Notes under the pieces: model-generated
The model's input: the letters and a program-made list of their open reading frames with translations, nothing else
Told to the model about the DNA's origin: nothing
Databases searched by the model: none
Assembly: GCA_028707255.1 (NCBI GenBank)
Contig: JAQTUQ010000007.1
Location: 209-64,208, forward strand
Origin: Dehalococcoidales bacterium
GTDB taxonomy: Bacteria; Chloroflexota; Dehalococcoidia; Dehalococcoidales; UBA5627
Length of the DNA: 64,000 bases
Direction of reading: 5' to 3'
Translations under genes and position numbers: made by a program
Shown: positions 1 through 64,000 of the stretch, in pieces
How the letters are laid out: every line of letters starts with the position of its first letter
How positions within the stretch are numbered: the first letter of the stretch is position 1

Positions 1-403
1 TTACCGCATTATTCAACATATTATCGTTCATTGCCGGAGAAAGGATAACCGGAGCTCTAGTTGCTAGCACGGTACAGGCAAGCAGGTCGTCTGCCAGTCC
101 GCAGGCAAGTTTGGCAATTGTATTCGCTGTTGCCGGAGCGATGAGTATCAAATCGGCGGATTCGGATAAGGCTATGTGTTGAGATTTAAACTCGGTAACA
201 GGCTGCCACATATCGGTAAATACCTGCCTGCCGGTGATACTCTGCAAGGTAAGGGGAGTAATAAACCTGGTAGCGGATTCGGTCATAACGACATCGACGT
301 TAGCGCCGAGTTGACACAGCTTGCTGGCGATATCCGGCGCCTTGTAAGCTGATATACCTCCGGTAATACCCAAAAGTATTGTTTTATCTTTCAATATATC
401 CAT
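1..403 (-). CDS. coaBC: CoaBC (phosphopantothenoylcysteine decarboxylase / phosphopantothenate-cysteine ligase), N-terminal part; 3' end runs off the window
   Basis: Own reverse-strand translation from ATG (cat at 401-403): MDILKDKTILLGITGGISAYKAPDIASKL...LIAPATANTIAKLACGLADDLL...SPAMNDNM, the flavoprotein signature. Open to position 1, so absent from the ORF track. Confidence 0.85.
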   Translation of the reverse strand, partial: MDILKDKTILLGITGGISAYKAPDIASKLCQLGANVDVVMTESATRFITPLTLQSITGRQVFTDMWQPVTEFKSQHIALSESADLILIAPATANTIAKLACGLADDLLACTVLATRAPVILSPAMNDNMLNNAV

Positions 404-454
404 TAACTGTACCTGTTATCTTTTAATCAAAACACTATATTCGGCGCCGCTATT

Positions 455-527
455 GTTCGACAGGCTCACCCCGATTTCATCGGGATTTGGTCAATCTATT
501 TCCGCTCATCCTGAACTTGTCGAAGGA
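455..527. repeat. intergenic repeat modules (TTCGACAGGCTCACC / CCCCGATTTCATCGGG hairpin / CTTGTCGAAGGA)
   Basis: The same short modules recur at 33.49, 35.32-35.65, 55.34-55.50 and 63.09-63.18 kb. Confidence 0.6.
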
Positions 528-628
528 TAATGGTGGAAACAACTTCCGACCATAATTGATACATATTTCCGTCATCATACGTATAATTTATATTTAAGTC
601 TACCCTTAAAGGGCATTGTTCTGCAAGG

Positions 629-1396
629 TTATTCCCGGTTCATGCCATAAATTAGCCTCAAACCGATAAGGGTGAGATCGGGATTGACTTCATCGATTAC
701 TCCGGTTTCTCTGGCTATCAGACCGGCGAAACCGCCGGTAGCCACTACCTTTACCTTAACACCGATTTCCTTTTGCATACGCTGCACCATGCTTTCCACC
801 AGCCCCACATAACCGTAAACCACACCCGATTTCATGGCGTCAATGGTATTGGTGCCGATTACCTTGTTTGGCGGCGCCAGTTCGATTCTGGGTAACATAG
901 CAGCACGTTGAAAGAGAGCCTCGGCAGAGGAAAGGATTCCCGGAGCAATCGCCCCACCGAGATAATCGCCGTTCTTGGAAACGATTTCAAAAGTGGTTGC
1001 CGTTCCCATGTCCACTATTATCACCGGACCGCTGTAGAGATGATGAGCGGCAACGGCATCGACGATGCGGTCGGCGCCGACTTCTTTCGGATTATCCATA
1101 CGGATGCGCATGCCCGTTTTTACACCGGAAGCCACAATCAGCGGTGAAATATCGAAATAACGCTTTATCATGTCATCGAAAATGGAAGTCAGCGGAGGCA
1201 CGACGCTGCATAATGCCACTTCTTTGATATCCGATACTTCCAGCCCGCGACTCTTCAGGATACTTATAAGCAGAACAGCGTTTTCGTCAGCCGTGCGGTG
1301 AATCAAGGTGGTCATTTGAAAGGTAGTCTTCTTTTGCTCCCCGTCGAATACACCGACAGTAGTCTCCGTGTTCCCGATATCTATTGCTAATAACAT
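629..1396 (-). CDS. coaX: type III pantothenate kinase
   Basis: 255 aa. N-terminal MLLAIDIGNTETTVGVF and ...VDMGTATTF... match the CoaX/Baf family. Adjacent to coaBC. Confidence 0.9.
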   Translation of the reverse strand: MLLAIDIGNTETTVGVFDGEQKKTTFQMTTLIHRTADENAVLLISILKSRGLEVSDIKEVALCSVVPPLTSIFDDMIKRYFDISPLIVASGVKTGMRIRMDNPKEVGADRIVDAVAAHHLYSGPVIIVDMGTATTFEIVSKNGDYLGGAIAPGILSSAEALFQRAAMLPRIELAPPNKVIGTNTIDAMKSGVVYGYVGLVESMVQRMQKEIGVKVKVVATGGFAGLIARETGVIDEVNPDLTLIGLRLIYGMNRE

Positions 1397-1437
1397 ATAT
1401 TTTCGCCTCTGTAGAAGATAATTCCCTCTGTATTACT

Positions 1438-2976
1438 TCAACTTTCTTTCAATTTTTTGATTGCCTTCGGAATCACAGGCAGCAAATCGCCTGCCAGCAT
1501 TCCTGTATCGCCAAGTTCGGATTTTACTATTTCCGCGGCCTGCGCATGCAACCAGACACCCAGGCAGGCGGCGTTGAAATTATCCAACCCTTGCGCGCTT
1601 AACCCTGCGATGACTCCTGCCAGCACATCGCCGGTGCCGGCAGAGGCAAGCCCCGGATTGGCAAACGGTGAAACACGGCACCTGCCGTCAGCGGAAGCTA
1701 TAACCGTATAAGCTCCCTTAAGGACAACTGTTTTCCCCCATTTCCGGGCAAAAAGCATAGCTGTATCAACCCTGTTTGCCTGGATTTCTTCGACAGGAAT
1801 CCCCGTCAGCCTGGACATCTCACCAGGATGCGGCGTGAGAATAGCATCCATCATCAACTTCTGCCACCAATCGGTCGTTTTTGCCAGAACATTGAGGGCA
1901 TCGGCATCGATAACCAGCGGCATTATCGGCTTGTTACCAAACAGGACACCTCTTGTAAAATTAACGGTCATATCATGTTGCCCCAAGCCACACCCGATAA
2001 GCAACGTAGTATATTCATTTAAAGAAGACAATACGATAAAGGAAGCTTCGCCGGATACAACACATTTTACCGATTCCGAAAGCGGCAGATAGGTGACCTC
2101 ATTCAGTTTACCTGCCAGCACTGGTTGCAGATTGACCGGAATCGCCAGTGTAACCAGCCCGGCGCCGGCTCTCATGGCGCCGCTGCAAGACAGATATGCC
2201 GCCCCGCTATAATTTACGGAACCGGCAGCCGCCAGCACCTTGCCGAAAGTGCCCTTGTTGGCATTCAGCGGACGCTGCGGCAGTGCATTTTTAGCCCATT
2301 TTTCGGTTAAAAGCTCCAGTTTCACATCTCCTGCCATGTATTCGGGAATACCGATATCGACTACTATAATTGTTCCCGCTTTTTCCGGCCCTTTGCCGAT
2401 GAACAACCCCGTTTTGGGGAATCCGAGAGTTATGGTATAATCAGCGCTCAGGCATAAAGGGTCGCAACACCCGCTGTCGGCATCCATTCCCGATGGCAGA
2501 TCAATGGCTACTATCTTGAAGCCGGAATAATGCTTCTTTGCTTCGGAGACCTTGTGCAACGCTTCTTTATAAATACCCCAAATGGGGCGGTTGCTGCCGG
2601 TGCCGAACAGCGCATCTACGACGATATCCGCCGTACGCAGCAGATTACCCAGTTCATCGAGGTTTTTATATACCAGAATCCGGCTCTGGTTTACAAGTTT
2701 CAGGTTGGGGTCGTTTTCAGTCCTCTCTCCAAACAGGAACAGGTGTACTTTAGCTTCCCATCCGTCCAGATAGCGGGTGCAAACCAGCCCGTCGCCGCCG
2801 TTATTGCCCGGTCCGGCAAGAACAATGATATTCTTATTGAACGCCTCGCCCAGTATTTTACGGACCTCTACAGCCGCCTGCTTACCGGCGTTCTCCATCA
2901 GGGTTTCCATGGTGATACCCGACTTTTCGCATTCCTGCTCTGCCTGTTTCATAGAAACTGAAGTTAAGATTTTCAT
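1438..2976 (-). CDS. nnr: bifunctional NAD(P)H-hydrate epimerase / ADP-dependent dehydratase
   Basis: 512 aa. YjeF_N-like N-terminus (LAGPGNNGGDGLV) and carbohydrate-kinase C-terminus (GTGDVLAG). Confidence 0.9.
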   Translation of the reverse strand: MKILTSVSMKQAEQECEKSGITMETLMENAGKQAAVEVRKILGEAFNKNIIVLAGPGNNGGDGLVCTRYLDGWEAKVHLFLFGERTENDPNLKLVNQSRILVYKNLDELGNLLRTADIVVDALFGTGSNRPIWGIYKEALHKVSEAKKHYSGFKIVAIDLPSGMDADSGCCDPLCLSADYTITLGFPKTGLFIGKGPEKAGTIIVVDIGIPEYMAGDVKLELLTEKWAKNALPQRPLNANKGTFGKVLAAAGSVNYSGAAYLSCSGAMRAGAGLVTLAIPVNLQPVLAGKLNEVTYLPLSESVKCVVSGEASFIVLSSLNEYTTLLIGCGLGQHDMTVNFTRGVLFGNKPIMPLVIDADALNVLAKTTDWWQKLMMDAILTPHPGEMSRLTGIPVEEIQANRVDTAMLFARKWGKTVVLKGAYTVIASADGRCRVSPFANPGLASAGTGDVLAGVIAGLSAQGLDNFNAACLGVWLHAQAAEIVKSELGDTGMLAGDLLPVIPKAIKKLKES

Positions 2977-3044
2977 ATTTAATAATCCTATGGATAGAGT
3001 TTATCAATACCGCAATCGGGGGTCAATAGTAAAGATGCAAAAAT

Positions 3045-3115
3045 TGTCATTGCACATTCCCTATTTATCGGGATGAAGCAATCTCTACCGAATAGACTTA
3101 CTGTCAAAGACAGCG
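3045..3115. repeat. partial copy of repeat module A/C (TGTCATTGC...GGGATGAAGCAATCTCTACCGAATAGAC)
   Basis: Shares the GAAGCAATCTCTACCGAATAGAC core with the units at 25.79, 33.43, 34.12, 53.93 and 55.82 kb. Confidence 0.7.
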
Positions 3116-3153
3116 ATTAAATCCAATCGGGAATATCATCACTATGACATTCT

Positions 3154-3753
3154 TTATTCAAACCTGTTGCGATGAAGGATATCTTCCAGCTTGCGCTTGG
3201 GAACGTGGCGTACGCCTTCTGCGTCCACCCAGCGTTTTACCGATTCGTCGGCTGTTTCCAAAACGACCTTTTCGTCGGGATACCCCAGCGCCAGCATCGC
3301 CGCCACCTCGTATTTTGCAGGAGCGTTGATTATCTCTCCGACCTTCTTTTTATCAATTCCGGTCATAATACAGGTTGCCACCCCCTGCTCCAGAGCTACC
3401 AGCACCATATTTTCCAGTGCTATCCCTACATCTATAAAGGCATTCGACCTGCCACAGCCGCGTTCCTTTTCCAGTTCCAGATTGACGAGAACAACGATAT
3501 ATGCCAGCGGTTTCTTTTCGGGAGACCAACCCCCCGCCGGTTTGGAAACCCCTCCCCACAACACAACAGAATTCAGTATCCCGGCTAAAAGCTGCTTATC
3601 ATCAACTATAACATACTCGCATAACTGGCTGTTCATCGCCGTCGGCGCCAGGCGGGCGGCATCTATGCACCTCTCGAGGATTGAGTAATCAACCAGCTTT
3701 TCTTTAAAGATTCTTATCGAACGCCTGCTTATAACCGCATCATATACTTTCAT
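3154..3753 (-). CDS. nitroreductase family protein
   Basis: 199 aa. N-terminal RRSIRIFKEK and overall length fit the nitroreductase fold. Confidence 0.8.
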   Translation of the reverse strand: MKVYDAVISRRSIRIFKEKLVDYSILERCIDAARLAPTAMNSQLCEYVIVDDKQLLAGILNSVVLWGGVSKPAGGWSPEKKPLAYIVVLVNLELEKERGCGRSNAFIDVGIALENMVLVALEQGVATCIMTGIDKKKVGEIINAPAKYEVAAMLALGYPDEKVVLETADESVKRWVDAEGVRHVPKRKLEDILHRNRFE

Positions 3754-3871
3754 TGCACTTCTCCTTTTTGATAATTAAAATGTCGTTTTAGTTAGTCATG
3801 ACATATATAGTCATGAGAGGGATTTATCCCTCATGTCTTCAGGATGACTGAATAGAGACTATTATTATTTG

Positions 3872-4182
3872 CCATTACGAGAAGTCCCTCTACAATGTCT
3901 TTCTGAGCGCAGCGAAGAATCTCATATAAATTAAAAGGGACGAACGATTAAGCAATCCCTACCGGTTATTTTAACACTGCCATGCGGTCTATTTGGGAAA
4001 GGATTGCTTCGTCCGCCTGCAGCTCCCTCGCAAAGACATTCTGTAAATAAAGGCTGGAAGAGGCACTCCGCGATTCTCTCACTTTGAAAAAGGGAGATTA
4101 AGAGGGATTTTACAGTTTACCGGAATCGATAGAGCAATCAGCAGCAAATCTCCCTCACTCCCTCTTTTCCAAAGAGGGAAAG
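3872..4182. repeat. composite cluster of palindromic repeat modules
   Basis: 3881-4038 is the reverse complement of 25766-25923 (158 nt, high identity by eye). Also contains the hairpin CCCTCTTTtccaAAGAGGG. Confidence 0.8.
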
Positions 4183-4232
4183 TACCGCAAACGTTTACTT
4201 ATGCGCTATCCCAAATCCAAATTAATAATTTA

Positions 4233-4709
4233 CTATTCAATTTTAAACGAACTTATTTTATCCATCATAGCCTGCCAGTGGGTTCCTTTCCAGTAGATAC
4301 GACGACAGGTGGGACATTCCATGTATTTATCCTGCGTTTTATAAACATACGGCGGAATTCTTTCCTTTACTTCTTCCTTTTTTCGCTCTTCAAGCAACCC
4401 GTTACATTCCATGCAGCGGGTAAAGGGAGAAATGCAATCGCCGGTATGAAAAATGCGGAGAACCTGCCCGACCTGCACCTGTGCAATTTCACTGGTTAGA
4501 AGTACCGCCGACACCTTACCGGAAGTTATCAGCCGCCGCTTCATTATACCGGTATCGCGTGTTACAATGATGCGGTTTTCAGAGAGTGCGGCTGACACCA
4601 TTTCCGCATCGTCATCGCCTTTAAAGAATACCGTATCATAGCCCAGCATGCGCAGCCATTTTACCAGCTTACCCGCATTGCAATCGATTATAAATTTGAA
4701 AGCATTCAT
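4233..4709 (-). CDS. Mut7-C RNase (PIN-like) domain protein with C-terminal zinc ribbon
   Basis: 158 aa. FIIDCNAGKLVKWLRMLGYDT...IIVTRD... then CMECNGLL...CPTCRRIYW. Confidence 0.75.
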   Translation of the reverse strand: MNAFKFIIDCNAGKLVKWLRMLGYDTVFFKGDDDAEMVSAALSENRIIVTRDTGIMKRRLITSGKVSAVLLTSEIAQVQVGQVLRIFHTGDCISPFTRCMECNGLLEERKKEEVKERIPPYVYKTQDKYMECPTCRRIYWKGTHWQAMMDKISSFKIE

Positions 4710-4728
4710 CCGTCCCGCTCCCGGCAGG

Positions 4729-5502
4729 TTAGATTAGCATTTGCTTGCCTTCGAAAGCCATACTTATAGATATTTCCAGCTCTTCGGCAATTTCCTGTAA
4801 TTCTTTACGGATATTTTCTTCCAGCATATGATTCATATGCACCGTAACTACATCCGGTATATATCCTCTGGTATTCAGATGACAGACCAGTTCTTCTTTT
4901 AACAGGCAGGGACAGAGGTGACCTTTTTCACTACAGAACTTCGAGTATTCGTTAGAGGCGGTTACCTCCGTTATCAGCAATTTGGTAGAAACTTTTTCCC
5001 AGCAAGCGGATAATCCCGGCCCTGTATCCCCGCTATAAAAGAAGGACTTGCCTCCCTTTCCCGAAATACGGTAACCAACGGCAGGTACCGAATGCGGTAC
5101 GGGGACAGGAATAATCGAATAACCCTCGACCTGAAACTTGAGATAGGGTTTTACCGGGCACAACCTGACCGTTACCTTGCCGTTGCCGTTCACCTTGAGG
5201 AAATCAGGATAGAGGCTGCCACCCAGCAAGTTGCCGCCAATCGCCTCTGCCGTGCTTTCGAGGCAGTAGATATCTATCGTTGTGCCGTTTAATGAGCGGT
5301 TCATGGCTAAAAGAGGCAGGTCTTTTACATGGTCGTAGTGCCGGTGTGTTATCAACACAGCCTTGAGACCCAACTGCTCGGAAAGCGTCAGGCTGGATGT
5401 CAGCCCTCCGGCATCCAGAGCCAGCACGTCATCCACCAGCAAGCCGGAGAGCCTGGTATCTCTGGTCTCGGTATTATGCGCGCCTAAAAATCTTATTTTC
5501 AC
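4729..5502 (-). CDS. MBL-fold metallo-hydrolase (resembles class II cyclic-nucleotide phosphodiesterases)
   Basis: 257 aa. LALDAGG...VLITHRHYDHVKDLP motif. Confidence 0.75.
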   Translation of the reverse strand: MKIRFLGAHNTETRDTRLSGLLVDDVLALDAGGLTSSLTLSEQLGLKAVLITHRHYDHVKDLPLLAMNRSLNGTTIDIYCLESTAEAIGGNLLGGSLYPDFLKVNGNGKVTVRLCPVKPYLKFQVEGYSIIPVPVPHSVPAVGYRISGKGGKSFFYSGDTGPGLSACWEKVSTKLLITEVTASNEYSKFCSEKGHLCPCLLKEELVCHLNTRGYIPDVVTVHMNHMLEENIRKELQEIAEELEISISMAFEGKQMLI

Positions 5503-5532
5503 AGCTTCTCCGCTTCCCGGAAAGCGACTGAT

Positions 5533-6192
5533 TTACAATTTGAACGGATTGAAATCGGTATCCCTGTCATAAGTATCTACATTCTCTTTTCTCTTTAAAT
5601 AATTGACCGTTTTATAGGTTACGGGTGTCGCCAGCGCTTCGATAGCTACCTTTATCAGCCAGTGATACAGTATCATCAGGGGAACAAAGGATGCCGTGCC
5701 GATGTAGGCGATAACAATAAACAGAGCCGTATCCAGTCCCTGTCCGAATACCGTTGAGCCGATAGTGCGCGCCCAAAGCCAGCGACCCTTTGTAGCCACT
5801 TTCATTTTTGCCATGATAAAGGAGTTGACGAATTCCCCCACCAGGTAACCGCAAACAGAGGCTAACAGCAATCTCGGAGCATATCCCAGAATGCTTTCGT
5901 ACGCCTGCTGATCATTCCAGAAAGAAGCGGCAGGCAGCAGTTGACCCAGATATGCAAAGACGACGAATATCAGGTTACAGGCAAAACCCAGCCAGATTAC
6001 GCGGCGCGCCCAGCGGTAGCCGTAAACCTCGGTCAGGATGTCACCGAAGATATAGCTTAAAGGGAAGATGATTATTGCCGCCGGCATTACCACGGAGCCG
6101 AATCCGATAACTTTAACGGCGATTATGTTGGCGGTTATCAGGCAGGTAATATAAACTGCGCTGATTATGACAAACCGGTGCGTTACGTTCAT
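5533..6192 (-). CDS. yhhQ: queuosine-precursor transporter (YhhQ/VUT family)
   Basis: 219 aa polytopic membrane protein. ANIIAVKVI...FPLSYIFGDILTEVYGY is typical of YhhQ. Confidence 0.8.
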   Translation of the reverse strand: MNVTHRFVIISAVYITCLITANIIAVKVIGFGSVVMPAAIIIFPLSYIFGDILTEVYGYRWARRVIWLGFACNLIFVVFAYLGQLLPAASFWNDQQAYESILGYAPRLLLASVCGYLVGEFVNSFIMAKMKVATKGRWLWARTIGSTVFGQGLDTALFIVIAYIGTASFVPLMILYHWLIKVAIEALATPVTYKTVNYLKRKENVDTYDRDTDFNPFKL

Positions 6193-6222
6193 TGATAAAA
6201 ACCTTTCTTTGGCAGAAACGGA

Positions 6223-7170
6223 TTAAATAACTCGCAACTTGCGCAGAAGCAGAAGGACGCCTAAAATAATGGTCAGCATCAGCCCGAAAACTATAAAAAC
6301 GGCATAGTCTGACTCGGCAAACGGCATATCGATATTCATGCCGTATAAACTGCCAACCACGGTTACAGGCAGCATAACCGTAGCAATAATCGTAAGTATT
6401 CTGATGGTTTCGTTAGTGCGATTGGTTGCCATGGAATCATGAGTATAGTTCAGACCTTCGATGATTTCCTTGTATTCATCCAGCCCGTCCCAGATTCTGT
6501 CGAGGTGGTCGACCATATCGCCGAAATAGACCGACATATCTATGTTTATAAAACGGTGGATTCGAGGCTCGAGCCGTCCGACAACCGCCCGCATCGGCCA
6601 GATTATACGGCGAAAGGCAATCACATCCCGGCGCAGACGGGATATCTCTCGAATAATCTGCCCCCTGCGCTCAGCAAGAATATTATCCTCAACGTCTTCG
6701 ATTCCGTCGCTGACCTTATTAAGTATCGGCTGGCAGTAATCGACAAGGCGGTCGAGTATGCGATACAGCAGAAAACCCGGCCCCTGCCCCAGGTACTCTT
6801 CACGCGATTCCTCATCGAGTTCGCATTCCCTGAAAAGTTTCACCAGCGGTTTTAAAACACCTTTATGTATCGTAATCAGGTAATCCTGCCCGATGAAAAC
6901 CGATATCTGGCTGGAGATGAGAACCTTTTCTTCTTTGCTGTAGATGGGGAAGTGGAAAACGATAAACAGGTAATCTTTATATTCGTCAATCTTGGGTCGC
7001 TGGCGGCGGCTTAAGGTATCGTCGAGGTCGAGCGGATGGAAATGATAATTTTCTGCCAGATAATCGATTTCACTTTGACCCGGAGGAGCGATATCTATCC
7101 AGGTCATACCCTTCCAGTCCAGTGTATCCAAATTCAATTTTTCTTCATTGACTTTCTGAACTTCTGCCAT
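6223..7170 (-). CDS. corA: magnesium/cobalt transporter CorA
   Basis: 315 aa with the YGMN motif (LYGMNIDMPF) before the last TM helix. Confidence 0.9.
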   Translation of the reverse strand: MAEVQKVNEEKLNLDTLDWKGMTWIDIAPPGQSEIDYLAENYHFHPLDLDDTLSRRQRPKIDEYKDYLFIVFHFPIYSKEEKVLISSQISVFIGQDYLITIHKGVLKPLVKLFRECELDEESREEYLGQGPGFLLYRILDRLVDYCQPILNKVSDGIEDVEDNILAERRGQIIREISRLRRDVIAFRRIIWPMRAVVGRLEPRIHRFINIDMSVYFGDMVDHLDRIWDGLDEYKEIIEGLNYTHDSMATNRTNETIRILTIIATVMLPVTVVGSLYGMNIDMPFAESDYAVFIVFGLMLTIILGVLLLLRKLRVI

Positions 7171-7482
7171 AAAGCCGTTTCCTTCGTAAGATAAACCTGA
7201 TTATTCTATCACATACTTTGCCGTTTAGCACCTGAATTGCTATAATAATGCTACAGAATTTAGTACTATATTATATTTTACTCCAATTTATTATTAAAAA
7301 TGCAACATCTTCCTTTAAGAAACCGCATAGTAATCAATATCAAAAAAGCGCTCGGAATGAACGTAATCCTGTGCAACAGCTGCAAGTGGAACTGGCGGAA
7401 TGCCTGTCATAACAGGGAACGCCCCAAAGCTGTTTATTGCCGGGAATACGAGAAGAAGTAGCGTTTGTTATCTTGTTTGTAT

Positions 7483-7511
7483 TTGACAACAGACCTGCAG
7501 GACAATACAAT
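7483..7511 (+). promoter_or_regulatory. sigma70-type promoter for the tRNA
   Basis: TTGACA (7483-7488), 17-nt spacer, TACAAT (7506-7511), about 30 nt upstream of the tRNA 5' end. Confidence 0.55.
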
Positions 7512-7541
7512 ATTTCAGGTAACAGAATAAGTTTTAAGCGT

Positions 7542-7613
7542 GGCAGCGTAGCTCAGAGGTAGAGCAGGGGACTCATAAGCCCTTGGTCACTGGTTCAATT
7601 CCAGTCGCTGCTA
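7542..7613 (+). tRNA. tRNA with CAU anticodon (elongator Met or lysidine-dependent Ile2); CCA not encoded
   Basis: Hand-folded cloverleaf. Acceptor GGCAGCG/CGCTGCT (G1-U72), D arm GCTC-AGAGGTA-GAGC, anticodon loop CTCATAA, T arm ACTGG-TTCAATT-CCAGT, discriminator A. Confidence 0.85.
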
Positions 7614-7695
7614 CTTTTTTATTCCTCTCAGAAACCGTGTCCTCAAATAACCAAAGAACTCTGACTGATTAATAACAGAATAAATATTTATGTAA

Positions 7696-8028
7696 TTAAG
7701 GTAAATTACAGAAAGCCAGTATCACCAATACTAACCACACAGCTGCAAAAAACATCGGGACAATATAAGTATGGTCAGCGTTGCTCTTATCTACTGTTCC
7801 TTTGGGATGCCAAAATAAGTTCCACATACTACCAAACATTTTCAATATCAAGAATAGAATATTACCCATGTCCATTTGTTCTTTTTCAATATCATATATT
7901 TTTTTATAGGGTGGTTTATCTCCAGCTTCAAGCGGTAGAGCTAATTCTTTTTCTTCCAAGGTACTGATATATAATTTGATCTTACAGATTATCCCAGTAT
8001 TTAGATAGTTTGTTGCAGCAAAAAGCAT
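7696..8028 (-). CDS. hypothetical membrane protein (possibly the 3' part of a frameshifted gene)
   Basis: 110-aa ORF in an AT-rich region. Its frame stays open upstream to 8175 and reads a TM-like segment HYIGIYWGYTIAGFVLS. Confidence 0.4.
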   Translation of the reverse strand: MLFAATNYLNTGIICKIKLYISTLEEKELALPLEAGDKPPYKKIYDIEKEQMDMGNILFLILKMFGSMWNLFWHPKGTVDKSNADHTYIVPMFFAAVWLVLVILAFCNLP

Positions 8029-8219
8029 AGATAAAACGAATCCTGCAATTGTATAGCCCCAATATATACCAATATAGTGCCCATTCCGGTTATCAGAGCC
8101 CCAAAAGCGGCAAGTAGGAAAGCTGTTGCCACAAGAAAAAAGTTTAACCTTTGAAATAGAAGTTTTACATTTCGATCAAGAAGGTCAATTGCTTTTTCAT
8201 AAGCCGTTTCATATTTCAC
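8001..8219 (-). CDS. hypothetical membrane protein (possibly the 5' part of a frameshifted gene)
   Basis: 72-aa ORF that overlaps 7696..8028 by 28 nt in another frame. Confidence 0.4.
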   Translation of the reverse strand: MKYETAYEKAIDLLDRNVKLLFQRLNFFLVATAFLLAAFGALITGMGTILVYIGAIQLQDSFYLCFLLQQTI

Positions 8220-8360
8220 TTTAAACCCCCCTTAATGAAGACCTCATATATTAGCGAATTTTACTCCGTGATTTGACCGATATCAATGGTTTTATCCCAA
8301 TAAGTACATAAACTATGCTATAATTTCCTACAAATTCCTTTCATTGGAGGAATAACTGTT

Positions 8361-9026
8361 ATGACAGCAGATGAATTCCTGAATATATTCTCAGCAGTTC
8401 TCGAACACGATACAGGTGCCTTAAAATGGGGCAATCCTGAACCGTGGATTCACGCTGAACTTTTTGCAGAATTCAATAGGCAATCTAATAAGACTCACTT
8501 AATACCCTTTGATAGCGAAGTTCCTTATGTCACACGTTTCCCTGTTTTGCCTCGTAAAGAAAATCACAAACACTGGAAGTATGCCGACCTTTGCCTATTA
8601 TCTGATACTGGAAATGATTGGTTTTGGTTTGAATTTAAAGTACGTCCAGTGGGGACTCCAAATAGAGATATCATAGCTTCTAAAGGAGCGAGAGATCAAT
8701 TTCGTAAAGACATAATAGCTTTACTAGGTTTCGAAGCCCAAGGCACAGCTGAACTTTGGGAAAATGAGCTAAATGTAAAATCTTACTGGACAGATAAATA
8801 CCTAAAACCACTTAAAGATAATGTTGGTAGTGGAATACATCATTTTTATTCAATTTTTTTGCAAATAGGCGGGGAACTTAATAAACAAATATGGGACATT
8901 GACGCATTAAAAAAGGAACTCAGTAACTGGTGTATTACACGAGGTGGATATGGTGATGAAACCCAGTGTATTAATTTATATAATGTAAATTTAGACGGTT
9001 ACTGTTTGGTTCTGGCTTATTGGTAA
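8361..9026 (+). CDS. hypothetical protein, possible PD-(D/E)xK nuclease fold
   Basis: 221 aa with RBS GGAGGA upstream. HAELFAEF ... YADLCLL ... WFWFEFKV gives an E / D / ExK arrangement. Confidence 0.6.
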   Translation: MTADEFLNIFSAVLEHDTGALKWGNPEPWIHAELFAEFNRQSNKTHLIPFDSEVPYVTRFPVLPRKENHKHWKYADLCLLSDTGNDWFWFEFKVRPVGTPNRDIIASKGARDQFRKDIIALLGFEAQGTAELWENELNVKSYWTDKYLKPLKDNVGSGIHHFYSIFLQIGGELNKQIWDIDALKKELSNWCITRGGYGDETQCINLYNVNLDGYCLVLAYW

Positions 9027-9075
9027 TTTTTATATTTAGACAGATAATATTTGAGGCTGTAACTCATTATATCAC

Positions 9076-9114
9076 GGGCACCAGTTCAATCCCAGTCGCT
9101 GCTACTTTTTTATT
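9076..9114 (+). repeat. tRNA 3'-end copy 1 (att-like)
   Basis: GTTCAATCCCAGTCGCTGCTACTTTTTTATT differs from tRNA 7592-7622 by 1 mismatch over 31 nt. Confidence 0.85.
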
Positions 9115-9550
9115 ATTTATTAGAACGTATCAATACGACCGGGATTTTTGAATTGCGTACTACTCGTTCCGCAACACTACCAATAAACCAATGTGCCGGC
9201 CCTGTACGTCCATGAGTTGACATGGCAATTACGTCGACTTTATTTTGTTCTGCCATTTTGAGAATTACATTTGCTGCAGATCCTTCTGCCAGTATTGCTG
9301 AAACCTTAAACCCCTCAGACTTCAACTGGGATTCTATTTCAAACATATATTTTTTACCGGCGGCTTCCTCCTCTGCAATCGTTTCTGCGGCAATACCGGG
9401 ATCTGAAAAAGCGAACTCCACAGCAGGATTAGCGACGACGTTTAATATGATTATCTCTGCTCCTTCAGAATATGCCAATGCTTTGGCATGAGGTAATACC
9501 TCTTCAGCTGTTTTAGACCCGTCAAGTGGTACCAGTATTTTTTTATACAT
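9113..9550 (-). CDS. universal stress protein (UspA family)
   Basis: 145 aa. MYKKILVPLDGS...STHGRTG...GSVAERVVRNSKIPVVLIR. Confidence 0.85.
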   Translation of the reverse strand: MYKKILVPLDGSKTAEEVLPHAKALAYSEGAEIIILNVVANPAVEFAFSDPGIAAETIAEEEAAGKKYMFEIESQLKSEGFKVSAILAEGSAANVILKMAEQNKVDVIAMSTHGRTGPAHWFIGSVAERVVRNSKIPVVLIRSNK

Positions 9551-9838
9551 AGATTTTCTCCTTTATTATTCTAGTTCATAATCAAAAAATAAATTCAAAT
9601 TAAATCCTGTACTGATCTACTAGTATTATACACCTAAAACATCACTACATTTACATCTTGGCCTTTGATTTTCTTAGGACTATCATCGCACGAAAATCGA
9701 ACAAGAAGAAGAACAGTTCCAATGTCTAAGACAGGCAAGAAATCGGCGTGATATAATAGTTATAATCAATTCTTCATCTTAAGTAGCAGCAATCGCAATA
9801 AAATAACTGGAAATATATCTAAAGGAGCGGTTAAAAGT

Positions 9839-10177
9839 ATGTTCACAAAAAGAATGTTAATATGCGTTGTTACAGGTGCTCTACTTGGAATCGTCTGTAT
9901 CGTGGGTGCACAGTTAAGGTCGGGATTTGAACATGAAGCTTCTTATCTTTTTTCTTTCTGGTTCAACCGTTTACTCCTGGGAATCGTCATCGGACTGGCA
10001 GCGTTTAAGCTTAGTACAATACAGGCAGTCGGGCGTGGAGCGCTTCTGGGTTTACTGGTTTCGTTCGCTTTTTACAGCTCCACCGGTTTTCAAGATGTTA
10101 TCGGATTCATTGCGGGGATAATATACGGCGTTATCATTGAGTACGCAGCGCTGAAGCTGGATAAGAAAACTGCATAA
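9839..10177 (+). CDS. hypothetical membrane protein
   Basis: 112 aa, about 4 TM segments, RBS AAGGAG upstream. Confidence 0.6.
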   Translation: MFTKRMLICVVTGALLGIVCIVGAQLRSGFEHEASYLFSFWFNRLLLGIVIGLAAFKLSTIQAVGRGALLGLLVSFAFYSSTGFQDVIGFIAGIIYGVIIEYAALKLDKKTA

Positions 10178-10322
10178 GGAAATTGCATCATTTTTACGAA
10201 TGGATAAACGGTCTTTTTAACAATTACTTCCAATATTTTAAGGTTGATATTGCCAGTAAATATAACAGAAAAAGGAAAGGAAGCAATTTAAGTCACTGCC
10301 ACTTTTTTCGGGAGGTATACGA

Positions 10323-10532
10323 ATGGAAAATGATGTTTCGATTTCCCTCGAACTGGCAAACAGGTTGTGCCAAGCTTATACAGAACAACATAAAGTCAGA
10401 CTGTTTAGTCAATGCTGGGGTTGTTTGAAATTTTCTAAAAACAACCCAGAAAAAATGTGCTTTTATAATCCTCCAAATAATGATAGCTGCCGATTTGTCA
10501 ACAAGTTATACAAAAGCCAAAAGGGAAAATAG
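10323..10532 (+). CDS. small Cys-containing hypothetical protein
   Basis: 69 aa. RBS GGGAGG 7 nt upstream. Preferred over the overlapping ORF 10183..10428. Confidence 0.45.
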   Translation: MENDVSISLELANRLCQAYTEQHKVRLFSQCWGCLKFSKNNPEKMCFYNPPNNDSCRFVNKLYKSQKGK

Positions 10533-10540
10533 CTAAGGCT

Positions 10541-10563
10541 TAAATCCAGTCGCTGCTACTTTC
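10541..10563 (+). repeat. tRNA 3'-end copy 2 (att-like)
   Basis: TCCAGTCGCTGCTACTTT is identical to the tRNA over 18 nt. Confidence 0.8.
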
Positions 10564-10638
10564 TATCTCAAATAGACATCGACCCCATAATTTGTTGTAT
10601 AATCTTGTGTATTTATTGGAGTCCTGATAGTAAAAAAT

Positions 10639-11142
10639 ATGCGCGTTATTCTTATCTGTAGCTTAATATTTACCATTTTATTCGGAGCCTTAATGTTATC
10701 GGCTTGCAGCTCGAATGCTGTAGCTAAAGACGGGGATACCGTCCGGGTAGATTACACTTTATCCCTGGCAGATGGCACTGTATATCAGACATCGGTCGGC
10801 AATCAGCCGCTCGAGTTCGTACTCGGAGCAGGCACTATGCTGCCTGAATTCGAAGAAGCCATCGTGGGGATGAAGGCCGGAGAATCCAAAACCATTACAA
10901 TTACGGCGGCGGACGCATACGGAGAATACAGGGAAGACCTTTTAATCACAGTAAAACGAAGCCAGATACAGGGCGGAGAAAATATAGTAGTCGGAGATTA
11001 CCTTACAATGACGGACAGCAGTGGAAGAACCTCTCAGGTTAAAGTTATCGATGTTTCCGATACAAACGTAACAATAGATGCCAATAATCCACTGGCGGGT
11101 AAGAATTTAACTTTTGAAATAGATTTACTAAAGATAATTTAA
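10639..11142 (+). CDS. FKBP-type peptidyl-prolyl cis-trans isomerase, lipoprotein
   Basis: 167 aa. Lipobox LMLSAC. DGDTVRVDYTLSLADGTVYQTS...LEFVLGAGTMLPEFEEAIVGMKAGE. Confidence 0.85.
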   Translation: MRVILICSLIFTILFGALMLSACSSNAVAKDGDTVRVDYTLSLADGTVYQTSVGNQPLEFVLGAGTMLPEFEEAIVGMKAGESKTITITAADAYGEYREDLLITVKRSQIQGGENIVVGDYLTMTDSSGRTSQVKVIDVSDTNVTIDANNPLAGKNLTFEIDLLKII

Positions 11143-11169
11143 ATCCCGGTCGCCGCTACTTTGTTTTTT
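11139..11169 (+). repeat. tRNA 3'-end copy 3 (att-like, divergent)
   Basis: TCCCGGTCGCCGCTACTTT matches the tRNA at 16 of 19 positions, followed by a T-run. Overlaps the FKBP stop codon. Confidence 0.65.
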
Positions 11170-11212
11170 CTGGTCTAATCATAAATAGTTCAAATGTATG
11201 GGGAAATTATAT

Positions 11213-11584
11213 CTATCCGGCAGATACAAACAAACCGGTAATAAAAGGTATTAACCAGATAAGCCAAACGAAAACGCTAAAATGATGGAAATTTACTATA
11301 GCTTTCTCATCCTTGCGTATAATTACAGCAGTTGCCCAAATAGCATGTATAAACATCAACAAAATTGCCAGTATACCCGTTATACCGTGTACATCAAATC
11401 CGATTTGTCCGGCGAATTCAAACATGATGCCTGTTCCGGCAGTATCAAAACATAACCCGCCCCAGAAAAAAAGTAAATGCCAAACCTTTAACCTGCCGGC
11501 AAATCTTTCACTCCAGACTCCTATAGAATATAGCAATAACGCTACAAATATTAATATAGAAGCAATAATAATTTGTTCTGGCAT
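11213..11584 (-). CDS. TIGR03987/HsmA-like small membrane protein
   Basis: 123 aa. YSIGVWSERFAGRLKVWHLLFFWGGLCFDTAGT...HGITGILAILLMFIHAIWA resembles that family from memory. Confidence 0.65.
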   Translation of the reverse strand: MPEQIIIASILIFVALLLYSIGVWSERFAGRLKVWHLLFFWGGLCFDTAGTGIMFEFAGQIGFDVHGITGILAILLMFIHAIWATAVIIRKDEKAIVNFHHFSVFVWLIWLIPFITGLFVSAG

Positions 11585-11719
11585 AACTTAATCCTTTTTA
11601 TATATACTCCTCGCGACCTTATGAGTCTGGTAATTAAGTTCGGTTAATTAGATCTTCTACTCATTTAAAGATTCTTTTTGTTCCAATAATATTTCAGAAG
11701 CTTCCTGGTAAGGCAAACC

Positions 11720-12625
11720 TCACGGCTTCGTTTTGCCGGCAGTATAGCATTTCATCGAGCTTCCTTCTATAATTTTCATCTTATTCAGGGCTGAAGGACC
11801 ATATTTTAATGTGTCGTAAACCATTATAGGCATGAAAGACCAAACCGGTTTCTCCAGATTTCCCGTATAAAAGGACAGGTCATCAGCCATATTGATTTCG
11901 AAAGTTTGATACGCTTTCTTTTTCAAATAATCGGTAGAACAAAGAGGATTACACCATTCGCAGGGAGTGGTCGCAATATAGCCAGCGCAATAAAAGGGAC
12001 GCACTTCATAAATAGAGCACACCCCTTCACGCAAGAACGGGCAGTATAGTTTTTCTTTCACGATTAAAATACGATTTTCGAGCTTAATCTGCCACTTCCC
12101 GGCAAGAGATGCGCTCAATAAATAGTTACAGCGATACTGTGATTCTTTTTTACCTGATGTATTATATGCAGACACGTTTTTATATCTTGATTGTTCCCTG
12201 AGAAGATTATCAACTTCTCTTAACTTTGATATCCAGACCGGATATATATCGATGAAGTAATTAAAGAGTTCTTCATTTTGATACAGGTAATGGACGATTA
12301 ATTCAATCTCCTGTATCGTAGCCCCAACCATTAATATGCAGCAGTAATTACAGCCGCTTGCGCAAGTAATGGCGCTGGATGTGGAAGAAGCAATTTCATT
12401 TTGTTTTCTGGACAATTCTGCAAAGATTTCCTGTTTCTTTAGCATATAACCAGTACAAAGATTCTTTCTCAGAATGCCAGTCTGCCCTGTGTAGGCGATA
12501 TCCCGATTAAGTTTAAAAAGTCCAATCTCGTCACCAAGCATATTAATGGAAGATGTACTGCAACAAAATTTATACCTCTTCCCGCTACCACACGGGCAAG
12601 GACTGTTTCTTCCGATTTTTTCCAT
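11720..12625 (-). CDS. YkgJ-type cysteine-cluster (CxxCxxCC) protein with N-terminal SEC-C motif
   Basis: 301 aa. SPCPCGSGKRYKFCC, then CASGCNYCC and CPFLREGVCSIYEVRPFYC. Confidence 0.7.
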   Translation of the reverse strand: MEKIGRNSPCPCGSGKRYKFCCSTSSINMLGDEIGLFKLNRDIAYTGQTGILRKNLCTGYMLKKQEIFAELSRKQNEIASSTSSAITCASGCNYCCILMVGATIQEIELIVHYLYQNEELFNYFIDIYPVWISKLREVDNLLREQSRYKNVSAYNTSGKKESQYRCNYLLSASLAGKWQIKLENRILIVKEKLYCPFLREGVCSIYEVRPFYCAGYIATTPCEWCNPLCSTDYLKKKAYQTFEINMADDLSFYTGNLEKPVWSFMPIMVYDTLKYGPSALNKMKIIEGSSMKCYTAGKTKP

Positions 12626-12797
12626 TCAATCACCCCAGGTTATTTTACCAACATTTGTTAAGGCTTTCTACCTTGATTTAATCCAGACAACATGCTAACC
12701 GCCAGCCTAATAATTTTGTTGCCTTATTTTTAACTTCAATTGTGAATTATGCTACTATAATATATAGTTCAATATACAATTGAAGGAGGCTTGTAAT

Positions 12798-13139
12798 ATG
12801 GACAGCCGCATAAAATACCTTGAAGAAATAGAAACGCTTGTAGAGGAGTTCAAAAGCGAACAGCCGGAAGCATATGCCGCCAGAGATAACTTCAACGATA
12901 TGATATATCAGGACGGCGCACTGAGTAACAAAATAAAGCGTTTGATGGCTATGTCTATTGCCGTACGAATAGAATGTATCGGTTGTATTATTTATCAAAC
13001 CAAACTTGCGGTAGAGGCCGGTGCTACCAAAAGAGAAGTAGTCGAAGCCGCATCTGTTGCCAGTGCTATGGGTGGTACCAGTGCTTCCTCCAATTTTCCG
13101 ATTGTTGTTCAAACAATGAAAGACCTTGGTAAGTGGTAA
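12798..13139 (+). CDS. carboxymuconolactone decarboxylase (AhpD-like) family protein
   Basis: Start chosen at the ATG after RBS GAAGGAGG. ...KRLMAMSIAVRIECIGCIIYQTKLAVEAGATKREVVEA has a CxxC in the AhpD-like position. Confidence 0.8.
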   Translation: MDSRIKYLEEIETLVEEFKSEQPEAYAARDNFNDMIYQDGALSNKIKRLMAMSIAVRIECIGCIIYQTKLAVEAGATKREVVEAASVASAMGGTSASSNFPIVVQTMKDLGKW

Positions 13140-13286
13140 TCAATCGATCGGATATGGATTTCGATATTTCCAGATAAAACATGGATACCCGGTGTATATC
13201 CTTTTGCGAGATTTACAGCTTTCCAGGGAGAGTATTTAAGATAACAATAGTAAACGAGAAATGGATTAAACGATTTGTTAGCGATG

Positions 13287-13313
13287 CAAATCCAGTCGCT
13301 ACTACTTTGTTTC
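13287..13313 (+). repeat. tRNA 3'-end copy 4 (att-like)
   Basis: TCCAGTCGCTACTACTTT has 1 mismatch to the tRNA over 18 nt. Confidence 0.75.
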
Positions 13314-13338
13314 ATTCCGGTGCTATATAATTATTTGT

Positions 13339-14307
13339 ATGAAACGCAAATATAAAATAATCATAGTATTTTTCTTGGCGATTATTTTCATACTGACTGC
13401 GCTACCTTATCTAATCCCGCTCTCCGATGTCGAAAGCGAAGCATCCATTCAGTCCCTGATGAGCCCGTCGGGAAAATTATTAAATATCGAATCCTATAAT
13501 ATTTATGTCGAGGAACATGGGCCGGCTACAGGAGAGGCTATCGTACTTATACACGGGTTCGGTGGTTCAACGTTTAGCTGGCGAAATAACATCCCGTTCC
13601 TCGTCGAGAACGGATACCGCGTTATTGCGCTGGATTTGAAAGGTTTCGGCCTTTCCAGCAGAGACTTTCAATCCGATTATTCGCATAAAGCACAGGCTGC
13701 AATTGTAAATAAGGTACTGCAACAAATCGGTGCAGAGCAAGCTTATCTGATAAGCCATAGTATGGGCAGCAGCGTGATGTTTCATTTTGCTCATTTGTAC
13801 CCCGAGAAAGTACTTGGAATGATTAGCGTCGATGGTTCTATAATTATAAAGAAAAGCTCGGATTTCCCAAATGTACTGCTGAACTTTCCGCCTTTTCAAA
13901 GATCGGGAAGAGTTATTTTAACCAACTACTTGAGTAAAGACAAATTCAGGTCGATATTTGAAAGCACATATTTTAATAAGGACATATTAAGTAAGGATGT
14001 TATCGACGGTTATTATGACAGGGCAATCAGAGTTGGATGGGAACAGTCGCTTCTAGCCATGGTTAGGGATATGCCTCAAAACGCTATCGACTTTCCACTT
14101 AATACGCTGATGTTTCCGGCTCTTATTATCCGCGGAGACAACGATACATGGGTTTCTCAAAAAGATTTGGACTCATGGCGGAATGAAATACCTGATGCCG
14201 AATTTAGTTTAATAGCTAGCGCCGGGCACGTTCCGATGGAAGAACAGCCTGCTGTTTTAAATGAAATAGTTCTGGATTTTTTGCGCAGCATCGGCAATTT
14301 TAGATAA
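13339..14307 (+). CDS. alpha/beta hydrolase
   Basis: 322 aa. N-terminal TM helix, HGFGGS oxyanion motif, nucleophile elbow SHSMGS. Confidence 0.85.
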   Translation: MKRKYKIIIVFFLAIIFILTALPYLIPLSDVESEASIQSLMSPSGKLLNIESYNIYVEEHGPATGEAIVLIHGFGGSTFSWRNNIPFLVENGYRVIALDLKGFGLSSRDFQSDYSHKAQAAIVNKVLQQIGAEQAYLISHSMGSSVMFHFAHLYPEKVLGMISVDGSIIIKKSSDFPNVLLNFPPFQRSGRVILTNYLSKDKFRSIFESTYFNKDILSKDVIDGYYDRAIRVGWEQSLLAMVRDMPQNAIDFPLNTLMFPALIIRGDNDTWVSQKDLDSWRNEIPDAEFSLIASAGHVPMEEQPAVLNEIVLDFLRSIGNFR

Positions 14308-14355
14308 AGCTTCACTCATCAGTTAAATCCCTATAGCTTCTGCTTTTTATATATC

Positions 14356-14383
14356 AAAGCCCGTCTGCCAAGAGACGGGCTTT
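14356..14383. terminator. bidirectional hairpin terminator between convergent genes
   Basis: AAAGCCCGTCT-gccaag-AGACGGGCTTT, a perfect stem. Confidence 0.6.
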
Positions 14384-14412
14384 AGAGTGAATTACCATTC
14401 GATTTAACAGCA

Positions 14413-14802
14413 TTACTCAATATTAACTGTGAAAACCTTCTGGTCTATGGATTCCTTTTCCCACGGCCTCTGGTAATCCAGTTTAATAGTGGCTTCACCG
14501 TTTTGCAGCGCTTTGAAACGCAGGTACTGAGTACCGCCGGCGCCTACAACCATAGCCTGCGAATCATCGGCTTCGTAGGTATCCTCCACCAGTTCAAGCT
14601 TGGCAGTATCATATGTCGCTATCCAGGTATAACCGGTGCTGGGATTGGAAGGCAGCGCGATTTGGATTATGAACTCACCGTTGGCATCCGTTTCGATAAT
14701 CTCCGATGGATTGCTGTATGCCATAACTTCCTGTGCCCCGCATCCGGCTGCCAGACAAGCTGTCGCCAGAATTACCGCTACCACTGCTAAAACTTTTTTC
14801 AT
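14413..14802 (-). CDS. chagasin-family (I42) protease inhibitor, lipoprotein
   Basis: 129 aa. Lipobox LAAGC and the NPSTGYTW motif. Confidence 0.8.
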   Translation of the reverse strand: MKKVLAVVAVILATACLAAGCGAQEVMAYSNPSEIIETDANGEFIIQIALPSNPSTGYTWIATYDTAKLELVEDTYEADDSQAMVVGAGGTQYLRFKALQNGEATIKLDYQRPWEKESIDQKVFTVNIE

Positions 14803-15022
14803 TTTATTGTCCCTCCTTTATATTTTTTGAGCCTCGACCTTTTTCACTATATATATACGATTTGCAAAAAGAAGTATTACATCCGGACAATAAAAAAAGT
14901 TTGAATTTTTATATGGATTAAGTAAAAAATATTATCGAAAATGATTGATTATTTGCGTTATCAGGTGTAATACTAATATATCCTAATCGTATATTAATAT
15001 AGGCAGTAAAAACATAAACAGT

Positions 15023-15556
15023 ATGCGAGAGACAAGACAAGGTTCGGAGAGTTCGGTAATTTTTGCAGAACTGTATGACGAGTTCATGCCGAAGGTTTAC
15101 CGTTATATCAGTTATAAAGTGAATAATGAGCAGTTGACAGAAGATTTAACATCGACCGTATTTGAGAAAGCGCTCGATAATTTCGAGAGATACAGCAGCG
15201 ATAAAGCGGCTTTCTCCACCTGGATATTTTCGATAGCGCGCAATACGCTTATTGATTACTACAGAACCAACGCAAAGAGACAAACAGAGTCTCTGGATGA
15301 GACCTTTGATATAGTATCGGAAGATGATTCTCCAGATGAGGAGCTGGAGAAAAAAGAGGAGTGGGAATATCTCAACAGATGCCTGATAGAACTCACGGCA
15401 GAGGAACAGGAAATCATCCGTCTGAAATTTGCCGCTGAGTTTAATAACCGTCAGATTGCTAAAATACTGGGACTTTCCGAGTCCAACGTAGGAGTAAAGC
15501 TTTTCCGGTCTTTAAAAAAGCTTGGAGAAGCTTTCAAGGAGTCCTATAATGGGTAG
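15023..15556 (+). CDS. ECF RNA polymerase sigma factor
   Basis: 177 aa. Sigma-70 region 2 (YRYISYKVNN...DLTSTVFEKA) and region 4 (NRQIAKILGLSESNVGVKLFRSLKKL). Confidence 0.9.
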   Translation: MRETRQGSESSVIFAELYDEFMPKVYRYISYKVNNEQLTEDLTSTVFEKALDNFERYSSDKAAFSTWIFSIARNTLIDYYRTNAKRQTESLDETFDIVSEDDSPDEELEKKEEWEYLNRCLIELTAEEQEIIRLKFAAEFNNRQIAKILGLSESNVGVKLFRSLKKLGEAFKESYNG

Positions 15557-16409
15557 AATTGATAAAACCGAAAAAGAATTTACAAAAGACCTAGACCGCT
15601 TGCTTTCCGGTAAGAAAATCGAAGATGACAGGCAAATAAGCGAGGACTATCGTTCAAATATAGAAACTGCCGGCAGGATAATCGAGTGCCGCCGGGAACC
15701 ATCAGATTCTTATAAAAAAGATCTGAAAATTCGGTTGCTTTTAAAATTGCGTGAAAAAGAAACGGCTGCGGCAAGCACACGGAAACCGTCTTTTTGGGAT
15801 AACTTGTTAAGTAATCTTTCGCCACGGCAAACGGCTTGGAGACTGGTTCCTGCACAGGTAGCGCTTGCCGTAATCAGCTTGCTGGCAATCTGGGGAATCG
15901 AATTAGTATCGAGGCCCGAACCGGTTGTAACCTGGCCTCCCGGAGGCTATTCGATGTTGGAACTGCTGTTTTTCTCGCTCGGAATATTGAATAATCTTTT
16001 CCTGATTTTTATCTTTCTGATTAGAAAGAACAGGTTAACCTTGCTGAAAAAAATCGGCTGGATTTATTTTCTGCTGGCGCTTCCGGCAATCTACGGCATC
16101 GTACTCACCGCACAGGCCCATCAAACCATTCAATACACTATCTTCCTGGGAATATTTTTACTCTTTATGCTGGTGGAATGGCTGTATGATTATGTTTTAA
16201 AAATCGACTTCCGCGGAAACTGGAAGAAGAACTGGAAATTGCTGGTTCCCTATTTGGCGCTCTACTATGCTGTGAACTACGGGTTTATCGTAATGAACTG
16301 GAAGGTCTCAATGCTGTGGGGAATTATCATGCTTGTCCTGTTTGCAATCCAGTTAGTTACAAACCTGATTAGTCATTCCAAAAACGGCAAACAAAGCATT
16401 ATGCAATAA
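15549..16409 (+). CDS. putative anti-sigma factor / polytopic membrane protein
   Basis: ATG overlaps the sigma gene stop (ATGG). Cytoplasmic N-terminus followed by about 6 TM helices. No zf-HC2 motif seen. Confidence 0.55.
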   Translation: MGRIDKTEKEFTKDLDRLLSGKKIEDDRQISEDYRSNIETAGRIIECRREPSDSYKKDLKIRLLLKLREKETAAASTRKPSFWDNLLSNLSPRQTAWRLVPAQVALAVISLLAIWGIELVSRPEPVVTWPPGGYSMLELLFFSLGILNNLFLIFIFLIRKNRLTLLKKIGWIYFLLALPAIYGIVLTAQAHQTIQYTIFLGIFLLFMLVEWLYDYVLKIDFRGNWKKNWKLLVPYLALYYAVNYGFIVMNWKVSMLWGIIMLVLFAIQLVTNLISHSKNGKQSIMQ

Positions 16410-16501
16410 ACTCTTGCGAACTTATTGACATCTACGTTTTTAGACCTGCGCCTGTCTCCCAGGTCATCATCAAACGCAAATCGAACAGGCTATATAATGG
16501 A

Positions 16502-16624
16502 CTAGCTCCTTTTTTCTTTGTCTTTACCGACTTTAGATAACAGGAAAATCATTAAACCCAGACATGCAAGGAAAACTCCGATTCCTATCGGCGAACCCCA
16601 TCCAAATGTTAGCATTAAATCCAT
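16502..16624 (-). CDS. small membrane protein (40 aa)
   Basis: Own translation MDLMLTFGWGSPIGIGVFLACLGLMIFLLSKVGKDKEKRS. RBS GGAGGG upstream. Below the ORF-track cutoff. Confidence 0.35.
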   Translation of the reverse strand: MDLMLTFGWGSPIGIGVFLACLGLMIFLLSKVGKDKEKRS

Positions 16625-16763
16625 TTTGCCCTCCAGATTTATCTATATCCTGTTGATACCCTATTAAAATGTTACCACACCGATAAAGATAAATGGTATA
16701 TTATTTTATGAAAGCATGCGCTGCTGCTTTTTTATTATTCATGAATTACTTTGCAAGGGGTAA

Positions 16764-17096
16764 ATGATTATGGATACAAATACACTGACAGGCAAAGCAT
16801 TGGAATTAAACAGTCTGATCGCTTATCAGGAAGGCTCGGTAGTATCCAGAACCATCGTCGATAAGAAAACGGGAACTATTACGCTGTTTGCCTTCGACAA
16901 AGAGCAGGGATTGAGCGAACATACAGCTCCGTACGATGCATTCGTATATGTAGTAGAAGGAGAAGCCGAAGTTACCATATCCGGTAAAAGCTTGCCGGTC
17001 AAACAAGGCGAATTTGTCATTATGCCGGCAAACGAACCTCATTCCTTAAGGGCAACACAGCGGTTTAAAATGACACTGGTAATGATTCGTTCCTAG
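16764..17096 (+). CDS. cupin domain protein
   Basis: 110 aa. ...GLSEHTAPYDAFVYVVEGEAEVTISG...PANEPHSL. Confidence 0.8.
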   Translation: MIMDTNTLTGKALELNSLIAYQEGSVVSRTIVDKKTGTITLFAFDKEQGLSEHTAPYDAFVYVVEGEAEVTISGKSLPVKQGEFVIMPANEPHSLRATQRFKMTLVMIRS

Positions 17097-17111
17097 CTTA
17101 TAATGAAAGAC

Positions 17112-17147
17112 GGCAGTTCGACTCCGGGTGCTGCTACTTCATTATTT
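17112..17147 (+). repeat. tRNA 3'-end copy 5 (att-like, heterologous T-loop)
   Basis: GTTCGACTCCGGGTGCTGCTACTTC matches the tRNA at 18 of 25 positions. Same GCTGCTAC end, and it shares the downstream ATTATTTAT with copy 1. Confidence 0.6.
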
Positions 17148-17246
17148 ATATATCTTAATTCTTGATTTATTGCTATAAAGTACTATTGCATATTCACATC
17201 CTATCAAATATAATGGTCGTATATATCAAAATATGGGGGTGGCAAT

Positions 17247-17402
17247 ATGAAGCGGTTATTGATAGCTTTAGCGTTAGTAGCGGTACTTTTTATTTTTTCA
17301 ACTTCCACAGTGAGCGCCGGCGGCGACAAAGTCAGGGGAGATAACGGTCAGGGTAGTGTTAACCAAGTTCAAATACAGGACCCCCCTCCCTTCCAGCCAT
17401 AG
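17247..17402 (+). CDS. small secreted peptide (51 aa)
   Basis: Own translation MKRLLIALALVAVLFIFSTSTVSA|GGDKVRGDNGQGSVNQVQIQDPPPFQP. RBS GGGGGTGG upstream and a terminator follows. Confidence 0.45.
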   Translation: MKRLLIALALVAVLFIFSTSTVSAGGDKVRGDNGQGSVNQVQIQDPPPFQP

Positions 17403-17434
17403 ATAAAAATATCACATCTGTAATTGAGCACGAA

Positions 17435-17468
17435 GCAGCAGGTAGGCATTTACCTGCCGCTTCTTTTT
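17435..17468 (+). terminator. rho-independent terminator
   Basis: GCAGCAGGTA-ggcatt-TACCTGCCGC (9 of 10 bp paired) followed by TTCTTTTT. Confidence 0.6.
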
Positions 17469-17572
17469 GCGCCGTACTTATCCGCACAACTTCCTGATAA
17501 TAGGATGGTACTTCTTTTTGTCAATGGAATAAGCCATTAGCAATTTTAGATTGTCTTTTAAAAGACGATGAT

Positions 17573-18013
17573 TTAATTTGCCTCTACCGTAAAAGGAAGG
17601 CTGCCCGATTCTTCCCCATTCAAATAAAGAACCAGCTTATATTCGCCAATCGGCCAACCGCTCGCCGGACGGTTCATATAAAAATACAGGTAAGTGGTGC
17701 CTTCGGCTGTTATTCCATAGCTGGCTATTTCATAATTTGTTAATTCGAGTTCTCCCTGCACATATATCCAGACGGAGGTTATGTCGGAAGCTGCCGGAGC
17801 GTTGGAAACTTTAAGAGAGCAGTAGATTGCCGGAGTATCAACATAGAATTTATTCGTGGCGTCAACCGGTTTGGCATTGCCGTCCACCCACAAAGCCAAA
17901 GTAGCTTCGCTGATTTTGGGAGTGGTTGAAGACATTGAACATTCCGCTCCGAGTGAAAGCAAAGTCGACAGCGCAATCAGGATTGCAAGCATTATCAGAA
18001 ACAGACGTTTCAT
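17573..18013 (-). CDS. secreted hypothetical protein
   Basis: 146 aa with an N-terminal signal peptide. Confidence 0.6.
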   Translation of the reverse strand: MKRLFLIMLAILIALSTLLSLGAECSMSSTTPKISEATLALWVDGNAKPVDATNKFYVDTPAIYCSLKVSNAPAASDITSVWIYVQGELELTNYEIASYGITAEGTTYLYFYMNRPASGWPIGEYKLVLYLNGEESGSLPFTVEAN

Positions 18014-18198
18014 TGTGAATAACCCCTTTCGCTTATTTTTCTATAGTGCCAGATTGTTTCCAGTATTAACCCCTTATCGATTATTTGTCAATATTATTCT
18101 TATAACAGAGGTGATTGTTATCAATCATAGCAGTAATTAATGCTAATCCGAATTCACTGCGAACTTTCAGAAGTTACACGATTCCGGTCAATGCCGTT

Positions 18199-18753
18199 TT
18201 ATTTTCTGAGCCTGAGCTGATATCCCCTGTTTAAAACTATTGCGTCAAGCAGGGAATGCATCAATTTGGCTTTTTCCTTAATGGTCAGTGATTGTGACTT
18301 GATATCCGCTTCTGCCAGCGCACCCTCCAATTCTTTTATATCCAACACGGTTGCGGCGATGCAGTAATAGCTCTTGGAGCGGCCTTCGTTGAAATCTTTC
18401 AGCAATCTGAGCAGAAGATTCTCCCTGATTTTCTGTTGTTCGTTATATGCCTGAACGCCATAATTCCTGATATATGCAATGTCGTTTTCGAGCTTCTGAT
18501 AACACTTGAACGAATCGTACTCTTTACCGGCTTTGCGGTGTTTTCTCCATTTCTCGCAGGACTCATTTTCGCCGCAATCCCAGCAGAACTCGACGCCCTT
18601 TTTCTTTATGGCACAGGTAATAAACGGACATCCGAGAGCCATCCTGTCCTTACTTTTGCATCCGTTGCATTTACTGGCGGCATCGGTTTGATACATTGGA
18701 CAAAGCCTGCAAGAAAGCCCGCATATGCCAATTTCCGGGTAACTTATATCCAT
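18199..18753 (-). CDS. DUF3795-like Cys-rich protein
   Basis: 184 aa. ICGLSCRLCPMY...CNGCKS...CPFITCAIKKKGVEFCWDC. Confidence 0.65.
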   Translation of the reverse strand: MDISYPEIGICGLSCRLCPMYQTDAASKCNGCKSKDRMALGCPFITCAIKKKGVEFCWDCGENESCEKWRKHRKAGKEYDSFKCYQKLENDIAYIRNYGVQAYNEQQKIRENLLLRLLKDFNEGRSKSYYCIAATVLDIKELEGALAEADIKSQSLTIKEKAKLMHSLLDAIVLNRGYQLRLRK

Positions 18754-18967
18754 AGAAATATATTATACAACAACAATGCAATAAAGCTGCCTGTATTAGT
18801 TTGAGAAGGTATTTTTACCTCTAAAACGTTACTACAAAACATCTTACTCTTTCCTTTTTTCAATACTATAAGGATAAAACCACGATACTATCCCAACAAT
18901 CCGTATTGACAACGCATCCCGCACGGAGTAGATTTATTAGAAATTCGCTTTTAAAGGAGCTTATGGT

Positions 18968-19195
18968 ATGGAGACAACTGAGATATCACCGAAATCGAGA
19001 TTGGCCGTTGCTTTGTTCGCCTGGTTTTTAGGGTTTTTCGGAGTTCACCGCTTTTACCTTGGGAAGATAGGAACAGGGCTGCTGATGCTTTTCACCGCCG
19101 GGGGTTTGGGCATCTGGGCACTGATCGATTTTATCATGGCGGTTGCCGGCGTTATGAAGGACAAAGACGGCAAGTTAATCAAGAATTGGGAATAA
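18968..19195 (+). CDS. TM2 domain protein
   Basis: 75 aa. LFAWFLGFFGVHRFYLGKIGTGLLML. Confidence 0.8.
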   Translation: METTEISPKSRLAVALFAWFLGFFGVHRFYLGKIGTGLLMLFTAGGLGIWALIDFIMAVAGVMKDKDGKLIKNWE

Positions 19196-19230
19196 TAATC
19201 AGCTTTGTCGTAATACAGAAACAAATGATA

Positions 19231-19262
19231 AAGCCGCCATGCTATAGACCCGCTGGCGGCTT
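19231..19262 (+). terminator. hairpin terminator candidate
   Basis: AAGCCGCCA-14 nt-TGGCGGCTT. The trailing U-tract is weak. Confidence 0.45.
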
Positions 19263-19324
19263 CTGATTATTTAAAAGCAAGCAGGATTGATTAAACCAAA
19301 CCACTTCTTTTTCAACAATACGGA

Positions 19325-19558
19325 TTATCTTTTCAAAAACAGGAAAACCGCTATTACAGCGACTATTACCGCTATCAAGATATCGAGGACGCCGAATAAA
19401 ATCTCATCCATCTGAAAACTGTTGATGCCGAAGAGAACACAGGCAGCACAATAAGTTACCGGAAGAAAAATATTGATTCTGTGTGTTTTTCTGATTAAAG
19501 TTTCGTATCCCTGGAACAACCAGCCTGCCAATGATAAAATAAGACCCGCAATATACAT
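19325..19558 (-). CDS. small membrane protein
   Basis: 77 aa, 3 TM segments. Confidence 0.5.
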   Translation of the reverse strand: MYIAGLILSLAGWLFQGYETLIRKTHRINIFLPVTYCAACVLFGINSFQMDEILFGVLDILIAVIVAVIAVFLFLKR

Positions 19559-19729
19559 CTATTTCCCTCCCTCCGCAGCGTAACTTTTGGCTGATTATAC
19601 CACTTGTTCGATTGATTTTCATCAGTATTGAGATAAAAATTACCTCTTGTGTATAAAAATTAATGACATAATATTACTGTACTGTTATAATAGGCACAAT
19701 TATTTACTATTCAGAAAGGACATCATATT

Positions 19730-20446
19730 ATGGCACAATTTCTCGACACAACTGGCGTCTCTTTTTATTTAAGTCAGCTCATTAATAATTCTAATGAAAA
19801 GTTGATATTAATAAGTCCCTATTTAAAAATTGGAGACCGTCTTAAACAATCCATTGAAGATAAAGACCGTATGAAGATAGATATTAGATTAATATATGGG
19901 AAAAACGAACTTGAGTTGGCAGAACACAACTGGCTTAAGACATTGAAAACTATCAGAACAAGCTTTTGCCAGAATTTACATGCAAAATGCTATCTAAATG
20001 AAAAAGAAGCGATAATAACTTCAATGAATTTATATGACTATTCACAAACCAATAATAATGAAATGGGTATCTACATTAACAAAGAAAATGATTCAGATTT
20101 ATATGATAATATTTATAAAGAGGCTATGAGATTAGTACGTATAAGTGACGAATATAAAGTATCTGTAACACAGGTGCCAAAAATTGAAAGGAACGAAAAA
20201 ATCGCTAAAGCTCACTCAACAGGTTCTGGTTTTTGTATAAGATGTAACGACAATATCGAACTTAAGCCTAAAAGTCCATATTGCTCAAAATGCTTTAGTT
20301 CTTGGAAAAAATTTGGGAATAATGATTATGAAGAGAAATATTGCCATATTTGTGGGGAGTCAAATAAATCTACAATTATGAAACCAACTTGTTATAACTG
20401 TTATAAAAGCAATAAAGATAAATTGGATTTCCCGCTACAAAAGTAG
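19730..20446 (+). CDS. PLD-family (HKD) nuclease-like protein with two C-terminal zinc ribbons
   Basis: 238 aa in an AT-rich gene. LHAKCYLNEKEAIITSMNL is an HxK...SxN motif. Followed by CIRCN..CSKC and CHICG..CYNC. Confidence 0.75.
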   Translation: MAQFLDTTGVSFYLSQLINNSNEKLILISPYLKIGDRLKQSIEDKDRMKIDIRLIYGKNELELAEHNWLKTLKTIRTSFCQNLHAKCYLNEKEAIITSMNLYDYSQTNNNEMGIYINKENDSDLYDNIYKEAMRLVRISDEYKVSVTQVPKIERNEKIAKAHSTGSGFCIRCNDNIELKPKSPYCSKCFSSWKKFGNNDYEEKYCHICGESNKSTIMKPTCYNCYKSNKDKLDFPLQK

Positions 20447-20498
20447 TTTATCCCTGCTATTATAATTGAAACATCCGCTCGGGGATTAAGGAGTTGCC

Positions 20499-20741
20499 AT
20501 GAAAAACATCGAAAAAGAGCTTGAATCCAGATTCGTTTGCGCTAAATGCCGTTCCACCGGCGCCGAGGTAAAAAGCCTCGCCATGTCGGGAACCGGGTTA
20601 TCAAAGCTGCTGGATATACAACATAACCGCTATGTATTTGCTTCATGCAACAATTGCGGGTTTACGGAGGTCTACAACCTGGATATCCTGGCAGGCAAAA
20701 GAGATGACGCCTTGAATATACTGGACATTATTTTCGGTTAA
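20499..20741 (+). CDS. zinc-ribbon domain protein
   Basis: 80 aa. CAKC...CNNC pairs. RBS AAGGAG. Confidence 0.7.
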   Translation: MKNIEKELESRFVCAKCRSTGAEVKSLAMSGTGLSKLLDIQHNRYVFASCNNCGFTEVYNLDILAGKRDDALNILDIIFG

Positions 20742-20787
20742 TCCAGCCGGATTTAAATTAATTAATTTTTAAGAAGAAAATTAACGA

Positions 20788-21465
20788 ATGAGCAATCGTT
20801 TGCCGGCTACGGTTCAGGCTTTCTTCGAAAGGCAAAACCTGTCGAAACCCTCGGTTTGGGCTTTGATTATTGCCAACCTCTATCCGGTTATCGGGGTGAT
20901 TTTTTTTAACTGGCAAACATATCCGCTGCTGCTTTTCTTCTGGACCGAAAACCTGGTCATCGGTTTTTATACCGTCTTAAAGATGCTCACGGCATCCTCC
21001 GATAATGCAAAACCGGCAGTAAAATTAGCCGCGATTCCCTTTTTCTGCCTGCATTACGGCATCTTCACACTGGTACACGGTATCTTCGTGGTTGCCATAT
21101 TCGGTACGGGATTGGCAGATAACAGCGGCTTTACCGGCTCGATAAACCAGCAGGTTATTAATAACGGCTTGATATGGGGCACGCTGATTTTGATGGGCAG
21201 TCACGGTTTATCGTTTTTCCAGAATTACATCGGTAAAAACGAATATCGACAGGCCGAAATTACTGCTTTGATGGCTCAGCCGTACGGGCGGGTTGTTATT
21301 TTACACGTGACTATAATAATCGGCGGCTTCCTGGCGATGCTGCTGGGCGCCCCCGTAGCCGCTTTGCTGTTCCTGATCGTGTTAAAGGTCGCCATTGACG
21401 TAATAACACATCTTAGAGAACATAATAAATATCGAATACAGCAGACGGATATTGCTCAGGATTAA
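20788..21465 (+). CDS. DUF6498-like membrane protein
   Basis: 225 aa. ANLYPVIGVIFFNW...LLFFWTENLVIGFYTVLKML resembles DUF6498 from memory. Confidence 0.6.
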   Translation: MSNRLPATVQAFFERQNLSKPSVWALIIANLYPVIGVIFFNWQTYPLLLFFWTENLVIGFYTVLKMLTASSDNAKPAVKLAAIPFFCLHYGIFTLVHGIFVVAIFGTGLADNSGFTGSINQQVINNGLIWGTLILMGSHGLSFFQNYIGKNEYRQAEITALMAQPYGRVVILHVTIIIGGFLAMLLGAPVAALLFLIVLKVAIDVITHLREHNKYRIQQTDIAQD

Positions 21466-21553
21466 ATCAAACAAACATCAGACACAATGCTGCATACATG
21501 GATATTGAAGGCAGTGATATAATAAAAAATTATAATTTATTGCGGAGGATAAA

Positions 21554-21730
21554 ATGAATGCAGCTCGAATAATCGCCCCGTTCGCCCTCAGCGCAGTCCT
21601 CTTTGTCCTTGCCTATCTTTCCAGTATAGACAATAACAGCGGATTTTTCCCAATAATGCTTTTCGGTATCGGCATTTTACTGGCGATTGCAGGTATTGCG
21701 GCTATCTTTTCAAAAGGGAAAAGCGATTAA
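21554..21730 (+). CDS. small membrane protein (58 aa)
   Basis: Own translation MNAARIIAPFALSAVLFVLAYL...GILLAIAGIAAIFSKGKSD. RBS GGAGGA. Confidence 0.4.
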   Translation: MNAARIIAPFALSAVLFVLAYLSSIDNNSGFFPIMLFGIGILLAIAGIAAIFSKGKSD

Positions 21731-21764
21731 CAAACTAAATATGGATTAAACAGAGGAGAAATGG

Positions 21765-22559
21765 ATGTACGGAAGCGGCAGCCAATATGAAAAAATACCC
21801 AACCCTGTGAAGCATACTGCGATTATCTGGTGGATTATCTGCGGAATATGCCTGATACTGATCTTTTCTCCGGCGATTTTTGAACTGGCGGCTGTGGAAG
21901 CCGGCGACTGGATTTTTGCTCTGATGTTTTTTGCTATCGTCTTCGGTATTACCGCCTTTATAGTCGCCATTATGTATACCAAACGCGCCTCTCTGACCGG
22001 GCAGATGCTGCAAAGAAACAACCTGCTGGCTTACTGGACTTATACCACCGAACAATGGAACTCTTATGCCGTTAAAGAACACGAAGAAAACAAGCGCGAG
22101 AAGCGCAATATGTTTGTGTTGATTTCTGTTATTTCGATTGTAATCTGCGCTATTCTTGCCCTGATCATTCAGGACGGCTGGTATATCTTCCTGTTTGTGG
22201 CGCTGGGAATTATCGTACTTATGGCGTTTACCGCCTGGCTGTCGGTATGGACCAGATACCGCCAGAATCAGAAATACCCGGGTGACACCTATATTTGCGC
22301 CGACGGCATCTACTTCAACCGCGAACTGCATGTCTGGCGCGGATTCGGAGCAATCCTCGAAGATGTCGCATACCAGCAAGACGCGGTACAACCGCAGGTG
22401 CTGATTACCTATTCCGTGCTGAACCGCTACAACCGGCAGTACGTCACCATCAGGGTGCCGGTGCCGCGTGGAAGAGAAAACGAGGCCCTGAACCTGGTGC
22501 AGGTATTGCGGGGACAGTCATCTCAGGGACAGATTCAACAGCCACCATACGGATTTTAA
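21765..22559 (+). CDS. hypothetical membrane protein
   Basis: 264 aa, 4 TM segments, co-directional with its neighbours. Preferred over the antisense ORF 21735..22391. Confidence 0.6.
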   Translation: MYGSGSQYEKIPNPVKHTAIIWWIICGICLILIFSPAIFELAAVEAGDWIFALMFFAIVFGITAFIVAIMYTKRASLTGQMLQRNNLLAYWTYTTEQWNSYAVKEHEENKREKRNMFVLISVISIVICAILALIIQDGWYIFLFVALGIIVLMAFTAWLSVWTRYRQNQKYPGDTYICADGIYFNRELHVWRGFGAILEDVAYQQDAVQPQVLITYSVLNRYNRQYVTIRVPVPRGRENEALNLVQVLRGQSSQGQIQQPPYGF

Positions 22560-22567
22560 ATGCACGT

Positions 22568-22597
22568 GATGACTGCCGGATAAAACCGGTAGTCATC
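22568..22597. terminator. bidirectional hairpin between convergent genes
   Basis: GATGACTGCCGG-ataaaa-CCGGTAGTCATC, 11 of 12 bp paired. Confidence 0.5.
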
Positions 22598-22788
22598 TAT
22601 CCCGTTTCCCTGATTTTTTTATCGATCGTCTCTTCGATACAAAAACGCACTGCTTCTCCGATATCTTCCATGGCTTCTTTTTCCGTTCGCCCTGCTCCGA
22701 TAACAACCGGCGGCTGCCAGATTACATAGTAATAACGGCTATCCGCATCATATTCGGTTATTATTTCATTACAGGGAGAAACATTCAT
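22597..22788 (-). CDS. HicB-like (UPF0150) small protein
   Basis: 63 aa. ...YYYVIWQPPVVIGAGRTEKEAMEDIGEAVRFCIEE. Confidence 0.55.
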   Translation of the reverse strand: MNVSPCNEIITEYDADSRYYYVIWQPPVVIGAGRTEKEAMEDIGEAVRFCIEETIDKKIRETG

Positions 22789-22800
22789 TACGTTATCCTT

Positions 22801-22998
22801 TTAAAATTTCTTTCTACCCGCCACTGCTGCCAGCGGAGCTACGCCAATCCACAGCGTGAAGGTTATCAGCATCGATGTTACATAGTTTATGTCTGCCGCG
22901 ATATCCATCCTCGATGCAATCACATCCCATAAAAGCATGACGAACAATGAACTTAAAAAGAAACCCGGTATCGCCGATAAAATCCTGAAGTAACCCAT
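22801..22998 (-). CDS. small membrane protein
   Basis: 65 aa, 2 TM segments, RBS AAGGAG. Lies between the PadR and HicB-like genes. Confidence 0.55.
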   Translation of the reverse strand: MGYFRILSAIPGFFLSSLFVMLLWDVIASRMDIAADINYVTSMLITFTLWIGVAPLAAVAGRKKF

Positions 22999-23016
22999 TA
23001 ATTTCTCCTTTATGAT

Positions 23017-23529
23017 TTATTCCTGTATTACGGAATCGATCTCTTCACATGTTACGGCCAGAATCTGCCTTATCCGTTCCATCTTATCTTCGTCCAAACG
23101 GTCAATACTCTGACCGATGGATTTCTCCAGGTCGCGGATTTCTTTCATTATCATAGCCATCTTACCGGCATTTTTAAAGTTCCACCTGTGTTTCATGCGA
23201 GTTCTTACGCCGTCGGCAATATTACTTCTATCGCACAGGAATTTCAATCCTTCTTCCGTGATGTTGTATATCTTTTTGCCTTCCTGTTCGGATGACTTTG
23301 CATATCCCATTTCTTCCAGCATCTGCAGCGTCGGATAAATAACACCCGGACTGGGTTTATAAAAACCGTGCGATTGTTCTTCGAGTTCGCGGATAATATC
23401 GTAACCATGCCTGGGTTTGTCTTTTATCAGGTCCAGTATTACATACTTGAGATTGCCTTTCTGGAAAGAGCTTTCACGCCGTGAGCCGCGAAAAAAGCGG
23501 TCTTCGTTATAACGATGTCCTCTATACAT
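23017..23529 (-). CDS. PadR family transcriptional regulator
   Basis: 170 aa. ILDLIKDKPRHGYDIIRELEEQSHGFYKPSPGVIYPTLQMLEEMGY. Confidence 0.9.
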   Translation of the reverse strand: MYRGHRYNEDRFFRGSRRESSFQKGNLKYVILDLIKDKPRHGYDIIRELEEQSHGFYKPSPGVIYPTLQMLEEMGYAKSSEQEGKKIYNITEEGLKFLCDRSNIADGVRTRMKHRWNFKNAGKMAMIMKEIRDLEKSIGQSIDRLDEDKMERIRQILAVTCEEIDSVIQE

Positions 23530-23560
23530 TTCAACCTCCTTTCTTATTTATCAGATATTA

Positions 23561-23594
23561 ATAATACTATCTAGATATATCTAGATAGTATTAT
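23561..23594. promoter_or_regulatory. 34-bp perfect palindrome, probable PadR operator
   Basis: ATAATACTATCTAGATAT|ATATCTAGATAGTATTAT, located 32 bp upstream of the PadR start codon. Confidence 0.6.
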
Positions 23595-23664
23595 ACACTA
23601 TTTCTTAACTTTGTCAATACTTTCCCGGAAATTAGTTTACGGGATAAAAACCGGACGAACTTTT

Positions 23665-24309
23665 CTATCTTTCTGAATGATTATGCAGAGAGGGAGGCCT
23701 TATCATGGCTACGACTTTATCGGAGGTATAGGGGATATTGAATTCCTGTGAGATTTCGAAACCGAAATGCCTGTAGATGGCAATATTCTTCTTCCCGTCC
23801 GTTTCCACATAACAGGGCAGGCTTTCTTCGTCTATACGCTCGAGCATTTCATTCATCAAACGGCTGCCATAACCCTTTCCCTGATGTTCAGGCGCAACAG
23901 CCAGTATTTCGAGGTACCAGTGTTCCTGCGGCATCGATTCCGCATGCTTTTTTTGAATATATCTATCTTGCTCCAGTATTATCTTAAGGGGCTTGGCGCC
24001 AACCCTGCCCGCCTGCCATATGGCGCCGGATGTTAAAATGCGCCGAAACGACCTTTTTTTCCATTTGTCAGAATGCATCCAGAGCGCCAGCCCTTCCATT
24101 CGCGGAGAAGTTATATACACTTCACTCAAAGGAAACTCTAACCGCAAGTAGAATTCGTTAAGCAGCAGCTCTTTTACCGTTCTTTCGCGGTGGTCGTGAA
24201 AAATATCTTTATACTCGTCCTTAAATGCACCTGCGAGCATTTCGGATGCCTGTTTAATCTGTTTCTTTTCCAGTTTCATCATAGCTAATTTCCCAAAAAC
24301 AAATGACAA
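23665..24309 (-). CDS. GNAT family N-acetyltransferase
   Basis: 214 aa. ...LAVAPEHQGKGYGSRLMNEM... The true start is probably the ATG at 24282. Confidence 0.8.
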   Translation of the reverse strand: MSFVFGKLAMMKLEKKQIKQASEMLAGAFKDEYKDIFHDHRERTVKELLLNEFYLRLEFPLSEVYITSPRMEGLALWMHSDKWKKRSFRRILTSGAIWQAGRVGAKPLKIILEQDRYIQKKHAESMPQEHWYLEILAVAPEHQGKGYGSRLMNEMLERIDEESLPCYVETDGKKNIAIYRHFGFEISQEFNIPYTSDKVVAMIRPPSLHNHSER

Positions 24310-24381
24310 ACAGACATTTAACGCCTAAGCCCGTGAAAGCGGATAAGCGTTATCCGGATTTTTTATAATGATTGCCGGATA

Positions 24382-24654
24382 TTATTCCAGTTGCAGTTCC
24401 ACCGAAGACAGGTTCTGGGTAACATCTACCAGCGATTGACCGAGCAGCTTGGCTACCGACATCGGCATGGAGAGTTCACCCTCCCAGAAACTCTGAGTTT
24501 TCTTTTTACCGCTTATCGAAATGGTAATATACTGCTCATCATCCTTTAAATCTTTATACTTGTATTGACCTCGGAATACCTTGATGCTTTTAACCCCATC
24601 GATCGAACCGCCGTATGAATGAATATTTGAAACGGTAATACCAAGCTGTGCCAT
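24382..24654 (-). CDS. hypothetical protein
   Basis: 90 aa. RBS GGGAGGA upstream. Confidence 0.55.
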   Translation of the reverse strand: MAQLGITVSNIHSYGGSIDGVKSIKVFRGQYKYKDLKDDEQYITISISGKKKTQSFWEGELSMPMSVAKLLGQSLVDVTQNLSSVELQLE

Positions 24655-24802
24655 AGATTCCTCCCTGTGTAATTACATGAGGATATTATACATCTTAAAA
24701 CAAGTCTGTTTAAATAGACAAAAAATACCTTCCCGCTATCTGTTAAAAAGGGAGCTGACGTACTATAATTTAGAAAGCAGTTAAACAAGAGGAGGATAAG
24801 CC

Positions 24803-25039
24803 ATGGAAGAATTTCTTTACGAAATCGAGGAGACCAAATACAATCCCAAGCAGAAAACTACCCTGGATTTTAAGGGAAATCTGGAAGAGACGAAGAAGAA
24901 AGCCGATGAACTGGCGCGAAAAAACGTTGGCACCAGGTATGCCGTTTTCCGCCTCGGCAGTTATGTGGCTGAATTTCAGGCTTATTACAGGACTACCGTA
25001 ACCTGCCCCAAATGCGGCGAGGTTATTCCGATAGAGTAG
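24803..25039 (+). CDS. hypothetical protein
   Basis: 78 aa. RBS GAGGAGGA. C-terminal CPKCG half-ribbon. Confidence 0.55.
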   Translation: MEEFLYEIEETKYNPKQKTTLDFKGNLEETKKKADELARKNVGTRYAVFRLGSYVAEFQAYYRTTVTCPKCGEVIPIE

Positions 25040-25148
25040 GATTTTATCTATCATTTAATAAGCAGCGTCAATCAAGTTTGCAAGAGCATAAGTATATCTT
25101 TTAAAAACATATAGAAGAATTCTTTCATTGCCGACAGGGAGGAGAGTT

Positions 25149-25721
25149 GTGTCCGTAATACCTGCATTTGAATTGGGTATCTGGAATGCCTGGCTGTTCA
25201 TGATAGTATTCCTTCTGCAATGGCTGATAGTAGCATTGTTCCCCGGACGCATCGCAAAGAGAACCTCTCACCCATCAGACGTTAAGCCGGACCGCAACGG
25301 TAAAATAACAGGCTTGATAACACAGGTTTTCTGGATGGGAGCCATTTTATATTCCGTTTTTCTGCCCTTTAAAACCGCTACGGCGTGGTTCTATGCCGGA
25401 TTGGGATTTTTCATTACAGGATTGATTATACTAATACTGGCAACGGTAAGCGTAAGCAGAACTGAGATGGACAAGCCGTTTACCGGAGGCATTTATCGCT
25501 TTTCAAGGCATCCGATGTACCTTTCGATGATTCTTATTTATATCGGAGTCAGCGTTGCTTGCACTTCATGGCTGTTTTTGGTTATTACCGTTGTTACATT
25601 TTTTCTGCAAAGATGGCAGATGATTCAGGAAGAGAAATACTGCCTCGCTAAATTCGGACAGGATTACCGGGAATATATGCATAGAACGGCGAGGTGGATA
25701 GGCATCCCTAAAAATTCATAA
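25149..25721 (+). CDS. isoprenylcysteine carboxyl / phospholipid methyltransferase family membrane protein
   Basis: GTG start after RBS GGGAGGAG. GGIYRFSRHPMYLSMILIYIG motif. Confidence 0.8.
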   Translation: MSVIPAFELGIWNAWLFMIVFLLQWLIVALFPGRIAKRTSHPSDVKPDRNGKITGLITQVFWMGAILYSVFLPFKTATAWFYAGLGFFITGLIILILATVSVSRTEMDKPFTGGIYRFSRHPMYLSMILIYIGVSVACTSWLFLVITVVTFFLQRWQMIQEEKYCLAKFGQDYREYMHRTARWIGIPKNS

Positions 25722-25759
25722 AATCCCTCTTTAGCAAAGTGCTTTTTCTTGCCTTTATT

Positions 25760-26045
25760 TAAAAATGTCTTTGCGAGGATGCCACAGGCGGACGAAGCAA
25801 TCTCTCCCGAATAGACCACACGGCAATATTAAAATAATCTGTAGAGATTGCTTAATCGTTCGTCCCTCCCTGATTTGTATGAGATTCTTCGCTGCGCTCA
25901 GAAAGACATTGTAGAGGGACTCCATGCAATGGCAGTGTGTAATTTGTCATTCTGGAGTCCATAAGGGATGGCCGAAGAATCCTGGAGGCGGGGAGAAGCA
26001 GCACAAAGGTATCTACAGCATAAACCTTCTCCGCCAGTCCTCTCA
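25760..26045. repeat. composite cluster of palindromic repeat modules
   Basis: 25766-25923 is the reverse complement of 3881-4038. Further partial modules extend to about 26040. Confidence 0.8.
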
Positions 26046-26100
26046 TCCGGTAAAAATGAGAAATGGGAGAAGGTCTTTTATGATTGGATTAGACCGTTAT

Positions 26101-26556
26101 TTAATTGTCTTTGCTTGCAGCCGGCGGTTTAATCAGGACGGGAACCGTCGAGTTCCTGATTACTTTTTCGGCCACGCTACCGAAAACCAGGCGTGAAATC
26201 CCCGACCTGCCGCGTGTGGACATGATAATTAGGTCTACATCATTCTTCTGGGAGTATCTGATGATTTCCTCGGCAGGATTACCCGACAGTATTTCGGTTT
26301 TGGCTTTTACTCCCTTTTCCTTCAGAGTTTCGACTACTTTATCGAGATAGCGTGCAGCTTCATCACGGTAAGCCTGGTCGAGTTCCACCGCAACTTTGGC
26401 ATCCAGCGTTCCGATAACATTCGGGTCCAGCGGCTCCCTTATTCTCATTAAAATAACCTCGAGGGCATGGCAATCCGTGGTAATATCGATAACATGTGTC
26501 AGCGCAGATTCCGACAACTCCGAACCGTCCAGCGGAACCAGTATCTTTTTAAACAT
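26101..26556 (-). CDS. universal stress protein (UspA family)
   Basis: 151 aa. MFKKILVPLDGS...STRGRSG...GSVAEKVIRNSTVPVLI. Confidence 0.85.
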   Translation of the reverse strand: MFKKILVPLDGSELSESALTHVIDITTDCHALEVILMRIREPLDPNVIGTLDAKVAVELDQAYRDEAARYLDKVVETLKEKGVKAKTEILSGNPAEEIIRYSQKNDVDLIIMSTRGRSGISRLVFGSVAEKVIRNSTVPVLIKPPAASKDN

Positions 26557-26653
26557 GGTTAACTCCTTACAGATTTCTATAATGGAATTTTACTCCAGAA
26601 TCGGTGAAGTATCAATGGGAATTGCACCTAAAATAATACTTTTCGGATAAAGC

Positions 26654-27553
26654 CTACAGTACTGTCAACACCAATCCCAGAGCGGCGGCGCACTCCTCTA
26701 TTTCATCGATAACAGATTGCGGGGGATACCCCATGACGATACTGGATGTCCCCACCGATGCCATTAAACCTGCCGACCAGAAGACATTTTCATCCAGGGG
26801 AAGTTTTGCCAGAACTACCTTGATTTCACTAACGCCGACAACATGAATTTTTATCCACCCGACCTCTGAAATGATATCCTCTTCAGATACAATTTCTTCG
26901 ATAAATTTGTTGCGGTTGGTGCCGGTTATCAGGGTAAAGTGCCACGAGCCTTCTTCCATCCATGAATAAAGCTCGTATCCTTTAATCGATAAAGGCAATT
27001 TGTCGATATCGGTAATCGATAAACCCGTAGTCAATTTGCCGGCCTGCTCCAGAGATTGTAAAACTGTTTCATTTTCCCTGGGGTCACCCCCTTGATAAAA
27101 AGAGTTAGAGGGGTAACCCAATTCAATGGTAATAATTTCAGGCAACTCGCTCCCTAAGGGTTTCCTTACAGTAACTCCCTCGAAGAGAAACGAGGAGTAG
27201 GGAACCCAGAAAGCTCCCCAGTATACCGGCCCCTTATCTACGCAAACCACAAAAGACCTGCCGGAAACCGGGACATCGAGCACGGAGATGCGCTCAAAAG
27301 CCTCAGGAGTCAATTTCAGCTCGTGAGTTTGCGAATTGTAATAAATAATATCATCTATCGAAATAACGGGCTTTTCTGTGATTTCAACATGACTTAAAGC
27401 TTCCATTTGGGAAGGGCGGATATCGTCTTTTGTAAGGTAAATAGCGAATCCTTCAACTTTTTCATTACCAGTGCAGCCGACGAGAAAAAGAGGAAAGACA
27501 ATTACGGAAAGCACAAGTACTTTAACAAGAATATTCTTTGAATATCCGCTCAT
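26654..27553 (-). CDS. hypothetical lipoprotein
   Basis: Start chosen at the ATG after a G-rich RBS. Lipobox LVGC. The ORF track extends it to 27604. Confidence 0.6.
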   Translation of the reverse strand: MSGYSKNILVKVLVLSVIVFPLFLVGCTGNEKVEGFAIYLTKDDIRPSQMEALSHVEITEKPVISIDDIIYYNSQTHELKLTPEAFERISVLDVPVSGRSFVVCVDKGPVYWGAFWVPYSSFLFEGVTVRKPLGSELPEIITIELGYPSNSFYQGGDPRENETVLQSLEQAGKLTTGLSITDIDKLPLSIKGYELYSWMEEGSWHFTLITGTNRNKFIEEIVSEEDIISEVGWIKIHVVGVSEIKVVLAKLPLDENVFWSAGLMASVGTSSIVMGYPPQSVIDEIEECAAALGLVLTVL

Positions 27554-27645
27554 AGCACCCCCCGATTTCCTAAAAGTTTGCGATTTTATTATATATAACG
27601 ACACGGATTTCTAAACGTTAGGTTGAGCGAAGACGTAATTTTAAA

Positions 27646-27918
27646 TTATTTCTTTTCTTTATTGAAACAATCGGCAATCTTTTTCCCGAATTCTTCAGCG
27701 GCCTTGCCCACATCCCTAAACTTCTCTTTAACATCGTCTTCCTTTAACCTGTCTACCAGGCTGTTTGCTGAAGCCGAAGCGCTTTCGGCAAACTCCTTCG
27801 CCTTCTCCTTCAGTTCGGGGTCGTTGAATATATCGCCTACAGCCTGCCCGAAGGTTTTTAAAAGACCGGCAAAACTCTCGACCGTTTCCGTTTTATGTTC
27901 CTGATTCTCCTGCGTCAT
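27646..27918 (-). CDS. hypothetical helical protein
   Basis: 90 aa. RBS GGGAGGA. Confidence 0.55.
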   Translation of the reverse strand: MTQENQEHKTETVESFAGLLKTFGQAVGDIFNDPELKEKAKEFAESASASANSLVDRLKEDDVKEKFRDVGKAAEEFGKKIADCFNKEKK

Positions 27919-28202
27919 AATTCCTCCCGCTACCGATAGATAATCGTCGACCGGAAGTTATTCCCGCCGTCAACGCCTTATAATATTACCAATAATACCC
28001 GCTTTCAACCAAAATGACATTCTCCCCGACGATTGCGTCGGGGAATTAAGCCCTAAAAGAGATTAAAATATGATATGAAATAGATAAAATTGTTGTATAA
28101 TCAGAGTATACAGCAAAATTTAAAACAGAAATAATATTAAGTATTAAAAATATTCGTTATTCCGGTTCGCGGCGCTGTTTACTTTAAAAACAGGAGTATG
28201 AA

Positions 28203-28979
28203 ATGGAAGATTTAAATTATGAATCCGGAAAGAATAAGGGGAGACAGATTTCGAGAAGGGATTTTCTCCGTAATACCGGTTTTCTGTTAACCGGAACTGC
28301 CATCACCTCTTTTTTATTTGCGAGCGCATGCCGGGATAATACGGAAGGCACTGAAACCACTGAATCCTCTCAAACAGTCGAACCTTCCGATGAGGTGATA
28401 TACAGTTCGGATACGCTGAGAAGAGATCGAATCCCGCCGGAGCAAATTGAAACCAAGATTTGGCCAGTCTTGCACGAAGGCGTATTACCGGAAATAAGCC
28501 ATCCTGACTGGACACTCACAATTTCGGGATTGGTAGAAAATGAAAAAGTCTTAACTTATGCCGAATTTACAGCGTTACCCAGGGTGAAAGTGTTTTCCGA
28601 TGTTCATTGCGTCACCGGATGGACCAAATTGAACAACCTGTGGGAAGGTGTCAGCTCCCGGTCTATAGTAGATTTAGCGCGTATCAAACCTGAGACAAAA
28701 TTCGTTATTGTAAAATCTGATTACTGGAGTTACTCCGCTAATCTGCCCTTGGACTACTTTCTGGAAGAAGACGTACTCTTTGCCGTCAAGCATGACGAAC
28801 AGGATCTAAATACCGAACACGGAGCTCCGGTACGTTTGGTTGTTCCTAAACTTTATTTCTGGAAAAGTGTAAAGTGGGTAACAAGTATCGAATTTTCAGA
28901 GGATGACCGCCCAGGTTACTGGGAAACCAGAGGATTTCATTACCGCGGCGACCCATGGTTTAATGAGAGATACCGATAA
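28203..28979 (+). CDS. molybdopterin-dependent oxidoreductase (sulfite oxidase/MsrP-like) with Tat signal
   Basis: 258 aa. SRRDFLRNTG twin-arginine signal and HCVTGW motif. Confidence 0.8.
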   Translation: MEDLNYESGKNKGRQISRRDFLRNTGFLLTGTAITSFLFASACRDNTEGTETTESSQTVEPSDEVIYSSDTLRRDRIPPEQIETKIWPVLHEGVLPEISHPDWTLTISGLVENEKVLTYAEFTALPRVKVFSDVHCVTGWTKLNNLWEGVSSRSIVDLARIKPETKFVIVKSDYWSYSANLPLDYFLEEDVLFAVKHDEQDLNTEHGAPVRLVVPKLYFWKSVKWVTSIEFSEDDRPGYWETRGFHYRGDPWFNERYR

Positions 28980-29022
28980 TTTAAAACAATAAAGCGGTAA
29001 TATTTTTATAAGAAGGTAAAAA

Positions 29023-29469
29023 ATGAAGAAAACGCTATCTGAATTCAAGAATTTCATCCTGCGCGGCAATGTAATGGACATGGCGGTAGGCATTATCATC
29101 GGTATCGCTTTCGGAGCCATAGTAACTTCGCTGGTAAACGATGTTATCATGCCCCCGATCGGTTTTTTACTGGGTAATATAGACTTTTCCAGCCTTTATA
29201 TAAATATGTCGGGCACTGAATATGCCTCACTCAGCGAGGCCAGAGCGGCCGGGGCTCCGGTAATCGCTTACGGAGCGTTCATAAACACCATCATCAACTT
29301 CCTGATTATTGCTCTGGTTGTATTCCTGATGATACGGTTTGTGAATAATCTGGTAAAACGCGGACAAAAAGCGGAAGCGAAAACCCGAGAATGCCCCTTT
29401 TGCTTCTCAAGCATATCGCTTAAAGCTACCCGTTGTTCCCATTGCACATCGCAACTGGATATAAAATAA
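29023..29469 (+). CDS. mscL: large-conductance mechanosensitive channel MscL with C-terminal zinc ribbon
   Basis: 148 aa. EFKNFILRGNVMDMAVGIIIGIAFGAIVTSLVNDVIMPPIG, ending in CPFC...CSHC. Confidence 0.9.
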   Translation: MKKTLSEFKNFILRGNVMDMAVGIIIGIAFGAIVTSLVNDVIMPPIGFLLGNIDFSSLYINMSGTEYASLSEARAAGAPVIAYGAFINTIINFLIIALVVFLMIRFVNNLVKRGQKAEAKTRECPFCFSSISLKATRCSHCTSQLDIK

Positions 29470-29549
29470 AAACCGCGATTTTGTAAGTATTGATTTTATA
29501 CTCCCGGTTCGTATATAGTGAAATTGTATTAGGAACAGGCAGGTGCAAT

Positions 29550-29762
29550 ATGCGTTATCTTTTCTTTCTGGTTATCGGTCTGGTTTTAATAGCTAATTTC
29601 GTGGTGCTGATGATATACGGCGATACCCTTCAAAGCACACATCTTTTCATCGTCCGCGGCATCGTATTTTATCCTATAGCTTTCGTTAACCTGATACTCG
29701 GTATCACAATGATTCTGTATCTCGGGATTACGTTTTACAAACAAAAAATCAAAATGGATTGA
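29550..29762 (+). CDS. small membrane protein
   Basis: 70 aa starting from the internal ATG (MRYLFFLVIG...), 2 TM segments. Confidence 0.45.
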   Translation: MRYLFFLVIGLVLIANFVVLMIYGDTLQSTHLFIVRGIVFYPIAFVNLILGITMILYLGITFYKQKIKMD

Positions 29763-29962
29763 TGTTAACCAGGGGAAAGTGAGCCTCGATGTAAGCGGTA
29801 TGGTGCAGAAATAATCGATGGATAGTGCGGAGTGTATCCTCTGCGGAACCTATGCGGATAGTTGCCCCAATAATATAATCGGTTATTCGTGGAGGAATCA
29901 CTGGGAATAACTGTGGTTATTGAATTTTTTAAAAGGCAATCCCGGAGAAATGTGCTTAAAAA

Positions 29963-30208
29963 TCAGAAAGAGACCTTACATATCGGGCAGGTAACCAGGG
30001 TATTCTTCGACTCCAACATTGTCTTCATCATTTTAGACAGCATCGATATATCGCCACCGGTATGAAAACTGTGAACTCCCGCTCGCACCACACCAATCGC
30101 ACCCTTGTTTCGTTCAGGTATTATTTCTGCAAATCCATCGTCGGGCAGGTCGGGCTTACTGATTAGCAGTATAAATTCGTGCTCTGTCCACTCTCTTTTT
30201 TCTGCCAT
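29963..30208 (-). CDS. hypothetical protein
   Basis: 81 aa. RBS AGGAGGA. C-terminal CPIC. Confidence 0.5.
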   Translation of the reverse strand: MAEKREWTEHEFILLISKPDLPDDGFAEIIPERNKGAIGVVRAGVHSFHTGGDISMLSKMMKTMLESKNTLVTCPICKVSF

Positions 30209-30355
30209 GATATCCTCCTGTAAAATACTATTTTGTAGAAGTATTTCATTGACGTCACTATAATTTTACTACCGGACGGGCTTGCTATCAACGATTAATA
30301 TGTCTTTTATATCTGATTGGTTGACAAATATCGTTTAAAATGAAAGACTATCTCT

Positions 30356-30895
30356 ATGGATATAGAACAGAGAAGAGAGTTGCTGGCGACATTGCCCCCC
30401 AATGAAAAGAAGGTGATTTATACTTCAGTGGACGGGACCGAGATATCCGTTACCAGAACGGACGAACTTACTGTTAAAGATTTTTCAGTTTTCTTAAAGA
30501 AGCCGGGCGAAGAAGAATTCACTGCGACCTTTATTCGTTTGCTTATAGACCTGCATATTAAAAAAATCAGTAAACCCGATGAAATAGACGCACTTTCGAA
30601 GGGGTTTGAAAGTATCTATAAAGGAGAAGATTGCAGCGCTTTAATCGAGGGTATCGATGGGAAGACTTTCCCCATGCAACTGGACAAACTCGATATAAAC
30701 ATGGTCTGTGCACAGTTATTAATGATAAAGCAGGAATTCAATTACGGCCACGGGAAACGCGAAACTGTTTACGACCCGGCGCGAGGATACCAGATGGCTT
30801 ATATCCGCTGGGTGTTATCTAAGAAAAACGAAATAGATAAGATTGTTGAGGCAGTAGTTAAAGAATATATACCTCCGGAGAAATTCGATAACTAG
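30356..30895 (+). CDS. hypothetical protein
   Basis: 179-aa ORF. No motif recognised. Confidence 0.5.
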   Translation: MDIEQRRELLATLPPNEKKVIYTSVDGTEISVTRTDELTVKDFSVFLKKPGEEEFTATFIRLLIDLHIKKISKPDEIDALSKGFESIYKGEDCSALIEGIDGKTFPMQLDKLDINMVCAQLLMIKQEFNYGHGKRETVYDPARGYQMAYIRWVLSKKNEIDKIVEAVVKEYIPPEKFDN

Positions 30896-31035
30896 CATCG
30901 ATTTCCATACGGACATTTAATAAAATACCTCTCAAATTTACTTTCCCATAATCACTTTGCGTTTAAAACGTTTTAAATTACGGCTGAAGTATGGTTTTAT
31001 CTGCAAACTTGTGATAATATGAAAAAAGAAGAGTT

Positions 31036-31587
31036 ATGAGCGAAGATTCAATTAAAACAATAGAAGAACTGCAAGAAACCAAATACAGCGAACCTGATTT
31101 AATCGAGGCTACGCAGACTATCAAACAGGTAGAGGAAATAAAAGAAGCGGTAGAAGCGACCGTAACCGATACCAGTTTACCCGAAAAGGTGGTAGACCTG
31201 CGCGACATGCTCGAACATTTAAGCGACGAGGTAGACAGCTGGAAGACATGGCATAAAAAAGACTACCAGAGTGCCATAGAGACATTGAAAAGCCAGGTCG
31301 AAGAAATACATAAGGAATGGGGCAATGTATCCAGCAACCTCAATTCACAGCGTGAAAAGCTGGAGTCTTTGCTGCAATCCGCTCCGGGAATCATCGAGAC
31401 CTCCACACTCAAGGCGCTATCCCTGAGAGTGGCGCACCTTGAAAAACTGATTGCTCAGATATTCAATGAAACTCAAACCAATGCCGCTCTGAAAAGTTCC
31501 AAAAGACAATTCATTATTTCGATTATCGCGCTGGTGGTTACCATTATACTGTGGATGGTATTTATAATAATGAACCTGTTAAAGTAA
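31036..31587 (+). CDS. coiled-coil protein with C-terminal TM anchor
   Basis: 183 aa. Acidic heptad-like sequence ending in IISIIALVVTIILWMVFIIM. Confidence 0.5.
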   Translation: MSEDSIKTIEELQETKYSEPDLIEATQTIKQVEEIKEAVEATVTDTSLPEKVVDLRDMLEHLSDEVDSWKTWHKKDYQSAIETLKSQVEEIHKEWGNVSSNLNSQREKLESLLQSAPGIIETSTLKALSLRVAHLEKLIAQIFNETQTNAALKSSKRQFIISIIALVVTIILWMVFIIMNLLK

Positions 31588-31728
31588 AACCAGTAACATC
31601 CAGCGCCTGTTTGATAATCCGGCCGTCCGCTGTCATTTACGATTTATTGATATCGTCCGGGCTTATATTATTGACACGAGAAAAACTGTATTTTTATGAA
31701 CCGGATGTTTTCAAGGAGTGTTTTTAAG

Positions 31729-32268
31729 ATGTTGGAAATCGATAAAGCCATCCTGCTTGTAATAGACGTACAGGAAAAACTGCTGCCTGTCATCTATCGA
31801 AAAGAGGATTTGACTTCGAATATCATAAAACTGATTCGCGGCGCGCAGGTGCTGGAAATCCCGCTGATGGTAACGGAACAGTATCCGAAAGGATTGGGAA
31901 AAACGGTTTCCGAAATAGTCGAGTTAATACCCGTTATCGAACCGCTACCGAAAACCAGCTTCAGCTGCTATGGCGATAAAGGATTCAAGAAATCGCTGGA
32001 TGCTTGCGGCAAAAAACAGCTTCTCGTCTGCGGTATAGAAACACATGTCTGCGTTTATCAAACGGCCGTAGAGTTGAAGGAAGCCGGATATGAGGTATAC
32101 GTGGTTGCCGATGCCGTTTCTTCGCGGACAGCGGAAAATAAGGAAATCGGTTTGAATTTGATGAAGCAGATGGGAATTACCGTTACAGGTACCGAGACCG
32201 TCCTTTTCGAACTGCTCAAAATAGCCGAAGGCGAAAAGTTCAAAGCCATCAGCAGGATTGTGAAATAG
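31729..32268 (+). CDS. isochorismatase-family hydrolase
   Basis: Start at the ATG after AAGGAG. AILLVIDVQEK...LVCGIETHVCV. Confidence 0.85.
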   Translation: MLEIDKAILLVIDVQEKLLPVIYRKEDLTSNIIKLIRGAQVLEIPLMVTEQYPKGLGKTVSEIVELIPVIEPLPKTSFSCYGDKGFKKSLDACGKKQLLVCGIETHVCVYQTAVELKEAGYEVYVVADAVSSRTAENKEIGLNLMKQMGITVTGTETVLFELLKIAEGEKFKAISRIVK

Positions 32269-32279
32269 TCCACGCAGCG

Positions 32280-32891
32280 CTAGACAATTGAGCGAGCTTT
32301 CACCACGGCTACCATGCCGCTTTTAAAATACCCGGTTTTTTCCGCTACCAACCCGTGTTCTTCAACTATTTTTGAAAGCCCGCCGCTCTCTTTAAAATCC
32401 TTAAACCCCTGATAATGAGACCCGCCGGCAAAGTATTCGACGATATTTGCTCCCATTCCCCAGATATTGCGTGGCAATGGAATGTTAAAATCCATAAAAA
32501 TCAGAGAGCCTCTCTTTTTCACTACCCGTTTCATTTCGGAGACTACCGCGCTGCGTACATCGGGAAGCTTATCGTGCAGGGCAAAAGAAACCGAAACAAA
32601 ATCGAAACTTTTATCATCAAAGGGTAGCGCCGTGGCATCGGCAATATAAAATGAGATGTTCTCCATTTTTAACTGCAACCTGTTCTTTACAGCAAAAGCA
32701 AGCATATTCTCATCGCTGTCGATTCCGACAGCCGTTATCCCTCGCCTGCCGTACTCAATCACCTGAGCACCCGTTCCGCAGCATACATCCAGAGACGAAT
32801 CGCCGGCTTTCATTGCGGAAAAATCAACCAAAGATTGCCTGACAATCTTCAGGAGCGGGTCTACCAGGTTTTCATATGTTAATAATGCCAT
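32280..32891 (-). CDS. class I SAM-dependent methyltransferase
   Basis: 203 aa. LDVCCGTGAQ motif I. Confidence 0.85.
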   Translation of the reverse strand: MALLTYENLVDPLLKIVRQSLVDFSAMKAGDSSLDVCCGTGAQVIEYGRRGITAVGIDSDENMLAFAVKNRLQLKMENISFYIADATALPFDDKSFDFVSVSFALHDKLPDVRSAVVSEMKRVVKKRGSLIFMDFNIPLPRNIWGMGANIVEYFAGGSHYQGFKDFKESGGLSKIVEEHGLVAEKTGYFKSGMVAVVKARSIV

Positions 32892-32965
32892 CTTTATACA
32901 TCCCTGAAAAATGATTTAATAATGATTATACCATGCTACAAGACGATTTATGGTAGATTATATAC

Positions 32966-33283
32966 ATGAGAATGTGGCTGGTTGACCCGAAAGCGATGTG
33001 CCGCAGGCACCTGCAAGGAGAACACCTGGAACTGCATATGCTGGCAGGCTGCCTTGAGAAGGGGAAAAATATTAAAGGATTTATCGAAAAAGGTTTTATA
33101 GACCCCATCCTGCTCATCCGCCGCCACGACCAACTGGTTGGAGAGATGAAAAGGCGCGGATACAATCATTGCTCCCATATCGATAAACTGCCGAAGATTT
33201 TAGAAAAGGGTCATATCGACCCGGAAGCCAACAGAATCGAGTTATACAGAAGATGTGACGAATGCCGGGAAGGGCAATTTTAG
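32966..33283 (+). CDS. pyrimidine-dimer DNA glycosylase-like (DenV/TIGR02328-like) protein
   Basis: 105 aa. MRMWLVDPKAMCRRHLQGEHLELH resembles that family from memory. Confidence 0.55.
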   Translation: MRMWLVDPKAMCRRHLQGEHLELHMLAGCLEKGKNIKGFIEKGFIDPILLIRRHDQLVGEMKRRGYNHCSHIDKLPKILEKGHIDPEANRIELYRRCDECREGQF

Positions 33284-33339
33284 ACTTCCCTCATTGGAGA
33301 AGAGTGATCAAGTGAGATTTGCTCCTTCTATTCCGATGA

Positions 33340-33544
33340 CTTGCAAAATCCCTCTTATTCTCCCTTTGATAAAGGGAGAGAACCGCTGAGTGGTATTTCC
33401 TACCCCGCGAGCCCCGACAGGTCGGGGCGAAGCAATCTTTCTCGAATAGACCGCATGCAGTATTAAAATATCCGGTAGAGATTGCCGAGTGGTTCGACAG
33501 GCTTCCTTCGAGAACCTCAGGACAGGCTCCACGAACGGCTTTTA
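33340..33544. repeat. composite cluster of palindromic repeat modules
   Basis: Contains GGCGAAGCAATCTTTCTCGAATAGACC...GGTAGAGATTGCC plus TTCGACAGGCT / CTCAGGACAGGCTCCACGAACGG modules. Confidence 0.75.
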
Positions 33545-34060
33545 TTATGTCTGCGGCTTCGGTTCGCGGCATTTGCCGGATACGGACGCTATTTCGATTA
33601 CCAGCACCACCAATCTGTCGAGCTTGTGCTGCTCGAACTCATTCGATTGCCTCGCGATTTCGGTTGCCGCATACTTATCACCCAGCAGCTGCAACCCCTT
33701 GAGCATCTCTTCGTTTGCGGTTATCGACATAGTTCCGTAGCAGATGACACTACGATAGGCATAATCGATATCGCAGATATGTTTACCTGTCAGCGCATTT
33801 ACCGCTTCGACGGGGTCGTCGACTTCGAAGCAAACAGCATTATTCATCTTCAGATTATCGAGCAGTTGTCCGCCTTTCGCCGCATGGTGTATATAGATGC
33901 GGCGCGTCGACGGTTCGTAAGCATAGTTGACTGGAGTGATATAGGGAGTACCCTCCGGGCAAACGGTTGCTATCCTGCCGACCTGCGACTTTTGCAACAA
34001 TGCATCGCTTTCTTCAGCAGTCATAATACGATTCTTTAAATGAACTAGTTCCGAGTGCAT
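33545..34060 (-). CDS. pyridoxamine 5'-phosphate oxidase family (flavin-binding) protein
   Basis: 171 aa. ...VGRIATVCPEGTPYITPVNYAY... The C-terminal residues abut the repeat. Confidence 0.8.
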   Translation of the reverse strand: MHSELVHLKNRIMTAEESDALLQKSQVGRIATVCPEGTPYITPVNYAYEPSTRRIYIHHAAKGGQLLDNLKMNNAVCFEVDDPVEAVNALTGKHICDIDYAYRSVICYGTMSITANEEMLKGLQLLGDKYAATEIARQSNEFEQHKLDRLVVLVIEIASVSGKCREPKPQT

Positions 34061-34096
34061 TTCGATTCCTCACTAAAACAGGCGGAAATATAATAA

Positions 34097-34216
34097 TGTC
34101 ATTGCGAATCCCACTTGTCGGGATGAAGCAATCTTTCTCGAATAGACTGTATGGTAGAATTAAAAATATCGGTAGAGATTGCCGCGCTTTCCCTTCGGGA
34201 AAACTCGCAATGACTG
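34097..34216. repeat. module A unit (about 120-nt rod-like palindrome)
   Basis: TGTCATTGCGA...GAAGCAATCTTTC...GGTAGAGATTGCC...TCGCAATGAC. Reverse complement of 40771-40889. Confidence 0.85.
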
Positions 34217-34288
34217 TTTATCTCCCCACCCCGCATGCTGCGCCCCAAGCTAGCGGGGCGCAGCATGGCATTTACTACTCTTAATTTA

Positions 34289-35209
34289 CTATTTTTTATG
34301 TTTCTCTTCGGTGGCCATATCGGCAGCCAGTAACGATGTCAATATCTGCTGCTGGAACTCACCGACCGCGCCCGGCGAATGCGGGATTAAAATGGTGTTG
34401 TTGTTGGAATGCTTGCCGACATCGGTCAGCATATCGTAATACTGCGTCAAAAGCACCAGCGCCATAACATCCTTGGCATTTATTCCCTGAATTGCCTGCT
34501 GGAAATCCTCGACCGACTCGCGCAAACCCTTGATAATGGCCATTCTCTGATTGGCGACACCGACACCGGATAATTCTTTACTCTTGGCATCAGCTTCGGC
34601 AGCCTTCACCACCAGGATTTTTTCGGCTTCGCCCTTGTGCTCGGCAGCAACCCTCATTCTCTCCTGAGCATTGATTTCGTTCATAGCAGTGGCTACCTTG
34701 CTATCGGGAACGATATCGTTTACCAGCGCCGTCTTTATGAAATAACCGAATTCCGGCATGATGGTACCCAGTTTAGCCTCGATATCCTCGGCGATATCTT
34801 CTTTCTTCTCGAAGACTTCATCCAGTTTCATATGAGGTACTTTCGCCCTGACGGTATCGAAAACGAAGGATTCCATCTGCGCCAGCGGATTGGTCAGTTT
34901 ATAGAAGGCATCCCACACCTTTTCCTTGGTAACAAAGAACTGGACTGCAATCAGCAGGTTGACGAACACGTTATCCTGAGTTTTCGTCTTGACCTCCACA
35001 TTTAATTCACGCACCCTGATGGAAACGCGCCCGACAACGTTTTCTATTATCGGCCACTTTAAGTGAAGACCCGGCCCGGCGATTCTGGCGTATTTACCGA
35101 ATCTCTCGACGACGGCATAAGTCTGCTGCTTGACCGTATAGATACCCATAAAAAGAAATAAGAGTACGAGAATAGCGACGATAAACCAGACAATTATTGT
35201 TCCAGCCAT
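34289..35209 (-). CDS. SPFH/band 7 (stomatin-prohibitin) domain protein
   Basis: 306 aa. N-terminal TM helix, then QQTYAVVERFGKY... Confidence 0.9.
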   Translation of the reverse strand: MAGTIIVWFIVAILVLLFLFMGIYTVKQQTYAVVERFGKYARIAGPGLHLKWPIIENVVGRVSIRVRELNVEVKTKTQDNVFVNLLIAVQFFVTKEKVWDAFYKLTNPLAQMESFVFDTVRAKVPHMKLDEVFEKKEDIAEDIEAKLGTIMPEFGYFIKTALVNDIVPDSKVATAMNEINAQERMRVAAEHKGEAEKILVVKAAEADAKSKELSGVGVANQRMAIIKGLRESVEDFQQAIQGINAKDVMALVLLTQYYDMLTDVGKHSNNNTILIPHSPGAVGEFQQQILTSLLAADMATEEKHKK

Positions 35210-35321
35210 AATATATACCTCCCAAAGAATTTTTTTCGCTTACGTTAATTATATACCAATGGTTGATAATCATCGAATACGATTGGTCATACGCAATTAT
35301 AATCTATTCATTCTATCTCTG

Positions 35322-35660
35322 TTCTTCGACAAGCTCAGCAATTGTCATTCTGAGGCGAAGACGAAGAATCCAAGACTTATTGAATGGCATTCAGATACTT
35401 CGCTGCGCTCAGTATGACGATAAGCTTTAAAACCTCACCCCCGTGCCCCCTCTCCGCACACAGAGAGGGGCATGATAGCAGTTACCCCCTTCTCTGATTT
35501 CGGAGAAGGGGGACAGGGGGATGAGGTTTTTTCACTCGTGTCCTTCGACGATCTCAGGATGCTCGAATATTATTAAAGCCGTTTCATAACATGTTGAGTT
35601 CCGTAATTCGGAACGAAATCTCGACCTGTCGGGATCGAACCATAACGGTTTAATATATTA
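35322..35660. repeat. composite repeat cluster including a 100-nt cloverleaf-like nested palindrome
   Basis: Module B at 35342-35420, nested palindrome at 35429-35529, TTCGAC/CTCAGGATG modules at 35540-35650. Confidence 0.8.
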
Positions 35661-35683
35661 ACCACTGCAACCATATTAATATC

Positions 35684-36373
35684 TTACCTTAAATGACTGC
35701 CGTCGCAGAAGGGTTTGTTGGCGCTTTTCCCGCAGCGGCAGAGAGTAACGCGATTGCGCACTTCATAGGTTTTGCCGTCGGCAGATTCAACCGGAATGCC
35801 GCCCCTCACCCACAGCGGCCCGTCTTTTCCTTTCTGCGGGTCTTTTACCAACCCGATGGAAGGAGTAAATTCAGGCTCGATGGCATTCCCTGCCTTATCA
35901 TGGGCAACCAGCCGGCCGGAAGGGCAATCGCAGGCTTCTTCGATAGCCGTTTGACGCGACTCGGGATTGTCGGATTGTTCGGTCAGATTCCATGTACCGC
36001 CGGCGCGGTGGCAGAAACGCGCCGAAGCGCACAGGTCTTCGGCATCGGTCAGCGTCAATTCTGGTCCCTCGTATGTTTGCGCCTGCTCCGCATACGGTTT
36101 TCTGCTGGCGGTTTCCTGCCCTTTAAATTTGGTGACAGCATGCATGCCGGTGCAAAACGGCTTGTTGACGCTTTTTCCGCAGCGGCAAAGCCGGTAGCTC
36201 TCCTGCCCGGGATACTGCTTGCCTTCCTGCCAACCGTGGCATTCGCCATCGCTATCGACCTGTATAATTTGCTCCGCCAGCGGCACTCCACCGGTTACCG
36301 CATAGGGTCCGTTTTCGGTTACCTTGACCCTGCACTGATTTTCTTCGGGGGACTTGTTGCCTGCTTCTTCCAT
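35684..36373 (-). CDS. CDGSH-type iron-sulfur domain protein
   Basis: Start at the ATG after AAGGAG. CRCGKSVNKPFCTGMH and CRCGKSANKPFCDGSH motifs. Confidence 0.8.
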   Translation of the reverse strand: MEEAGNKSPEENQCRVKVTENGPYAVTGGVPLAEQIIQVDSDGECHGWQEGKQYPGQESYRLCRCGKSVNKPFCTGMHAVTKFKGQETASRKPYAEQAQTYEGPELTLTDAEDLCASARFCHRAGGTWNLTEQSDNPESRQTAIEEACDCPSGRLVAHDKAGNAIEPEFTPSIGLVKDPQKGKDGPLWVRGGIPVESADGKTYEVRNRVTLCRCGKSANKPFCDGSHLR

Positions 36374-36450
36374 CGAAATCTCCTTTTTTAATTTATGAAT
36401 AAAATCAGGTAAGGAGTATGGCAATATGAGGTTTGAAATAGACCGCTACC

Positions 36451-36636
36451 CTAGCTCTTTTCTTCCACCGTTCTGGGCTGCCAACTGGGAGAGCCGCACT
36501 TGGGACAGATCTTGGGCTTGGGCGTTCCCTCGGGAACCAACTGCCGCCAGATAAAACGGCAATGAATGCACCTGTAAGTGAACCACTTCTTTTCTTCCAT
36601 ATGAATCATTATAGGCTCTATTGGGGGGGATGTCAC
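36451..36636 (-). CDS. small zinc-ribbon protein
   Basis: 61 aa. CIHC...CPKCG. The start codon is uncertain. Confidence 0.5.
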   Translation of the reverse strand: MTSPPIEPIMIHMEEKKWFTYRCIHCRFIWRQLVPEGTPKPKICPKCGSPSWQPRTVEEKS

Positions 36637-36671
36637 TATGGGGGGAATAAAATTATCAACTAAAAATGTTT

Positions 36672-39662
36672 TTATCGTTTACCTCTAGATATAGGTTTTA
36701 TATACTTGCATCTTGGATACTTTGGGTAGCTGGAGCATCCTAAAAATCTACTACCTTTGGGATTCCGACGAACAACTAAAAATCCATGATGATGGCAACC
36801 TTTGCCATCCATTCCAGGACAAAGTTCTTGTGTTTGGACACCTATAGCATCTTCTTTTAATATTTCAAGGCTTGTAATTAACTCTTCAATTGTTGAGTTT
36901 CCTACAAATCTTCTCATCTGTTCGCCAGTATCACGATGACTGAGGATATTTAGGCTACCTTCCCAAGCAATGTCATTATCAATAATGGCTACTTTCTGAT
37001 GCATATTACGTTTTTCAATAACGTTAACGCCAATACTACGGCATTGATTCAATACAACATTTGATTGATTTGCCATCTCCCCAATTTGCTGACTTATTGG
37101 CCTTGTATATATCTTGATGTCAACATTTCTATCAACCATAGCCTTGAATAAATCCATAAACTTGGCTGAACGGTTTATAGATATAAAGGGGCTGAGTATG
37201 AAAAGACGTTGTTTTACAATTTTAATGTCTTTTATGAACTGCTCCCAAAAATTATGCTCAGTATATAATTCTCCTGATATTGGTTCATCTATCGTATCTT
37301 TACTGCTAAGCAACGCATCTGCCCATTTTTCAAAATCAGCAGTAAAATAATTATCCACCAAACACTCTGATTTAATACATTCTGCCTTTTGCTGTAAATA
37401 ATTAATTATTCGTGATAATAAGGCTTTATTACCAAGATCATCAAATAATTTTTTAGTATTGGCTACACAATAGAATTTGTCTTTAGCTCTAGTAAATGCA
37501 ACATTTAACAACTTTAATGTATCTGAATCAGGGCTTGCATCATTCAACATAGGAGCCGTTTTTAAACCTATTCCTTCAGTAGTATCAAATATTATTATTT
37601 GTTTTTCTCCCCCTTGAAAAGTATGGATATTATTTACTGCTAGCCTATTAGATAGTTGCCAATCTTTAACAATTTTATTAATTAATCGTGCTTGTGCTCT
37701 ATAAGGAGTAATTATCCCAATTTTATGATCAGACTCCTTTTGGATGATATTCCTTGCAAGCGTAGCACAAACTAATGCATTATAGAGATTAAACCTTCCG
37801 CCAGAAGAAAGTTGACTACACCAAGCATTCATATTTTCTGTTTCAATTAAAACCAATGGAGACACAGAAATGCCATCATCCAAAGCCAATCTGGTAGTAG
37901 AAGAATCGTTTTTTAGGACGCCCTGATAAATGAAACGATTTGAAATCTCGGAGATGGCAGGAACCATACGATATTGCGTATCCAATAGCATTACTCTTTC
38001 ATCATTCTGAGCCTTTGTTATCGTTGTAAGTTCCAATACATCGAAGATACTTCTAGCAAGCCATTTTTGTGCCATCGATTGCTCTGAGATACAAATAGGG
38101 GGCAATTGTAAAAAATCACCTACTATGACGATAGAATTACAACTTAATCCAGCAGCCCAATATAAATGAGGAAGTGGAGCCATACTGGCTTCATCTAAAA
38201 TTAAAACATCGAATTTTCTATTAGGAAGTTGTTTATCCGTACAGGTCTTTGTTAGGGTAGTGGCAACTAATTTTGCTTCTATGATAATGTTCTTTTGTAT
38301 ATCTTCCAACTCTTTTTTAATTTCAGCTATTCTAGATAGAATTACCTCTTTACGTGTCTCTTGTTTACTTTTCCTTTCCCTTAACTCTGTGAGTGTTATT
38401 GTATTCCCATAAGCAGAATTGTTTGCTTTTATTCTTGCTTCATTCAATTCAACTTGTTTTGCCTGAGATGTACCTTTAAGCTCTTTAGTTAATTCCATAT
38501 TGGATTCAAGAGTTCGGGCTATTGAATCGCGGCGAACACTTGTTTTATCAATCAAACGTTGAACATTATCAGGATAAAGACCGGTCAAAAATCGCCTGAA
38601 AGTACCATAAGATTGAGCCACTAATAACATTCTTTTATTTCTTGCTTGTATGTCATCAATTGATAACAATTCTTTTTTTATTGTCTCAACTTTGTTTAAA
38701 GCTTGAGATAAAGAGGTCTTAATGCTGTTGAGTTCACCAACCAAAGTCTCAACTTTTTTCACAGCAATAAATAAATTATCAATATCAAGTAAGATTTTTT
38801 CTACCTGTGCTTTTTCATATTCCAAAGAATGATTCTCTTTACTAAGTGCATCTCCCAATTTCTCCACTATCCTGTCAAGAAGAACCATAGGATAATTACC
38901 CTCCATATTTTTTAAATGTTCTTCTTGCGGTTTCCCCAATCTAACTAATTTACCCTCCTGATAAAACAATGAACTTTTTAAATGAGCAGCTATGTCTTTA
39001 AGTGCTTCATCAACAGCATTATTTGCATGCGAAACAAGTAATATACTTCTGCCTGCATTTAGGTGCGCTTCCACAATCCTTGCAATAGTTTTTGTTTTAC
39101 CTGTTCCCGGCGGTCCCCAAATTATCGAAAGTTTTGAGGAAAAAGCAGCTTTTATAGCATTTTTCTGAGCATCATTAGGCGGTTCTGCACTAAGTGTATA
39201 GTTTATTTCCTTCTGTTTTGAAGAATATTCTCCTGATAATTTCCCAAGGAAGAGGGCTTCACTCAAATTAAAATCTGAATTTTTTGTGGAATTACTTTTT
39301 TCTTCTAACTTTTTCTTAAGTGCTTCCAATAGATACCATAGATTAGTATAAAGCGTAGCTTCGGATATAAAACTACCAGAAAATCCTTCTATACCAATTT
39401 CAACTTCTAATCCCTGTGTCAATAATATTTGCGCACGATATTTAAACCCATTAATCTCTATTTCAGCAGGGGAATCATCCAACGTGGTAAGAAAGTTTTC
39501 TAAATTAAAAACATACACACTAAGCCCTGATATATTACGTAACAACCTACCATTAAATACTTTAACAATACTACCACCCTTACTTCTGCCTTTAGGATTT
39601 TTAAGAGCATCAATTTCTTCATCCAATGCTCGAATCAATTCACCAGCTAACTGTGATGCCAT
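36672..39662 (-). CDS. SF1 (Upf1/DNA2-like) helicase fused to a PLD-family nuclease and a topoisomerase-type C4 zinc finger; Mokosh type II-like
   Basis: 996 aa in an AT-rich gene. GPPGTGKT, VLILDEASM, IVGDFLQLPP, LDTQYRM, IITPYRAQ, TFQGGEKQIIIFD, NVAFTRAK, then HQKVAIIDNDIAWEGSLNILSH, then C..GC....GCSSYP..C. Confidence 0.85.
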   Translation of the reverse strand: MASQLAGELIRALDEEIDALKNPKGRSKGGSIVKVFNGRLLRNISGLSVYVFNLENFLTTLDDSPAEIEINGFKYRAQILLTQGLEVEIGIEGFSGSFISEATLYTNLWYLLEALKKKLEEKSNSTKNSDFNLSEALFLGKLSGEYSSKQKEINYTLSAEPPNDAQKNAIKAAFSSKLSIIWGPPGTGKTKTIARIVEAHLNAGRSILLVSHANNAVDEALKDIAAHLKSSLFYQEGKLVRLGKPQEEHLKNMEGNYPMVLLDRIVEKLGDALSKENHSLEYEKAQVEKILLDIDNLFIAVKKVETLVGELNSIKTSLSQALNKVETIKKELLSIDDIQARNKRMLLVAQSYGTFRRFLTGLYPDNVQRLIDKTSVRRDSIARTLESNMELTKELKGTSQAKQVELNEARIKANNSAYGNTITLTELRERKSKQETRKEVILSRIAEIKKELEDIQKNIIIEAKLVATTLTKTCTDKQLPNRKFDVLILDEASMAPLPHLYWAAGLSCNSIVIVGDFLQLPPICISEQSMAQKWLARSIFDVLELTTITKAQNDERVMLLDTQYRMVPAISEISNRFIYQGVLKNDSSTTRLALDDGISVSPLVLIETENMNAWCSQLSSGGRFNLYNALVCATLARNIIQKESDHKIGIITPYRAQARLINKIVKDWQLSNRLAVNNIHTFQGGEKQIIIFDTTEGIGLKTAPMLNDASPDSDTLKLLNVAFTRAKDKFYCVANTKKLFDDLGNKALLSRIINYLQQKAECIKSECLVDNYFTADFEKWADALLSSKDTIDEPISGELYTEHNFWEQFIKDIKIVKQRLFILSPFISINRSAKFMDLFKAMVDRNVDIKIYTRPISQQIGEMANQSNVVLNQCRSIGVNVIEKRNMHQKVAIIDNDIAWEGSLNILSHRDTGEQMRRFVGNSTIEELITSLEILKEDAIGVQTQELCPGMDGKGCHHHGFLVVRRNPKGSRFLGCSSYPKYPRCKYIKPISRGKR

Positions 39663-39757
39663 ATTTACCTCTTAACCATTATTTGTTATGTTATATCCTA
39701 TATGAACTGTAAACAAAATATTGGAGCTTGCAATTATATTTCTTTTGAAAATCCCCA

Positions 39758-40300
39758 CTACGGCAAACCGTATATCCCGGCGGCGCTGTCGAAGAAGATT
39801 TGAGCGTGGGGCGGGTCGTAGGTGTACACAACTAAAACAATCGCCAGCGCAACGAGAAGCAGTATAGCGACATAGTTCAAATATTTCGGCAGCGGGTCGA
39901 ACGTCATAACCCACGCGCCGACCAGTTGCCCGATAATAATCGCGCCGATGAAAATGGAGATATCCGCCACCGCTAACTGTTCACCAACCATGTAATAATA
40001 GGTATAAAAAACGGCGCCGATTAATAAAAGGATTAGAAGAACGGCAACTGCTTTGGCTATTATGAAATTATTGGCATGGTAACCGATATAGCGGTATTCG
40101 ATGATGGCGAATATCAGCATCGGGTACAGGATAACCTTGAAATGCTCCCAGATACTGTTGTTTACCGGCACAATCGCCCCGATAACATCAAACTCGCCGG
40201 TTAGGAAAAACAGGAAATGCCACAGGGTTGCGATAACGGCAACGCCGACGATACCCAGCAGTGCCCACTGGAAAACATATCCCCTGACTCGAGTATCCAT
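39758..40300 (-). CDS. DUF6512-like membrane protein
   Basis: 180 aa. PVNNSIWEHFKVILYP resembles DUF6512 from memory. Confidence 0.6.
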   Translation of the reverse strand: MDTRVRGYVFQWALLGIVGVAVIATLWHFLFFLTGEFDVIGAIVPVNNSIWEHFKVILYPMLIFAIIEYRYIGYHANNFIIAKAVAVLLILLLIGAVFYTYYYMVGEQLAVADISIFIGAIIIGQLVGAWVMTFDPLPKYLNYVAILLLVALAIVLVVYTYDPPHAQIFFDSAAGIYGLP

Positions 40301-40431
40301 ACCTCAATGGTAATCAACGGTAACGCTCAAGTCAATACTTTTTTTAGAATATTTTTTGGAGTAAAAAGAAAGGTGCTGCGGAAATTTCCGCAGCACCTGG
40401 TTCACGCGATATTATTTCAGCTAATATCGGA

Positions 40432-40677
40432 CTAAATAAAACCGCCGCCCGTAGCCAATCTGACAATACCGTAAACTATGAGAATAGCATTGATTACGAT
40501 ACCGGCTGTACCGATTCCTTTATTTTTCCCCCTGCTAACACCGACGATACACAGTATCAGTCCCAGCCCGGCAACCGGAATATTTAACCAGTTAAGCCAT
40601 CCCAGAAACGGAACGACGGATACCGTAGCCCCGATACCGGTAAGAATGCCGATTATAAAACCGACTATACTCATCAA
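40432..40677 (-). CDS. small membrane protein
   Basis: 81 aa, 3 TM segments. Confidence 0.5.
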   Translation of the reverse strand: MMSIVGFIIGILTGIGATVSVVPFLGWLNWLNIPVAGLGLILCIVGVSRGKNKGIGTAGIVINAILIVYGIVRLATGGGFI

Positions 40678-40770
40678 AAGACTCCTTTATTTATAATATA
40701 TAAATATTATCACTACGGAATACGGTTAACAATAAGCCCTGCATATTTTAAAAAGACTTTCCCGAGATAA

Positions 40771-40889
40771 TGTCATTGCGAGTTTTCCCGAAGGGAAGGC
40801 GCGGCAATCTCTACCGATTGTTTTAATGACGCCATACAGTCTATTCGGTAAAGATTGCTTCATCCGCCTGCGGCGTCTTCGCAATGACA
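40771..40889. repeat. module A unit, inverted relative to 34097-34216
   Basis: TGTCATTGCGAGTTTTCCCGAAGGGAAGGCGCGGCAATCTCTACCGAT...AAGATTGCTTCATCC...CGCAATGACA. Confidence 0.85.
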
Positions 40890-40934
40890 TCCCCTATTTG
40901 CCATGCTTGATTAGCGTGCGACGAATCAGCCACT

Positions 40935-41768
40935 TCAAGCGGTTATCAGAGCCAAAGCCAGCGCACCTGGTCCGGCATGTACGCCGAGGGCTGGCCCCAA
41001 CCTGGCTATTTTAGCCTTTTTACCGCATAAGGTTTCGAGCCGTTCAGCCAGCGCTTTGGCTTCATCCGGGGTGGTGGAATGCATAACGGAAATATCATCG
41101 ATAGCGCCCGCTTTTTCGGCATAACCGTAAAGAATTTCTATTGCCTTATCACGGCTGCGCGCTTTGGCAGCCGGCAGGAATTCCCCGTCTTTAAGCATCA
41201 GCAGGGGTTTGATATTCAATACATTACCAAGTAAGGCCTTCCCTTTGCCGATACGCCCGCCCATAGCCAGATACTTAAGGGTATCGAAGGCTGCCCAGAT
41301 ATGCGTGCGGTCAATTAACTGTTTAACTTGCTCGACCGCCTGCTGAAAATCCGTACACGACGCGACTATTTGAGCCGCTTTAATAACTATCAGCCCCACA
41401 CCCATCGATACCGACTGCGTATCGATTACTTCAATCGGACAACTTGGGGAAACTATATCTTTGCCGCGAAGTGCTGAATTAACAGTGCCGCTCAATTTGC
41501 TGGCGATATGTATAGAGATGATTGCGTCGGCATCTTTTGAGAGGTTTTTATAAACATCGACGAAATCCTGCGGGCTGGGTTGGGAGGTGGTGGGATGCAC
41601 CGGAAAATGCAATAACCTTTCGTAGAACTCGGATTCTGTAATGTCTATGCGGTCGCGATAGGTCTTGTTGCCGAATTGTACATAAACGGGAACTACGGTG
41701 ATGCCGAACTCCTCGGCCAATGATTGCGGGATATCGCAGGTGCTGTCGGTCACGATCTTGATTGCCAT
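40935..41768 (-). CDS. DegV family fatty-acid-binding protein
   Basis: 277 aa. IKIVTDSTCDIP...TSQPSP... Confidence 0.9.
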   Translation of the reverse strand: MAIKIVTDSTCDIPQSLAEEFGITVVPVYVQFGNKTYRDRIDITESEFYERLLHFPVHPTTSQPSPQDFVDVYKNLSKDADAIISIHIASKLSGTVNSALRGKDIVSPSCPIEVIDTQSVSMGVGLIVIKAAQIVASCTDFQQAVEQVKQLIDRTHIWAAFDTLKYLAMGGRIGKGKALLGNVLNIKPLLMLKDGEFLPAAKARSRDKAIEILYGYAEKAGAIDDISVMHSTTPDEAKALAERLETLCGKKAKIARLGPALGVHAGPGALALALITA

Positions 41769-41852
41769 ATGGGATACCTCCTTAATTATTTTTACGGGGG
41801 TACAGTATTTTTCACTTTTATTTCTAATAATACTGAAGATAACGAAAAACGA

Positions 41853-42431
41853 TTACATACACAGCATGCCTGTATAATTCTTCAATCGCCGGCGCATCCT
41901 CCTGCCATCGCCTACCAATTTATCCATTTCCGCCCAGAAAAGCGGACCGTGGTCTTTTATCCGGGTATGTACCAATTCGTGCAGTATAACGTAATCCATC
42001 AATTCTTCGGGCAGCCTGACCAGCTTTATATTGAGACTGATATTATTTTTAACCGAACAACTGCCCCAGCGCGTCTTCTGATTACGAATGCTCACACGGT
42101 TATAAGTAAATGCATACCTTTTTGCAAGCAAAGCCAACCTTTTCACAAGTCTTTCTCTGGCAGCGGTTTTCTCTTTATCATCGAAACTGTCGAACTTTTT
42201 CCCGGATTCTACGGCGGATTCAAAATTTTTCATCTTTTCGAGATGTTTCCTGATCCATTTCATTTTCGAAAGGACGAATCTTTCAGCTTGTAAATAAGAA
42301 GATGAATAGGGAACACTTACACGCACGCCGTAAAAAGGGGCAACAGAAACACTGATAAGCCTGGCTTTCCTGCTGCGCTTAAAGAGTACGGGAACGCCTT
42401 CGATTTCAAGAGTTTTCGTTTCTGTAACCAA
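41853..42431 (-). CDS. M48/YgjP-like (DUF45) metallopeptidase
   Basis: 192 aa. WGSCS and the HELVHTRIKDH motif. Confidence 0.8.
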   Translation of the reverse strand: MVTETKTLEIEGVPVLFKRSRKARLISVSVAPFYGVRVSVPYSSSYLQAERFVLSKMKWIRKHLEKMKNFESAVESGKKFDSFDDKEKTAARERLVKRLALLAKRYAFTYNRVSIRNQKTRWGSCSVKNNISLNIKLVRLPEELMDYVILHELVHTRIKDHGPLFWAEMDKLVGDGRRMRRRLKNYTGMLCM

Positions 42432-42611
42432 TTGCTTCCGCTTATTATATCATTTTTTAATGTCATAAAATATATATTAATGCTATAATAGCGGTAATAT
42501 TTTTTTGTATTTTAAGATAATTTATAAAACTTTGCACATTTTCCATTAATGGGTTAAATTATTATAGAATGATAGTACGGCTATAAACTTCAAAGGAGGG
42601 AGTGTTTCCAA

Positions 42612-43328
42612 ATGGTTCAGACAGAAGGGCTTAACTTGAATCTCGTAATTGATGAGAGCTACCCCGGGTTGATGAAAAAAGGGATTGAATACAGATTCGA
42701 TGGTGATTTGAAAAGCGATTACAATATCGAAATCGAGCTCGATAAAAAGCTTTATGTGACAGGCGTTATCGAGGCAAACAGGAATATTAAAAGCAACAAA
42801 AGCCTTAAAGCCGGAGAAAATATAAGAGCAGGCCATAGTATAAATATTTCGGATGGTGATATCGAATGTGGAGAAACCATAGTTGCCGGAGTAGATATAA
42901 TCGCAGAAGGTAATATTAAAGCTAGTTACTGTGTAGAAGCTACCGGTAATATCCAATCAGGGAAAATGATTAAATCCGGCTGGGATATGAAGGCAGGAGT
43001 GGATATCAAAGCAGGAATGGGAATCGAATCCAGAGAAGGTATTAAAGCCGGGCGAAATATAAAGGCGGCACAGGATATAAGAGCTGATAAACGCATAGAG
43101 GCAGGCGGAGATATAGAAGCCGGTTGGGGAATCAGGTCGGTACTGTGTATTTCGTGCGAAGGAACACTGAGCGCGCAATACGGAATATTTGCCGGTGTCT
43201 GTACCTATAAAGTTATCGCCAGTGATGACTCTCTGCTTGAAGCCAACGACAGGAAGATTTTTTGCCGAAAACTTATCTCCGGTGATGTTCTATACGGAAT
43301 CCTGGTAGAAAGAGAAAAGGGCAACTAA
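42612..43328 (+). CDS. hexapeptide-repeat beta-helix protein (bactofilin/FapA-like), function unknown
   Basis: 238 aa. About 24 consecutive 6-residue repeats such as IKAGVD / IKAGMG / IESREG / IKAGRN. RBS AAGGAGGG. Confidence 0.7.
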   Translation: MVQTEGLNLNLVIDESYPGLMKKGIEYRFDGDLKSDYNIEIELDKKLYVTGVIEANRNIKSNKSLKAGENIRAGHSINISDGDIECGETIVAGVDIIAEGNIKASYCVEATGNIQSGKMIKSGWDMKAGVDIKAGMGIESREGIKAGRNIKAAQDIRADKRIEAGGDIEAGWGIRSVLCISCEGTLSAQYGIFAGVCTYKVIASDDSLLEANDRKIFCRKLISGDVLYGILVEREKGN

Positions 43329-43346
43329 TCACCCTCGGAATATAAT

Positions 43347-43396
43347 AAGCCTCTGTTTACTGCTTATGTTTAATAGCAAACAGAGGCTTATTTTTT
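43347..43396 (+). terminator. rho-independent terminator
   Basis: TAAGCCTCTGTTT...AAACAGAGGCTTA followed by TTTTTT. Confidence 0.65.
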
Positions 43397-43427
43397 GCCC
43401 GGTTCATTATTACAGTTATTAAAAGAT

Positions 43428-43622
43428 TTAATTAATTTTTTTCTTGCCCTCTTTCGCTTTTTCAGCAACCATTTTCATGTCAAGACGCCCGGGTCCGCCG
43501 CATTGCGGTATATAACAGGTTACATCGCTGAAAATACATTCGGCATGGCAACTCGGGCATTTTTCGGGGGGCAATTCGGCCTGCAGGACATAATCGCACT
43601 CACTACACATCCACCAGTTCAT
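43428..43622 (-). CDS. rubredoxin-like zinc-ribbon protein
   Basis: 64 aa. CSEC...CPSC. Confidence 0.6.
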   Translation of the reverse strand: MNWWMCSECDYVLQAELPPEKCPSCHAECIFSDVTCYIPQCGGPGRLDMKMVAEKAKEGKKKIN

Positions 43623-43732
43623 AGTTACCTCCTCAAATATTTATTTAGATATCCATCCAAGATTATCATAATACCCTGACTACATTGTATCAGATTTTCA
43701 GAAAGATATTATTATGAAAGACTTAACTCCGT

Positions 43733-44497
43733 TTAAAGGTTAACCTGAATCCCCCTGCTTTTTAAATACTCCTTAACCTGCCTGATGCTTAGAAGGCGGT
43801 AATGAAACACCGAAGCCGCCAGCAGAATCTGCGCTCCGCCCTTGATCACTCCTTCGTAAAAATGCTCAAGCGTTCCGGCTCCCCCCGAAGCCACCACCGG
43901 CAGCGTTACCGCATCGGCAATAGCCTTTGTAAAATCGAGGTCGTATCCGGTCTGCATTCCGTCCCCGTCGATGCTGGTCGGAAGAATTACTCCTGCCCCC
44001 AGTTTCTGGCACTGCTTCGCCCAAATTACTGCATCCTGCCCAACAGGACTGGTACCACCACAGACTACCAACTCGAATCCCGAGGGCAAATCCCTGTTTC
44101 TGCGCGCATCGATAGCCACTGTTATTTTTTCGGAACCGAATTTTAAAGCAGCCTGCTTTACAAGAATCGGATTTTTAACTGCGGCGCTGTTCATGGATAC
44201 CTTGCTGGCTCCGGCTTCGAGAACCAAATCTATATCCTTAAGAGAGGATATCCCCCCACCGACGGTTAAAGGAATCTTTATGGCAGCAGATACCTTGCGT
44301 ACCCATTCGAGACGGGTTTTGCGGTTTTCCAGTGTTGCCGCTATATCCAGCATCGCCAGTTCATCGGCGCCTTCTTTCTCATAAAAAGCGGCGTTTTCAA
44401 CAGGGTCTCCAGCTTCCTTCATGCCGACAAAATTAATCCCTTTAACCACTCTGCCGTCTTTCATATCCAGGCAGGGCATTATTTTTACTGCGCTCAT
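43733..44497 (-). CDS. hisF: imidazole glycerol phosphate synthase cyclase subunit
   Basis: 254 aa. KIMPCLDMKDGRVVKG...GADELAMLDI...VGGGI...ASVFHY. Confidence 0.92.
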   Translation of the reverse strand: MSAVKIMPCLDMKDGRVVKGINFVGMKEAGDPVENAAFYEKEGADELAMLDIAATLENRKTRLEWVRKVSAAIKIPLTVGGGISSLKDIDLVLEAGASKVSMNSAAVKNPILVKQAALKFGSEKITVAIDARRNRDLPSGFELVVCGGTSPVGQDAVIWAKQCQKLGAGVILPTSIDGDGMQTGYDLDFTKAIADAVTLPVVASGGAGTLEHFYEGVIKGGAQILLAASVFHYRLLSIRQVKEYLKSRGIQVNL

Positions 44498-44669
44498 TAC
44501 GGTTAAACCTTCCTTATATGTTTAATTACCTTACTGATAGAATTCTACCACTTGCAAATGCTTTTCGCCACGCCCTTAAATAAAGTGTCCCGATGTACGT
44601 TACCGTTATGGTATAATTTGATTATAAAATAATAAACGGAAAAACAGGAAACAGATTAGTTATCGAAAA

Positions 44670-45284
44670 ATGGATAATATAAAGATTGCGGTTATTATCC
44701 TGATATTTCCGATGATATTATCAGCCGGTATCTTCACGATACCCTACGTTTCCGATTATTCAAACAATTTGATAACCGAAGCTGCCGCCCTGCAAAGCGG
44801 AAGATGGCTATGGGGACATATCATCAGCGCTCTGGCCTTCGGCTGGGCAATTATCGTCGCCCACTATATTACCCAATATCTGTACTATAACGAGCAAAAC
44901 CGCATCGGAACTGTCAGCCTGTATCTTACCGCCGCCGGAGGCGTTCTTATGGCTATTGGACTGGGCGCCGACGGCATCGGGCCGGTTGCCGTTATAAACG
45001 GCGGCGCAGCGGCGGCGGTCTTTTTTGAAGGCAGCGGAATGATGATTACCGCAATATTTATGGCGGGGATAATTCTGTTCGGCTTCGGGTTGATAAACCA
45101 GATTACAGGCTTAAGGCATACCGGATTGATTCCCGATGTACTCGCTTTTGTACTGATAGTATGCGCCATATTGTTTATGGGGTTTGCCTCCCTTCCATCC
45201 AGCATGGGATTATACTGTATTGCCTATTTATCCGTTTTAACGTACGGCTGCCTGAGCGTATTATTCTGTCTCTCTGCAAAATGA
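44670..45284 (+). CDS. hypothetical membrane protein
   Basis: 204 aa, about 6 TM segments. Confidence 0.6.
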   Translation: MDNIKIAVIILIFPMILSAGIFTIPYVSDYSNNLITEAAALQSGRWLWGHIISALAFGWAIIVAHYITQYLYYNEQNRIGTVSLYLTAAGGVLMAIGLGADGIGPVAVINGGAAAAVFFEGSGMMITAIFMAGIILFGFGLINQITGLRHTGLIPDVLAFVLIVCAILFMGFASLPSSMGLYCIAYLSVLTYGCLSVLFCLSAK

Positions 45285-45359
45285 TTAAGATATACGGGTA
45301 TTGACAGAAAACAAGCTCGTGCTAGAATTATTCAATATTAATCGGCGGAGGTAATATAA

Positions 45360-45638
45360 ATGGAATTATCGGAACAGGAAATTTACGAGGAAGCCAGGAA
45401 AAGGGTTAAAAAGAAGCGGGAGTTTTACAGCCATCTGGGAGCCTATGTCATTGTAAACGTCGTACTCGTGATAATATGGTTGTTATCGGGGAGAGGATAC
45501 ATGTGGTTCCTGTGGCCGCTCGGAATCTGGGGGGTATTCGTGGTCTGGAACTTTATAGAGGTATTCGTGCTGGATACCGTGATATCCGAAAAGGCTGCCA
45601 TCGCCAAAGAAGTAGAGAAAATCAAGAGAGAAAAATAG
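45360..45638 (+). CDS. 2TM domain protein
   Basis: 92 aa. KKREFYSHLGAYVIVNVVLVIIW...WFLWPLGIWG. Confidence 0.7.
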   Translation: MELSEQEIYEEARKRVKKKREFYSHLGAYVIVNVVLVIIWLLSGRGYMWFLWPLGIWGVFVVWNFIEVFVLDTVISEKAAIAKEVEKIKREK

Positions 45639-45732
45639 CACACCATCCGGGCAGGTATCGGATTCCAGATTAAATCCAAACCAGAGCCTGCCCGGTTAAA
45701 TAATCTTATTTACTTTTTAAGAGATTATTGTT

Positions 45733-45870
45733 TAGATATTAGCGATAATCCCCAGTATACCTGTTACAATCAGAAAAGCGGCTACTATGTAATTTAGAAT
45801 TTTCGGCCAGATTAGAACGATGATGCCGGCAACCAGAGTTAATATCGCGATGACTAATCCCCATTCCATA
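45733..45870 (-). CDS. DUF3096-like small membrane protein (45 aa)
   Basis: Own translation MEWGLVIAILTLVAGIIVLIWPKILNYIVAAFLIVTGILGIIANI. Below the ORF-track cutoff. Confidence 0.5.
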
Positions 45871-46111
45871 GAAATAACCCTCCCTTATAGTATTTAAAAG
45901 TCAATTGTTTCTTTACCGACAATAACAGAGATAATTGCGACAAGCAGTTGATAATTATCAGGCGCTACCACAATATTATATAGGGTATTATGCTACCGAA
46001 TTTAACCGCTGTCAATGGGTTTTTTACTGAATTACCTGCAAATAATTTTCATATCGATATTCTGAGCAAGGCTGGACTATTGCGTTGTTTTAAATCATAA
46101 TTATTATCGAA

Positions 46112-46453
46112 ATGTCCGATAGCAAGCGAATAGAACGGGAAAGCAAAACCGTGATAACGATGATTGCCATGTATTGCAGAAAGAATCATTCGATTACCGG
46201 ATTGTGCAGCGACTGCCGAGAGATGAAAAACTATGCCTTAAAAAGACTTGAAAGCTGCCCTTTCGGAGAGGGAAAAACAACCTGCGCCAAATGCCAGGTT
46301 CACTGTTATAACCCGCAGATGAGGCAGCGAATCAGAAAAGTGATGAGCTATGCCGGCCCCCGCATGATATATACCCACCCGATTCAGGCTGTACGCCATC
46401 TCATTGACGGCAGGCGCAAGATACCGTTAAAAAGAGAGCAGGATGTTAAATAG
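46112..46453 (+). CDS. nitrous-oxide-stimulated promoter (YgbA) family protein
   Basis: 113 aa. MIAMYCRKNH...LCSDC...CPFGEGKTTCAKCQVHCY. Confidence 0.8.
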   Translation: MSDSKRIERESKTVITMIAMYCRKNHSITGLCSDCREMKNYALKRLESCPFGEGKTTCAKCQVHCYNPQMRQRIRKVMSYAGPRMIYTHPIQAVRHLIDGRRKIPLKREQDVK

Positions 46454-46490
46454 AGGATAATCCGCTCAACCATAAATGAATAACAATCAA

Positions 46491-46985
46491 TCATACTCCG
46501 GCAAATACCACCGTATAATTATGACCGTACTTCTTAGCGCACCTGGGACAGGTTGTATAATAAAAGTAATAGTTCTTGATACATTTCTCCTTCTGCGCCG
46601 CATGTTTTTCCATCTCTTTAATCCATTTCGGGACATCGTTGTATGCGCCGTCGAAGACTCTCGTCAGGTAGCTGCCCGATAGCCTGACATTCTCGGCGCC
46701 GGGCACCTCTTTGGTAACACTGATGTAAATTTCGCCCTTCCACTGCGAGGTTTCCGACGTCAGCATCAAAAAGTTTTTATCCTCCGGCCTGGCTCCCGCC
46801 TGCTCGATTTTCTGCCACATTTTAGATACCGCCCTGCCGAAAGTGCCCGGTAGCGGGATATGGAATAACTGGGGCACGGTATCCCTGATAAAGAGCTTGT
46901 TATTCAACTTGATTTCTTTGTTATCCCATGGTTCCGGGTCGAATATCGGGCAACATTCTGCTTCCGGATTTTCGTGCTGTGTCAT
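46491..46985 (-). CDS. conserved hypothetical protein (homologues often labelled hydrolase)
   Basis: 164 aa. CCPIFDPEPWDNK...YYTTCPRCAKKYGHNY. Confidence 0.65.
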   Translation of the reverse strand: MTQHENPEAECCPIFDPEPWDNKEIKLNNKLFIRDTVPQLFHIPLPGTFGRAVSKMWQKIEQAGARPEDKNFLMLTSETSQWKGEIYISVTKEVPGAENVRLSGSYLTRVFDGAYNDVPKWIKEMEKHAAQKEKCIKNYYFYYTTCPRCAKKYGHNYTVVFAGV

Positions 46986-47049
46986 AGTTCACTTCTCCTT
47001 TCGACCACAAGCGGCCTGTCGAGGTTAAAGGCAGTACGTGTTTTTACTT

Positions 47050-48090
47050 TCAATTTGTATATTCACGGTTTTCGATATTGAGCACCATCTTGATAAAGCG
47101 AACCAGCGCGCTGACACCGAAAGCAACTGCTACAAATATGAAAACCACTTTGGTTACCGTCGGCAGGATTCCGGCGGCCACAGCATTGGGAATAACGCTG
47201 AAATCGAACGGAAATATGATTACCAGATAGATAACCACCGCCATTCCGATTAACTCGAGCAGTATCTGCACCGCCTCGCGGAACCAGTACCTGTCGTAGA
47301 CAATCAATATTATATTGGCAACGATGCAAATCGATAAAGATGTAATCAAAACCGGCATCCATAACATAAAATCGGAGGTTAACATCGGCGTAATCACCAG
47401 ACTGCCGTCATCCCCGACGGAATACCATGCTATATATTCGTAAAACAGAGAAAAGAAAATTATCAAGACTATATTCCAGAATATAGCGAAACTGTAACCT
47501 ATGATTCTGCCCGTCCGCGTGCGGGTAAAATAATCGTCGACTTTTTTACCGAAATTATCTGCTTTTTGCGAAACGGCAGCGCCGAAGTCTTCGCCGTTTT
47601 TTTCTTTTACACTTTCGACATTCTCTCCGGCAGCCTCGGCAGCGGTATCCGTTTTCCATACGGATTTGTGAATCGCCTCGGCAATATCTCCGGCAAGCGG
47701 TGCCTTATAACGCTCACCCTGGTAGGCTTTAATCATGAGCACTATCCAGAATATGAATGCCAGGATACCGATAGCGGCGCCGAAAAACCCGCCGGCATAA
47801 GGAATCCAGCTCAGGCAGGCGCTCAGTACGCCAAGCCCGCCGAAGAGTACTATGGACTGGATGGCGTGAAAATTGACGACTTTATCCTTCTTTTCCAGCA
47901 CAAGGAAAATAATGCCGCTAATCCAGAAGAGCGCATAACAGAGCGTACAGGCCAGATTCTGCGGCAGATTCAGTGTGGGGATATCTCCGGATTTCTCCTG
48001 CTTTTGCTCTGTTTCTATGCGCGCTTTTTCCTCTTCGTATATGCGGTGTCTTTCTTCCGGTGTCAGTTCCATGATGTATCTCCTTCGCAT
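47050..48090 (-). CDS. DUF4870-like polytopic membrane protein
   Basis: 346 aa. LCYALFWISGIIFLVLEKKDKVVNFHAIQS, with further TM segments in the C-terminal half. Confidence 0.65.
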   Translation of the reverse strand: MRRRYIMELTPEERHRIYEEEKARIETEQKQEKSGDIPTLNLPQNLACTLCYALFWISGIIFLVLEKKDKVVNFHAIQSIVLFGGLGVLSACLSWIPYAGGFFGAAIGILAFIFWIVLMIKAYQGERYKAPLAGDIAEAIHKSVWKTDTAAEAAGENVESVKEKNGEDFGAAVSQKADNFGKKVDDYFTRTRTGRIIGYSFAIFWNIVLIIFFSLFYEYIAWYSVGDDGSLVITPMLTSDFMLWMPVLITSLSICIVANIILIVYDRYWFREAVQILLELIGMAVVIYLVIIFPFDFSVIPNAVAAGILPTVTKVVFIFVAVAFGVSALVRFIKMVLNIENREYTN

Positions 48091-48191
48091 AACAATTATA
48101 CAAAAAACAATACAGTATGCAACATATTTTATTGTGTATTTTTTTATTCAAATGTATAATACCACAAAATATTACCGGCGGGTGTAAAATA

Positions 48192-48830
48192 ATGTTGTGG
48201 ATTTTCAAACTTGTAATTACGATAATCTGTCTTGTAATTCTGGTCAGGATTGTCTCTCCGAGGGATTTTTTTCATAGGGTTCTCAACCGTAATGCCGGCT
48301 TCCCGGATAAACTGACATTTATTGTCATCTTCGGACTATTTTCGGTTTTCTGCACCTATATGGGAACGACACTGCCTTCAGGCGCCATCATCAATGTCAG
48401 GGATATGGCGCCGATGCTGGCCGGGCTTATCGGCGGACCGCTGGTCGGTCTGGGTACCGGGCTCATCGGCGGCATTCACCGCTTTTTTCTTGAAGGTTTT
48501 ACGCAAATACCCTGTTCGCTGGCAACGATTCTGATAGGTTTAACGGCAGGTTGCGTAAATCTGTGGATTATACGTCAAAAGGGACGCATCGAGTTTATTA
48601 AGGTACACTGGGCTGCACTTTTTGCGGTTGTAATGGAATTGTGCCACATGGGATTGATACTCCTTTTCGCCCGCCCTTTCGACGAAGCGCTCGAAATAGT
48701 AAAAACGATTGTTCTTTCGATGACTCTGGCAAATACCATCGGTGTATCTTTGGGTTTGCTTCTGATTAAAAAAATGGCAATTGAGAAACATATATTAAAA
48801 TATATAAAGAAAGAAGAACAGCCGGTATAG
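48192..48830 (+). CDS. stand-alone LytS/YhcK-type 5TM receptor domain protein (paralogue 1)
   Basis: Start at the internal ATG (MLWIFKL...). LPSGAIINVRDMAPMLAGLIGGPLVGLGTGLIGGIHRF. Confidence 0.75.
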   Translation: MLWIFKLVITIICLVILVRIVSPRDFFHRVLNRNAGFPDKLTFIVIFGLFSVFCTYMGTTLPSGAIINVRDMAPMLAGLIGGPLVGLGTGLIGGIHRFFLEGFTQIPCSLATILIGLTAGCVNLWIIRQKGRIEFIKVHWAALFAVVMELCHMGLILLFARPFDEALEIVKTIVLSMTLANTIGVSLGLLLIKKMAIEKHILKYIKKEEQPV

Positions 48831-48838
48831 AGAATATT

Positions 48839-49219
48839 ATGGACAGAGAAAGATTCGAACAACTGGTAGTCAAAGCCGTCGAAAGCCTGCCCGAAGAGTT
48901 TCTGGAACTATTGGATAATGTCGATGTAGTGGTAGAAGATTATCCGACAGCTGAACAGCTCGAAAACGAAGATGTTGAAGACGAAACACTGTTACTGGGT
49001 CTTTACGAGGGGATACCTCAAACAATTCGCGGCAGCTTTTACGGCATGGTAATGCCGGACAAGATAACCATTTTTCAAAAAGCCATCGAATCGATGGCCG
49101 ACTCGGAAGATGAAATCGAGCAGCAGATAAGAAAAACGGTGCGGCATGTAATAGCCCACCACTTCGGCAGCAGCGAAGAAACTCTGCGTGAAATAGAAGG
49201 CTACGACGAAGATTACTAG
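48839..49219 (+). CDS. DUF1025/zincin-like metallopeptidase family protein with degenerate HExxH
   Basis: 126 aa. LLGLYEGIP...KITIFQKAIE...HVIAHHFG. Confidence 0.75.
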   Translation: MDRERFEQLVVKAVESLPEEFLELLDNVDVVVEDYPTAEQLENEDVEDETLLLGLYEGIPQTIRGSFYGMVMPDKITIFQKAIESMADSEDEIEQQIRKTVRHVIAHHFGSSEETLREIEGYDEDY

Positions 49220-49470
49220 TAGATTACACTTTTCTTATGGTAATTGTCGACGGTTAGTTTCTCCCTGGCTCCCGCTTCCGCCGGATTTTTCAACGAGAAC
49301 TCGATTATGCTGTTACACTTTGTGCAACGGCTGTAAAAACTATCGACCTCCCTGAAATCCAGCGTTACCTGTGCGCCCGGCCCGTTCTTCGTTTCGAAGT
49401 TTCCCAGTTTTTCCCCGCATACGGGACATTCGGCATCCGCATCCAGCGCTACATAATCGATCTCATGCAT
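49216..49470 (-). CDS. zinc-ribbon hypothetical protein
   Basis: 84 aa. CPVCG...CTKC. Confidence 0.5.
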   Translation of the reverse strand: MHEIDYVALDADAECPVCGEKLGNFETKNGPGAQVTLDFREVDSFYSRCTKCNSIIEFSLKNPAEAGAREKLTVDNYHKKSVIY

Positions 49471-49646
49471 AGGTTCACCGCCAAAATATTATTTTACAGA
49501 TTACAGCATATAACTTAATCTTATTTTTAACAAGTCTTATTTTAACAATTTTATATTATTTTTGTAAGCTCAAGGAATATTTACTCCCTGTATTGCCATA
49601 ATTTATTTCAAGATGATATACTAGCTCTCGATATCTGGAGGAATAA

Positions 49647-49739
49647 ATGAGCACTCGGGGTATGTTAAGACTGATCAGCCTGGTTATTTTTATAGGAGCT
49701 ATTATCACCGCAGTATCTATAATAGTAGAATTCTGTTAA
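49647..49739 (+). CDS. very small membrane peptide (30 aa)
   Basis: Own translation MSTRGMLRLISLVIFIGAIITAVSIIVEFC. RBS GGAGGA 5 nt upstream. Confidence 0.25.
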   Translation: MSTRGMLRLISLVIFIGAIITAVSIIVEFC

Positions 49740-49861
49740 TATAGTCCGTTTTTTCTGTCGGGCACTGCTCGAATGGGTTTATAAGCGTAACCACTTATTT
49801 AATTTATAAATTAAATACTATCTCTCAATAATCCATAATCCATTTAAATCGACTGAAACAT

Positions 49862-50491
49862 ATGGAAAAAGAACTAACCTGGTTATTTTTACTGGCTGCC
49901 ACGCTTGCCTTTCTTCACGTTTTTATCGATATTATCTCTAATCGAAAACCCTTTAAAATGGTTCTTAACAACCGGGGTACATGGGCAGATAAACTGCTCA
50001 TTATTGTACTTTTCGGCGCTTTTTCCATCATCGGTACCTATATGGGTACGGAACTTCCCTCGGGAGCCATACTGAACTATCGCGACCTCGGCCCCATGAT
50101 AGCCGGACTGGTGGGCGGACCAATCGTCGGTCTGGGTGCCGGACTTATCGGGGGAGTGCACCGTTTCTTTATTGGAGGATTTACAGCTGTTCCCTGCGCA
50201 CTGTCGACAATTATCATCGGACTGTTATGCGGATTAATAAAACAATGGCGCGGCAATAAACTTTTAAGCATTCCGCATGCCGTAGCTGTAGCAGTCATAA
50301 TGGAATGCTTTCATATGGGGATGACACTGCTTTTAGCACAACCCTTTGAAGATGCACTGGCTGTCGTTAAACTGGTTATTTTCCCCATGGTATTAGCCAA
50401 CGCAGTCGGAATGATGGTCGCATTGTTCCTGATTAAAAATAAGACTGATGAAATCGGGGGAGTACATAATTCAGGTAAAATCACCGTTTAA
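49862..50491 (+). CDS. stand-alone LytS/YhcK-type 5TM receptor domain protein (paralogue 2)
   Basis: 209 aa. LPSGAILNYRDLGPMIAGLVGGPIVGLGAGLIGGVHRF. Roughly half the residues are identical to paralogue 1 by eye. Confidence 0.75.
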   Translation: MEKELTWLFLLAATLAFLHVFIDIISNRKPFKMVLNNRGTWADKLLIIVLFGAFSIIGTYMGTELPSGAILNYRDLGPMIAGLVGGPIVGLGAGLIGGVHRFFIGGFTAVPCALSTIIIGLLCGLIKQWRGNKLLSIPHAVAVAVIMECFHMGMTLLLAQPFEDALAVVKLVIFPMVLANAVGMMVALFLIKNKTDEIGGVHNSGKITV

Positions 50492-50685
50492 ACGGTTTTT
50501 CCGGCAATAAAAGCGACTGTCTCATCTTGGTAAACTATACAGAATCAATAGCCAGAACTAAATACTTGAGGCGGTTCAGCTTTCTTAGATATATTCCAAG
50601 TCAATAATATGTTTTGACAATGTGAAAACTAACAGATACCATTAGCAATACCGTATTGCATTTCATCTATATAAAGGCACCGAAT

Positions 50686-51198
50686 ATGTCCAATGTTTTA
50701 TCAAAGCATGATATCAAGAGACTTTTAAACGGTAATCCACCGTTGATAGAAGGGTATCTCGATCTGGAGGAACAGTTGCAGCCGAACGGGGTGGATTTTA
50801 CGCTGCGCGATATCTGTTCATTGGAATCTGCCGGTAGAATCGCAGTCAGCAATAAAGAGAGAGTGGTATCGACACAATCACTGTTGGCGTTTAATGAAAA
50901 AGGCTACATTCACCTGCCTAACGGCATCTACAGCATTATCTACAATGAAATCGTCAATTTACCGAAAAACGTAATGGCGCTGGCAACCCCCAGGTCGAGC
51001 CTGCTGCGCTGCGGGGTAACCGTAAATACTGCAGTTTGGGATGCCGGCTATTCGGGGCGTTCGGAATCCTTGCTGGTAGTTTACAATCCCGAAGGATTCG
51101 ACCTGCAAAAAGACTCCAGAATAGTGCAGCTGGTTTTCTTTCAGCTTACAGGAGAAACCGAAGGCTATAACGGCACATATCAGGGTGAAAATATCTGA
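50686..51198 (+). CDS. dCTP deaminase/dUTPase family protein
   Basis: Start at the internal ATG (MSNVLSKHDIKRLL...). PNGVDFTL...RSSLLRCGV...AVWDAGYSG. Confidence 0.8.
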   Translation: MSNVLSKHDIKRLLNGNPPLIEGYLDLEEQLQPNGVDFTLRDICSLESAGRIAVSNKERVVSTQSLLAFNEKGYIHLPNGIYSIIYNEIVNLPKNVMALATPRSSLLRCGVTVNTAVWDAGYSGRSESLLVVYNPEGFDLQKDSRIVQLVFFQLTGETEGYNGTYQGENI

Positions 51199-51201
51199 CT
51201 G

Positions 51202-52116
51202 CTAAAGCGCCAGGCTGAGAGCGGCAGGCATCATACGGAAGGAAGCCGGACACTCTCCGAGGAATTCGCCGTCAGCCTGTATCACTACTTTCTCAGGTGA
51301 CATTATGTCCACACGCGTAGCCTGTTCGATTTTTACCATCGGATGGGTTACATGAGTCCCCTTATATATCCTGGGGAATGTTTTCAAGAGTTCCAGTTTA
51401 TTTATATCACCGACGGAAACCACGTCTAAAAAGCCGTCGTAGATATCCGCCTTGGGGGCAATACACATGCCGCCGCCGAAGTAACAACCGTTAGCCATAA
51501 CCATCGTTAAAACCCGCCTCTCCTCGTGCCTTTCGCCGATACATACGGTTACCAGCTTGTTTTTGTAACTGACAACGGATTGAAGCAGACCGAGCACATA
51601 AGGCACGGTTCCCCCGAATATTTTAGGCAGACGGCTGGCAGCCTCTAACGCCTGGGCATCGAAGCCGACACCGGCAGAATTGATGAAATAACGCTGGCAG
51701 GGTTGCCCGTTTTTAAAGTAATCCACCACCCCGACATCTATCATGCGCTTCTTTGCTCCATATATGCATGCGCAGGCTTTTATATAATCCTTTGTAATTC
51801 CAGCCGTGCGGATAAAATCGCCGCCGGTTCCGGTACTTATAATACCGATGGTTGCCTCGCAGGAATCCTTGGACTGCAATATACCGTTAGCCACCTCGTT
51901 TACGGTGCCGTCTCCACCCACAGCCACTAAAAACTGGTAACCGCTGGCGGTCGCTTCCCGGGCCAGCTCAATGGCATGACCGATACCCTCGGTATACTGG
52001 TATTCGAAAGGCATGCCGCCGCTCTGTAATAATTCACTGATAAGAGGCCATTTACGATAGGTAGTCTTAGCCCCGGCAACAGGATTGACGATGATTTTAG
52101 TTTTTAATGCCGCCAT
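51202..52116 (-). CDS. diacylglycerol/lipid kinase (YegS/BmrU family)
   Basis: 304 aa. VAVGGDGTVNEV motif. Confidence 0.85.
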   Translation of the reverse strand: MAALKTKIIVNPVAGAKTTYRKWPLISELLQSGGMPFEYQYTEGIGHAIELAREATASGYQFLVAVGGDGTVNEVANGILQSKDSCEATIGIISTGTGGDFIRTAGITKDYIKACACIYGAKKRMIDVGVVDYFKNGQPCQRYFINSAGVGFDAQALEAASRLPKIFGGTVPYVLGLLQSVVSYKNKLVTVCIGERHEERRVLTMVMANGCYFGGGMCIAPKADIYDGFLDVVSVGDINKLELLKTFPRIYKGTHVTHPMVKIEQATRVDIMSPEKVVIQADGEFLGECPASFRMMPAALSLAL

Positions 52117-52159
52117 TTTTTAAACAAGTTCCTTTCTGTTGGAATAATCCATTTTCGCT

Positions 52160-52963
52160 CTAGCTCAATTGTCTTCGATTGGTTATGATAAGACTGGAGA
52201 CAAGACCTGCTGCCAGATAAATAATCATTGCCAGGACGCTGAGACCGATATCGGGACTCTCGATCTCGAACGGGAAATTACCCATTTCTTCGAGAGGCAT
52301 AAACGCCGCCAGCATCAGCTCAATTCCACCGTATACCATTGTAATGCTGTCGCCCGCAGTCGAAATCAGGTACCAGTACGGCTGTCCGGCAAGCATCAGC
52401 ACGCTCTCGATAACGCCGGAGATTACCATAATCAGTACCAGCGTCATAACCGTAGCCCCCATAGCCCCTTTCGATATCGCGCTGAAAAAGAGGGTTACCG
52501 CAACAACACACGCTCCATACAGAAGGCATAACCCGAAAGACTGTGCCGTTTCGAAAGGAATGGCCTGATATATTAGGAGAAGGGAGACACAAACTACAAT
52601 ATAAGCAACAATTACCAATATTGCTACAGCCATGCAACTTGCGATGTATTTACCGATTACCAGTGTTGTTCGCTTGACGGGATTGGTAAACAACATAAAG
52701 CCGGTTTTATTCTCGAATTCGCCGGCTATCGCATCCCCCGAAAAGAAGATAGCGCCGATTACAGCCATGGTAGGGCCGATAGAAAGCAGCGCCGCCATCA
52801 GTTTAACACTGTCGGGAAAACCGTCCATCAGAGCCGGGAAGCCAATAAGGACTGCCGCCTCCGTAATAAGCACCAGGAGCAGGATGACATATAAGCGTTT
52901 GCGGCGGATATGCTTTAAAAACTCATAGCCGATGACGATTCCCAGCCGTTTGAATTCACTCAC
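52160..52963 (-). CDS. ABC-2 type transporter permease
   Basis: 267 aa, 6 TM segments. Overlaps the upstream ATPase gene by 8 nt. Confidence 0.75.
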   Translation of the reverse strand: MSEFKRLGIVIGYEFLKHIRRKRLYVILLLVLITEAAVLIGFPALMDGFPDSVKLMAALLSIGPTMAVIGAIFFSGDAIAGEFENKTGFMLFTNPVKRTTLVIGKYIASCMAVAILVIVAYIVVCVSLLLIYQAIPFETAQSFGLCLLYGACVVAVTLFFSAISKGAMGATVMTLVLIMVISGVIESVLMLAGQPYWYLISTAGDSITMVYGGIELMLAAFMPLEEMGNFPFEIESPDIGLSVLAMIIYLAAGLVSSLIITNRRQLS

Positions 52964-53681
52964 CCGGAACCCCCGTTAACTGCAGATAGGCATTTTCCAG
53001 CGTACCGTATTTTTGTTCCAGGGCTTCTATGCTGTCATATCCGAGCAGTTTGCCATGGTCGATAATGGCAACGTGTTTGCATATCTGGGCGACTTCGCTC
53101 AATTGATGGGAAGCAAAAAAGACTACCTTGTCTTTTCCGGCTTCCGTAATAATCTGGCGGAATTCGATCACCGCTCTCGGGTCTAATCCCAGCGCAGGTT
53201 CGTCGAGGATTAAAATCGGCGGGTCGTGCAACAGGGTTTGCGCCAATGCCAGCCGCTGTTTCATACCACGGGAGAATTTTTCTATTTTAACGTTAAGCCA
53301 TTGCTCCAGGCTTACCAGCCCGATGACCTCACCGATACGGTCGGTTAAATGACTGCCTCTCATACCGCGCAGCCTGCCGAAATAGTTGAGAGTTTCTCTC
53401 GGAGTTAAGAAGCCGTAGAATTCGGGGGTTTCGATAATAGTACCTATTTGCGAAAGCGCTTTTTCCTTTTGAGAGGAAACTTCGAAACCCTTGATATATG
53501 CCTTGCCTGAGGTTGCGCGGATGAGGCCGCAGAGGATTTTAAGGGTGGTGCTTTTACCGGCACCGTTAGGCCCTAAAAACCCGACGTTTTCATTTCCCTC
53601 TATCTTAAGAGAGACATTATCCAGCGCTAGGAAGTTATTATAATACTTGGTAAGGTTTTCGATAACGATCGGCTCGTTCAT
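52956..53681 (-). CDS. ABC transporter ATP-binding protein
   Basis: 241 aa. GPNGAGKST, FSRGMKQRLALAQ, ILILDEP. Confidence 0.9.
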   Translation of the reverse strand: MNEPIVIENLTKYYNNFLALDNVSLKIEGNENVGFLGPNGAGKSTTLKILCGLIRATSGKAYIKGFEVSSQKEKALSQIGTIIETPEFYGFLTPRETLNYFGRLRGMRGSHLTDRIGEVIGLVSLEQWLNVKIEKFSRGMKQRLALAQTLLHDPPILILDEPALGLDPRAVIEFRQIITEAGKDKVVFFASHQLSEVAQICKHVAIIDHGKLLGYDSIEALEQKYGTLENAYLQLTGVPGE

Positions 53682-53789
53682 AAAATAATCTCTATTTTAT
53701 TTCCCGTATCAAAACGACAACTATATGATTGTACCATAAAACTCAATGATGTTGAATAGCATACGGCGGCGAATATCGAATGGAATTTA

Positions 53790-54195
53790 AATTCTTCGCT
53801 ACACTCAAGATGACGATTCCCTCTTAGCGTCATTCCGAGTCCCCCGATTTATCGGGGCGAAGCAATCACTACAAAACCTCTTAATTACCCCACCCCGCCA
53901 CCCAAAATGTCGTTGCGAGGACGCCGCAGGCGGACGAAGCAATCTTTACCGAATAGACCGTATGGCAGTATTAAAATAACCGGTAGAGATTGCCGCGTCG
54001 CTCGTTTAACACTCGCTCCTCGCAAAGACAGTGCAGAGAGTCCCGCCACAACTGTCATTCTGAGGCGAAGCCGAAGAATCCAAGACTTATCGAATGGTAT
54101 TTAGTCCCTTCACTTCGTTCAGGGTGACAGTAAAAAAACCGCTTATCTTTGAGCCCGTCGAAGGGTCTGCGAGCGGAGAGGGGTTGCGGCGAGTT
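53790..54195. repeat. composite repeat array (modules B-half, C, A, B, tail)
   Basis: The module A unit at 53908-54030 has a 14-bp outer stem TGTCGTTGCGAGGA/TCCTCGCAAAGACA. Collinear with 55500-55975. Confidence 0.85.
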
Positions 54196-54204
54196 TTAAA
54201 ATTA

Positions 54205-54678
54205 TTAATCAAGAAAATCTATTTGTGCGGGCGGCTTATCTTTAATCTCCACATCGATACCGGCTTCCTTGAAGAGGTCGATAAATGAACTGTCGTTGTA
54301 CTTGCCAAAACTGACGAAACGCTTGATTTTGGCATTCGCCAGCATCTTGGCGCACAGGATGCAGGGTGTATGCGTGCAGTAAATTGTGCATCCCTCGATG
54401 CTGACGCCGTGCAAAGCCGCCTGAATGATGGCATTCTGCTCGGCGTGAATGGCACGGCAGATTTCGTGCCGTTCGCCCGAGGGTATATTCATCTCGTTCC
54501 TGAGACACCCCAGTTCGAGGCAATCCTTGCAGCCGGCAGCGGCGCCGTTATAACCGGTGGAAAGAATGTGCTTGTTTTTTACCGCCACCGCTCCCACATG
54601 GTGACGCAGGCAGGTGGAGCGCTCGGCGACCACGGCGGCAATCTTTAAAAAATACTCGTCGATATCCGGTCTTATCAT
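54205..54678 (-). CDS. dCMP (deoxycytidylate) deaminase
   Basis: 157 aa. HAEQNAI and PCILCAKM zinc motifs. Confidence 0.9.
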
Positions 54679-55226
54679 CTTTTCCCCCGTATAAATAAAA
54701 GCGCTTGCTCCACCTCTTTTTGCAAATCGTCCAGCGAGCCTTCGTTGATTATCGTAAAATCCGCCATGGCAATCGGCCCACCCTTGTTGATTTTTACTAT
54801 CTCCGCTTCATCGCGGCCGGCGGCTTCGATAAAAGTCAGCGGACGGATTTTTCTGTGTTCCAGCCTGCGGTAACGGGTTTGGGGCGAGCAGTAAACGGCA
54901 ACCACGAAAAAGTCGTCGTCGAAGTGCTTTTTCAGGATAAGGTATTCTTCCCACGAGTAGAGTCCGTCTATAATCACCGGTGACGATTTGCGGGCTTCTT
55001 CGATACGCGGCAGGTTAAGGATGGCATAAGCCGCCATGCCGTGCTCCTTGCGGAAACCCTCCCGTACGCTGCGCTCGTTCTCCTCGTTCAAAACCAGCCC
55101 GCGCCTTTTGATTTCTTCGTCCGTTATATCACCGAAACGTATCCTGGTAAAACCGTCATCGGTAAAGAAGCGGGCGGCTTCGGATTTGCCCGCGCCTGCC
55201 ATACCAACCAGCGCCGCTACAATCAT
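54675..55226 (-). CDS. P-loop nucleotide kinase-like protein (dephospho-CoA kinase/dNMP kinase-like)
   Basis: 183 aa. [11 protein letters not shown] Walker A. Stop overlaps the deaminase start by 4 nt. Confidence 0.65.
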
Positions 55227-55289
55227 ATCAATCTACCTCGAGGTCTAATTATATGAAAACGGCGGGTTTATATCAACAAAACGGATTAT

Positions 55290-55980
55290 AACCCCGCTTT
55301 TTTAGACCTCATCCCCCAGCCTCCCTCTCCGCAAGCATCCTTCGACAAGCTCAGGATGCGCGGATATTGTTAGAGCCGTTCGTGGATAAGGTTAGTAAAA
55401 AGCCGTTCGTGGAGCCTGTCCTGAGGTTCTCGAAGGAAGCCTGTCGAACCATAACGGCGGCGAATTTTAAACCGGATTTCCGTTAAAATCCTTCGACGCA
55501 CTCAGGACGAACGGAAATCTTTACCGAATAGACCGTATGGCGTAGTTATAGTTATCGGTAGAGATTGCCGCGTCGCTCGCTTAACGCTCACTCCTCGCAA
55601 AGACAGAGCAGAGAGACCCTCTACATTGTCATTCTGAGGCGCAGCCGAAGAATCCAGGAATTATCGAATGGCATTCAGTTCCTTCACTTCGTTCAGGATG
55701 ACAATTCCTTTTTAGCATCATTGCGAGTCCCCGATTTGTCGGGATGAAGAAATCCCTGCAATGCAACATAATTACCCCGCCCCGCCACCCAAACTGTCTT
55801 TGCGAGGACGCTGCAGGCGGACGAAGCAATCTTTACCGAATAGACCGTATGGCGTAATTATAGTTATCGCTAGAGATTGCCGCGTCGCTTCGCTCCTCGC
55901 AAAGACAGTTTGGAGATACATCTGAGCCTGTCGAAGGGTCTGCAATCGGAGAAGGGGGCTGGGGGTGAGGTGTAAAAAGC
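55290..55980. repeat. composite repeat array (modules A, B, C, A, tail, inside a split palindrome)
   Basis: Module A units at about 55500-55610 and 55795-55910, module B at 55625-55702. Same orientation as 53790-54195. Confidence 0.85.
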
Positions 55981-56022
55981 GACACAAATAAGCACAAATC
56001 AGTCCTTCCGGTCAACTGTATT

Positions 56023-56050
56023 TTGACTCTAATCACATATGTATTATAAA
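56023..56050 (+). promoter_or_regulatory. candidate promoter giving a near-leaderless transcript
   Basis: TTGACT (56023-56028), 16-nt spacer, TATAAA (56045-56050). The ATG at 56059 has no SD sequence. Confidence 0.35.
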
Positions 56051-56058
56051 ATAGCCAG

Positions 56059-59000
56059 ATGGCAATAAAAAGGCTGATTGTATGCTTGATGGCGGCGCTG
56101 ACTGCGTTCGTTATTATCCCGTACGCAAACGGGAGCATTGCCGAAAGCGCAACGAATATCGCCGGATGGCAACAGGCAAACATTCCGGCGCCGGGGGCTG
56201 AACACGGCTGGCTGCTGGCAGCCGGTTCCGATATAACCTGCCTTGCCGCGGATAGCAATGGCATTATCTATGCCGGGGTAAGCGGAATGCCGTCGAATCT
56301 CTATAAATCGCTCGATGACGGGCAAAGCTGGCAGGCAATCGCAAGCGGCAGCGACACTATTGCAGATATGGTCGTTACGGCGGACGATACGCTTTATTAC
56401 GCCACGTCTTACAGCATTTATAAATCCGTCAACGATGTAAATACCGTTGTTGCCTCTTTATCAGGCAGTTTAACAGACCCGGATACCGTTATTACCTCCA
56501 TCGACGTTTCTCTGTATAACGGCAGCTATGCCATACTTGTCGGAACCAAAAATAAAATTGGCGGGCAATTCGGCGGCGTATATGTAATTTATAGCGATGG
56601 GCTTATGCAGTGGCAGAATTTGGGGCTGGCGGGCTGTGACATATATTCGGTGGGCTTTTCACCGCGCTTTCCGGAGGATAATTTCATAGTCGCACTGGCA
56701 AGCGATGAAACGCATACTTTCGTTACCTGGAAAGAGGGCGGCGGTGCATGGGGCGGAACCATCGGGAATGCGGTGTTCAGAGAAGGCGGAACGGGAAACC
56801 CGGTCGTGCTAACGGAAACCGCCAAAATCGCCTTCCCCGAAGACTATCGTTCAGATGTCTATAGCGACAACTGCGTTTTATATGCAGCTTTGAATACCGG
56901 TACAGGTAACGGTGATGTGTATGCCGTTTACGGCAGGCAGAACCCCGGGCAGTCGATTGCCGAAGACCTCGATGTCGCCGCAGCGTACGGACAGAACGGC
57001 ATCGATATCAGCGGACTGGCTGTCTGCGGCAGTATCGGCGACATCCGCATCATGGCAGGAGCATCCTCAAACGGCAATATATACATCAGTCCGGACGGCG
57101 GAAACAGCTGGCAGCAAAACAGGAAATCACCTTCCGGCGAGCAAGTAACGGCGGTACTGATGTCTGCCGATTATAAAAACGACGGCAAAGCCTATTCTGC
57201 TACCACAGGAAGCGAAAGCGCATTCTCACTAAGCCATGATTACGGAATAAACTGGAACCAGTGCGGGCTGATAGATACGACGCTGGATGTAATTATCGGT
57301 GCGGCTGTTTCCCCCATGTATGATAATGACGAAACAGTATTTCTGCTGAGTTGGGGGAACGGGCAGAGCGTCTGGCGCACCACCGACGGCTGCGCCAGCT
57401 GGCAAAGAGTGTTTTATGGCGCTGCGGATAGCTTCATCAACATCGATAAAATCGCTCTTTCTCCGCAGTACGGAAACGCAAGCCATACGCTCTATTTTTG
57501 CGGCAGCGACAACGGCAATGCGACACTCTGGAAATCCGATGATAAAGGGCAGAGCTTTTTCGCCAGGAGTATGCCGTTTGCGGCCGACTGCTGGGAAATA
57601 ATCGACGATTCCTCTTTTTATATCGCCGGCTTCGACGGCGCTAACGCCCTGCTTTACCGCACTGTCGACAGCGGTGCACATTATAAATATAAATCCATCG
57701 TCGGCAACCAATCGCTGACATCCATCGCGCTCTCCCCGAACTATTCTGCCGACAAGACCGTGCTGGCAGGCAACTGCAACGGCGGCGTTTATCTGTCCAC
57801 TAACGAAGGGATTTCATTTACGCCGCTGGGGAATGCATCTTCTTTGCTAAAGGTCAGTGTCAGCGTGGCTTTCGATGCCGATTATGAGGTTAACAATACT
57901 GTTTACGCCGCCGGCGATATGGCGAATAACGGCATTTACCGCTTCGTAATCGGGGAGACTACAGCATGGGAAGCTATCGACGGCACACTGCCGCCAGGGG
58001 CAATGACAGGCAACCTGAAAGTATCGCAATCGGGTGTATTGTACGGCGTCAATTATCAGCAGGTTGGGGCGGGGGGCGGTATCGAGCGCAGCATCGACCC
58101 GTCATCGGCTCATTTCTTCGAAACTTTTACCGGAGGGCTTGGTGAAGGCGCCACGCTTACCGATTTGTGGCTGAGCGGTAATACGCTATGGTCTATCGAC
58201 ACGACGCATAACTTGCTGCTCTTTTTCAAAGATACCCTTTCGCAGCAGGTCGGTCTCAGCTCACCTTCAGACAATTCGATAGTAAAGGGTATGGTTTCCG
58301 AAAGCAACATCAGGAATGTTTTACTGGATTGGGAAGCGCTGGAGGGCGCCGGCAGTTACCGCTGGCAAATAAGCGACAGTAGAAGTTTTTCCTCATCATC
58401 GATTATTGCGGAAGGTACCACTACTGCCGGTTCCGTCAAATTGAACTCGCTGGAGACAGGCAATGTTTATTACTGGCGCATCCGCGCTGTTACCCCGCTG
58501 CTTAGCCCCTGGTCGGAAATATGGTCTTTTACGCCGCAGGCAATAATAGAACCGGATGCCCCCGTACTGCTATCTCCGGCTGCCGGGGCTGTAAACGTCC
58601 CCGTAAATACGATGTTCCAGTGGACGGCAGTCTACGGCGCGGATAGCTACGAGTTGGAAATATCGACGCAATACGATTTTGCCAGTCCCGTCATACAGCT
58701 GGCGGGCGCAACCGCCATACCGCTAAATGCCTGGCAGAATCCGGATGACTTTACGCATAACACCACCTATTACTGGCGCGTGCGTGCCATTAATGCGGAT
58801 ACCGTCGGCAGTTGGAGCGGGGCGGGGGTATTTGCTACCATAGCGGCTGACCTAACGCAAACGTCGACAAGCTCCAGCGTTATGCAAACCCAGTCGACGC
58901 AAACGTTAGCGTCCTTCACCACCGTCGAAAAAACGACCACCGTGATATCCACCGGGTTACCGACGATAACCATTATTCAAACACAGGGAACGTCCGCGCC

Positions 59001-59115
59001 CGTACAGCAGACGCTGACGATTCCGGACTGGCTTTATTATGCGCTTGGATTTATGGCTTTGCTGATAGTCTTGCTGGTGGCAGCCATACTGGTAATAGTC
59101 GCAAAAAGGCGATAG
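56059..59115 (+). CDS. large secreted BNR/Asp-box beta-propeller protein with two FN3-like modules, Thr/Ser-rich stalk and C-terminal TM anchor
   Basis: 1018 aa. Signal peptide. SxDxGxSW-type boxes (SLDDGQSW, SPDGGNSW, TTDGCASW, SDDKGQSF). YYWRIRAV / YYWRVRAI modules. Ends ALLIVLLVAAILVIVAKRR. Confidence 0.8.
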   Translation: MAIKRLIVCLMAALTAFVIIPYANGSIAESATNIAGWQQANIPAPGAEHGWLLAAGSDITCLAADSNGIIYAGVSGMPSNLYKSLDDGQSWQAIASGSDTIADMVVTADDTLYYATSYSIYKSVNDVNTVVASLSGSLTDPDTVITSIDVSLYNGSYAILVGTKNKIGGQFGGVYVIYSDGLMQWQNLGLAGCDIYSVGFSPRFPEDNFIVALASDETHTFVTWKEGGGAWGGTIGNAVFREGGTGNPVVLTETAKIAFPEDYRSDVYSDNCVLYAALNTGTGNGDVYAVYGRQNPGQSIAEDLDVAAAYGQNGIDISGLAVCGSIGDIRIMAGASSNGNIYISPDGGNSWQQNRKSPSGEQVTAVLMSADYKNDGKAYSATTGSESAFSLSHDYGINWNQCGLIDTTLDVIIGAAVSPMYDNDETVFLLSWGNGQSVWRTTDGCASWQRVFYGAADSFINIDKIALSPQYGNASHTLYFCGSDNGNATLWKSDDKGQSFFARSMPFAADCWEIIDDSSFYIAGFDGANALLYRTVDSGAHYKYKSIVGNQSLTSIALSPNYSADKTVLAGNCNGGVYLSTNEGISFTPLGNASSLLKVSVSVAFDADYEVNNTVYAAGDMANNGIYRFVIGETTAWEAIDGTLPPGAMTGNLKVSQSGVLYGVNYQQVGAGGGIERSIDPSSAHFFETFTGGLGEGATLTDLWLSGNTLWSIDTTHNLLLFFKDTLSQQVGLSSPSDNSIVKGMVSESNIRNVLLDWEALEGAGSYRWQISDSRSFSSSSIIAEGTTTAGSVKLNSLETGNVYYWRIRAVTPLLSPWSEIWSFTPQAIIEPDAPVLLSPAAGAVNVPVNTMFQWTAVYGADSYELEISTQYDFASPVIQLAGATAIPLNAWQNPDDFTHNTTYYWRVRAINADTVGSWSGAGVFATIAADLTQTSTSSSVMQTQSTQTLASFTTVEKTTTVISTGLPTITIIQTQGTSAPVQQTLTIPDWLYYALGFMALLIVLLVAAILVIVAKRR

Positions 59116-59146
59116 CCTGGCGTCGGAAGTAATGTGAAACAGCGGA

Positions 59147-59779
59147 TTAGAGTTCGAGCAGGGTAACCTGCATGATGAGGGGCAGGTTGTTCTTGGTGAT
59201 TGTCAGCTTCGGCTGGGGCGTGATATCGTGCGTGCCGATTTCCTTTAAAAACTTTTCCACCGGGTCGAGTTCGCGCTTCAGCAAGGGCGTTCCGTAGTGC
59301 ATCGGCAGTACGATTTTCGGTTCGATTTGGCGCACAATGGCTGCGGCGGTCGAGGTATTAATCGTGGAGATGCCACCGACGGGCAGCATCAATATATCGA
59401 CATTACCAAGTTCTTCCGTCTGGTCGTCGGTCAAAGGATGCCCAAGGTCTCCCAGGTGGCAGATGGTTATATCGTCCATTTCAATCAGGTAGATGGTATT
59501 TTTCCCCCTGATTTTACCCTTTTCATTATCGTGAAAGGACGCCAAACCGATAACCAGCACATTGCTGATTTCGTATTCGCCGGGGCCGGTGACCGGGTGC
59601 GGTTCGCCGTTAATGCCGGCAGTATACGAATGCCCGGGGTGTTGATGGCTGACGGTAACGATTGCCGCACTCTGTTTCCCGAGAGTATAGCCGGTATCGG
59701 GGGAATACGGGTCTGTGATGACAGTCGCCTGCTTTCCCTTGATTTTAAAACACGAATGACCCAGCCAGTTAATTTCCAT
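59147..59779 (-). CDS. MBL-fold metallo-hydrolase (UPF0173-like)
   Basis: Start at MEINWLGHSCFKIKG. The ORF track extends it to 59821. Confidence 0.8.
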   Translation of the reverse strand: MEINWLGHSCFKIKGKQATVITDPYSPDTGYTLGKQSAAIVTVSHQHPGHSYTAGINGEPHPVTGPGEYEISNVLVIGLASFHDNEKGKIRGKNTIYLIEMDDITICHLGDLGHPLTDDQTEELGNVDILMLPVGGISTINTSTAAAIVRQIEPKIVLPMHYGTPLLKRELDPVEKFLKEIGTHDITPQPKLTITKNNLPLIMQVTLLEL

Positions 59780-59878
59780 ATTATCGTCACCAGTGTAGCA
59801 CAAATAGCTTTGAAGGGTCAATTAAAAAAGTGAAAAGTATACAGAACCGCCCTCTTGTTATGGTATGATAATGCTGTC

Positions 59879-60616
59879 ATGAAATACGCATTGTTAGCTG
59901 ATATTCATTCCAACCTGGAAGCCCTGACGGCGGTGCTGGAGGATATCGACCGGAACGGAAGTATCGATGAGATATGGGTTTTAGGTGATATCGTCGGTTA
60001 CGGGCCGGACCCGCGCGAATGCATAAAACTGCTGCGCAGCCATAAACATATTGCAGTTAGCGGAAACCACGATGTCTTTTGTACCGGCAAGATGGATGCC
60101 CGCTACCTCTTGAACCCCGAGGCAGCCACCGCCTGCCGCTGGACTTCACGGGTTCTGTCGCCTGAAGATATGGAATATCTCAACGCTTTGCCCGAGGTCA
60201 TCGAGCGCGACGATTTTACGCTGGCGCACGGCAGCCCGCGCGACCCTTTATGGGAATATATCATGACGCAGAACATAGCTCTGATAAATTTCGACTATTT
60301 CAGGACAAGGTATTGTCTTGTGGGACATTCGCACATACCGATGGTTTTCAAGCTGGACGAGAACGGTAATTGTATCAGCCTGCCGCTCTCGGAGAGCATC
60401 GGTGCGGTGCTGGGGAAGGATAAAATGATAATCAACCCGGGCGGGGTGGGGCAGCCGAGAGACGGCGACCCGAGAGCCGGTTACGCTATATATAACAGCG
60501 AAGCCAGAATGATAAGGATGCACCGCGTTGCCTACGACATCAAGCTGACCCAGCAAAAAATGGTAAAACAGAACCTGCCGGTGCGCCTGATATCGCGGTT
60601 GGAGAAAGGTTTATAA
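59879..60616 (+). CDS. metallophosphoesterase family protein
   Basis: MKYALLADIHSN...VLGDIVGYGPDP...GNHD. Confidence 0.8.
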   Translation: MKYALLADIHSNLEALTAVLEDIDRNGSIDEIWVLGDIVGYGPDPRECIKLLRSHKHIAVSGNHDVFCTGKMDARYLLNPEAATACRWTSRVLSPEDMEYLNALPEVIERDDFTLAHGSPRDPLWEYIMTQNIALINFDYFRTRYCLVGHSHIPMVFKLDENGNCISLPLSESIGAVLGKDKMIINPGGVGQPRDGDPRAGYAIYNSEARMIRMHRVAYDIKLTQQKMVKQNLPVRLISRLEKGL

Positions 60617-60619
60617 GAA

Positions 60620-61519
60620 GTGAGTAATAATAACCGTCGCCGGGATTTGCTTGAACAGACGCAGCACTATTTACGCCGCCTCGATTTGAAAGCGCGCAAG
60701 AAACTGGGGCAGCACTTCCTGGTGGATGCGGAAGCGCTGGCAGCGGTTGCCTCGGCCGCCGAACTTAATCCTGAAGATGTCGTTATCGAGGTGGGGCCGG
60801 GTCTGGGTGTACTGACCGGTGAACTGGTAAAACAGACCGGAGCCGTTATCTCCGTCGAACTGGACGACAGGCTGGCGGAAATCCTGAAAAAGAAGATGTC
60901 GGCGGTCGGGAATTTTACGGTAATCAATCGTGACATACTCAAGGTGAAGCCGCAAGAGCTGCTATCGGAACCGGTAGCGGTAAATGCGCTCAAAGGAAAG
61001 CCGCTTTCCTATAAAGTAGTGGCAAATCTGCCCTACTATATCACCTCTGCCGTTCTGCGCTACTTTCTGGAAGCCGTGCCGCAGCCGTCGGTCATCGTGG
61101 TAATGGTGCAAAAAGAGGTGGCGGAAGCCATCGCCGCGCAGCAGGGAAAGATGAGTCTGCTAAGCGCCAGCGTGCAGTTCTACGGCAATCCCGAAATTGT
61201 CAGGATCGTGCCGGCGGCAAGCTTTTACCCGCCTCCCGAAGTAGATTCGGCGGTATTGAAAATAAAGATTTACGAAAAACCACGACTGGATATAGAAGAT
61301 ATCGACGGGTTTTTCAACCTTGTCCGAGCCGGCTTTACGGCTTCGCGCAAGCAACTGCCGAATTCGCTGGCGCAGGGGCTGAAATGTAGCAAAGAGGATG
61401 CGGTTTCACTGCTGGAAGAAGCCGAAATAGACCCGAAGCGCCGGGCGGAAACGCTTTCGCTGGAGGAATGGGGAAGGTTATGGAAGATTTACGGGAGGCT
61501 TGATAATGTTAACGGTTGA
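60620..61519 (+). CDS. rsmA: 16S rRNA (adenine1518/1519-N6)-dimethyltransferase
   Basis: 299 aa, GTG start. LGQHFLVD...EVGPGLGVLT...ANLPYYI. Confidence 0.9.
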   Translation: MSNNNRRRDLLEQTQHYLRRLDLKARKKLGQHFLVDAEALAAVASAAELNPEDVVIEVGPGLGVLTGELVKQTGAVISVELDDRLAEILKKKMSAVGNFTVINRDILKVKPQELLSEPVAVNALKGKPLSYKVVANLPYYITSAVLRYFLEAVPQPSVIVVMVQKEVAEAIAAQQGKMSLLSASVQFYGNPEIVRIVPAASFYPPPEVDSAVLKIKIYEKPRLDIEDIDGFFNLVRAGFTASRKQLPNSLAQGLKCSKEDAVSLLEEAEIDPKRRAETLSLEEWGRLWKIYGRLDNVNG

Positions 61520-62387
61520 GGCGCCTGCCAAGATTAACCTGACGCTGGAGGTGCTCGCAAAGCGCCAGGACGGCTATCACGAAATCAGCAGCATTATACA
61601 GGCAATCGACCTGTGCGATGTCCTGTCCTTTGATGAGGGCAGCAGCATCGAGATTGTTTGCGATAATCCCGACTGGCAGGCAGAGAAAAGCCTCATCCCG
61701 CGGACAGTCGAATTGCTTCTGGAAAGCTCCGCCTGTTCCAAAGGCGTCAAGATTAGTTTATTGAAGAGAATTCCGCTTCTCTCCGGTTTGGCGGGCGATT
61801 CCAGCGCCGCCGCCGCTACACTCAAAGGATTGAATATCTTCTGGGGGCTGGGATATACGCCGGGGCAACTGGCAGACTTTGCCGCAAAACTCGGCTCGGA
61901 CGTCTCATTTTTCTTATCGGGGGGCACGGCTTTGGTACAGGGGCGAGGGGAAATTGTCAGCCCGCTGCCTTCCCTGCCGGAAATGTGGGTGGTTTTATTG
62001 ATGCCGGATTTAGAGCGGACTATCGGCAAAACGGGTAAAATGTATTCCAGCCTGGAGCAATCTTTTTTCAGCACAGGAGAAAAGACGGATAACCTGGTGA
62101 GTAAACTGACAAGAAACGGGGAAATCGATAATTCTGCCCTTTTCAACGTATTCGAGCATGTGGCATATAACATCTACGACGGGCTCGATAAGTGCCGCAA
62201 TGATTTTCTATCAGCCGGCGCCGCCGGTGTTCATCTTGCCGGTTCGGGACCGACACTGTTTACTATGGTCAAAAATAAAAACGATGCACTTGAGATTTGC
62301 GAGCGGTTAAAAGAAAAGGGTTATAACGCCTGCGCTGTAAAAACTCTCGGTCACAGCGATTTATTAAGTACCGGTACGGCGGCATAA
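61506..62387 (+). CDS. ispE: 4-diphosphocytidyl-2-C-methyl-D-erythritol kinase
   Basis: APAKINLTLEV...GLAGDSSAAAA...GSGPTLF. Confidence 0.9.
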   Translation: MLTVEAPAKINLTLEVLAKRQDGYHEISSIIQAIDLCDVLSFDEGSSIEIVCDNPDWQAEKSLIPRTVELLLESSACSKGVKISLLKRIPLLSGLAGDSSAAAATLKGLNIFWGLGYTPGQLADFAAKLGSDVSFFLSGGTALVQGRGEIVSPLPSLPEMWVVLLMPDLERTIGKTGKMYSSLEQSFFSTGEKTDNLVSKLTRNGEIDNSALFNVFEHVAYNIYDGLDKCRNDFLSAGAAGVHLAGSGPTLFTMVKNKNDALEICERLKEKGYNACAVKTLGHSDLLSTGTAA

Positions 62388-62388
62388 A

Positions 62389-63021
62389 ATGATAGTGCAA
62401 TCGATTCTGGCTGTATTAATCGCTTATCTCCTGGGGGCAGTTCCATTTGCCTATATCGCCGGGCGTCTGAAGAAGGGAATGGATATCCGTAAAGCCGGCG
62501 GGGGAAATGTAGGCGCCACCAACACCCTGCGCGAGGTCGGCACCGGGGCGGGGCTGCTGGTTTTGGCTGCCGACATCCTGAAAGGCACGCTGGCAATCCT
62601 TATCGCTCAGTGGCTGGGCGTTTCACTCATAATCGTATTCATAGCCGGACTGGCGGCGGTTATCGGCCATAACTGGTCGCTGTTTATAAAATTCGGCGGC
62701 GGCAAGGGGGGAGCCACCGTTCTCGGCGTTTTCTTCGCCCTCGTCCCCGTTGCTGCCGCTATTGCCTTCGGGATTATGGTACTGGCAGCCTTCCTCACCA
62801 GCAACCTCAGGCTTTCGATGATGGCCGGTTTTATCGCCCTGCCCTTCCTGCTGTGGGGTTTCGGGGAAGCGGGAAACATAATCGCTTATTCGGTCGGCTT
62901 GCCGCTACTGACCGGACTGCGCATCCTGCCTTCCATCATCAGGGGCGCTAAAGACCCGCAGGCACGCAAGAACTTTATCGTGGATAGAGATTATACCCCC
63001 TGGCAGAAAAAGAAGAAATAG
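62389..63021 (+). CDS. plsY: glycerol-3-phosphate acyltransferase PlsY
   Basis: 210 aa. YLLGAVPFAYI...GGGNVGATN...HNWSLFIKFGGGKG. Confidence 0.9.
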   Translation: MIVQSILAVLIAYLLGAVPFAYIAGRLKKGMDIRKAGGGNVGATNTLREVGTGAGLLVLAADILKGTLAILIAQWLGVSLIIVFIAGLAAVIGHNWSLFIKFGGGKGGATVLGVFFALVPVAAAIAFGIMVLAAFLTSNLRLSMMAGFIALPFLLWGFGEAGNIIAYSVGLPLLTGLRILPSIIRGAKDPQARKNFIVDRDYTPWQKKKK

Positions 63022-63085
63022 AAATGACTTAGTATATATATATTATCATTGTCGGTTATTGCGAATAATAATTTGACGCCGCCAT

Positions 63086-63178
63086 GGATTCGACAAGCTC
63101 ACCACGAGCGGCTTTAGTTTTCGTTTTCATAAAGAATAAAAAATCCGCTTGCCCTTGCTGAGCGTGTCGAAGGGTCTA
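63086..63178. repeat. repeat modules (TTCGACAAGCTCACC ... GAGCGTGTCGAAGGGTC)
   Basis: Same module family as 455-527, 35323 and 55340. Confidence 0.6.
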
Positions 63179-63297
63179 AGAGTGGAAACAAACAAAATTA
63201 ATTAAAAATGACTGCAGATATATATTGACAACCCCGGTTTAGTACATTATAGTATATTCTATAAAGTACGTTTTATCATACGTTACAGGGGGTAAAA

Positions 63298-63744
63298 ATG
63301 GTTACTACATTTTTATCGGATGATTTTATAAATTCCAAAGAACTGAGAAACAATCAGAAGCACTGGCTAGAGAGGGCATATTTAACGCCTGTTTCGATAA
63401 GGAGCGGAGATAAAAAACTGGTTTTGATAAACAGGGAACAGGCAAGGGATGTGTACTTGATAAACTATTACGCACAAATTGTTGTCGGGTTCTGTCAGGA
63501 GCGCAGCGCGGAAAGCAAAGAAAGCAAGGTATTCCCCTGGTTAAAGCATTTGCAGGAAGGACAGGTCAAGCCATTTCATAAACAGCTGCTTGCCTGTTTT
63601 AACGAGGTAATACAAACCAAAGACTGGCTTAAAATCGAGGAATTGCTCGATGACTGGAAAGCGACAGCTGAAGTAGCCGCCAGCCCCGCATTGTCTAAAG
63701 AATTAATGGCAGAGGAAAAACCCTCGGAATATGTCGGACTCTGA
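63298..63744 (+). CDS. Phd/YefM-like antitoxin with a long C-terminal extension
   Basis: 148 aa. INSKELRNNQKHWLERAYLTPVSIRSGDKKLVLINREQ. Overlaps the next ORF by 14 nt. Confidence 0.55.
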   Translation: MVTTFLSDDFINSKELRNNQKHWLERAYLTPVSIRSGDKKLVLINREQARDVYLINYYAQIVVGFCQERSAESKESKVFPWLKHLQEGQVKPFHKQLLACFNEVIQTKDWLKIEELLDDWKATAEVAASPALSKELMAEEKPSEYVGL

Positions 63745-64000
63745 ACACAGATATCAAATCGTCTTCGTGAATAAAAAGGTGAAAGGCGATTGGGAAGCGC
63801 TCTCGCAGAAATTCCCCGAAAGAATAGAGGAATGCCGGCAGTTTCTGGAAAATAATCCCGAAGACAGACGTAAGGCTATCGGCATCTTGAAAAAGCTGCA
63901 TCCGCCCTTCGAGGGAATCTTACAATACGACATCACCAAAGACAACTACCGCGTCTGGTATCGCATAGATAGGAAACAGAGGATGGTTATCATTAAATAC
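63731..64000 (+). CDS. RelE/ParE-family toxin, 3' end off the window
   Basis: Own translation MSDSEHRYQIVFVNKKVKGDWEAL...ILQYDITKDNYRVWYRIDRKQRMVIIKY. No stop codon before the window end. Confidence 0.6.
   Translation, partial: MSDSEHRYQIVFVNKKVKGDWEALSQKFPERIEECRQFLENNPEDRRKAIGILKKLHPPFEGILQYDITKDNYRVWYRIDRKQRMVIIKY

Follow-up and report, generated by a model that had tools for sequence, protein, structure and literature searches.

The 64-kb stretch of Dehalococcoidales DNA analysed here (the window) carries a modular family of nested-palindrome repeats, for which an earlier note on the same DNA could point to neither a named family nor a known function or mobilising enzyme. This raises the question of what these elements are, and which enzyme might act on them.

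Extent and placement of the repeats

Repeat search, self-blastn and direct reading found repeated sequence at all 12 intergenic loci that had been listed, together about 2.9 kb or 4.6% of the window (Table 1); at 28.03 kb the palindrome is present, but its membership of the family is weak. The core of module A, GAAGCAATCYYTNYCSAATAGAC, occurs in seven copies versus 0.00 expected. Strict arms, defined as GTC followed by a 5-bp stem, GA..., the complementary stem (≤1 mismatch) and C, number 19, compared with a mean of ~0.9 and a maximum of 4 in 30 shuffles. In line with the earlier note, the repeats are confined to gaps between ORFs (8 of them unidirectional, 2 convergent, 2 divergent) and occur in both orientations, with mixed orientation relative to genes; they generate spurious ORFs, and several elements come within 3–17 nt of a stop codon (33283/33286, 3154/3148, 34289/34275, 25721/25738). 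They occupy 12 of the 42 gaps of ≥100 bp, a count that includes the 33.3-kb gap as a manual addition. The claim that the 64 kb hold no cognate transposase was also borne out: Pfam scans of the 80 window ORFs revealed neither a transposase or integrase nor an HUH or GIY-YIG domain, and tblastn detected no GIY-YIG homologue in the window.

The module order A-B-C-A, described as conserved, does recur, but it rests on two loci, at 53.8 and 55.5 kb, which share ~86% identity as copies of a single ~310-bp C-A-B composite, partly tandem-duplicated with a period of 312. Modular intergenic composites with a recurring order are likewise known from the Neisseria intergenic mosaic elements and pneumococcal BOX; the sequences are unrelated, however, and the order here traces to duplication of the composite.

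Table 1 Repeat features in the window and their counterparts in related genomes (L numbers)
Position	Strand	Feature	Basis or recurrence	Further observations
415–570		156-bp insertion with module D nested palindrome (455–540: GTTCGACAGGCTCA...CTGAACTTGTCGAAGG)	repeated at 33492 and 55328–55465	segment missing at orthologous L009 site; flanks align at nucleotide level
3045–3150	+	decayed module A; left arm TGTCATTGC..GAAGCAATC intact, right half degenerate	direct reading	full-length module A at this site in L009 and L016, opposite orientation, identical flanks
3894–4040	−	hybrid head-to-head dimer: B-type arm 3896–3923, A-type arm 4000–4038, module A spacer	repeat search, arm scan	~25 bp in L016 in place of intergenic composite 3754–4232
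4064–4185		module E, G/C-poor double hairpin without GTC tag	repeated at 33286–33394	copies also in L011 (594–716, 6204–6326)
25766–25908	+	hybrid head-to-head dimer, A-type left arm and B-type right arm	repeat search, direct reading, arm scan	
25945–25985	+	single B-like arm TGTCATTCTGGAG..GAAGAATCC		same arm flanks L011 GIY-YIG gene
28013–28050		lone dRS3-like palindrome ATTCTCCCCGAC GATTGC GTCGGGGAAT		family membership weak
33286–33543		composite: module E (reverse complement), module A left half and spacer (33400–33490), module D segment	repeat search	33490–33543 100% complementary to 55398–55451
34097–34215	+	complete module A, head-to-head heterodimer of two arms	arm scan, folding	predicted four-way junction, −39.7 kcal/mol, z = −4.2
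35343–35419	+	module B head-to-head dimer; TGTC-ATTCT..AGAAT-CCA left, CGTC-ATACT..AGTAT-C right	repeat search, arm scan	
35430–35651		module F G/C-rich three-way hairpin (35430–35530), then D-like module (35536–35651)	folding, relatives	module F predicted fold −64.5 kcal/mol, z = −7.7; copies in L005, L007, L011, L001
40771–40889	−	complete module A	folding	98% identical to orthologous L003 copy (neighbouring gene ~86%); inverted versus copy in same L001 intergenic region
53790–54190	+	composite: B-arm remnant 53790–53815 (minus strand), C 53828–53869, A 53908–54030, B 54053–54129, D'/F-like tail	repeat search, arm scan	
55299–55978	+	composite: D-type nested palindromes 55328–55465, A right half fused to D arm 55490–55607, B 55627–55703, C 55716–55758, A 55795–55907, D'/F-like tail	repeat search, arm scan	tandem period 312 (55507 and 55819)
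63085–63180		module D-type dimer TTCGACAAGCTCA...TGAGCGTGTCGAAGGGTC	repeat search, direct reading	

Arm anatomy

The family is indeed modular, but the four modules originally distinguished are largely one building block, an arm skeleton that appears as singlet, dimer or hybrid, and modules E and F can be separated in addition. Each arm opens with a (T/C)GTC tag, continues with one strand of a 5-bp stem (first letters AT or TT) and GAG, may then carry a small hairpin, and closes with GAA, the complementary stem and a C. Modules A and B are pairs of inverted arms with their tags outermost and a conserved spacer between them, and module C consists of one arm. Head-to-head dimers, with a structured, conserved spacer of ~40 nt, account for most copies. 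GTC and the terminal C are present in 19 of 19 strict arms, the C being part of the search definition; in the looser arm list, the terminal C is found in nearly all arms. The tail is CTY in A arms and CCA in module B. No clean tag is present in modules D, E and F.

The stem variants (ATTGC/GCAAT, ATTCT/AGAAT, ATCCT/AGGAT, ATGCT/AGCAT, ATGTT/AACAT and ATACT/AGTAT) are all still complementary, and in module A 88% of cells pair, compared with 37–51% when the partners are slid. Module A is predicted to fold into a four-way junction with z-scores of −4.2 to −5.7.

Likeness to Ssn motifs and CGTC-tagged repeats

GIY-YIG genes (PF01541, E = 5e-16) were found in two Dehalococcoidales relatives (L010 4685–4975 and L011 95–379), each with arms on both sides. 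The 94–96-aa homologues are 44% identical (BLASTP, E = 2e-30) to an ORF of the N. gonorrhoeae ssnA locus, which holds seven NTS copies in 1 kb, and the Y9/Y20/E67 spacing of the relatives' protein equals that of Y6/Y17/E64 in Nm SsnA. The same arm-gene-arm layout recurs in four further phylum-level lineages (Nostoc and Planktothrix, Ignavibacteriaceae, Nitrospinae, Deltaproteobacteria), with proteins 62–77% identical; the gene between the arms is GIY-YIG in all seven independent contexts (7/7) and often lies exactly inside a head-to-head arm pair. Homologues number at least 8000, mostly on short contigs. Among the 143 IMG/VR matches to TTGCGAG-N8-30-GAAGCAATC, (T/C)GTCN comes directly before 71, versus ~2 by chance.

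SsnA of Neisseria is a 94-aa GIY-YIG nuclease that binds the NTS hairpin as ssDNA and cuts just upstream; cleavage depends on the three nucleotides that precede the palindrome, and binding on the C that immediately follows (Chenal et al. 2025, Nat Commun 16:2388, PMC11893778). These critical positions correspond to the GTC and the C of the window arms. NTS/SRM sites share with the window the unpaired xGTC 5' tag, the stem starting at AT, the C right after the palindrome, the many intergenic copies and clusters and, here in relatives and other phyla, a 94–96-aa single-domain GIY-YIG gene between repeats. They differ in that the window arms combine a 5-bp stem with tandem G.A pairs, often carry a nested variable hairpin in place of the loop and are mostly head-to-head dimers with a structured spacer; moreover, the host belongs to the Chloroflexota, no nuclease gene lies in this window, and the published SRM pattern matches none of the window arms.

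The second likeness is to the CGTC-tagged REP superfamily (Di Nocera, De Gregorio & Rocco 2013, PMC3733652), to which Neisseria dRS3 and Rickettsia RPE-4/-6 belong. Here too we found a CGTC/TGTC tag, a stem from AT, a CCA tail (module B), a predominance of head-to-head dimers with conserved spacers (20–100 bp in the superfamily), mainly unidirectional or convergent gaps and no associated transposase. In contrast to the published 8–9-bp stems with 4–5-nt loops, the window stems are interrupted by GAG/GAA and by inserted hairpins, and the A-arm tail reads CTY rather than CCA.

Together, these likenesses indicate that the repeats probably form a divergent branch, from Dehalococcoidales, within the CGTC/TGTC-tagged REPs, a group also known as Ssn-related hairpin motifs, with a GIY-YIG ssDNA nuclease as partner. 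Judged by homology, this partner is likely the tiny enzyme encoded in relatives and other phyla outside the window. Counted against this assignment are the lack of an ssn gene in the window, the departures from the SRM pattern and the CGTC-REP definition, and the lack of a definable target-site signature; the assignment also leaves modules D, E and F unexplained.

Competing readings and a proposed mechanism

A set of immobile DNA sites domesticated by the host (such as ssDNA restriction marks modulating recombination or uptake as in Neisseria), passed on vertically and decaying slowly without ongoing spread, would agree with the preferred reading on the nature of the sites and differ from it only on mobility. 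Current mobility may indeed be low because an accessory stretch at 7–25 kb carries no repeats (0 of 20 gaps, p = 7e-5); several repeat sites are orthologous across genomes 80–86% identical, and ssn genes keep fixed contexts within lineages. However, near-identical copies at distant loci (54 nt at 100%; 86–92% over 60–160 nt), lineage-specific insertions and the tandem duplication of the composite argue against immobility, which we consider unlikely. Comparison with the genomes 80–86% identical revealed element gain, loss and in-place inversion.

A role as RNA, with structure under selection in small RNAs or in co-transcribed stem-loops that terminate transcription, stabilise mRNA or serve in processing, would suit the 10 of 12 loci between unidirectional or convergent genes, often near stop codons, the very stable predicted folds and the one invariant T:G wobble in the inner stem. 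Nevertheless, the two strands are predicted to fold equally well, the elements face both ways relative to flanking genes and are inverted in place between genomes, and the repeats match no Rfam family even at E ≤ 10. G:T outnumbers A:C by 30 to 15, with two columns dominating, the elements have no terminator T-tracts, a terminator scan misses the arms, and SsnA does not bind RNA (PMC11893778). Because both strands fold alike, orientation is mixed, and Rfam matches and T-tracts are absent, a DNA-level element fits, and selection for RNA structure appears quite improbable.

Inverted arm doublets with a spacer have the geometry of REPINs, and classical GTAG-tagged REPINs (GTAGGGACGACC...) occur in related MAGs, some nested in module A spacers, so that mobilisation by a RAYT (IS200/IS605-like Y1 HUH transposase) whose gene would lie in another part of the genome was considered. 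REPIN-RAYT systems and E. coli BIMEs further resemble the window family in their short tagged hairpins, their mosaic intergenic clusters, a single-copy partner nuclease gene amid its own repeats and recognition of an ssDNA hairpin, which here would be the arm. Yet they combine a GTAG tag with an HUH/Y1 fold, whereas the tag here is (T/C)GTC and the gene between arms encodes GIY-YIG instead of Y1. GTAG REPs are absent from the window, and no RAYT was found flanked by CGTC repeats (PMC3733652), which makes this origin very unlikely. Least probable of all are classical MITEs, which would have arisen by deletion from a DDE insertion sequence and show terminal inverted repeats along with target-site duplications: the TGTC...GACA ends are inverted, starting with TG and ending with CA, and presence/absence polymorphisms exist between genomes, but no target-site duplication is visible at the only clean junction or around dimers, singleton arms and hybrid pairs occur, the internal sequence is structured and conserved, and no DDE transposase was found in the 80 ORFs or in ~150 kb of related loci around repeats.

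On the preferred reading of a tagged REP branch with a GIY-YIG partner, a single-stranded arm would fold with an unpaired (T/C)GTC, an AT-starting stem that tandem G.A pairs interrupt and a small variable hairpin often caps, and then the invariant C. Because of the homology with Neisseria NTS/SsnA, this hairpin would be the recognition site of a ~95-aa single-domain GIY-YIG nuclease which, encoded outside the window, would bind only the folded single strand and nick a few nucleotides 5' of the tag. Modules A and B would most simply be gene-less derivatives, analogous to REPINs or MITEs, because they have the arm-pair layout of the gene-bearing loci with the gene missing; module C is an arm on its own. 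Repair or copying between copies, set off by nicks, along with recombination between inverted arms, would produce gain, loss, in-place inversion, hybrid dimers and duplication of composite blocks. Arm anatomy, gene-arm association, protein homology and polymorphism between genomes are direct observations; from these we infer that the arms are cut by the Dehalococcoidales enzyme and spread as a result of this cleavage, although the gene-arm association could instead reflect a gene homing into pre-existing hairpins and not spreading them.

The observation made in the earlier note is thus confirmed and its interpretation partly supported: the arms do fit named families, the CGTC/TGTC-tagged REPs and NTS/SRM with SsnA, and SsnA-type homologues are flanked by exactly these arms in relatives and other phyla. 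This match to a characterised REP family removes most of the novelty, as the note had itself anticipated. Chloroflexi are listed for GTAG repeats only (PMC3733652); what is left as new is a variant that escapes the published search pattern, in a phylum not listed for CGTC repeats.

Tagged hairpin arms as the building block of the repeats

Repeat finding, self-blastn and direct reading placed repeated DNA at 11 loci and one lone palindrome, together ~2.9 kb (4.6% of the whole window). These analyses confirmed that the repeat family described from sequence alone in an earlier note is real at the loci it named, an observation that was both correct and careful; the core of its module A occurred seven times in the window, compared to zero occurrences expected. 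All copies are intergenic and both orientations are found, as the note had stated, and of the 42 gaps that measure 100 bp or more, 12 are occupied (8 unidirectional, 2 convergent, 2 divergent). In Pfam scans, 80 ORFs showed the usual housekeeping genes and not one transposase, integrase, HUH or GIY-YIG domain, bearing out the claim that these 64 kb hold no cognate transposase; tblastn likewise revealed no GIY-YIG gene in the window. When the whole window was scanned with Rfam covariance models at the gathering score, a check suggested in the note, tRNA-Met was the single match, and the largest cluster (53680-56060) gave no match at E <= 10. A literature search by raw repeat strings returned irrelevant primer matches and nothing else, and blastn of the C-A-B composite against plasmids gave a single weak and uninformative Calothrix match.

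Coordinates of repeats and the tRNA-Met gene in the window, and of GIY-YIG genes elsewhere (L handles denote loci of related MAGs or other genomes)
Feature	Sequence	Position	Length	Remark
Repeat locus	window	455-540		module D
Repeat locus	window	3045-3150		
Repeat locus	window	3834-4185		
tRNA-Met(CAT)	window	7542-7614		
tRNA-Met 3'-end direct repeat	window	9083		
tRNA-Met 3'-end direct repeat	window	10280		
tRNA-Met 3'-end direct repeat	window	10537		
tRNA-Met 3'-end direct repeat	window	11137		
tRNA-Met 3'-end direct repeat	window	13283		
tRNA-Met 3'-end direct repeat	window	17115		
Repeat locus	window	25738-25985		
Lone palindrome	window	28013-28050		
Repeat locus	window	33286-33560		
Repeat locus	window	34088-34275		
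Repeat locus	window	35330-35660		
Repeat locus	window	40764-40890		
Repeat locus	window	53774-54190		
Repeat locus	window	55299-55978		
Repeat locus	window	63085-63180		
GIY-YIG gene	L010	4685-4975	96 aa	PF01541, E = 5e-16
GIY-YIG gene	L011	95-379, minus strand	95 aa	PF01541, E = 5e-16

Comparing the copies side by side showed that modules A, B and C are built from one block, the arm, which consists of a (T/C)GTC tag, a 5-nt stem starting with AT (sometimes TT or GT), GAG, an optional small variable hairpin (CGCC-GCA-GGCG, TTCCC-GAA-GGGAA or CCCGA-TTTA-TCGGG), GAA, the complementary 5 nt and a C. A strict definition of this block retrieved 19 arms in the window, compared to ~0.9 in shuffles, with the tags TGTC (15 arms), CGTC (3) and AGTC (1). 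The succession of xGTC and stem, then stem and C, was present in all 19 strict arms and in nearly all arms of a looser list. Stems vary in a complementary manner (ATTGC/GCAAT, ATTCT/AGAAT, ATCCT/AGGAT and ATACT/AGTAT in the window; ATGCT/AGCAT and ATGTT/AACAT in relatives), and this covariation is clearer across arm subfamilies than within the stems of module A. Arm loops are either GNA triloops or nested hairpins of 11-28 nt. In simple arms, GAG and GAA can pair as tandem G.A around a C[GNA]G triloop, the commonest loop among environmental arms (20 of 83). The 3' tail reads CCA in module B left arms and CTC, CTT or CTG in the remaining arms.

Modules A and B each comprise two inverted arms with their tags outside and a conserved spacer between them (81% mean column identity in 12 copies), and hybrid dimers of one A arm and one B arm are located at 3.9 and 25.8 kb. 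A single arm by itself makes up module C. The arm skeleton recurs in module D, as CATCCT-GAG-CTTGTC-GA-AGGATG, with no clean tag; modules E and F, separated later, are different hairpin repeats that co-cluster with arms. The conserved module order proposed in the note (A-B-C-A) reflects two ~86% identical copies of one ~310 bp C-A-B composite, one of them partly duplicated in tandem with a period of 312.

Module A is predicted to fold into a four-way junction (z between -4.2 and -5.7), with both strands equally stable. Over 12 copies, 88% of cells were paired, compared to 37-51% when partners were slid. Within its stems, which are too conserved for much signal, four pairs showed double changes, as did 292 of 500 shuffles. 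With regard to strand asymmetry and a role as RNA, G:T outnumbered A:C mismatches by 30 to 15, a count dominated by two columns and not decisive. T-tracts were absent from the arms, and the arms escaped a terminator scan. A hammerhead-like reading of CUGAG...GAAG was rejected, as these letters do not fit the CUGANGA core and Rfam gave no such match.

A GIY-YIG gene between arms in relatives and other phyla

In the related MAGs L010/L150 and L011, a GIY-YIG gene has arms on both sides. The L010 gene is preceded by a TGTCATTGCGAG..GAAGCAATC arm and followed, directly after its stop codon, by a full module A; the L011 gene, whose product is 72% identical to that of L010, has TGTCTTTCTGAAG..GAAGAATCC upstream and TGTCATCCTGAAG..GAAGGATCC downstream. 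At E <= 1e-5 the protein has at least 8000 homologues, mostly on short contigs, and names among the matches listed include Nitrospinae, Deltaproteobacteria, Ignavibacteriaceae, Nostoc and Dehalococcoidales. Each fetched context (Nostoc, Planktothrix, Ignavibacteriaceae, Nitrospinae, Deltaproteobacteria) showed the arm-gene-arm layout: two head-to-head arms enclose the ORF exactly in Nitrospinae and Deltaproteobacteria, an arm adjoins its start codon in Ignavibacteriaceae, and arms and full B-type dimers surround it in Nostoc and on a Planktothrix plasmid. The arm-ssn-arm unit (ssn being the gene type of the Neisseria nuclease SsnA) spans ~400-450 bp and comprises a TGTC arm, a 95-aa GIY-YIG ORF starting within 0-40 nt of that arm, and a second, often inverted arm. 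Across lineages, the arm-flanked proteins are 62-77% identical and the arm skeleton is the same. Nested-hairpin arms are common in Dehalococcoidales and occur with a GIY-YIG partner across several phyla. An 8-protein identity matrix (L010 row excluded) revealed no pattern between protein clade and arm type, and a PDB sequence search with the GIY-YIG protein gave no match. The Planktothrix agardhii locus (L159; plasmid NZ_LR882964.1, 18450-19528) has its ssn-like gene and B-type arm dimers between an MmeI-type restriction-modification gene and DISARM drmA, a defence-island context.

Searching plasmid records by tblastn also retrieved a homologous N. gonorrhoeae ORF among seven copies of the hairpin repeat NTS in 1 kb. 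This ORF of the ssnA locus shares 44% identity with the L010 protein (E = 2e-30) and the same spacing of catalytic Tyr, Tyr and Glu. Its source (L158; NZ_CP119142.1, 1881319-1882376) is a 2.17-Mb chromosome filed as a plasmid, in which the reading frame of the ssnA locus appears shifted relative to the nearest ATG. Further matches came from Azospirillum, Novosphingobium, Sinorhizobium and Sphingobium, genera listed for CGTC-tagged REPs.

Relation to CGTC-tagged REPs and the SsnA system

CGTC-tagged REPs, defined by Di Nocera et al. 2013 (PMC3733652), carry a CGTC, often TGTC, tag, a stem starting with AT and a CCA tail, and their copies are chiefly head-to-head dimers with conserved 20-100-bp spacers. 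They are located between unidirectional or convergent genes, have no dedicated transposase, include Neisseria dRS3 and Rickettsia RPE-4/-6, and are hosted by five phyla, Chloroflexi not among them (PMC3733652). The window arms share with them the unpaired terminal TGTC/CGTC tag and the head-to-head arrangement of modules A, B and their hybrids with tags outside and conserved spacers. In contrast, stems of the window arms are 5 bp long with additional G.A pairs and enclose GNA triloops or nested hairpins, whereas REP stems have 8-9 bp and loops of 4-5 nt. As for the tail, the agreement is partial: CCA is kept in the left arms of module B, and the A arms depart from it.

The partner nuclease of CGTC/TGTC-tagged repeats was unknown in 2013 and first identified, as SsnA, in 2025. 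Chenal et al. 2025 (PMC11893778) studied NTS, the longer Neisseria form (CGTCATTCCCGCGMAVGCGGGAATCYRG), together with related Ssn-related motifs (SRMs). Both lie to either side of the gene for SsnA, a GIY-YIG nuclease of 94 aa with a single domain, and serve as its recognition sites. The enzyme binds this hairpin solely as ssDNA, cuts a few nt upstream, and is inactive on dsDNA, RNA and the reverse strand; cleavage depends on the 3 nt 5' of the palindrome, binding on the C just 3' of it, and the loop can be replaced in vitro (PMC11893778). The window arms keep GTC and C directly 5' and 3' of the palindrome, the SsnA-critical positions, and their nested hairpin in the loop position fits the replaceability of the loop. 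The repeats flank a ~94-aa, SsnA-homologous GIY-YIG gene in relatives and other phyla, although not in the window. However, the window arms do not match the published SRM pattern, HGTCWYN(0-2)YYVSBRHN(0-5)WNVSBRGN(0-2)RNCYNB, which gave zero matches in the window, zero in the arm-flanked GIY-YIG loci (~50 kb in all) and four in a single kb from the Neisseria locus; the pattern did recognise both test strings, NTS and NTSvar. The window repeats are best filed as a variant within the CGTC/TGTC-tagged REP / Ssn-related family, with a nested-hairpin arm architecture, and the note's statement that no named family or enzyme exists is out of date.

As for the GTAG-tagged REPIN/RAYT system, GTAG REPs are no more frequent in the window than expected by chance, and a Y1 domain is absent from the 80 ORFs scanned. 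Classical GTAG-tagged REPINs (GTAGGGACGACC...GGGCATTGCCCGTCCCTAC) are present in the related Dehalococcoidales MAGs L004, L005, L007, L009, L011, L015 and L017 (e.g. L011 5134-5203), sometimes inserted inside module A spacers. Two different tagged-hairpin systems thus coexist in the clade.

Residence and possible mobility of the repeats

In a scan of one genome per species, the module A core was found almost only in Dehalococcoidales MAGs; the single 'Firmicutes' match (L008) has no arm context, with about one chance match expected. Several of these loci keep synteny with the window (80-86% nucleotide identity) and differ from it in repeat content. The 415-570 block (156 bp, module D) is missing from L009 between alignable flanks, L016 has ~25 bp in place of the whole 3754-4232 composite, and a module-A-like dimer between the YjeF and CoaX genes of L006 and L009 is absent from the window. 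The 3.05-kb element occupies the same nucleotide-level site in three genomes and is inverted in the window, and the 40.8-kb element has the opposite orientation in L001 to that in the window and L003. The latter element is 98% identical to its L003 copy, compared to ~86% for the neighbouring gene, but this is the one site with an element more conserved than its flanks, and the pattern is not general. With regard to DDE-type MITEs, in which terminal inverted repeats go with a target-site duplication, inverted termini are present; the one nucleotide-level junction showed no such duplication, the other junctions being too diverged to read. Small gene pairs inserted within or adjoining repeat clusters of L011 (5389-5790) and L003 (5400-5770 and 6240-7183) look, by their translations, like possible toxin-antitoxin modules (HicB/HicA-like in L011). 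One of these L003 insertions cuts the end of the module A terminus (between ...CTTCGCAAT and ATACGC).

Among intergenic gaps of 100 bp or more, 12 of the 22 outside 7171-25100 carry hairpin repeats, compared to none of the 20 inside (Fisher p = 7e-5), which lie in the low-GC stretch adjoining tRNA-Met. This accessory DNA is not colonised by hairpin repeats. Given this difference, the family gives the impression of a long-standing inhabitant of the core genome and not of an aggressive invader. Within the low-GC DNA (7542-17140; GC 0.37-0.42 versus 0.47-0.52 elsewhere), six direct copies of the 3' ~26 nt of the tRNA-Met gene lie downstream of that gene. No integrase was found there, and L016 has no counterpart of 7621-10624; it looks as if small cassettes had been added step by step at a tRNA attachment site. 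Two other repeated or palindromic features were observed in the window. Two paralogous genes for 5TMR-LYT membrane proteins (48117-48830 and 49862-50491) each contain one copy of a 197-nt repeat pair (48306-48502 and 49988-50184), a gene duplication outside the hairpin family, and a near-perfect AT-rich palindrome (AATAATACTATCTAGATATATCTAGATAGTATTAT, 23555-23600) between PadR-family regulator and GNAT genes is possibly an operator.

More tentatively, and with some doubt on our part, the arm-ssn-arm unit might be a minimal autonomous mobile element that moves or homes by site-specific ssDNA nicking and has been passed horizontally among at least five phylum-level lineages, the A and B dimers of the window being its gene-less derivatives. 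To our knowledge, movement of this kind is not established for any bacterial transposon. If true, such a unit might also account for the spurious peptides of the 'VIASEAKQS / SLRGAKRRSNL' type that are ubiquitous in MAG annotations. The repeats give rise to spurious ORFs, and recognising them would improve MAG annotation; they probably also break assemblies, because most homologues are on short contigs. Current surveys probably undercount the Ssn-type system, since the published search pattern misses the arm variant. With these analyses, a repeat family that lacked an explanation becomes an enzyme-site pair open to testing, and SsnA-type pairing is extended, through the arm variant, to Chloroflexota, Cyanobacteria, Nitrospinota and Ignavibacteria, with the variant arms as natural candidate substrates for new Ssn specificities and ssDNA tools.

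Follow-up and report, generated by a model that had tools for sequence, protein, structure and literature searches.

Copies of a tRNA(CAU) 3' end delimit small integrase-less gene cassettes in a Dehalococcoidales bacterium

How does a single tRNA gene come to be followed by a series of copies of its own 3' end, each sitting just behind a small gene? This question is raised by the tRNA(CAU) gene of a Dehalococcoidales bacterium, which we analysed within a window of 64 kb (the whole stretch of DNA under study). A first-pass annotation of the sequence had described five co-oriented copies dividing 9.6 kb into short intervals devoid of recombinase genes, and had proposed serial accretion at one tRNA, either as decayed island remnants or as a cassette array served by an integrase encoded elsewhere.

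The tRNA gene and the displaced copies of its 3' end

ARAGORN identified a single tRNA in the window (anticodon CAT, 7542-7614, plus strand), and Rfam placed it at 7542-7613 with 65.6 bits and matched no other tRNA, the repeats included. The adjacency of CorA and tRNA-Met is kept at dozens of Dehalococcoidales loci, and in the related loci L016 and L038 the tRNA is directly followed by the DegV orthologue.

6223-7170, minus strand: CorA magnesium transporter gene (Pfam CorA, 1.6e-66), the tRNA-proximal conserved anchor
7483-7511, plus: promoter-like site of the tRNA, TTGACA-17-TACAAT (11/12, a consensus match only)
7542-7614, plus: tRNA(CAU), candidate integration target (attB/attL)
9062-9114, plus: repeat c1, anticodon loop to 3' end plus T-run, class A (38.6 bits)
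10279-10310, plus: weak decayed repeat AAGTCACTGCCACTTTTTT (11.0 bits, uncertain)
10536-10568, plus: repeat c2, class B, similarity from the T-loop onward (30.6 bits)
11136-11168, plus: repeat c3 (17.5 bits)
13282-13314, plus: repeat c4 (29.0 bits)
14320-14352, plus: decayed repeat c4b, CAGTTAAATCCCTATAGCTTCTGCTTTTTAT (73% family match; matrix score only 3.6 bits)
16704-16742, plus: decayed repeat GCATGCGCTGCTGCTTTTTTATT (matrix score only 2.8 bits)
17114-17146, plus: repeat c5, the most distal (28.3 bits)
17147-40934: further variable accessory stretch of single genes with lower G+C, without recognisable repeats or recombinase
40935-41768, minus: DegV gene (Pfam DegV, 4.8e-83), the distal conserved anchor

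All five copies reported earlier were borne out (c1 to c5), and three weaker ones at 10279, 14320 and 16704 bring the count to at least eight sites once decayed copies are included. No match on the minus strand of the window is comparable to these. The 22-mer GTTCAATTCCAGTCGCTGCTAC, searched with up to 3 mismatches, gave 3 matches with 0 expected (100 shuffles), and the 14-mer CCAGTCGCTGCTAC, at the same tolerance, gave 11, where 2.9 +/- 1.65 were expected; the five best noncoding, non-tRNA matches of the latter, all on the plus strand (9092, 10546, 11146, 13292 and 17124), are precisely the copies of the first-pass annotation. Likewise, strong matches to a position weight matrix made from 37 Dehalococcoidales tRNA ends were confined to the plus strand between 7.6 and 17.2 kb, and at 6 bits or more the scan returned zero minus-strand matches. 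These data confirm that the repeats are real, co-oriented and far beyond chance.

The mismatch counts given for the first four copies (1 in 31, 18 exact, 16/19 and 1 in 18) were reproduced, as was the different T-loop of the fifth, which shares the GCTGCTAC end. By contrast, the proposal that similarity always begins in the T-loop holds for c2 to c5 only; in c1 the resemblance to the tRNA extends as far as the anticodon loop (ACTCAT), with 81% identity over 53 nt and 21/22 positions from the T-loop to the end. The homologue of c3 is preserved in L002 and decayed in L001. L001 keeps a tRNA-like copy homologous to c4b behind its hydrolase gene, and the aligned counterparts of the 16704 repeat are the genuine tRNA 3' end in L006 and a better L001 copy, CAGTCGCCGCTGCTTTTTTATT; the weak copies at 14320 and 16704 are supported because relatives keep better copies at the same positions. 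Displaced sites thus decay, as seen for c3, c4b, the 16704 repeat and the FKBP site in L001. Repeat c5, identical in L001 at 18909, is presumably the oldest displaced tRNA end. The T-loop of the working tRNA reads TTCAATT, versus TTCGACT in L001, L002 and c5, and judging from these sequences the 3' half of the tRNA is probably element-derived.

Cassettes and their differences between relatives

The sites bound eight units.

7615-9061: cassette 1, two small membrane genes (7696-8028 and 8001-8219, both minus; weak 8xMP match, below cut-off) and a 221-aa gene (8361-9026, plus), no assigned function
9113-10177: cassette 2, universal stress protein gene (9113-9550, minus) and 112-aa membrane gene (9839-10177, plus)
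10323-10532, plus: cassette 3, one 69-aa gene, 257-bp unit
10639-11142, plus: cassette 4, FKBP-type prolyl isomerase gene (Pfam FKBP_C, 7.8e-20), 600-bp unit
11213-13139: cassette(s) 5, 123-aa membrane gene (minus), SEC-C/CxxCxxCC gene (11720-12625, minus) and CMD-family gene (12780-13139, plus)
13339-14307, plus: cassette 6, alpha/beta hydrolase gene (Pfam Abhydrolase_1, 7.9e-32), 1038-bp unit
14413-16409: cassette 7, chagasin-type inhibitor gene (minus), ECF sigma factor and putative anti-sigma genes (plus)
16764-17096, plus: cassette 8, cupin gene (Pfam Cupin_2, 2.6e-13), 406-bp unit

Among the intervals given earlier, that of 1.4 kb is divided by a decayed copy into units of 1197 and 257 bp, and that of 3.8 kb, by two more, into units of 1038, 2388 and 406 bp. 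As had been noted, the last plus-strand gene stops close to the repeat, with gaps of 59, 7, -3 and 21 nt, and about 146 nt for the CMD gene (stop at 13139); the stop codon of the FKBP gene falls within c3. No recombinase gene was found in any interval or in the whole 64 kb, in agreement with the first-pass reading. Base composition sets the cassettes (G+C 0.354-0.433) apart from the flanks (0.47), but the contrast among individual intervals, described as visible, is modest. The extent of 9.6 kb proved too short, since the variable region continues to about 40.9 kb; the stretch beyond c5 is common to L001 and L002 only in part. It contains a 780-bp indel at 18096-18875 without an att site.

Co-oriented 3'-end repeats at this tRNA, only downstream of it, are present at 15 of 37 Dehalococcoidales loci (window counted). 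At 15 bits or more, these 37 loci hold 26 downstream plus-strand copies, 24 of them within 6 kb of the tRNA, with 0 copies upstream (361 kb) and 2 on the minus strand (601 kb). Similar arrays occur in L001, L002, L005-L007, L010, L020, L024, L044, L049, L051, L069 and L080, and in the metagenome contigs L123, L124, L128, L133 and L139. Across about 20 loci, 39 cassettes span 222-2388 bp (median about 620 bp), and most consist of a single plus-strand ORF whose stop lies -3 to about 100 nt before the repeat. One extra unit measures 5199 bp, its internal boundaries undetected. A 72-aa gene appears in three arrays, in L133 as a unit of 374 bp, and tiny, tightly packed cassettes with near-perfect long repeats are found in L007 (968 bp), L005 (1715 bp) and L006 (418 bp). 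Arrays of this kind are spread over the order, which suggests that small foreign genes were added singly at this tRNA, without an insertion enzyme of their own. In L010, L123, L133, L024 and window c5, the T-arm alleles of displaced copies differ from the working tRNA, indicating that the tRNA 3' half itself was exchanged.

Relatives differ by whole cassettes, with breakpoints coinciding with the repeats, so that the intervals are not the same in all of them; this supports the serial accretion at one tRNA proposed earlier. The tRNA-adjacent units are lineage-specific (7615-10622 in the window, 11350-12694 in L001), and distal cassettes are shared. Cassettes 1 and 2 and the SEC-C gene are missing from L001, and cassette 7 is shared with it. 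The FKBP cassette, also present in L001, immediately follows the tRNA in L002 but holds fourth place in the window; in L006 the cupin is the sole cassette between the tRNA and a repeat, followed directly by DegV. In L001 the hydrolase and CMD cassettes stand in swapped order, the CMD gene following the hydrolase gene, whose 3' site moves along with it. The FKBP cassette is about as diverged as the core in L002 (80.5% vs 80.1% identity), and so is the cupin cassette in L006 (75% vs 73%), so the array may for the most part be old and have been passed on vertically. The one exception is the 221-aa cassette, which appears to be younger, its gene and repeat being 90% identical to L005 2834-3695, against 82% for the core. 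We observed neither circular cassettes nor empty sites nor deletions between repeats at strain level, the closest relative found having 90% CorA identity.

Integrases at this tRNA and the origin of the cassettes

A search for tRNA-targeting integrases, suggested by the first-pass annotation, showed enzymes using exactly this tRNA in viral contigs as well as a related genome, with none in the window. PF00589 integrase genes lie directly after tRNA-Met or a partial tRNA-Met in the IMG/VR contigs L110, L112 and L114 and in the genomic loci L033 and L211. The family is of the Xer-like tyrosine type, common in Dehalococcoidia (1167 homologues at E<=1e-20) and also found directly after other tRNAs; its islands at tRNA-Lys and tRNA-Ala span 4.6-5.2 kb, with an attR running from the anticodon loop. 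The best-preserved array copies share this att start at the anticodon loop, namely window c1 and those of L005, L007 and L128. Repeats c2 to c5 do not match the anticodon-loop att of this family. The proteins match only the SAM-like core-binding and catalytic domains, with no match to an arm-binding domain, which fits short, simple att sites. None of the cassette genes was found in viral contigs.

On balance, we consider it probable that the array arose by serial site-specific insertion of integrase-less mini-cassettes at the tRNA, with the integrase supplied in trans. The region would then represent a genomic island of the additive type, which grew through successive recombination events at a single tRNA(CAU) gene. 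In each event, a small DNA circle with its own copy of the tRNA 3' part (attP) would recombine with the tRNA gene; the working tRNA would take its 3' end from the incoming copy, and the previous end would be shifted downstream and persist there, in the same orientation, past the genes that had come in. With the 3' end replaced at each insertion, the newest units would adjoin the tRNA and the oldest lie farthest away. The units would be mini-cassettes of 1-3 genes (0.25-2.4 kb in the window), each with its own promoter-like sequence, without a recombinase, and with a gene ending shortly before the att site. We infer that they entered as integrase-less circles. The enzyme would most likely be a simple Xer-like tyrosine integrase of 300-325 aa, of the family described above, provided by a phage or small island at the same tRNA; it could also excise or reshuffle cassettes via neighbouring repeats. 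Displaced sites, not being maintained after insertion, would decay.

The main rival, which we regard as a serious but less probable reading, is that the cassettes are decayed remnants of full-sized islands or prophages, each of which once had its own integrase beside the tRNA, deletion in streamlined genomes having removed the integrase and most genes while useful cargo beside attR survived. Elements that bear an integrase are indeed found at this tRNA, the integrase gene adjoining attL and the cargo lying on the attR side. The L112 phage has co-oriented genes, the last of which ends about 50 nt before attP, the same geometry as the cassettes, so the orientation rule is also expected from right-end remnants. 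The decay of the sites and the core-like divergence of most shared cassettes point the same way, and there are precedents: partial tRNAs and degenerated elements in Prochlorococcus islands (10.1101/2020.12.28.424599), and ssrA islands without an integration module (PMC3146451). However, tblastn found no integrase fragment in any array, and the conserved integrase leader AAGCTAAA follows no array repeat (0 of 39 cassettes, about 20 loci), nor were intermediate forms seen. Cassettes with near-perfect repeats of 33-45 nt are already just 418-1715 bp long, and complete ORFs with a 20-160 nt spacer after the tRNA end are not expected from random deletion. Moreover, the hydrolase/CMD swap with breakpoints at the sites requires more than an insertion with later deletion. 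The choice between the two readings offered by the first-pass annotation is thereby only narrowed, with insertion in trans ranked best.

The remaining explanations fare worse. Homologous recombination between strains, anchored on the CorA-tRNA and DegV flanks or on shared cassettes, with the repeats as incidental relics, would suit a 7.6-40.9 kb region whose flanking genes are neighbours in L016 and L038, as well as the repeat-free variation beyond 17.1 kb, the 780-bp indel included; it is nevertheless very unlikely, given that array breakpoints coincide with repeats, that co-oriented, downstream-only repeats recur in many lineages, and that the displaced T-arm alleles indicate exchange of the tRNA 3' half. 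An assembly artefact, in which strain variants were chained at the shared tRNA-end repeat, is scarcely credible. The window probably stems from a metagenome assembly, and this site is evidently difficult for assemblers, with 10 of 57 related contigs breaking off in the tRNA or no more than 100 nt beyond it. But the copies differ, and the longest exact stretches shared with the tRNA are 23 nt (c1) and 18 nt (c2), making collapse at usual k-mer sizes unlikely; in addition, independent assemblies from other studies contain the same distal cassettes and c5 (L001) and the same FKBP site (L002). Equally far-fetched is the idea that the repeats are selected RNA signals behind genes, such as tRNA-like terminators or processing sites. 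Every copy does sit just past a plus-strand gene and is followed by a T-run, but c2 to c4 have no 5' half of the T-stem and so cannot form the hairpin, the number of terminator-like sites does not exceed chance expectation, with none at a repeat, Rfam detects only the true tRNA, and orthologous copies decay.

Relation to known systems

Islands that build up additively at tRNA genes are already known, as are the recurrent ssrA and tRNA fragments in Dehalococcoides. The analogy with the Dehalococcoides ssrA islands, drawn in the first-pass annotation, is apt because the source is itself a Dehalococcoidales bacterium, but those islands rely on serine recombinases, and the enzymes found at this tRNA belong to the tyrosine type. 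Integron attC sites are under selection; by contrast, the displaced tRNA-end sites described here are not under such selection and decay. What is new here is a variant of the additive tRNA island, made of very small cassettes that each end in a copy of the tRNA tail.

Copies of the tRNA 3' end and the units between them

ARAGORN detects a single tRNA gene in the window, with anticodon CAT (65.6 bits in Rfam) and a promoter-like site that is a good match; the program labels it Met, elongator Met and lysidine-modified Ile2 both being possible. This intact target gene forms one boundary of an array of copies of its own 3' end. The first-pass annotation had described five co-oriented copies dividing the array, and re-reading the sequence showed both their coordinates and their mismatch counts to be correct. 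The landmarks of the locus are as follows.

6223-7170, minus strand: CorA gene, tRNA-proximal anchor
7483-7511: promoter-like site of the tRNA
7542-7614, plus strand: tRNA gene, anticodon CAT
9062-9114, plus strand: copy c1
10279-10310: additional site
10536-10568, plus strand: copy c2
11136-11168, plus strand: copy c3
13282-13314, plus strand: copy c4
14320-14352: decayed site
16704-16742: decayed site
17114-17146, plus strand: copy c5
40935-41768, minus strand: DegV gene, distal anchor

The matches go beyond chance. The 22-mer spanning the T-loop to the tRNA end has 3 matches with at most 3 mismatches, against 0 in 100 shuffles, and the 14-mer CCAGTCGCTGCTAC has 11, against 2.9 +/- 1.65 expected, its plus-strand matches including all five copies, at 9.1-17.1 kb. 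A repeat finder groups positions 7591, 9082, 10536, 11136, 13282, 14320 and 17114 into one seven-member family. The tRNA ends of 37 related loci were combined into a weight matrix, by which the five copies score 17-39 bits and the minus strand of the entire window holds no match of at least 6 bits. The additional site at 10279-10310 scores 11 bits; those at 14320-14352 and 16704-16742 are strongly decayed and at background level by score, and are supported instead by alignment to better-kept copies or to the true tRNA end in relatives. Similarity had been said to begin always in the T-loop, which does not hold for c1: this copy resembles the tRNA from the anticodon loop on (repeat finder, family D2). 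The weight matrix found no further copies between 17.2 and 41 kb, and Rfam at a permissive threshold detects the true tRNA and none of the fragments.

Two copies picked out by eye, at ~11636-11660 and ~12675-12700, were dropped at -22 and -24 bits. Attempts to read the sites as attC-like folds or tRNA-like terminators were likewise rejected, c2 to c4 lacking the 5' half of the T-stem; the repeat finder reported no paired arms at the sites, and promoter and terminator scans of 7.4-17.4 kb stayed at chance level, with no terminator coinciding with a repeat. The acceptor stem of the tRNA ends in CGCTGCT (7606-7614; same position in the relatives L001-L006), giving a G1-U72 wobble pair, and nearly all displaced window copies likewise end GCTGCTAC; other Dehalococcoidales have the acceptor end CGCTGCC, that is, G1-C72. 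The copy behind the hydrolase gene (14314-14352) reads CACTCATCAGTTAAATCCC, in which the anticodon-loop motif ACTCAT abuts the T-arm almost directly, as though a deletion had taken out the anticodon-stem and variable-loop part.

With the sites at 10279-10310, 14320-14352 and 16704-16742, the five copies stand and their number must be raised; the array therefore comprises at least eight units, of 1491, 1197, 257, 600, 2146, 1038, 2388 and 406 bp. Pfam scans indicate that the 1491-bp unit and those that follow encode ordinary accessory proteins.

Products of the window cassettes, one cassette per line
First unit: two small membrane proteins and a 221-aa protein, function not assigned
Universal stress protein and 112-aa membrane protein
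69-aa protein
FKBP prolyl isomerase
123-aa membrane protein, SEC-C/CxxCxxCC protein and CMD-family protein
Alpha/beta hydrolase
Chagasin-type inhibitor, ECF sigma factor and the sigma factor's partner
Cupin

As first described, the last gene of each interval that ends in one of the five copies lies on the plus strand and ends near the repeat, its stop codon falling -3 to ~146 nt ahead of it. The G+C content of the cassettes is 0.354-0.433, against 0.47 in both flanks. A conserved TTGACC...TATAAT-like stretch is present in the FKBP cassette, the promoter scan itself being at chance level.

Between CorA and the tRNA promoter, a plus-strand 53-aa cysteine-rich ORF (7300-7461) has no Pfam match, and the stretch aligns without break to close relatives. 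On the minus strand, the gene for a 996-aa protein (36672-39662), which combines an AAA_11/AAA_12 helicase, a PLD-type nuclease and a C-terminal zinc ribbon, adjoins a DUF6512 gene (39758-40300) where the window is richest in AT (G+C 0.33-0.38) and looks like a horizontally acquired defence-type gene. Relative to L001, a relative with the same CorA-tRNA locus, the window also carries a 780-bp insertion distal to the last repeat (18096-18875), with one minus-strand DUF3795 gene. A recognisable att was found at neither junction, and a 5.5-bit match at 18174 was rejected as an att, both junctions being unconvincing; some single-gene turnover here is therefore independent of tRNA-derived sites.

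The CorA-tRNA locus in relatives

Relatives of the window's CorA, 55-90% identical, are encoded on 80 genome contigs, of which almost all bear the label Dehalococcoidales or Dehalococcoidia; ARAGORN finds the same tRNA on the same CorA side in 36 of the 80. Neither exact CorA look-up nor a metagenome scan yielded a same-species genome (best 89%). Many relatives have co-oriented copies of their own tRNA end downstream, at very short spacings.

Spacings of tRNA-end repeats in relatives and metagenome contigs (bp)
L001: 645
L002: 613, 989
L005: 1715
L006: 418
L007: 968
L010: 369, 885
L024: 959, 645
L049: 433
L051: 494
L069: 522, 610, 803
L080: 295, 414, 232
L123 and L124, metagenome contigs: 320
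L128, metagenome contig: 713
L133, metagenome contig: 623, 374
L139, metagenome contig: 1050

In 37 loci, 26 copies reach at least 15 bits on the plus strand behind the tRNA, 24 of these no farther than 6 kb from it; the 361 kb upstream contain none, and the 601 kb of minus strand contain 2. The copies delimit 39 cassettes of 222-2388 bp (median ~620), with one more unit, of 5199 bp, that clearly contains undetected boundaries. Most cassettes hold one plus-strand ORF; 20-160 nt separate its start from the tRNA end that precedes it, and a few tens of nt its stop from the next copy. In about 19 single-gene cassettes the gene is on the plus strand and in 2-4 on the minus strand. Fifty-seven contigs reach the tRNA, and ten of them break off inside it or at most 100 nt after it, six in its 3' half (L015, L063, L066, L072, L122, L149) and four within 100 nt behind it (L025, L073, L121, L130). 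Evidently the repeat, or strain variation beyond the tRNA, is where assemblies break.

When relatives were compared for repeat-bounded indels, they differed by whole cassettes, with breakpoints at the repeats (L001, L002, L006), in line with the serial accretion that the first-pass annotation had proposed. In L016 and L038, DegV lies directly behind the tRNA; in the window it is at 40935-41768, and window 7.6-40.9 kb is therefore extra relative to both. L006 has one 418-bp cupin cassette between the tRNA and a 33-nt repeat, followed by DegV. This cassette is the most distal unit of the window array, where its left boundary, the decayed site at 16704-16742, aligns with the true tRNA end of L006. 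The core of L001 is ~84% identical to the window, and the end of the tRNA is precisely where homology breaks off. The stretches window 7615-10622 and L001 11350-12694, both adjoining the tRNA, are lineage-specific; the distal cassettes are common to the two, together with a copy identical to c5. Lineage-specific units by the tRNA and shared units farther away represent the polarity expected if insertion occurs at the tRNA.

Individual cassettes also change place. The FKBP cassette, fourth unit of the window array, comes first in L002, and the FKBP stop codon lies inside the 3' site in all three genomes that have this cassette. The hydrolase and CMD cassettes stand in reversed order in L001 relative to the window, and the hydrolase 3' site moves along. 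A 72-aa gene is shared by L001, L002 and L133, where it forms a 374-bp unit between two strong repeats, and a 137-aa gene is found in the first cassette of L051 and the third of L069. Homologues of the 221-aa protein (45% identity) lie beside tRNA-Met 3' remnants in another Chloroflexota contig. Taken together, the newest units are those nearest the tRNA and the breakpoints fall at the repeats, as accretion predicts.

Site classes and candidate recombinases

In six loci (L010, L123, L124, L133, L024 and L049), the T-arm allele of the displaced copy differs from that of the working tRNA, and these displaced alleles are working alleles in other lineages. In copy c5, presumably the oldest of the window, the T-loop reads TTCGACT, which is also the form of the working tRNAs in L001 and L002, against TTCAAT in c1 and in the window's working tRNA. 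Such swaps are predicted if the integrating attP supplies a new tRNA 3' half, and they would place the crossover upstream of the T-arm, at least in those events; we infer the crossover point from these swaps and from the start of similarity. The arrays show the 3' half of an essential tRNA gene to be a mosaic, replaced repeatedly by incoming DNA.

The copies fall into two classes. Class A copies (window c1, L005, L007, L128) match the tRNA from the anticodon loop (ACTCATAA...), the site reading GGCTGTAACTCAT...GCTGCTACTTTTTT. Just upstream, all of them have GGCTGG/T-AACTCAT where the tRNA has GCAGGGGACTCAT, and this points to a common element-derived left part. Class B copies, to which c2 to c5 and many others belong, match from the T-arm or T-loop only; they may be the product of a second enzyme with a T-loop crossover, or may be decayed class A copies. 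Of the two, only class A starts where the attR or attP of integrase-bearing elements does, at the anticodon loop.

Across the 64 kb, Pfam scans covering the main non-overlapping ORFs revealed no integrase, resolvase, transposase or excisionase and no PF00589 protein, and tblastn with three integrases targeting tRNA-Met gave no match in the window or any array. The first-pass statement that no interval encodes an integrase is thus upheld, and the per-unit integrase of classical islands or prophages is missing. Pfam and tblastn also found no recombination or transfer genes in the window cassettes. Across the loci, 0 of 39 cassettes contain an integrase fragment by tblastn or the integrase leader TTYNAAGCTAAA, cassette proteins have no tblastn match in 40 viral loci, and no form intermediate between integrase-bearing elements of at least 4.6 kb and mini-cassettes occurs among the loci compared. 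Minus-strand genes right behind the tRNA in relatives (L006, L014, L016, L019, L038, L039 and others) were considered as integrases and rejected; by sequence they are ordinary genes, among them DegV, permease and glycerate kinase genes.

Enzymes that use this tRNA were found elsewhere. A scan of IMG/VR for the tRNA 3' end identified three contigs (L110, L112, L114) in which the stretch of tRNA-Met between the anticodon loop and its end is present, with Dehalococcoidia alleles; on the same strand, this partial tRNA is immediately followed by a 303-323-aa protein with SAM-like core-binding and Phage_integrase (PF00589) catalytic domains. These proteins have no Pfam match to an arm-binding domain, which would fit short, simple sites, such as a circle of a few hundred bp could carry. 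The L112 site is internal to its contig, with the integrase on one side and a nuclease, a small protein and a cI-like repressor on the other; the genes of this phage are co-oriented and end ~50 nt ahead of attP. A second att copy, which would mark a phage-borne cassette, was looked for in L112 and not found. Homologues lie directly behind tRNA-Met in L033, a Dehalococcoides-labelled MAG (34% identity), and after tRNA-Met in L211, a phage-like contig (77% identical to the L112 integrase).

The family counts 1167 proteins at E<=1e-20. Elsewhere in Dehalococcoidia, members lie directly after tRNA-Lys(ctt), tRNA-Lys(ttt) and tRNA-Ala(ggc), with an attR that starts at the anticodon loop 4.6-5.2 kb downstream and the leader TTYNAAGCTAAA conserved between tRNA and integrase; a viral relative has a tRNA-Ala-type attP with the same flanks. 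Three small islands of 4.6-5.2 kb, situated at these two tRNA-Lys genes and tRNA-Ala(ggc), carry integrases of this family in the order tRNA, leader TTYNAAGCTAAA, integrase.

L209, 7891-13135: small island
L210, 7846-12734: small island
L212, 7891-12545: small island

Their cargo, a PAPS reductase with a HATPase_c_3 protein and a DNA methylase, looks defence-related. The viral integrases of L203 (5890-6948) and L112 (6708-7800) are 54% identical, with conserved sequence on both sides of attP, and the attP sites are 3' halves of different tRNAs, tRNA-Ala-type and tRNA-Met, respectively; the target seems to have been switched by a swap of the tRNA segment. In L068 (CAYNFT010000021.1, reverse-complement 12213-13090), a 289-aa tyrosine integrase ORF starts at an ATG inside the tRNA promoter and reads through a tRNA-Met 5' half, to which it is directly fused and which reaches ACTCATAAGC of the anticodon loop; the tRNA 3' half is absent from the next 3 kb. 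L068 looks like an element that inserts in the opposite polarity, with the tRNA restored at its distal end, or like an integrase gene overlapping its own att.

Origin of the cassettes and comparison with known systems

Serial site-specific insertion at the tRNA is, in our judgement, very probable. That the inserted units were integrase-less mini-cassettes served in trans is the explanation we favour as a whole, with a probability a little above even, and, given serial insertion, it stands somewhat ahead of the main alternative, in which the cassettes are stripped remnants of larger integrase-bearing elements. The latter, which we regard as a serious but lesser possibility, draws on the L112 phage, whose genes already point toward attP and end just before it, on the decay of displaced sites, and on shared cassettes, which are mostly as diverged as the core (FKBP 80.5% vs 80.1%; cupin 75% vs 73%). 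Against it, not one of the 39 cassettes retains an integrase fragment or leader, and intermediates with the 4.6-kb-plus elements are lacking among the loci compared. Near-perfect 33-45-nt repeats bound tightly packed cassettes of 418-1715 bp with intact ORFs, so that cassettes that are presumably young already have this size. The reordering of the hydrolase and CMD cassettes, with breakpoints at sites, likewise speaks for discrete units rather than remnants, as does the 221-aa cassette, which in comparison with L005 is clearly less diverged than the core (90% vs 82%).

Trans-served mini-cassettes can be taken further. Tentatively, and with a probability slightly below that of stripped remnants, the Dehalococcoidales tRNA(CAU) locus might be a working integron analogue built on a tRNA gene, using integrase-less one-gene circles served in trans. 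Such circles would each bring a minimal tRNA-half site, and the tRNA would be where they are captured, reshuffled and lost, a simple Xer-like integrase of resident phages or mini-islands acting in trans. In that case the cassettes would not be debris but mobile units forming a class of their own, with a gene pool shared across the order, and foreign alleles would keep overwriting the tRNA 3' half. If the units are indeed mobilised in trans, cassette capture would have arisen independently of integrons, with a tRNA gene as platform; a short-site tyrosine integrase would be at hand as a candidate tool, and the mobility would help to explain the frequent contig breaks at the tRNA.

Integron arrays consist mostly of single-gene units whose ORF points to, and ends beside, the recombination site; units are added at one fixed end, their order differs among relatives, and attC clusters without integrase are known as CALINs. 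The first-pass annotation had drawn this parallel, and it extends to one-ORF co-oriented units ending at the site, unit size, addition polarity and reordering. It does not extend to identity: the array lacks IntI, attI and attC and begins at a tRNA, its sites are tRNA 3' fragments that decay after insertion rather than folded imperfect palindromes, and at least some cassettes may have their own promoter-like sequence.

Closer in host are the tandem islands of Dehalococcoides mccartyi, marked by repeated 3' fragments of ssrA and tRNA-Ala (McMurdie 2009, PMC2764846; McMurdie 2011, PMC3146451); for some of these islands, which have no integration module, cis-mobilization has been proposed (PMC3146451). 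The ssrA islands and the present array belong to the same bacterial class; both consist of tandem units behind a structural RNA gene present in single copy, with direct repeats of the RNA 3' end in one orientation, low G+C and strain-specific content. However, they are multigene and far larger, typically with a six-gene integration module and reductive dehalogenase genes, and they have a 540-aa serine recombinase, DsiB (with DsiA), a 20-bp repeat and T-loop insertion. By contrast, the present array targets tRNA(CAU) with units of 0.25-2.4 kb and no recombinase, and the enzymes found at tRNA-Met are ~320-aa tyrosine recombinases with att from the anticodon loop. ARAGORN detects no tmRNA in the window, so ssrA is not the target here, and the window Pfam scans show no resolvase or recombinase family of a DsiB/DsiA-type module.

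Tycheposons of Prochlorococcus insert by a tyrosine recombinase at tRNA genes and are flanked by full and partial tRNAs; new ones push older elements into the island, where fragmented integrases remain (Hackl et al., 10.1101/2020.12.28.424599). The window likewise has the full tRNA and partial copies, and both hosts are streamlined and lack the usual gene-transfer tools, but tycheposons carry integrase, replication or packaging modules, of which Pfam detects none in the window cassettes. Cis-mobilizable elements (CIMEs) arise by accretion with integrative elements (review: PMC5704250; applied to ssrA islands in PMC3146451). They are att-bounded segments without recombination or transfer genes that rely on the integrase of a related element; the present units, too, have no such genes and could be bounded and served in the same way. 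As a rule CIMEs are several kb long, stem from the decay of an ICE or IME and are single or paired, whereas the present arrays stack up to eight or more few-hundred-bp units at one tRNA order-wide.

Sequential insertion at tRNA genes is known to produce additive flexible islands with varying cassette number, a recognised class (Alteromonas, PMC3698932; Methylophilaceae fGI-2, PMC10872708). We conclude that the array is of this additive kind and not an integron. The two studies leave unit structure, orientation rules, integrase source and cassette reordering unresolved; here, units are resolved gene by gene throughout this order of anaerobes and a candidate integrase family is named. A limited literature search did not return a description of this locus. 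Dehalococcoidia have small, streamlined genomes and are mostly uncultured, and what is known of their accessory-gene uptake comes mainly from ssrA islands in a single genus; the locus represents a second gene-acquisition route, operating across Dehalococcoidales, in which single stress, folding, hydrolase, regulator and membrane genes are stacked at one tRNA in units too small for an integrase. Compared with the known systems, what seems new is the consistently single-gene scale of the units with recombinase traces wholly absent, the use of one tRNA across an order of uncultured bacteria, and the identification of a matching family of simple integrases.

What the first reader, a model, noticed from the sequence alone, without database searches (positions are those of the whole stretch)
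36672..39662. AT-rich single-gene islet: SF1 helicase + PLD nuclease + topoisomerase-type zinc finger (Mokosh type II-like with extra modules)
The 996-aa protein has an N-terminal region of about 160 aa with no motif I recognise. It then shows a full Upf1/DNA2-like motif set (GPPGTGKT ... VLILDEASM ... GDFLQLPP ... QYRM ... ITPYRAQ ... TFQGGEKQIIIFD ... NVAFTRAK), split by a coiled-coil insertion of about 200 aa. A canonical HKD nuclease motif follows (HQKVAIIDNDIAWEGSLNILSH), then a C4 finger of the topoisomerase type (C..GC....GCSSYP..C). A helicase of this class fused to a PLD nuclease defines the type II Mokosh anti-phage system. The zinc finger, coiled coil and N-terminal domain are not part of that description as I recall it. 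In sampled lines the gene is roughly one-third G+C, against about half or more in the flanking genes. The compositional break coincides with the gene borders (about 36.64-39.74 kb), indicating horizontal acquisition.
Basis: partly seen in the sequence, partly recalled or inferred. Interest (0 to 1): 0.7.

Follow-up and report, generated by a model that had tools for sequence, protein, structure and literature searches.

The report
Mokosh-like helicase–nuclease defence gene islet
A single AT-rich gene, foreign in composition to its Dehalococcoidia-like host genome, encodes a 996-residue helicase fused to a nuclease and a zinc finger; it is an untested, widespread cousin of the known one-protein anti-phage system Mokosh type II, so it is interesting but not a new kind of thing.

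Summary
Window 36672-39662 (-) is one intact 996-aa ORF. All SF1B/Upf1-like helicase motifs are present. So is a canonical single HxK(x)4D(x)6GSxN PLD motif and a C-terminal four-cysteine Top1-type zinc ribbon. GC is 0.343 and GC3 is 0.243, the lowest GC3 of 52 ORFs (z = -3.5), and the break falls at the gene borders.

It is a distant relative of Mokosh. PADLOC gives MkoA 7e-53 and MkoC 2e-46. Against MkoC it scores only 156 bits over 39% of the profile, whereas canonical MkoC scores about 1380 bits full-length. Profile-profile alignment is collinear only from helicase motif II through the PLD domain.

The "extra modules" are partly ordinary:
- The N-terminal domain models as helix, six-strand barrel, helix, like the 1B/stalk of Upf1-like helicases.
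- The roughly 200-aa helical insertion sits where canonical MkoC and CoCoNuT CnuH also carry large insertions.
- The zinc ribbon is a real addition.

The architecture defines a large clade (more than 120 full-length homologues, several phyla). It has no conserved partner gene, sometimes lies in defence islands, and is absent from phages.

Best reading: a stand-alone helicase-nuclease defence protein and a new variant of a known kind. Function is untested.

The parts
36672..39662 (-). Complete CDS, 996 aa (112 kDa): the single-protein helicase-nuclease
   Evidence: ORF list. It is full-length alignable to more than 120 homologues at 47-90% identity. dN/dS is 0.17 against the 90% orthologue in L002.
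39663..39757 (-). AT-rich upstream intergenic region. It holds the AAGAGG ribosome-binding site (39668-39673) and a weak sigma-70-like match (39706-39678).
   Evidence: Sequence and promoter scan. The promoter match is no better than shuffled expectation.
39288..39662 (-). N-terminal domain (residues 1-125): helix, six-strand beta-barrel, helix. It is proposed to be the 1B barrel plus stalk of Upf1-like helicases.
   Evidence: There is no Pfam hit. The AF2 model built on 112 sequences has pLDDT about 90 over residues 30-125. Foldseek gives weak matches to IGHMBP2, Upf1, Dna2 and ZNFX1 (TM 0.36-0.42, E 2e-3 to 1.6e-2), alongside generic barrels. In all 10 wider relatives scanned with Pfam, the domain sits in front of a Upf1-like helicase.
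38877..39176 (-). RecA-like domain 1A, first part (residues 163-262), with Walker A GPPGTGKT (nt 39093-39116) and motif Ia
   Evidence: Pfam AAA_11, AAA_30 and AAA_19. Motif positions. Residues are invariant in the alignment.
38277..38876 (-). Helical, coiled-coil-like insertion of about 200 aa (residues 263-462) between motifs Ia and II, at the 1C/'prong' position
   Evidence: The AF2 model shows helices 271-351, 364-417 and 424-462 at pLDDT 80-90. The segment is rich in L, E, K and I and has a single proline. Its length is conserved while its sequence varies. It is absent in some relatives and longer in others.
37383..38276 (-). Remainder of domain 1A plus domain 2A (residues 463-760), with motifs II (DEAS), III, IV, V and VI
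   Evidence: Pfam AAA_11 and AAA_12. PDB phmmer hits to Senataxin, Upf1, DNA2 and IGHMBP2 at E about 1e-20. Foldseek.
36858..37262 (-). PLD-family nuclease domain (residues 801-935) with a single HKD motif, HQKVAIIDNDIAWEGSLN (nt 36948-37001)
   Evidence: Pfam PLDc_2 at 30 bits. Foldseek matches mouse Zucchini/PLD6 at E = 4e-6. The motif residues are invariant. The domain aligns with the PLD domain of canonical MkoC.
36708..36821 (-). C-terminal four-cysteine zinc ribbon of the topoisomerase-I type (C948, C956, C976, C985)
   Evidence: Pfam Zn_ribbon_Top1 at E = 6e-6, below the gathering score. The same family is on record in homologues and scores 36-51 bits in wider relatives. The cysteines are conserved.
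36640..39740 (.). Compositional islet: GC about 0.34 against about 0.44-0.55 in the flanks
   Evidence: No flanking direct or inverted repeats mark the borders.

Best explanation
**What it is.** The gene encodes a stand-alone, single-protein nucleic-acid-targeting immune factor of the Mokosh type II kind. An ancestor of this Dehalococcoidia-like lineage acquired it horizontally, and it has been kept under purifying selection.

**Shown here.**
- An intact Upf1-like SF1B ATPase/helicase core.
- An intact single-HKD PLD nuclease domain.
- A four-cysteine Top1-type zinc ribbon.
- No conserved partner gene.

**Inferred mechanism.**
1. The helicase loads on single-stranded nucleic acid of an invader and translocates 5'->3' using ATP. 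The substrate would be ssDNA replication intermediates or RNA/RNA-DNA hybrids.
2. The N-terminal 1B-like barrel and the C-terminal zinc ribbon help to hold the strand.
3. Each polypeptide carries only one HKD motif. PLD-family nucleases such as Nuc and Zucchini build one active site from two HKD motifs. Cutting therefore needs two PLD domains to pair.
4. Cleavage is thus licensed by dimerisation of two protomers on the substrate. The roughly 12-nm helical arm at the 1C/'prong' position is the likeliest mediator or regulator.
5. The strand is then cut, without a metal cofactor, through a phosphohistidine intermediate.
For: **Domains and motifs.**

**Relation to Mokosh.**
- PADLOC gives MkoA 7.4e-53 and MkoC 2.2e-46.
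- hhalign against canonical MkoC gives 99.3% probability, E = 1.3e-20. The alignment is collinear from motif II through the linker and the PLD domain.
- BLASTP against E. coli YjhR gives 2e-9.
- The preprint that defines Mokosh II requires one gene with a COG1112 helicase N-terminal to a PLD nuclease. Walker A and PLD mutants abolished defence there (10.1101/2022.05.11.491447).

**Fold.** Matches are to Senataxin, IGHMBP2, Upf1 and Dna2, plus Zucchini.

**Genomic context.**
- There is no conserved neighbour across 8 loci.
- Two loci lie in clear defence islands. L007 has DISARM-like genes, GmrSD and TIR. L085 has SAVED-HNH, a type I R-M system and Mrr.
- One locus lies beside toxin-antitoxin genes and an IS200-type transposase gene.

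**Signs of horizontal transfer.**
- The gene is more AT-rich than its host in all 8 loci, by 3-13 points.
- Identity is 47-65% between members named as Chloroflexota/Dehalococcoidia, Syntrophales/Syntrophobacteraceae and Peptococcaceae/Desulfallas.

**Other points.**
- dN/dS is 0.17.
- The family is absent from phage genomes and viral contigs.
- E. coli Mokosh II is monomeric at rest and protected only against an ssDNA phage (10.1101/2025.07.10.664194). This fits dimerisation-gated cutting of single-stranded substrates.
Against: - No experiment exists for this clade.
- It fails a full-length match to the MkoC profile. It covers 39% of the profile at 156 bits, against about 1380 bits for canonical members. 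Residues 1-481 do not align to MkoC.
- In this window, and in 3 other loci, the gene sits among housekeeping genes rather than in a defence island.
- Substrate, polarity, dimerisation and the role of the helical arm are all inferences.
- Several branches of the wider family have lost the HxK catalytic residues. Nuclease activity is therefore not essential to every member.
- The 1B assignment of the N-terminal domain rests on weak structural matches.
Confidence: 0.7

Rival explanations
1. It is a housekeeping DNA repair or replication helicase-nuclease, analogous to Dna2, that processes host ssDNA flaps or ends.
For: - The helicase core matches Dna2 as well as it matches Upf1.
- In the window and in L006, L008 and L087 the gene lies among housekeeping genes. 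In L087 it follows UDG and endonuclease V genes.
- It is conserved in synteny and under purifying selection between two close genomes.
Against: - GC3 is 0.24 against a host value of 0.52.
- No NCBIfam family is reached at its cutoff.
- Neighbours differ in every lineage.
- Relatives that share the CDGSH synteny (L092) or the CDGSH gene (L093, L094) do not have it beside that gene.
- Defence-island contexts occur in L007 and L085.
- High identity is shared across phyla.
Confidence: 0.07
2. It is an RNA-surveillance or RNA-processing enzyme, a Upf1-like RNA helicase with a Zucchini-like ribonuclease. It would act on host or invader transcripts rather than on DNA.
For: - The closest solved helicases are RNA helicases: Senataxin, Upf1 and IGHMBP2.
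- The PLD domain matches Zucchini/PLD6, a single-strand-specific nuclease of the piRNA pathway.
- Related CnuH helicases are predicted to target RNA (PMC11090510).
Against: - Top1-type zinc ribbons are best known as ssDNA binders in topoisomerase I (established knowledge).
- E. coli Mokosh II protected only against an ssDNA phage.
- Upf1-like helicases and Zucchini act on both ssDNA and RNA in vitro, so sequence cannot decide.
- If the target is invader RNA, this is a sub-variant of the best explanation rather than a true alternative.
Confidence: 0.12
3. It is a selfish or addiction-type cargo gene of a decayed mobile element. Its product would act in inter-element conflict, for example against plasmids, or as a toxin, and would give the host no benefit against phage.
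For: - It forms an AT-rich islet.
- It lies next to an IS200-type transposase gene and toxin-antitoxin genes in L086.
- A PIN/antitoxin pair is inserted next to it in L002.
- Canonical MkoC genes occur on conjugative plasmids beside IS elements.
Against: - There is no integrase, transposase, att-like repeat or terminal inverted repeat at the islet borders.
- The gene persists intact with dN/dS 0.17.
- It is absent from phage and viral collections.
Confidence: 0.08

Closest known systems
Mokosh type II (MkoC; E. coli YjhR family)
   Same: - It is one polypeptide, with a Upf1-like SF1 helicase N-terminal to a single-HKD PLD nuclease.
- A large insertion lies between Walker A and motif II.
- It is a stand-alone gene.
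- Homology is collinear from motif II to the end of the PLD domain (hhalign 99.3%; BLASTP 1e-12).
   Different: - Identity is only 22-24%.
- It scores 156 bits on the MkoC profile, against 1373-1387 bits for canonical members, and covers only 39% of the profile.
- The N-terminal half (residues 1-481) is not alignable.
- It is shorter, 996 aa against about 1165 aa.
- It has a C-terminal Top1-type zinc ribbon that canonical MkoC lacks.
- Its helicase scores higher on MkoA models than canonical MkoC does (178 against 106-112 bits).
Mokosh type I (MkoA helicase + MkoB PLD)
   Same: The best-scoring PADLOC model for the helicase part is MkoA (7.4e-53, residues 163-759). The same two activities are present.
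   Different: Here the activities are fused in one gene. There is no serine/threonine kinase domain and no adjacent MkoB-like gene.
CoCoNuT CnuH/CnuE helicase-effector modules (PMC11090510)
   Same: Both have a Upf1-like helicase with an OB/barrel-on-stalk element, a large helical, coiled-coil insertion after Walker A, zinc ribbons, and nuclease effectors that are swapped or fused (HEPN, Vsr, PLD).
   Different: There are no McrB/McrC-like (CnuB/CnuC) genes, no wHTH CnuE and no TerY-P genes nearby. The gene is solitary.
Eukaryotic Upf1-like helicases with Zucchini/PLD6 (MOV10L1-PLD6 of the piRNA pathway)
   Same: The helicase and PLD folds match. This pairing has been noted for Mokosh (10.1101/2022.12.12.520048).
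   Different: In eukaryotes the two are separate proteins, with different accessory domains, in a membrane-anchored context. The link is structural resemblance only.

Membership tests
Mokosh type II (MkoC) | A single gene encoding a COG1112/Upf1-like SF1 helicase N-terminal to a PLD-family nuclease (definition in 10.1101/2022.05.11.491447) | tested here: met
   Pfam AAA_11 and AAA_12 cover residues 163-736, followed by PLDc_2 at 811-906. Fold matches are Upf1-like helicases and Zucchini.
Mokosh type II (MkoC) | Intact ATP-binding (Walker A/B) and PLD HKD catalytic residues; these were the residues whose mutation abolished defence | tested here: met
   GPPGTGKT at 183-190, DEAS at 490-493, and H888/K890/D895 followed by GSLN at 902-905. 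All are invariant across 17 homologues.
Mokosh type II (MkoC) | Full-length match to the MkoC family profile (PADLOC PDLC03924), as canonical members give | tested here: not met
   The window protein scores 156.5 bits, and its best stretch covers profile positions 668-1108 of 1136. Canonical proteins from the Pseudomonas and Arsenophonus plasmids score 1373-1387 bits over positions 1-1135. hhalign aligns only residues 482-933.
Mokosh type II (MkoC) | Functions alone, with no obligatory partner gene | tested here: met
   No neighbour is shared among 8 loci, apart from the close relative L002.
Mokosh type II (MkoC) | Confers resistance to phage | not testable with these tools
   This needs heterologous expression and phage challenge.
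Mokosh type II (MkoC) | Called as Mokosh by DefenseFinder or PADLOC rule sets | not tested
   Only the HMM library was available, not the system rules or their coverage thresholds. The best model per protein is MkoA rather than MkoC, so a call is uncertain.
Mokosh type I (MkoA/MkoB) | Helicase (often with an STK domain) and PLD nuclease encoded as two adjacent genes | tested here: not met
   Both activities are in one ORF. There is no kinase domain and no PLD gene nearby.
Upf1-like (SF1B) helicases | Motifs I, Ia and II-VI in two RecA-like domains, with closest similarity to Upf1, IGHMBP2, Sen1 and Dna2 | tested here: met
Upf1-like (SF1B) helicases | Accessory 1B beta-barrel on a helical stalk N-terminal to Walker A, and a 1C insertion between motifs Ia and II | tested here: inconclusive
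   The model shows helix, six strands, helix (pLDDT about 90). The matches to IGHMBP2, Upf1, Dna2 and ZNFX1 are weak (TM 0.36-0.42, E >= 2e-3), and generic barrels score alongside them. The insertion is in the right place but is a helical arm of about 200 aa.
PLD-superfamily nucleases (Nuc/Zucchini/BfiI type) | HxK(x)4D(x)6GSxN motif, one copy per chain, with the active site formed by dimerisation | tested here: met
   The motif is present exactly once, and the fold matches Zucchini. Dimerisation itself cannot be tested with these tools.
CoCoNuT (CnuH-containing type II/III systems) | Conserved association with McrB-like GTPase (CnuB) and McrC-like (CnuC) genes | tested here: not met
   None is present within +/-10 kb in the window, nor in the Pfam-annotated syntenic locus L002.
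Housekeeping Dna2/RecD-like repair helicase | Match to a curated equivalog model, and conserved synteny in relatives | tested here: not met
   All NCBIfam hits are far below their cutoffs; RecD2, for example, scores 52 against 500. Synteny holds only in the 90% relative and is lost in L092, L093 and L094.

The most novel reading that the evidence does not exclude
This is the founding example of a distinct, phylum-spanning clade of single-protein immune helicases. The architecture is a 1B-like barrel, a Upf1-like core with a hypertrophied coiled-coil 'prong', a PLD domain and a Top1-type zinc ribbon. The clade evolved separately from canonical MkoC. Its long helical arm and zinc ribbon would gate a dimerisation-dependent nuclease. 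Its branches with dead PLD domains would have been repurposed as pure sensors or regulators. On this reading it is a system type of its own, not merely another Mokosh.
Probability: 0.2. Interest if true: 0.6.

Novelty: new variant of a known kind. Interest (0 to 1): 0.4.

Why it matters
The mechanism of Mokosh is still unknown. This clade offers a compact, monomer-sized, widely distributed variant with three features that mutation can test directly:
- a helical arm at the prong position,
- a single HKD motif that must pair to cut,
- an ssDNA-type zinc ribbon.

The clade also contains natural "experiments": branches without the insertion, and branches with a dead PLD domain. It extends helicase-PLD immunity to poorly studied anaerobes (Dehalococcoidia, Syntrophales, Peptococcaceae). 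It also shows that current MkoC models cover only part of the helicase-PLD fusion space, so defence annotation tools may be missing these genes.

Tried and rejected
1. **Full-length MkoC from E. coli.** The K-12 yjhR locus holds only a 338-aa remnant, and IS-disrupted copies exist elsewhere. I used full-length plasmid homologues instead.
2. **Genome-contig scan with the family alignment.** The scan returned only distant relatives (<=34% identity) and not the close family or the host genome. It was still useful for breadth.
3. **Empty-site test through the CDGSH neighbour.**
   - L092 keeps about 11 kb of downstream synteny. Its contig ends 327 bp upstream of CDGSH, inside an unrelated membrane-protein gene.
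   - L093 and L094 have lost synteny altogether.
   - The helicase is therefore not a conserved neighbour, but no clean empty site was obtained.
4. **Flanking repeats or att sites at the islet borders.** None was convincing.
5. **"19.7-kb PLD paralogue".** It is a PLDc_2 protein but shows no detectable similarity to this PLD domain (BLASTP E = 16). A phylogeny would be meaningless.
6. **Phage-borne homologues.** None turned up beyond generic helicase similarity.
7. **NCBIfam and Pfam on the N-terminal domain and the insertion.** There was no family hit.
9. **The PADLOC 'mad2' hit on a neighbour.** It is a generic UbiE-type methyltransferase.
10. **A hand-written IUPAC pattern for the dispersed repeat.** It was mis-spaced and found nothing, so I replaced it with nhmmer.
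Full report
**1. Observation**

Window 36672..39662 on the minus strand is a single intact ORF of 996 codons. An AAGAGG ribosome-binding site lies 5 nt upstream of the ATG.

- Walker A GPPGTGKT, 183-190
- Ia LLVSHANNAVDE, 208-219
- II VLILDEASM, 486-494
- III GDFLQLPP, 515-522
- IV QYRM, 563-566
- V TFQGGEKQIIIFD, 681-693
- VI NVAFTRAK, 720-727
- HQKVAIIDNDIAWEGSLN, 888-905, which is an exact HxK(x)4D(x)6GSxN PLD motif
- four C-terminal cysteines: 948, 956, 976, 985

Pfam finds the following:
- AAA_11, residues 163-527
- AAA_12, residues 547-736
- PLDc_2, residues 811-906, 30 bits against a cutoff of 27
- Zn_ribbon_Top1, residues 961-992, at E = 6e-6 to 9e-5, below the gathering score of 32 bits

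The zinc ribbon is still credible. The same family is on record for most homologues and scores 36-51 bits in wider relatives. Four cysteines are conserved across the alignment.

The composition claim also holds:
- Gene GC is 0.343 and GC3 is 0.243. The other 51 ORFs average 0.467 and 0.524, giving z = -2.7 and -3.5.
- Only 0.6% of windows of equal length are as AT-rich, and all of them overlap this gene.
- The break falls within about 50 bp of the gene ends.

The third-position signal shows that amino-acid composition alone does not explain the low GC.

**2. What it is**

*Helicase and nuclease folds.* By sequence, the helicase core is closest to solved Upf1-like SF1B helicases. These are Senataxin, Upf1, DNA2 and IGHMBP2, all at E about 1e-20. 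A full-length AF2 model (pLDDT 68.7) gives the same answer by fold, and its PLD domain matches mouse Zucchini/PLD6.

*PADLOC and NCBIfam.* Against PADLOC the best models are MkoA (7.4e-53, residues 163-759) and MkoC (2.2e-46, residues 481-916 on profile positions 668-1108 of 1136). No NCBIfam model is reached at its cutoff.

*Direct test against canonical MkoC.* I recovered bona fide full-length MkoC-type proteins, which are homologues of E. coli YjhR. A preprint uses YjhR as a fused Mokosh example. The proteins come from Pseudomonas, Arsenophonus and Vibrio plasmids.
- They score 1373-1387 bits over the whole MkoC profile. The window protein scores 156.
- Profile-profile comparison of the two families gives 99.3% probability (E = 1.3e-20). 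The alignment is collinear from helicase motif II through domain 2A, the linker and the PLD domain (residues 482-933 against 690-1161). Residues 1-481 do not align.

The protein therefore fits the published operational definition of type II Mokosh: one gene, with a COG1112 helicase followed by a PLD nuclease. It is nevertheless a distant, separate branch and not a canonical MkoC.

**3. The "extra modules"**

*N-terminal domain.* Residues 1-160 have no Pfam match, but they are the most conserved part of the family. Modelled on 112 sequences, they form helix 2-21, six beta-strands (32-106) and helix 108-124, with pLDDT about 90 in the core.

Foldseek gives only weak hits. Those covering the most columns (118-165) are IGHMBP2, Upf1, Dna2 and ZNFX1 (TM 0.36-0.42), next to generic ATPase barrels. 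A barrel flanked by stalk helices in front of Walker A is described as characteristic of the whole UPF1/DNA2-like family, and of prokaryotic CnuH helicases (PMC11090510). I therefore read the N-terminal domain as a 1B-like barrel/stalk, with moderate confidence.

*Helical insertion.* The insertion of about 200 aa (residues 263-462) models as three long helices forming an out-and-back arm. It lies between motifs Ia and II, the 1C/"prong" position. Canonical MkoC has an even longer spacing at the same place: Walker A is at 287-294 and motif II at 690, a gap of 396 aa against about 300 here. CnuH helicases also carry a large helical, coiled-coil insertion after Walker A. An insertion there is therefore not new in kind.

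*Zinc ribbon.* The C-terminal zinc ribbon is absent from canonical MkoC, which ends soon after the PLD domain.

**4. The family**

More than 120 full-length homologues of about 1000 aa, at 47-90% identity, share the whole architecture.

An exhaustive search with the N-terminal domain alone finds 285 cluster representatives. All 10 representatives scanned with Pfam carry the domain in front of a Upf1-like helicase. Their other features vary:
- the insertion is present, absent or even longer;
- the PLD domain is intact, or has lost its HxK residues;
- most end in a Top1-type zinc ribbon.

Distant full-length relatives (26-34% identity) occur in Planctomycetota, Bacillota, Hydrogenedentota, Actinomycetota (including Streptomyces) and others. 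Again they carry an HxK..D motif plus the ribbon, or a degenerate PLD domain as in Bacillus. Some close homologues carry an additional CxxC-x17-CxxC ribbon after the N-terminal domain.

**5. Context and origin**

*Neighbours in the window.* All are ordinary genes: DUF6512, a 61-aa zinc-ribbon protein, CDGSH, Band_7, DegV, a YgjP-like protein and a UbiE-type methyltransferase. None is a defence gene.

*The close relative.* A genome at 90% identity (L002) has the gene in the same place. Its flanking genes are equally diverged, at 79-95% amino-acid identity. dN/dS is 0.17.

*Other lineages.* The neighbours are unrelated:
- Two loci are clear defence islands. L007 has DISARM-like genes, GmrSD and TIR. 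L085 has SAVED-HNH, a type I R-M system and Mrr.
- One locus lies by toxin-antitoxin and IS200 genes (L086).
- Three loci are solitary among housekeeping genes.

*Composition and distribution.* In all eight loci the gene is 3-13 GC points below its flanks. Members at 47-65% identity are named as Chloroflexota/Dehalococcoidia, Syntrophales/Syntrophobacteraceae and Peptococcaceae/Desulfallas. The family is absent from phage genomes and viral contigs.

*Search for an empty site.* L092 keeps about 11 kb of downstream synteny. Synteny breaks exactly upstream of CDGSH, and the contig ends 327 bp further on inside an unrelated gene. More distant relatives have lost synteny altogether. No border repeats were found.

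Horizontal acquisition before the split of the two close genomes is thus well supported, but it has not been shown directly.

**6. Mechanism (shown versus inferred)**

*Shown.*
- Intact ATPase/helicase motifs.
- A PLD catalytic motif present exactly once.
- A four-cysteine ribbon.
- No partner gene.

*From established knowledge.*
- Upf1-like SF1B helicases translocate 5'->3' on single-stranded RNA or DNA.
- Single-HKD PLD nucleases (Nuc, Zucchini, BfiI) form one active site from two chains and cut through a phosphohistidine intermediate without metal.
- Top1-type zinc ribbons bind ssDNA in topoisomerase I.

*From the literature.*
- Mokosh defence needs both the ATP-binding site and the PLD site.
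- E. coli Mokosh II is a monomer in solution and, in one panel, protected only against an ssDNA phage.

*Inferred.* The protein loads on invader single-stranded nucleic acid, held by the barrel and the ribbon. The nuclease fires only when two PLD domains pair on the substrate. The helical arm is the likely dimerisation or regulatory element.

*Rivals.* These are a housekeeping Dna2-like role, an RNA-only role, and selfish mobile-element cargo. They are weighed in the Rival explanations section, and none fits the composition, distribution and context as well.

**7. Verdict**

Two corrections apply. Strict MkoC membership fails at the profile level, and only the zinc ribbon is clearly an extra module. 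This is a new variant of a known kind. It is a large, untested clade and is useful for dissecting how helicase-PLD immunity works, but it is not categorically new. Interest 0.4.

Noticed in passing
window 19730-20446 (+): This is a second AT-rich single-gene islet (GC 0.303, GC3 0.276). It encodes a 238-aa stand-alone PLDc_2 protein with a weak DrmC-like PADLOC hit. The motif is HAKCYLNE...TSMN, and two CxxC...CxxC zinc ribbons follow at the C-terminus. It shows no detectable similarity to the PLD domain of the 996-aa protein.
   Followed up: partly
window 3920-4020, 25784-25885, 33424-33505, 34120-34214, 40772-40871, 53926-54007, 55505-55581, 55813-55895: A dispersed intergenic repeat of about 80-100 nt has 8 full copies in 64 kb. 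Its core is GAAGCAATCT...AGAGATTGC, which folds into a long hairpin (about -30 kcal/mol). It is not in Rfam at gathering scores.

Two copies in inverted orientation (34120-34214 + and 40772-40871 -) share an extra tail hairpin. They bracket the 6.6-kb block of Band_7, CDGSH, the zinc-ribbon gene, the helicase, DUF6512 and an 81-aa ORF at 40432-40677. Copies at the same places exist in L002 and L092.
   Followed up: partly
window 7542-13000: tRNA-Met (7542-7614) is followed by a low-GC stretch (GC 0.37-0.39). It contains ORFs without family hits, such as 8361-9026 with GC3 0.27, and a SEC-C/CxxCxxCC protein at 11720-12625. It may be an element integrated at the tRNA.
   Followed up: no
window 36672-39662 versus L002 10001-12982: Synonymous divergence of the helicase gene (dS 0.28) is about half that of four flanking genes (0.54-0.62). 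This could reflect a later exchange of the gene between the two lineages, or underestimation of dS at AT-biased third positions.
   Followed up: no
L002 8571-9267: The 90% relative carries a 96-aa ORF and a PIN-toxin gene between the homologue of the window's 81-aa ORF (40432-40677) and DUF6512. The window lacks both. The spot next to the helicase gene is therefore variable.
   Followed up: no
P0146, P0216, P0228, P0242, P0261; L013, L016, L018, L021, L025: Some branches of the wider family keep the N-terminal domain, the helicase and usually the zinc ribbon, but have lost the HxK catalytic residues of the PLD-like domain. Several also lack the helical insertion. They may be non-nuclease derivatives.
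   Followed up: partly
P0043, P0062, P0078, P0086, P0092, P0095 (alignment A1, columns about 170-200): An extra CxxC-x17-CxxC zinc ribbon is inserted between the N-terminal domain and the helicase in some close homologues. It is absent from the window protein.
   Followed up: no
window 36451-36636 (-) and 36608-36636: A 61-aa zinc-ribbon protein (Zn_ribbon_8, below the Pfam cutoff) lies directly downstream of the helicase gene and is conserved at 88.5% in L002. The region's best sigma-70-like promoter match (GTGACA-17-TATAAT, 11/12) spans 36636-36608. That places it at the start of the listed ORF and just upstream of an in-frame ATG. Host-type GC resumes here.
   Followed up: no
L006 and L087: In two unrelated-looking contexts a PolyA_pol/CCA-adding enzyme gene lies close downstream of the helicase gene. 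In L087 it is the next gene; in L006 one 157-aa gene intervenes. This may be a shared insertion site or chance.
   Followed up: no
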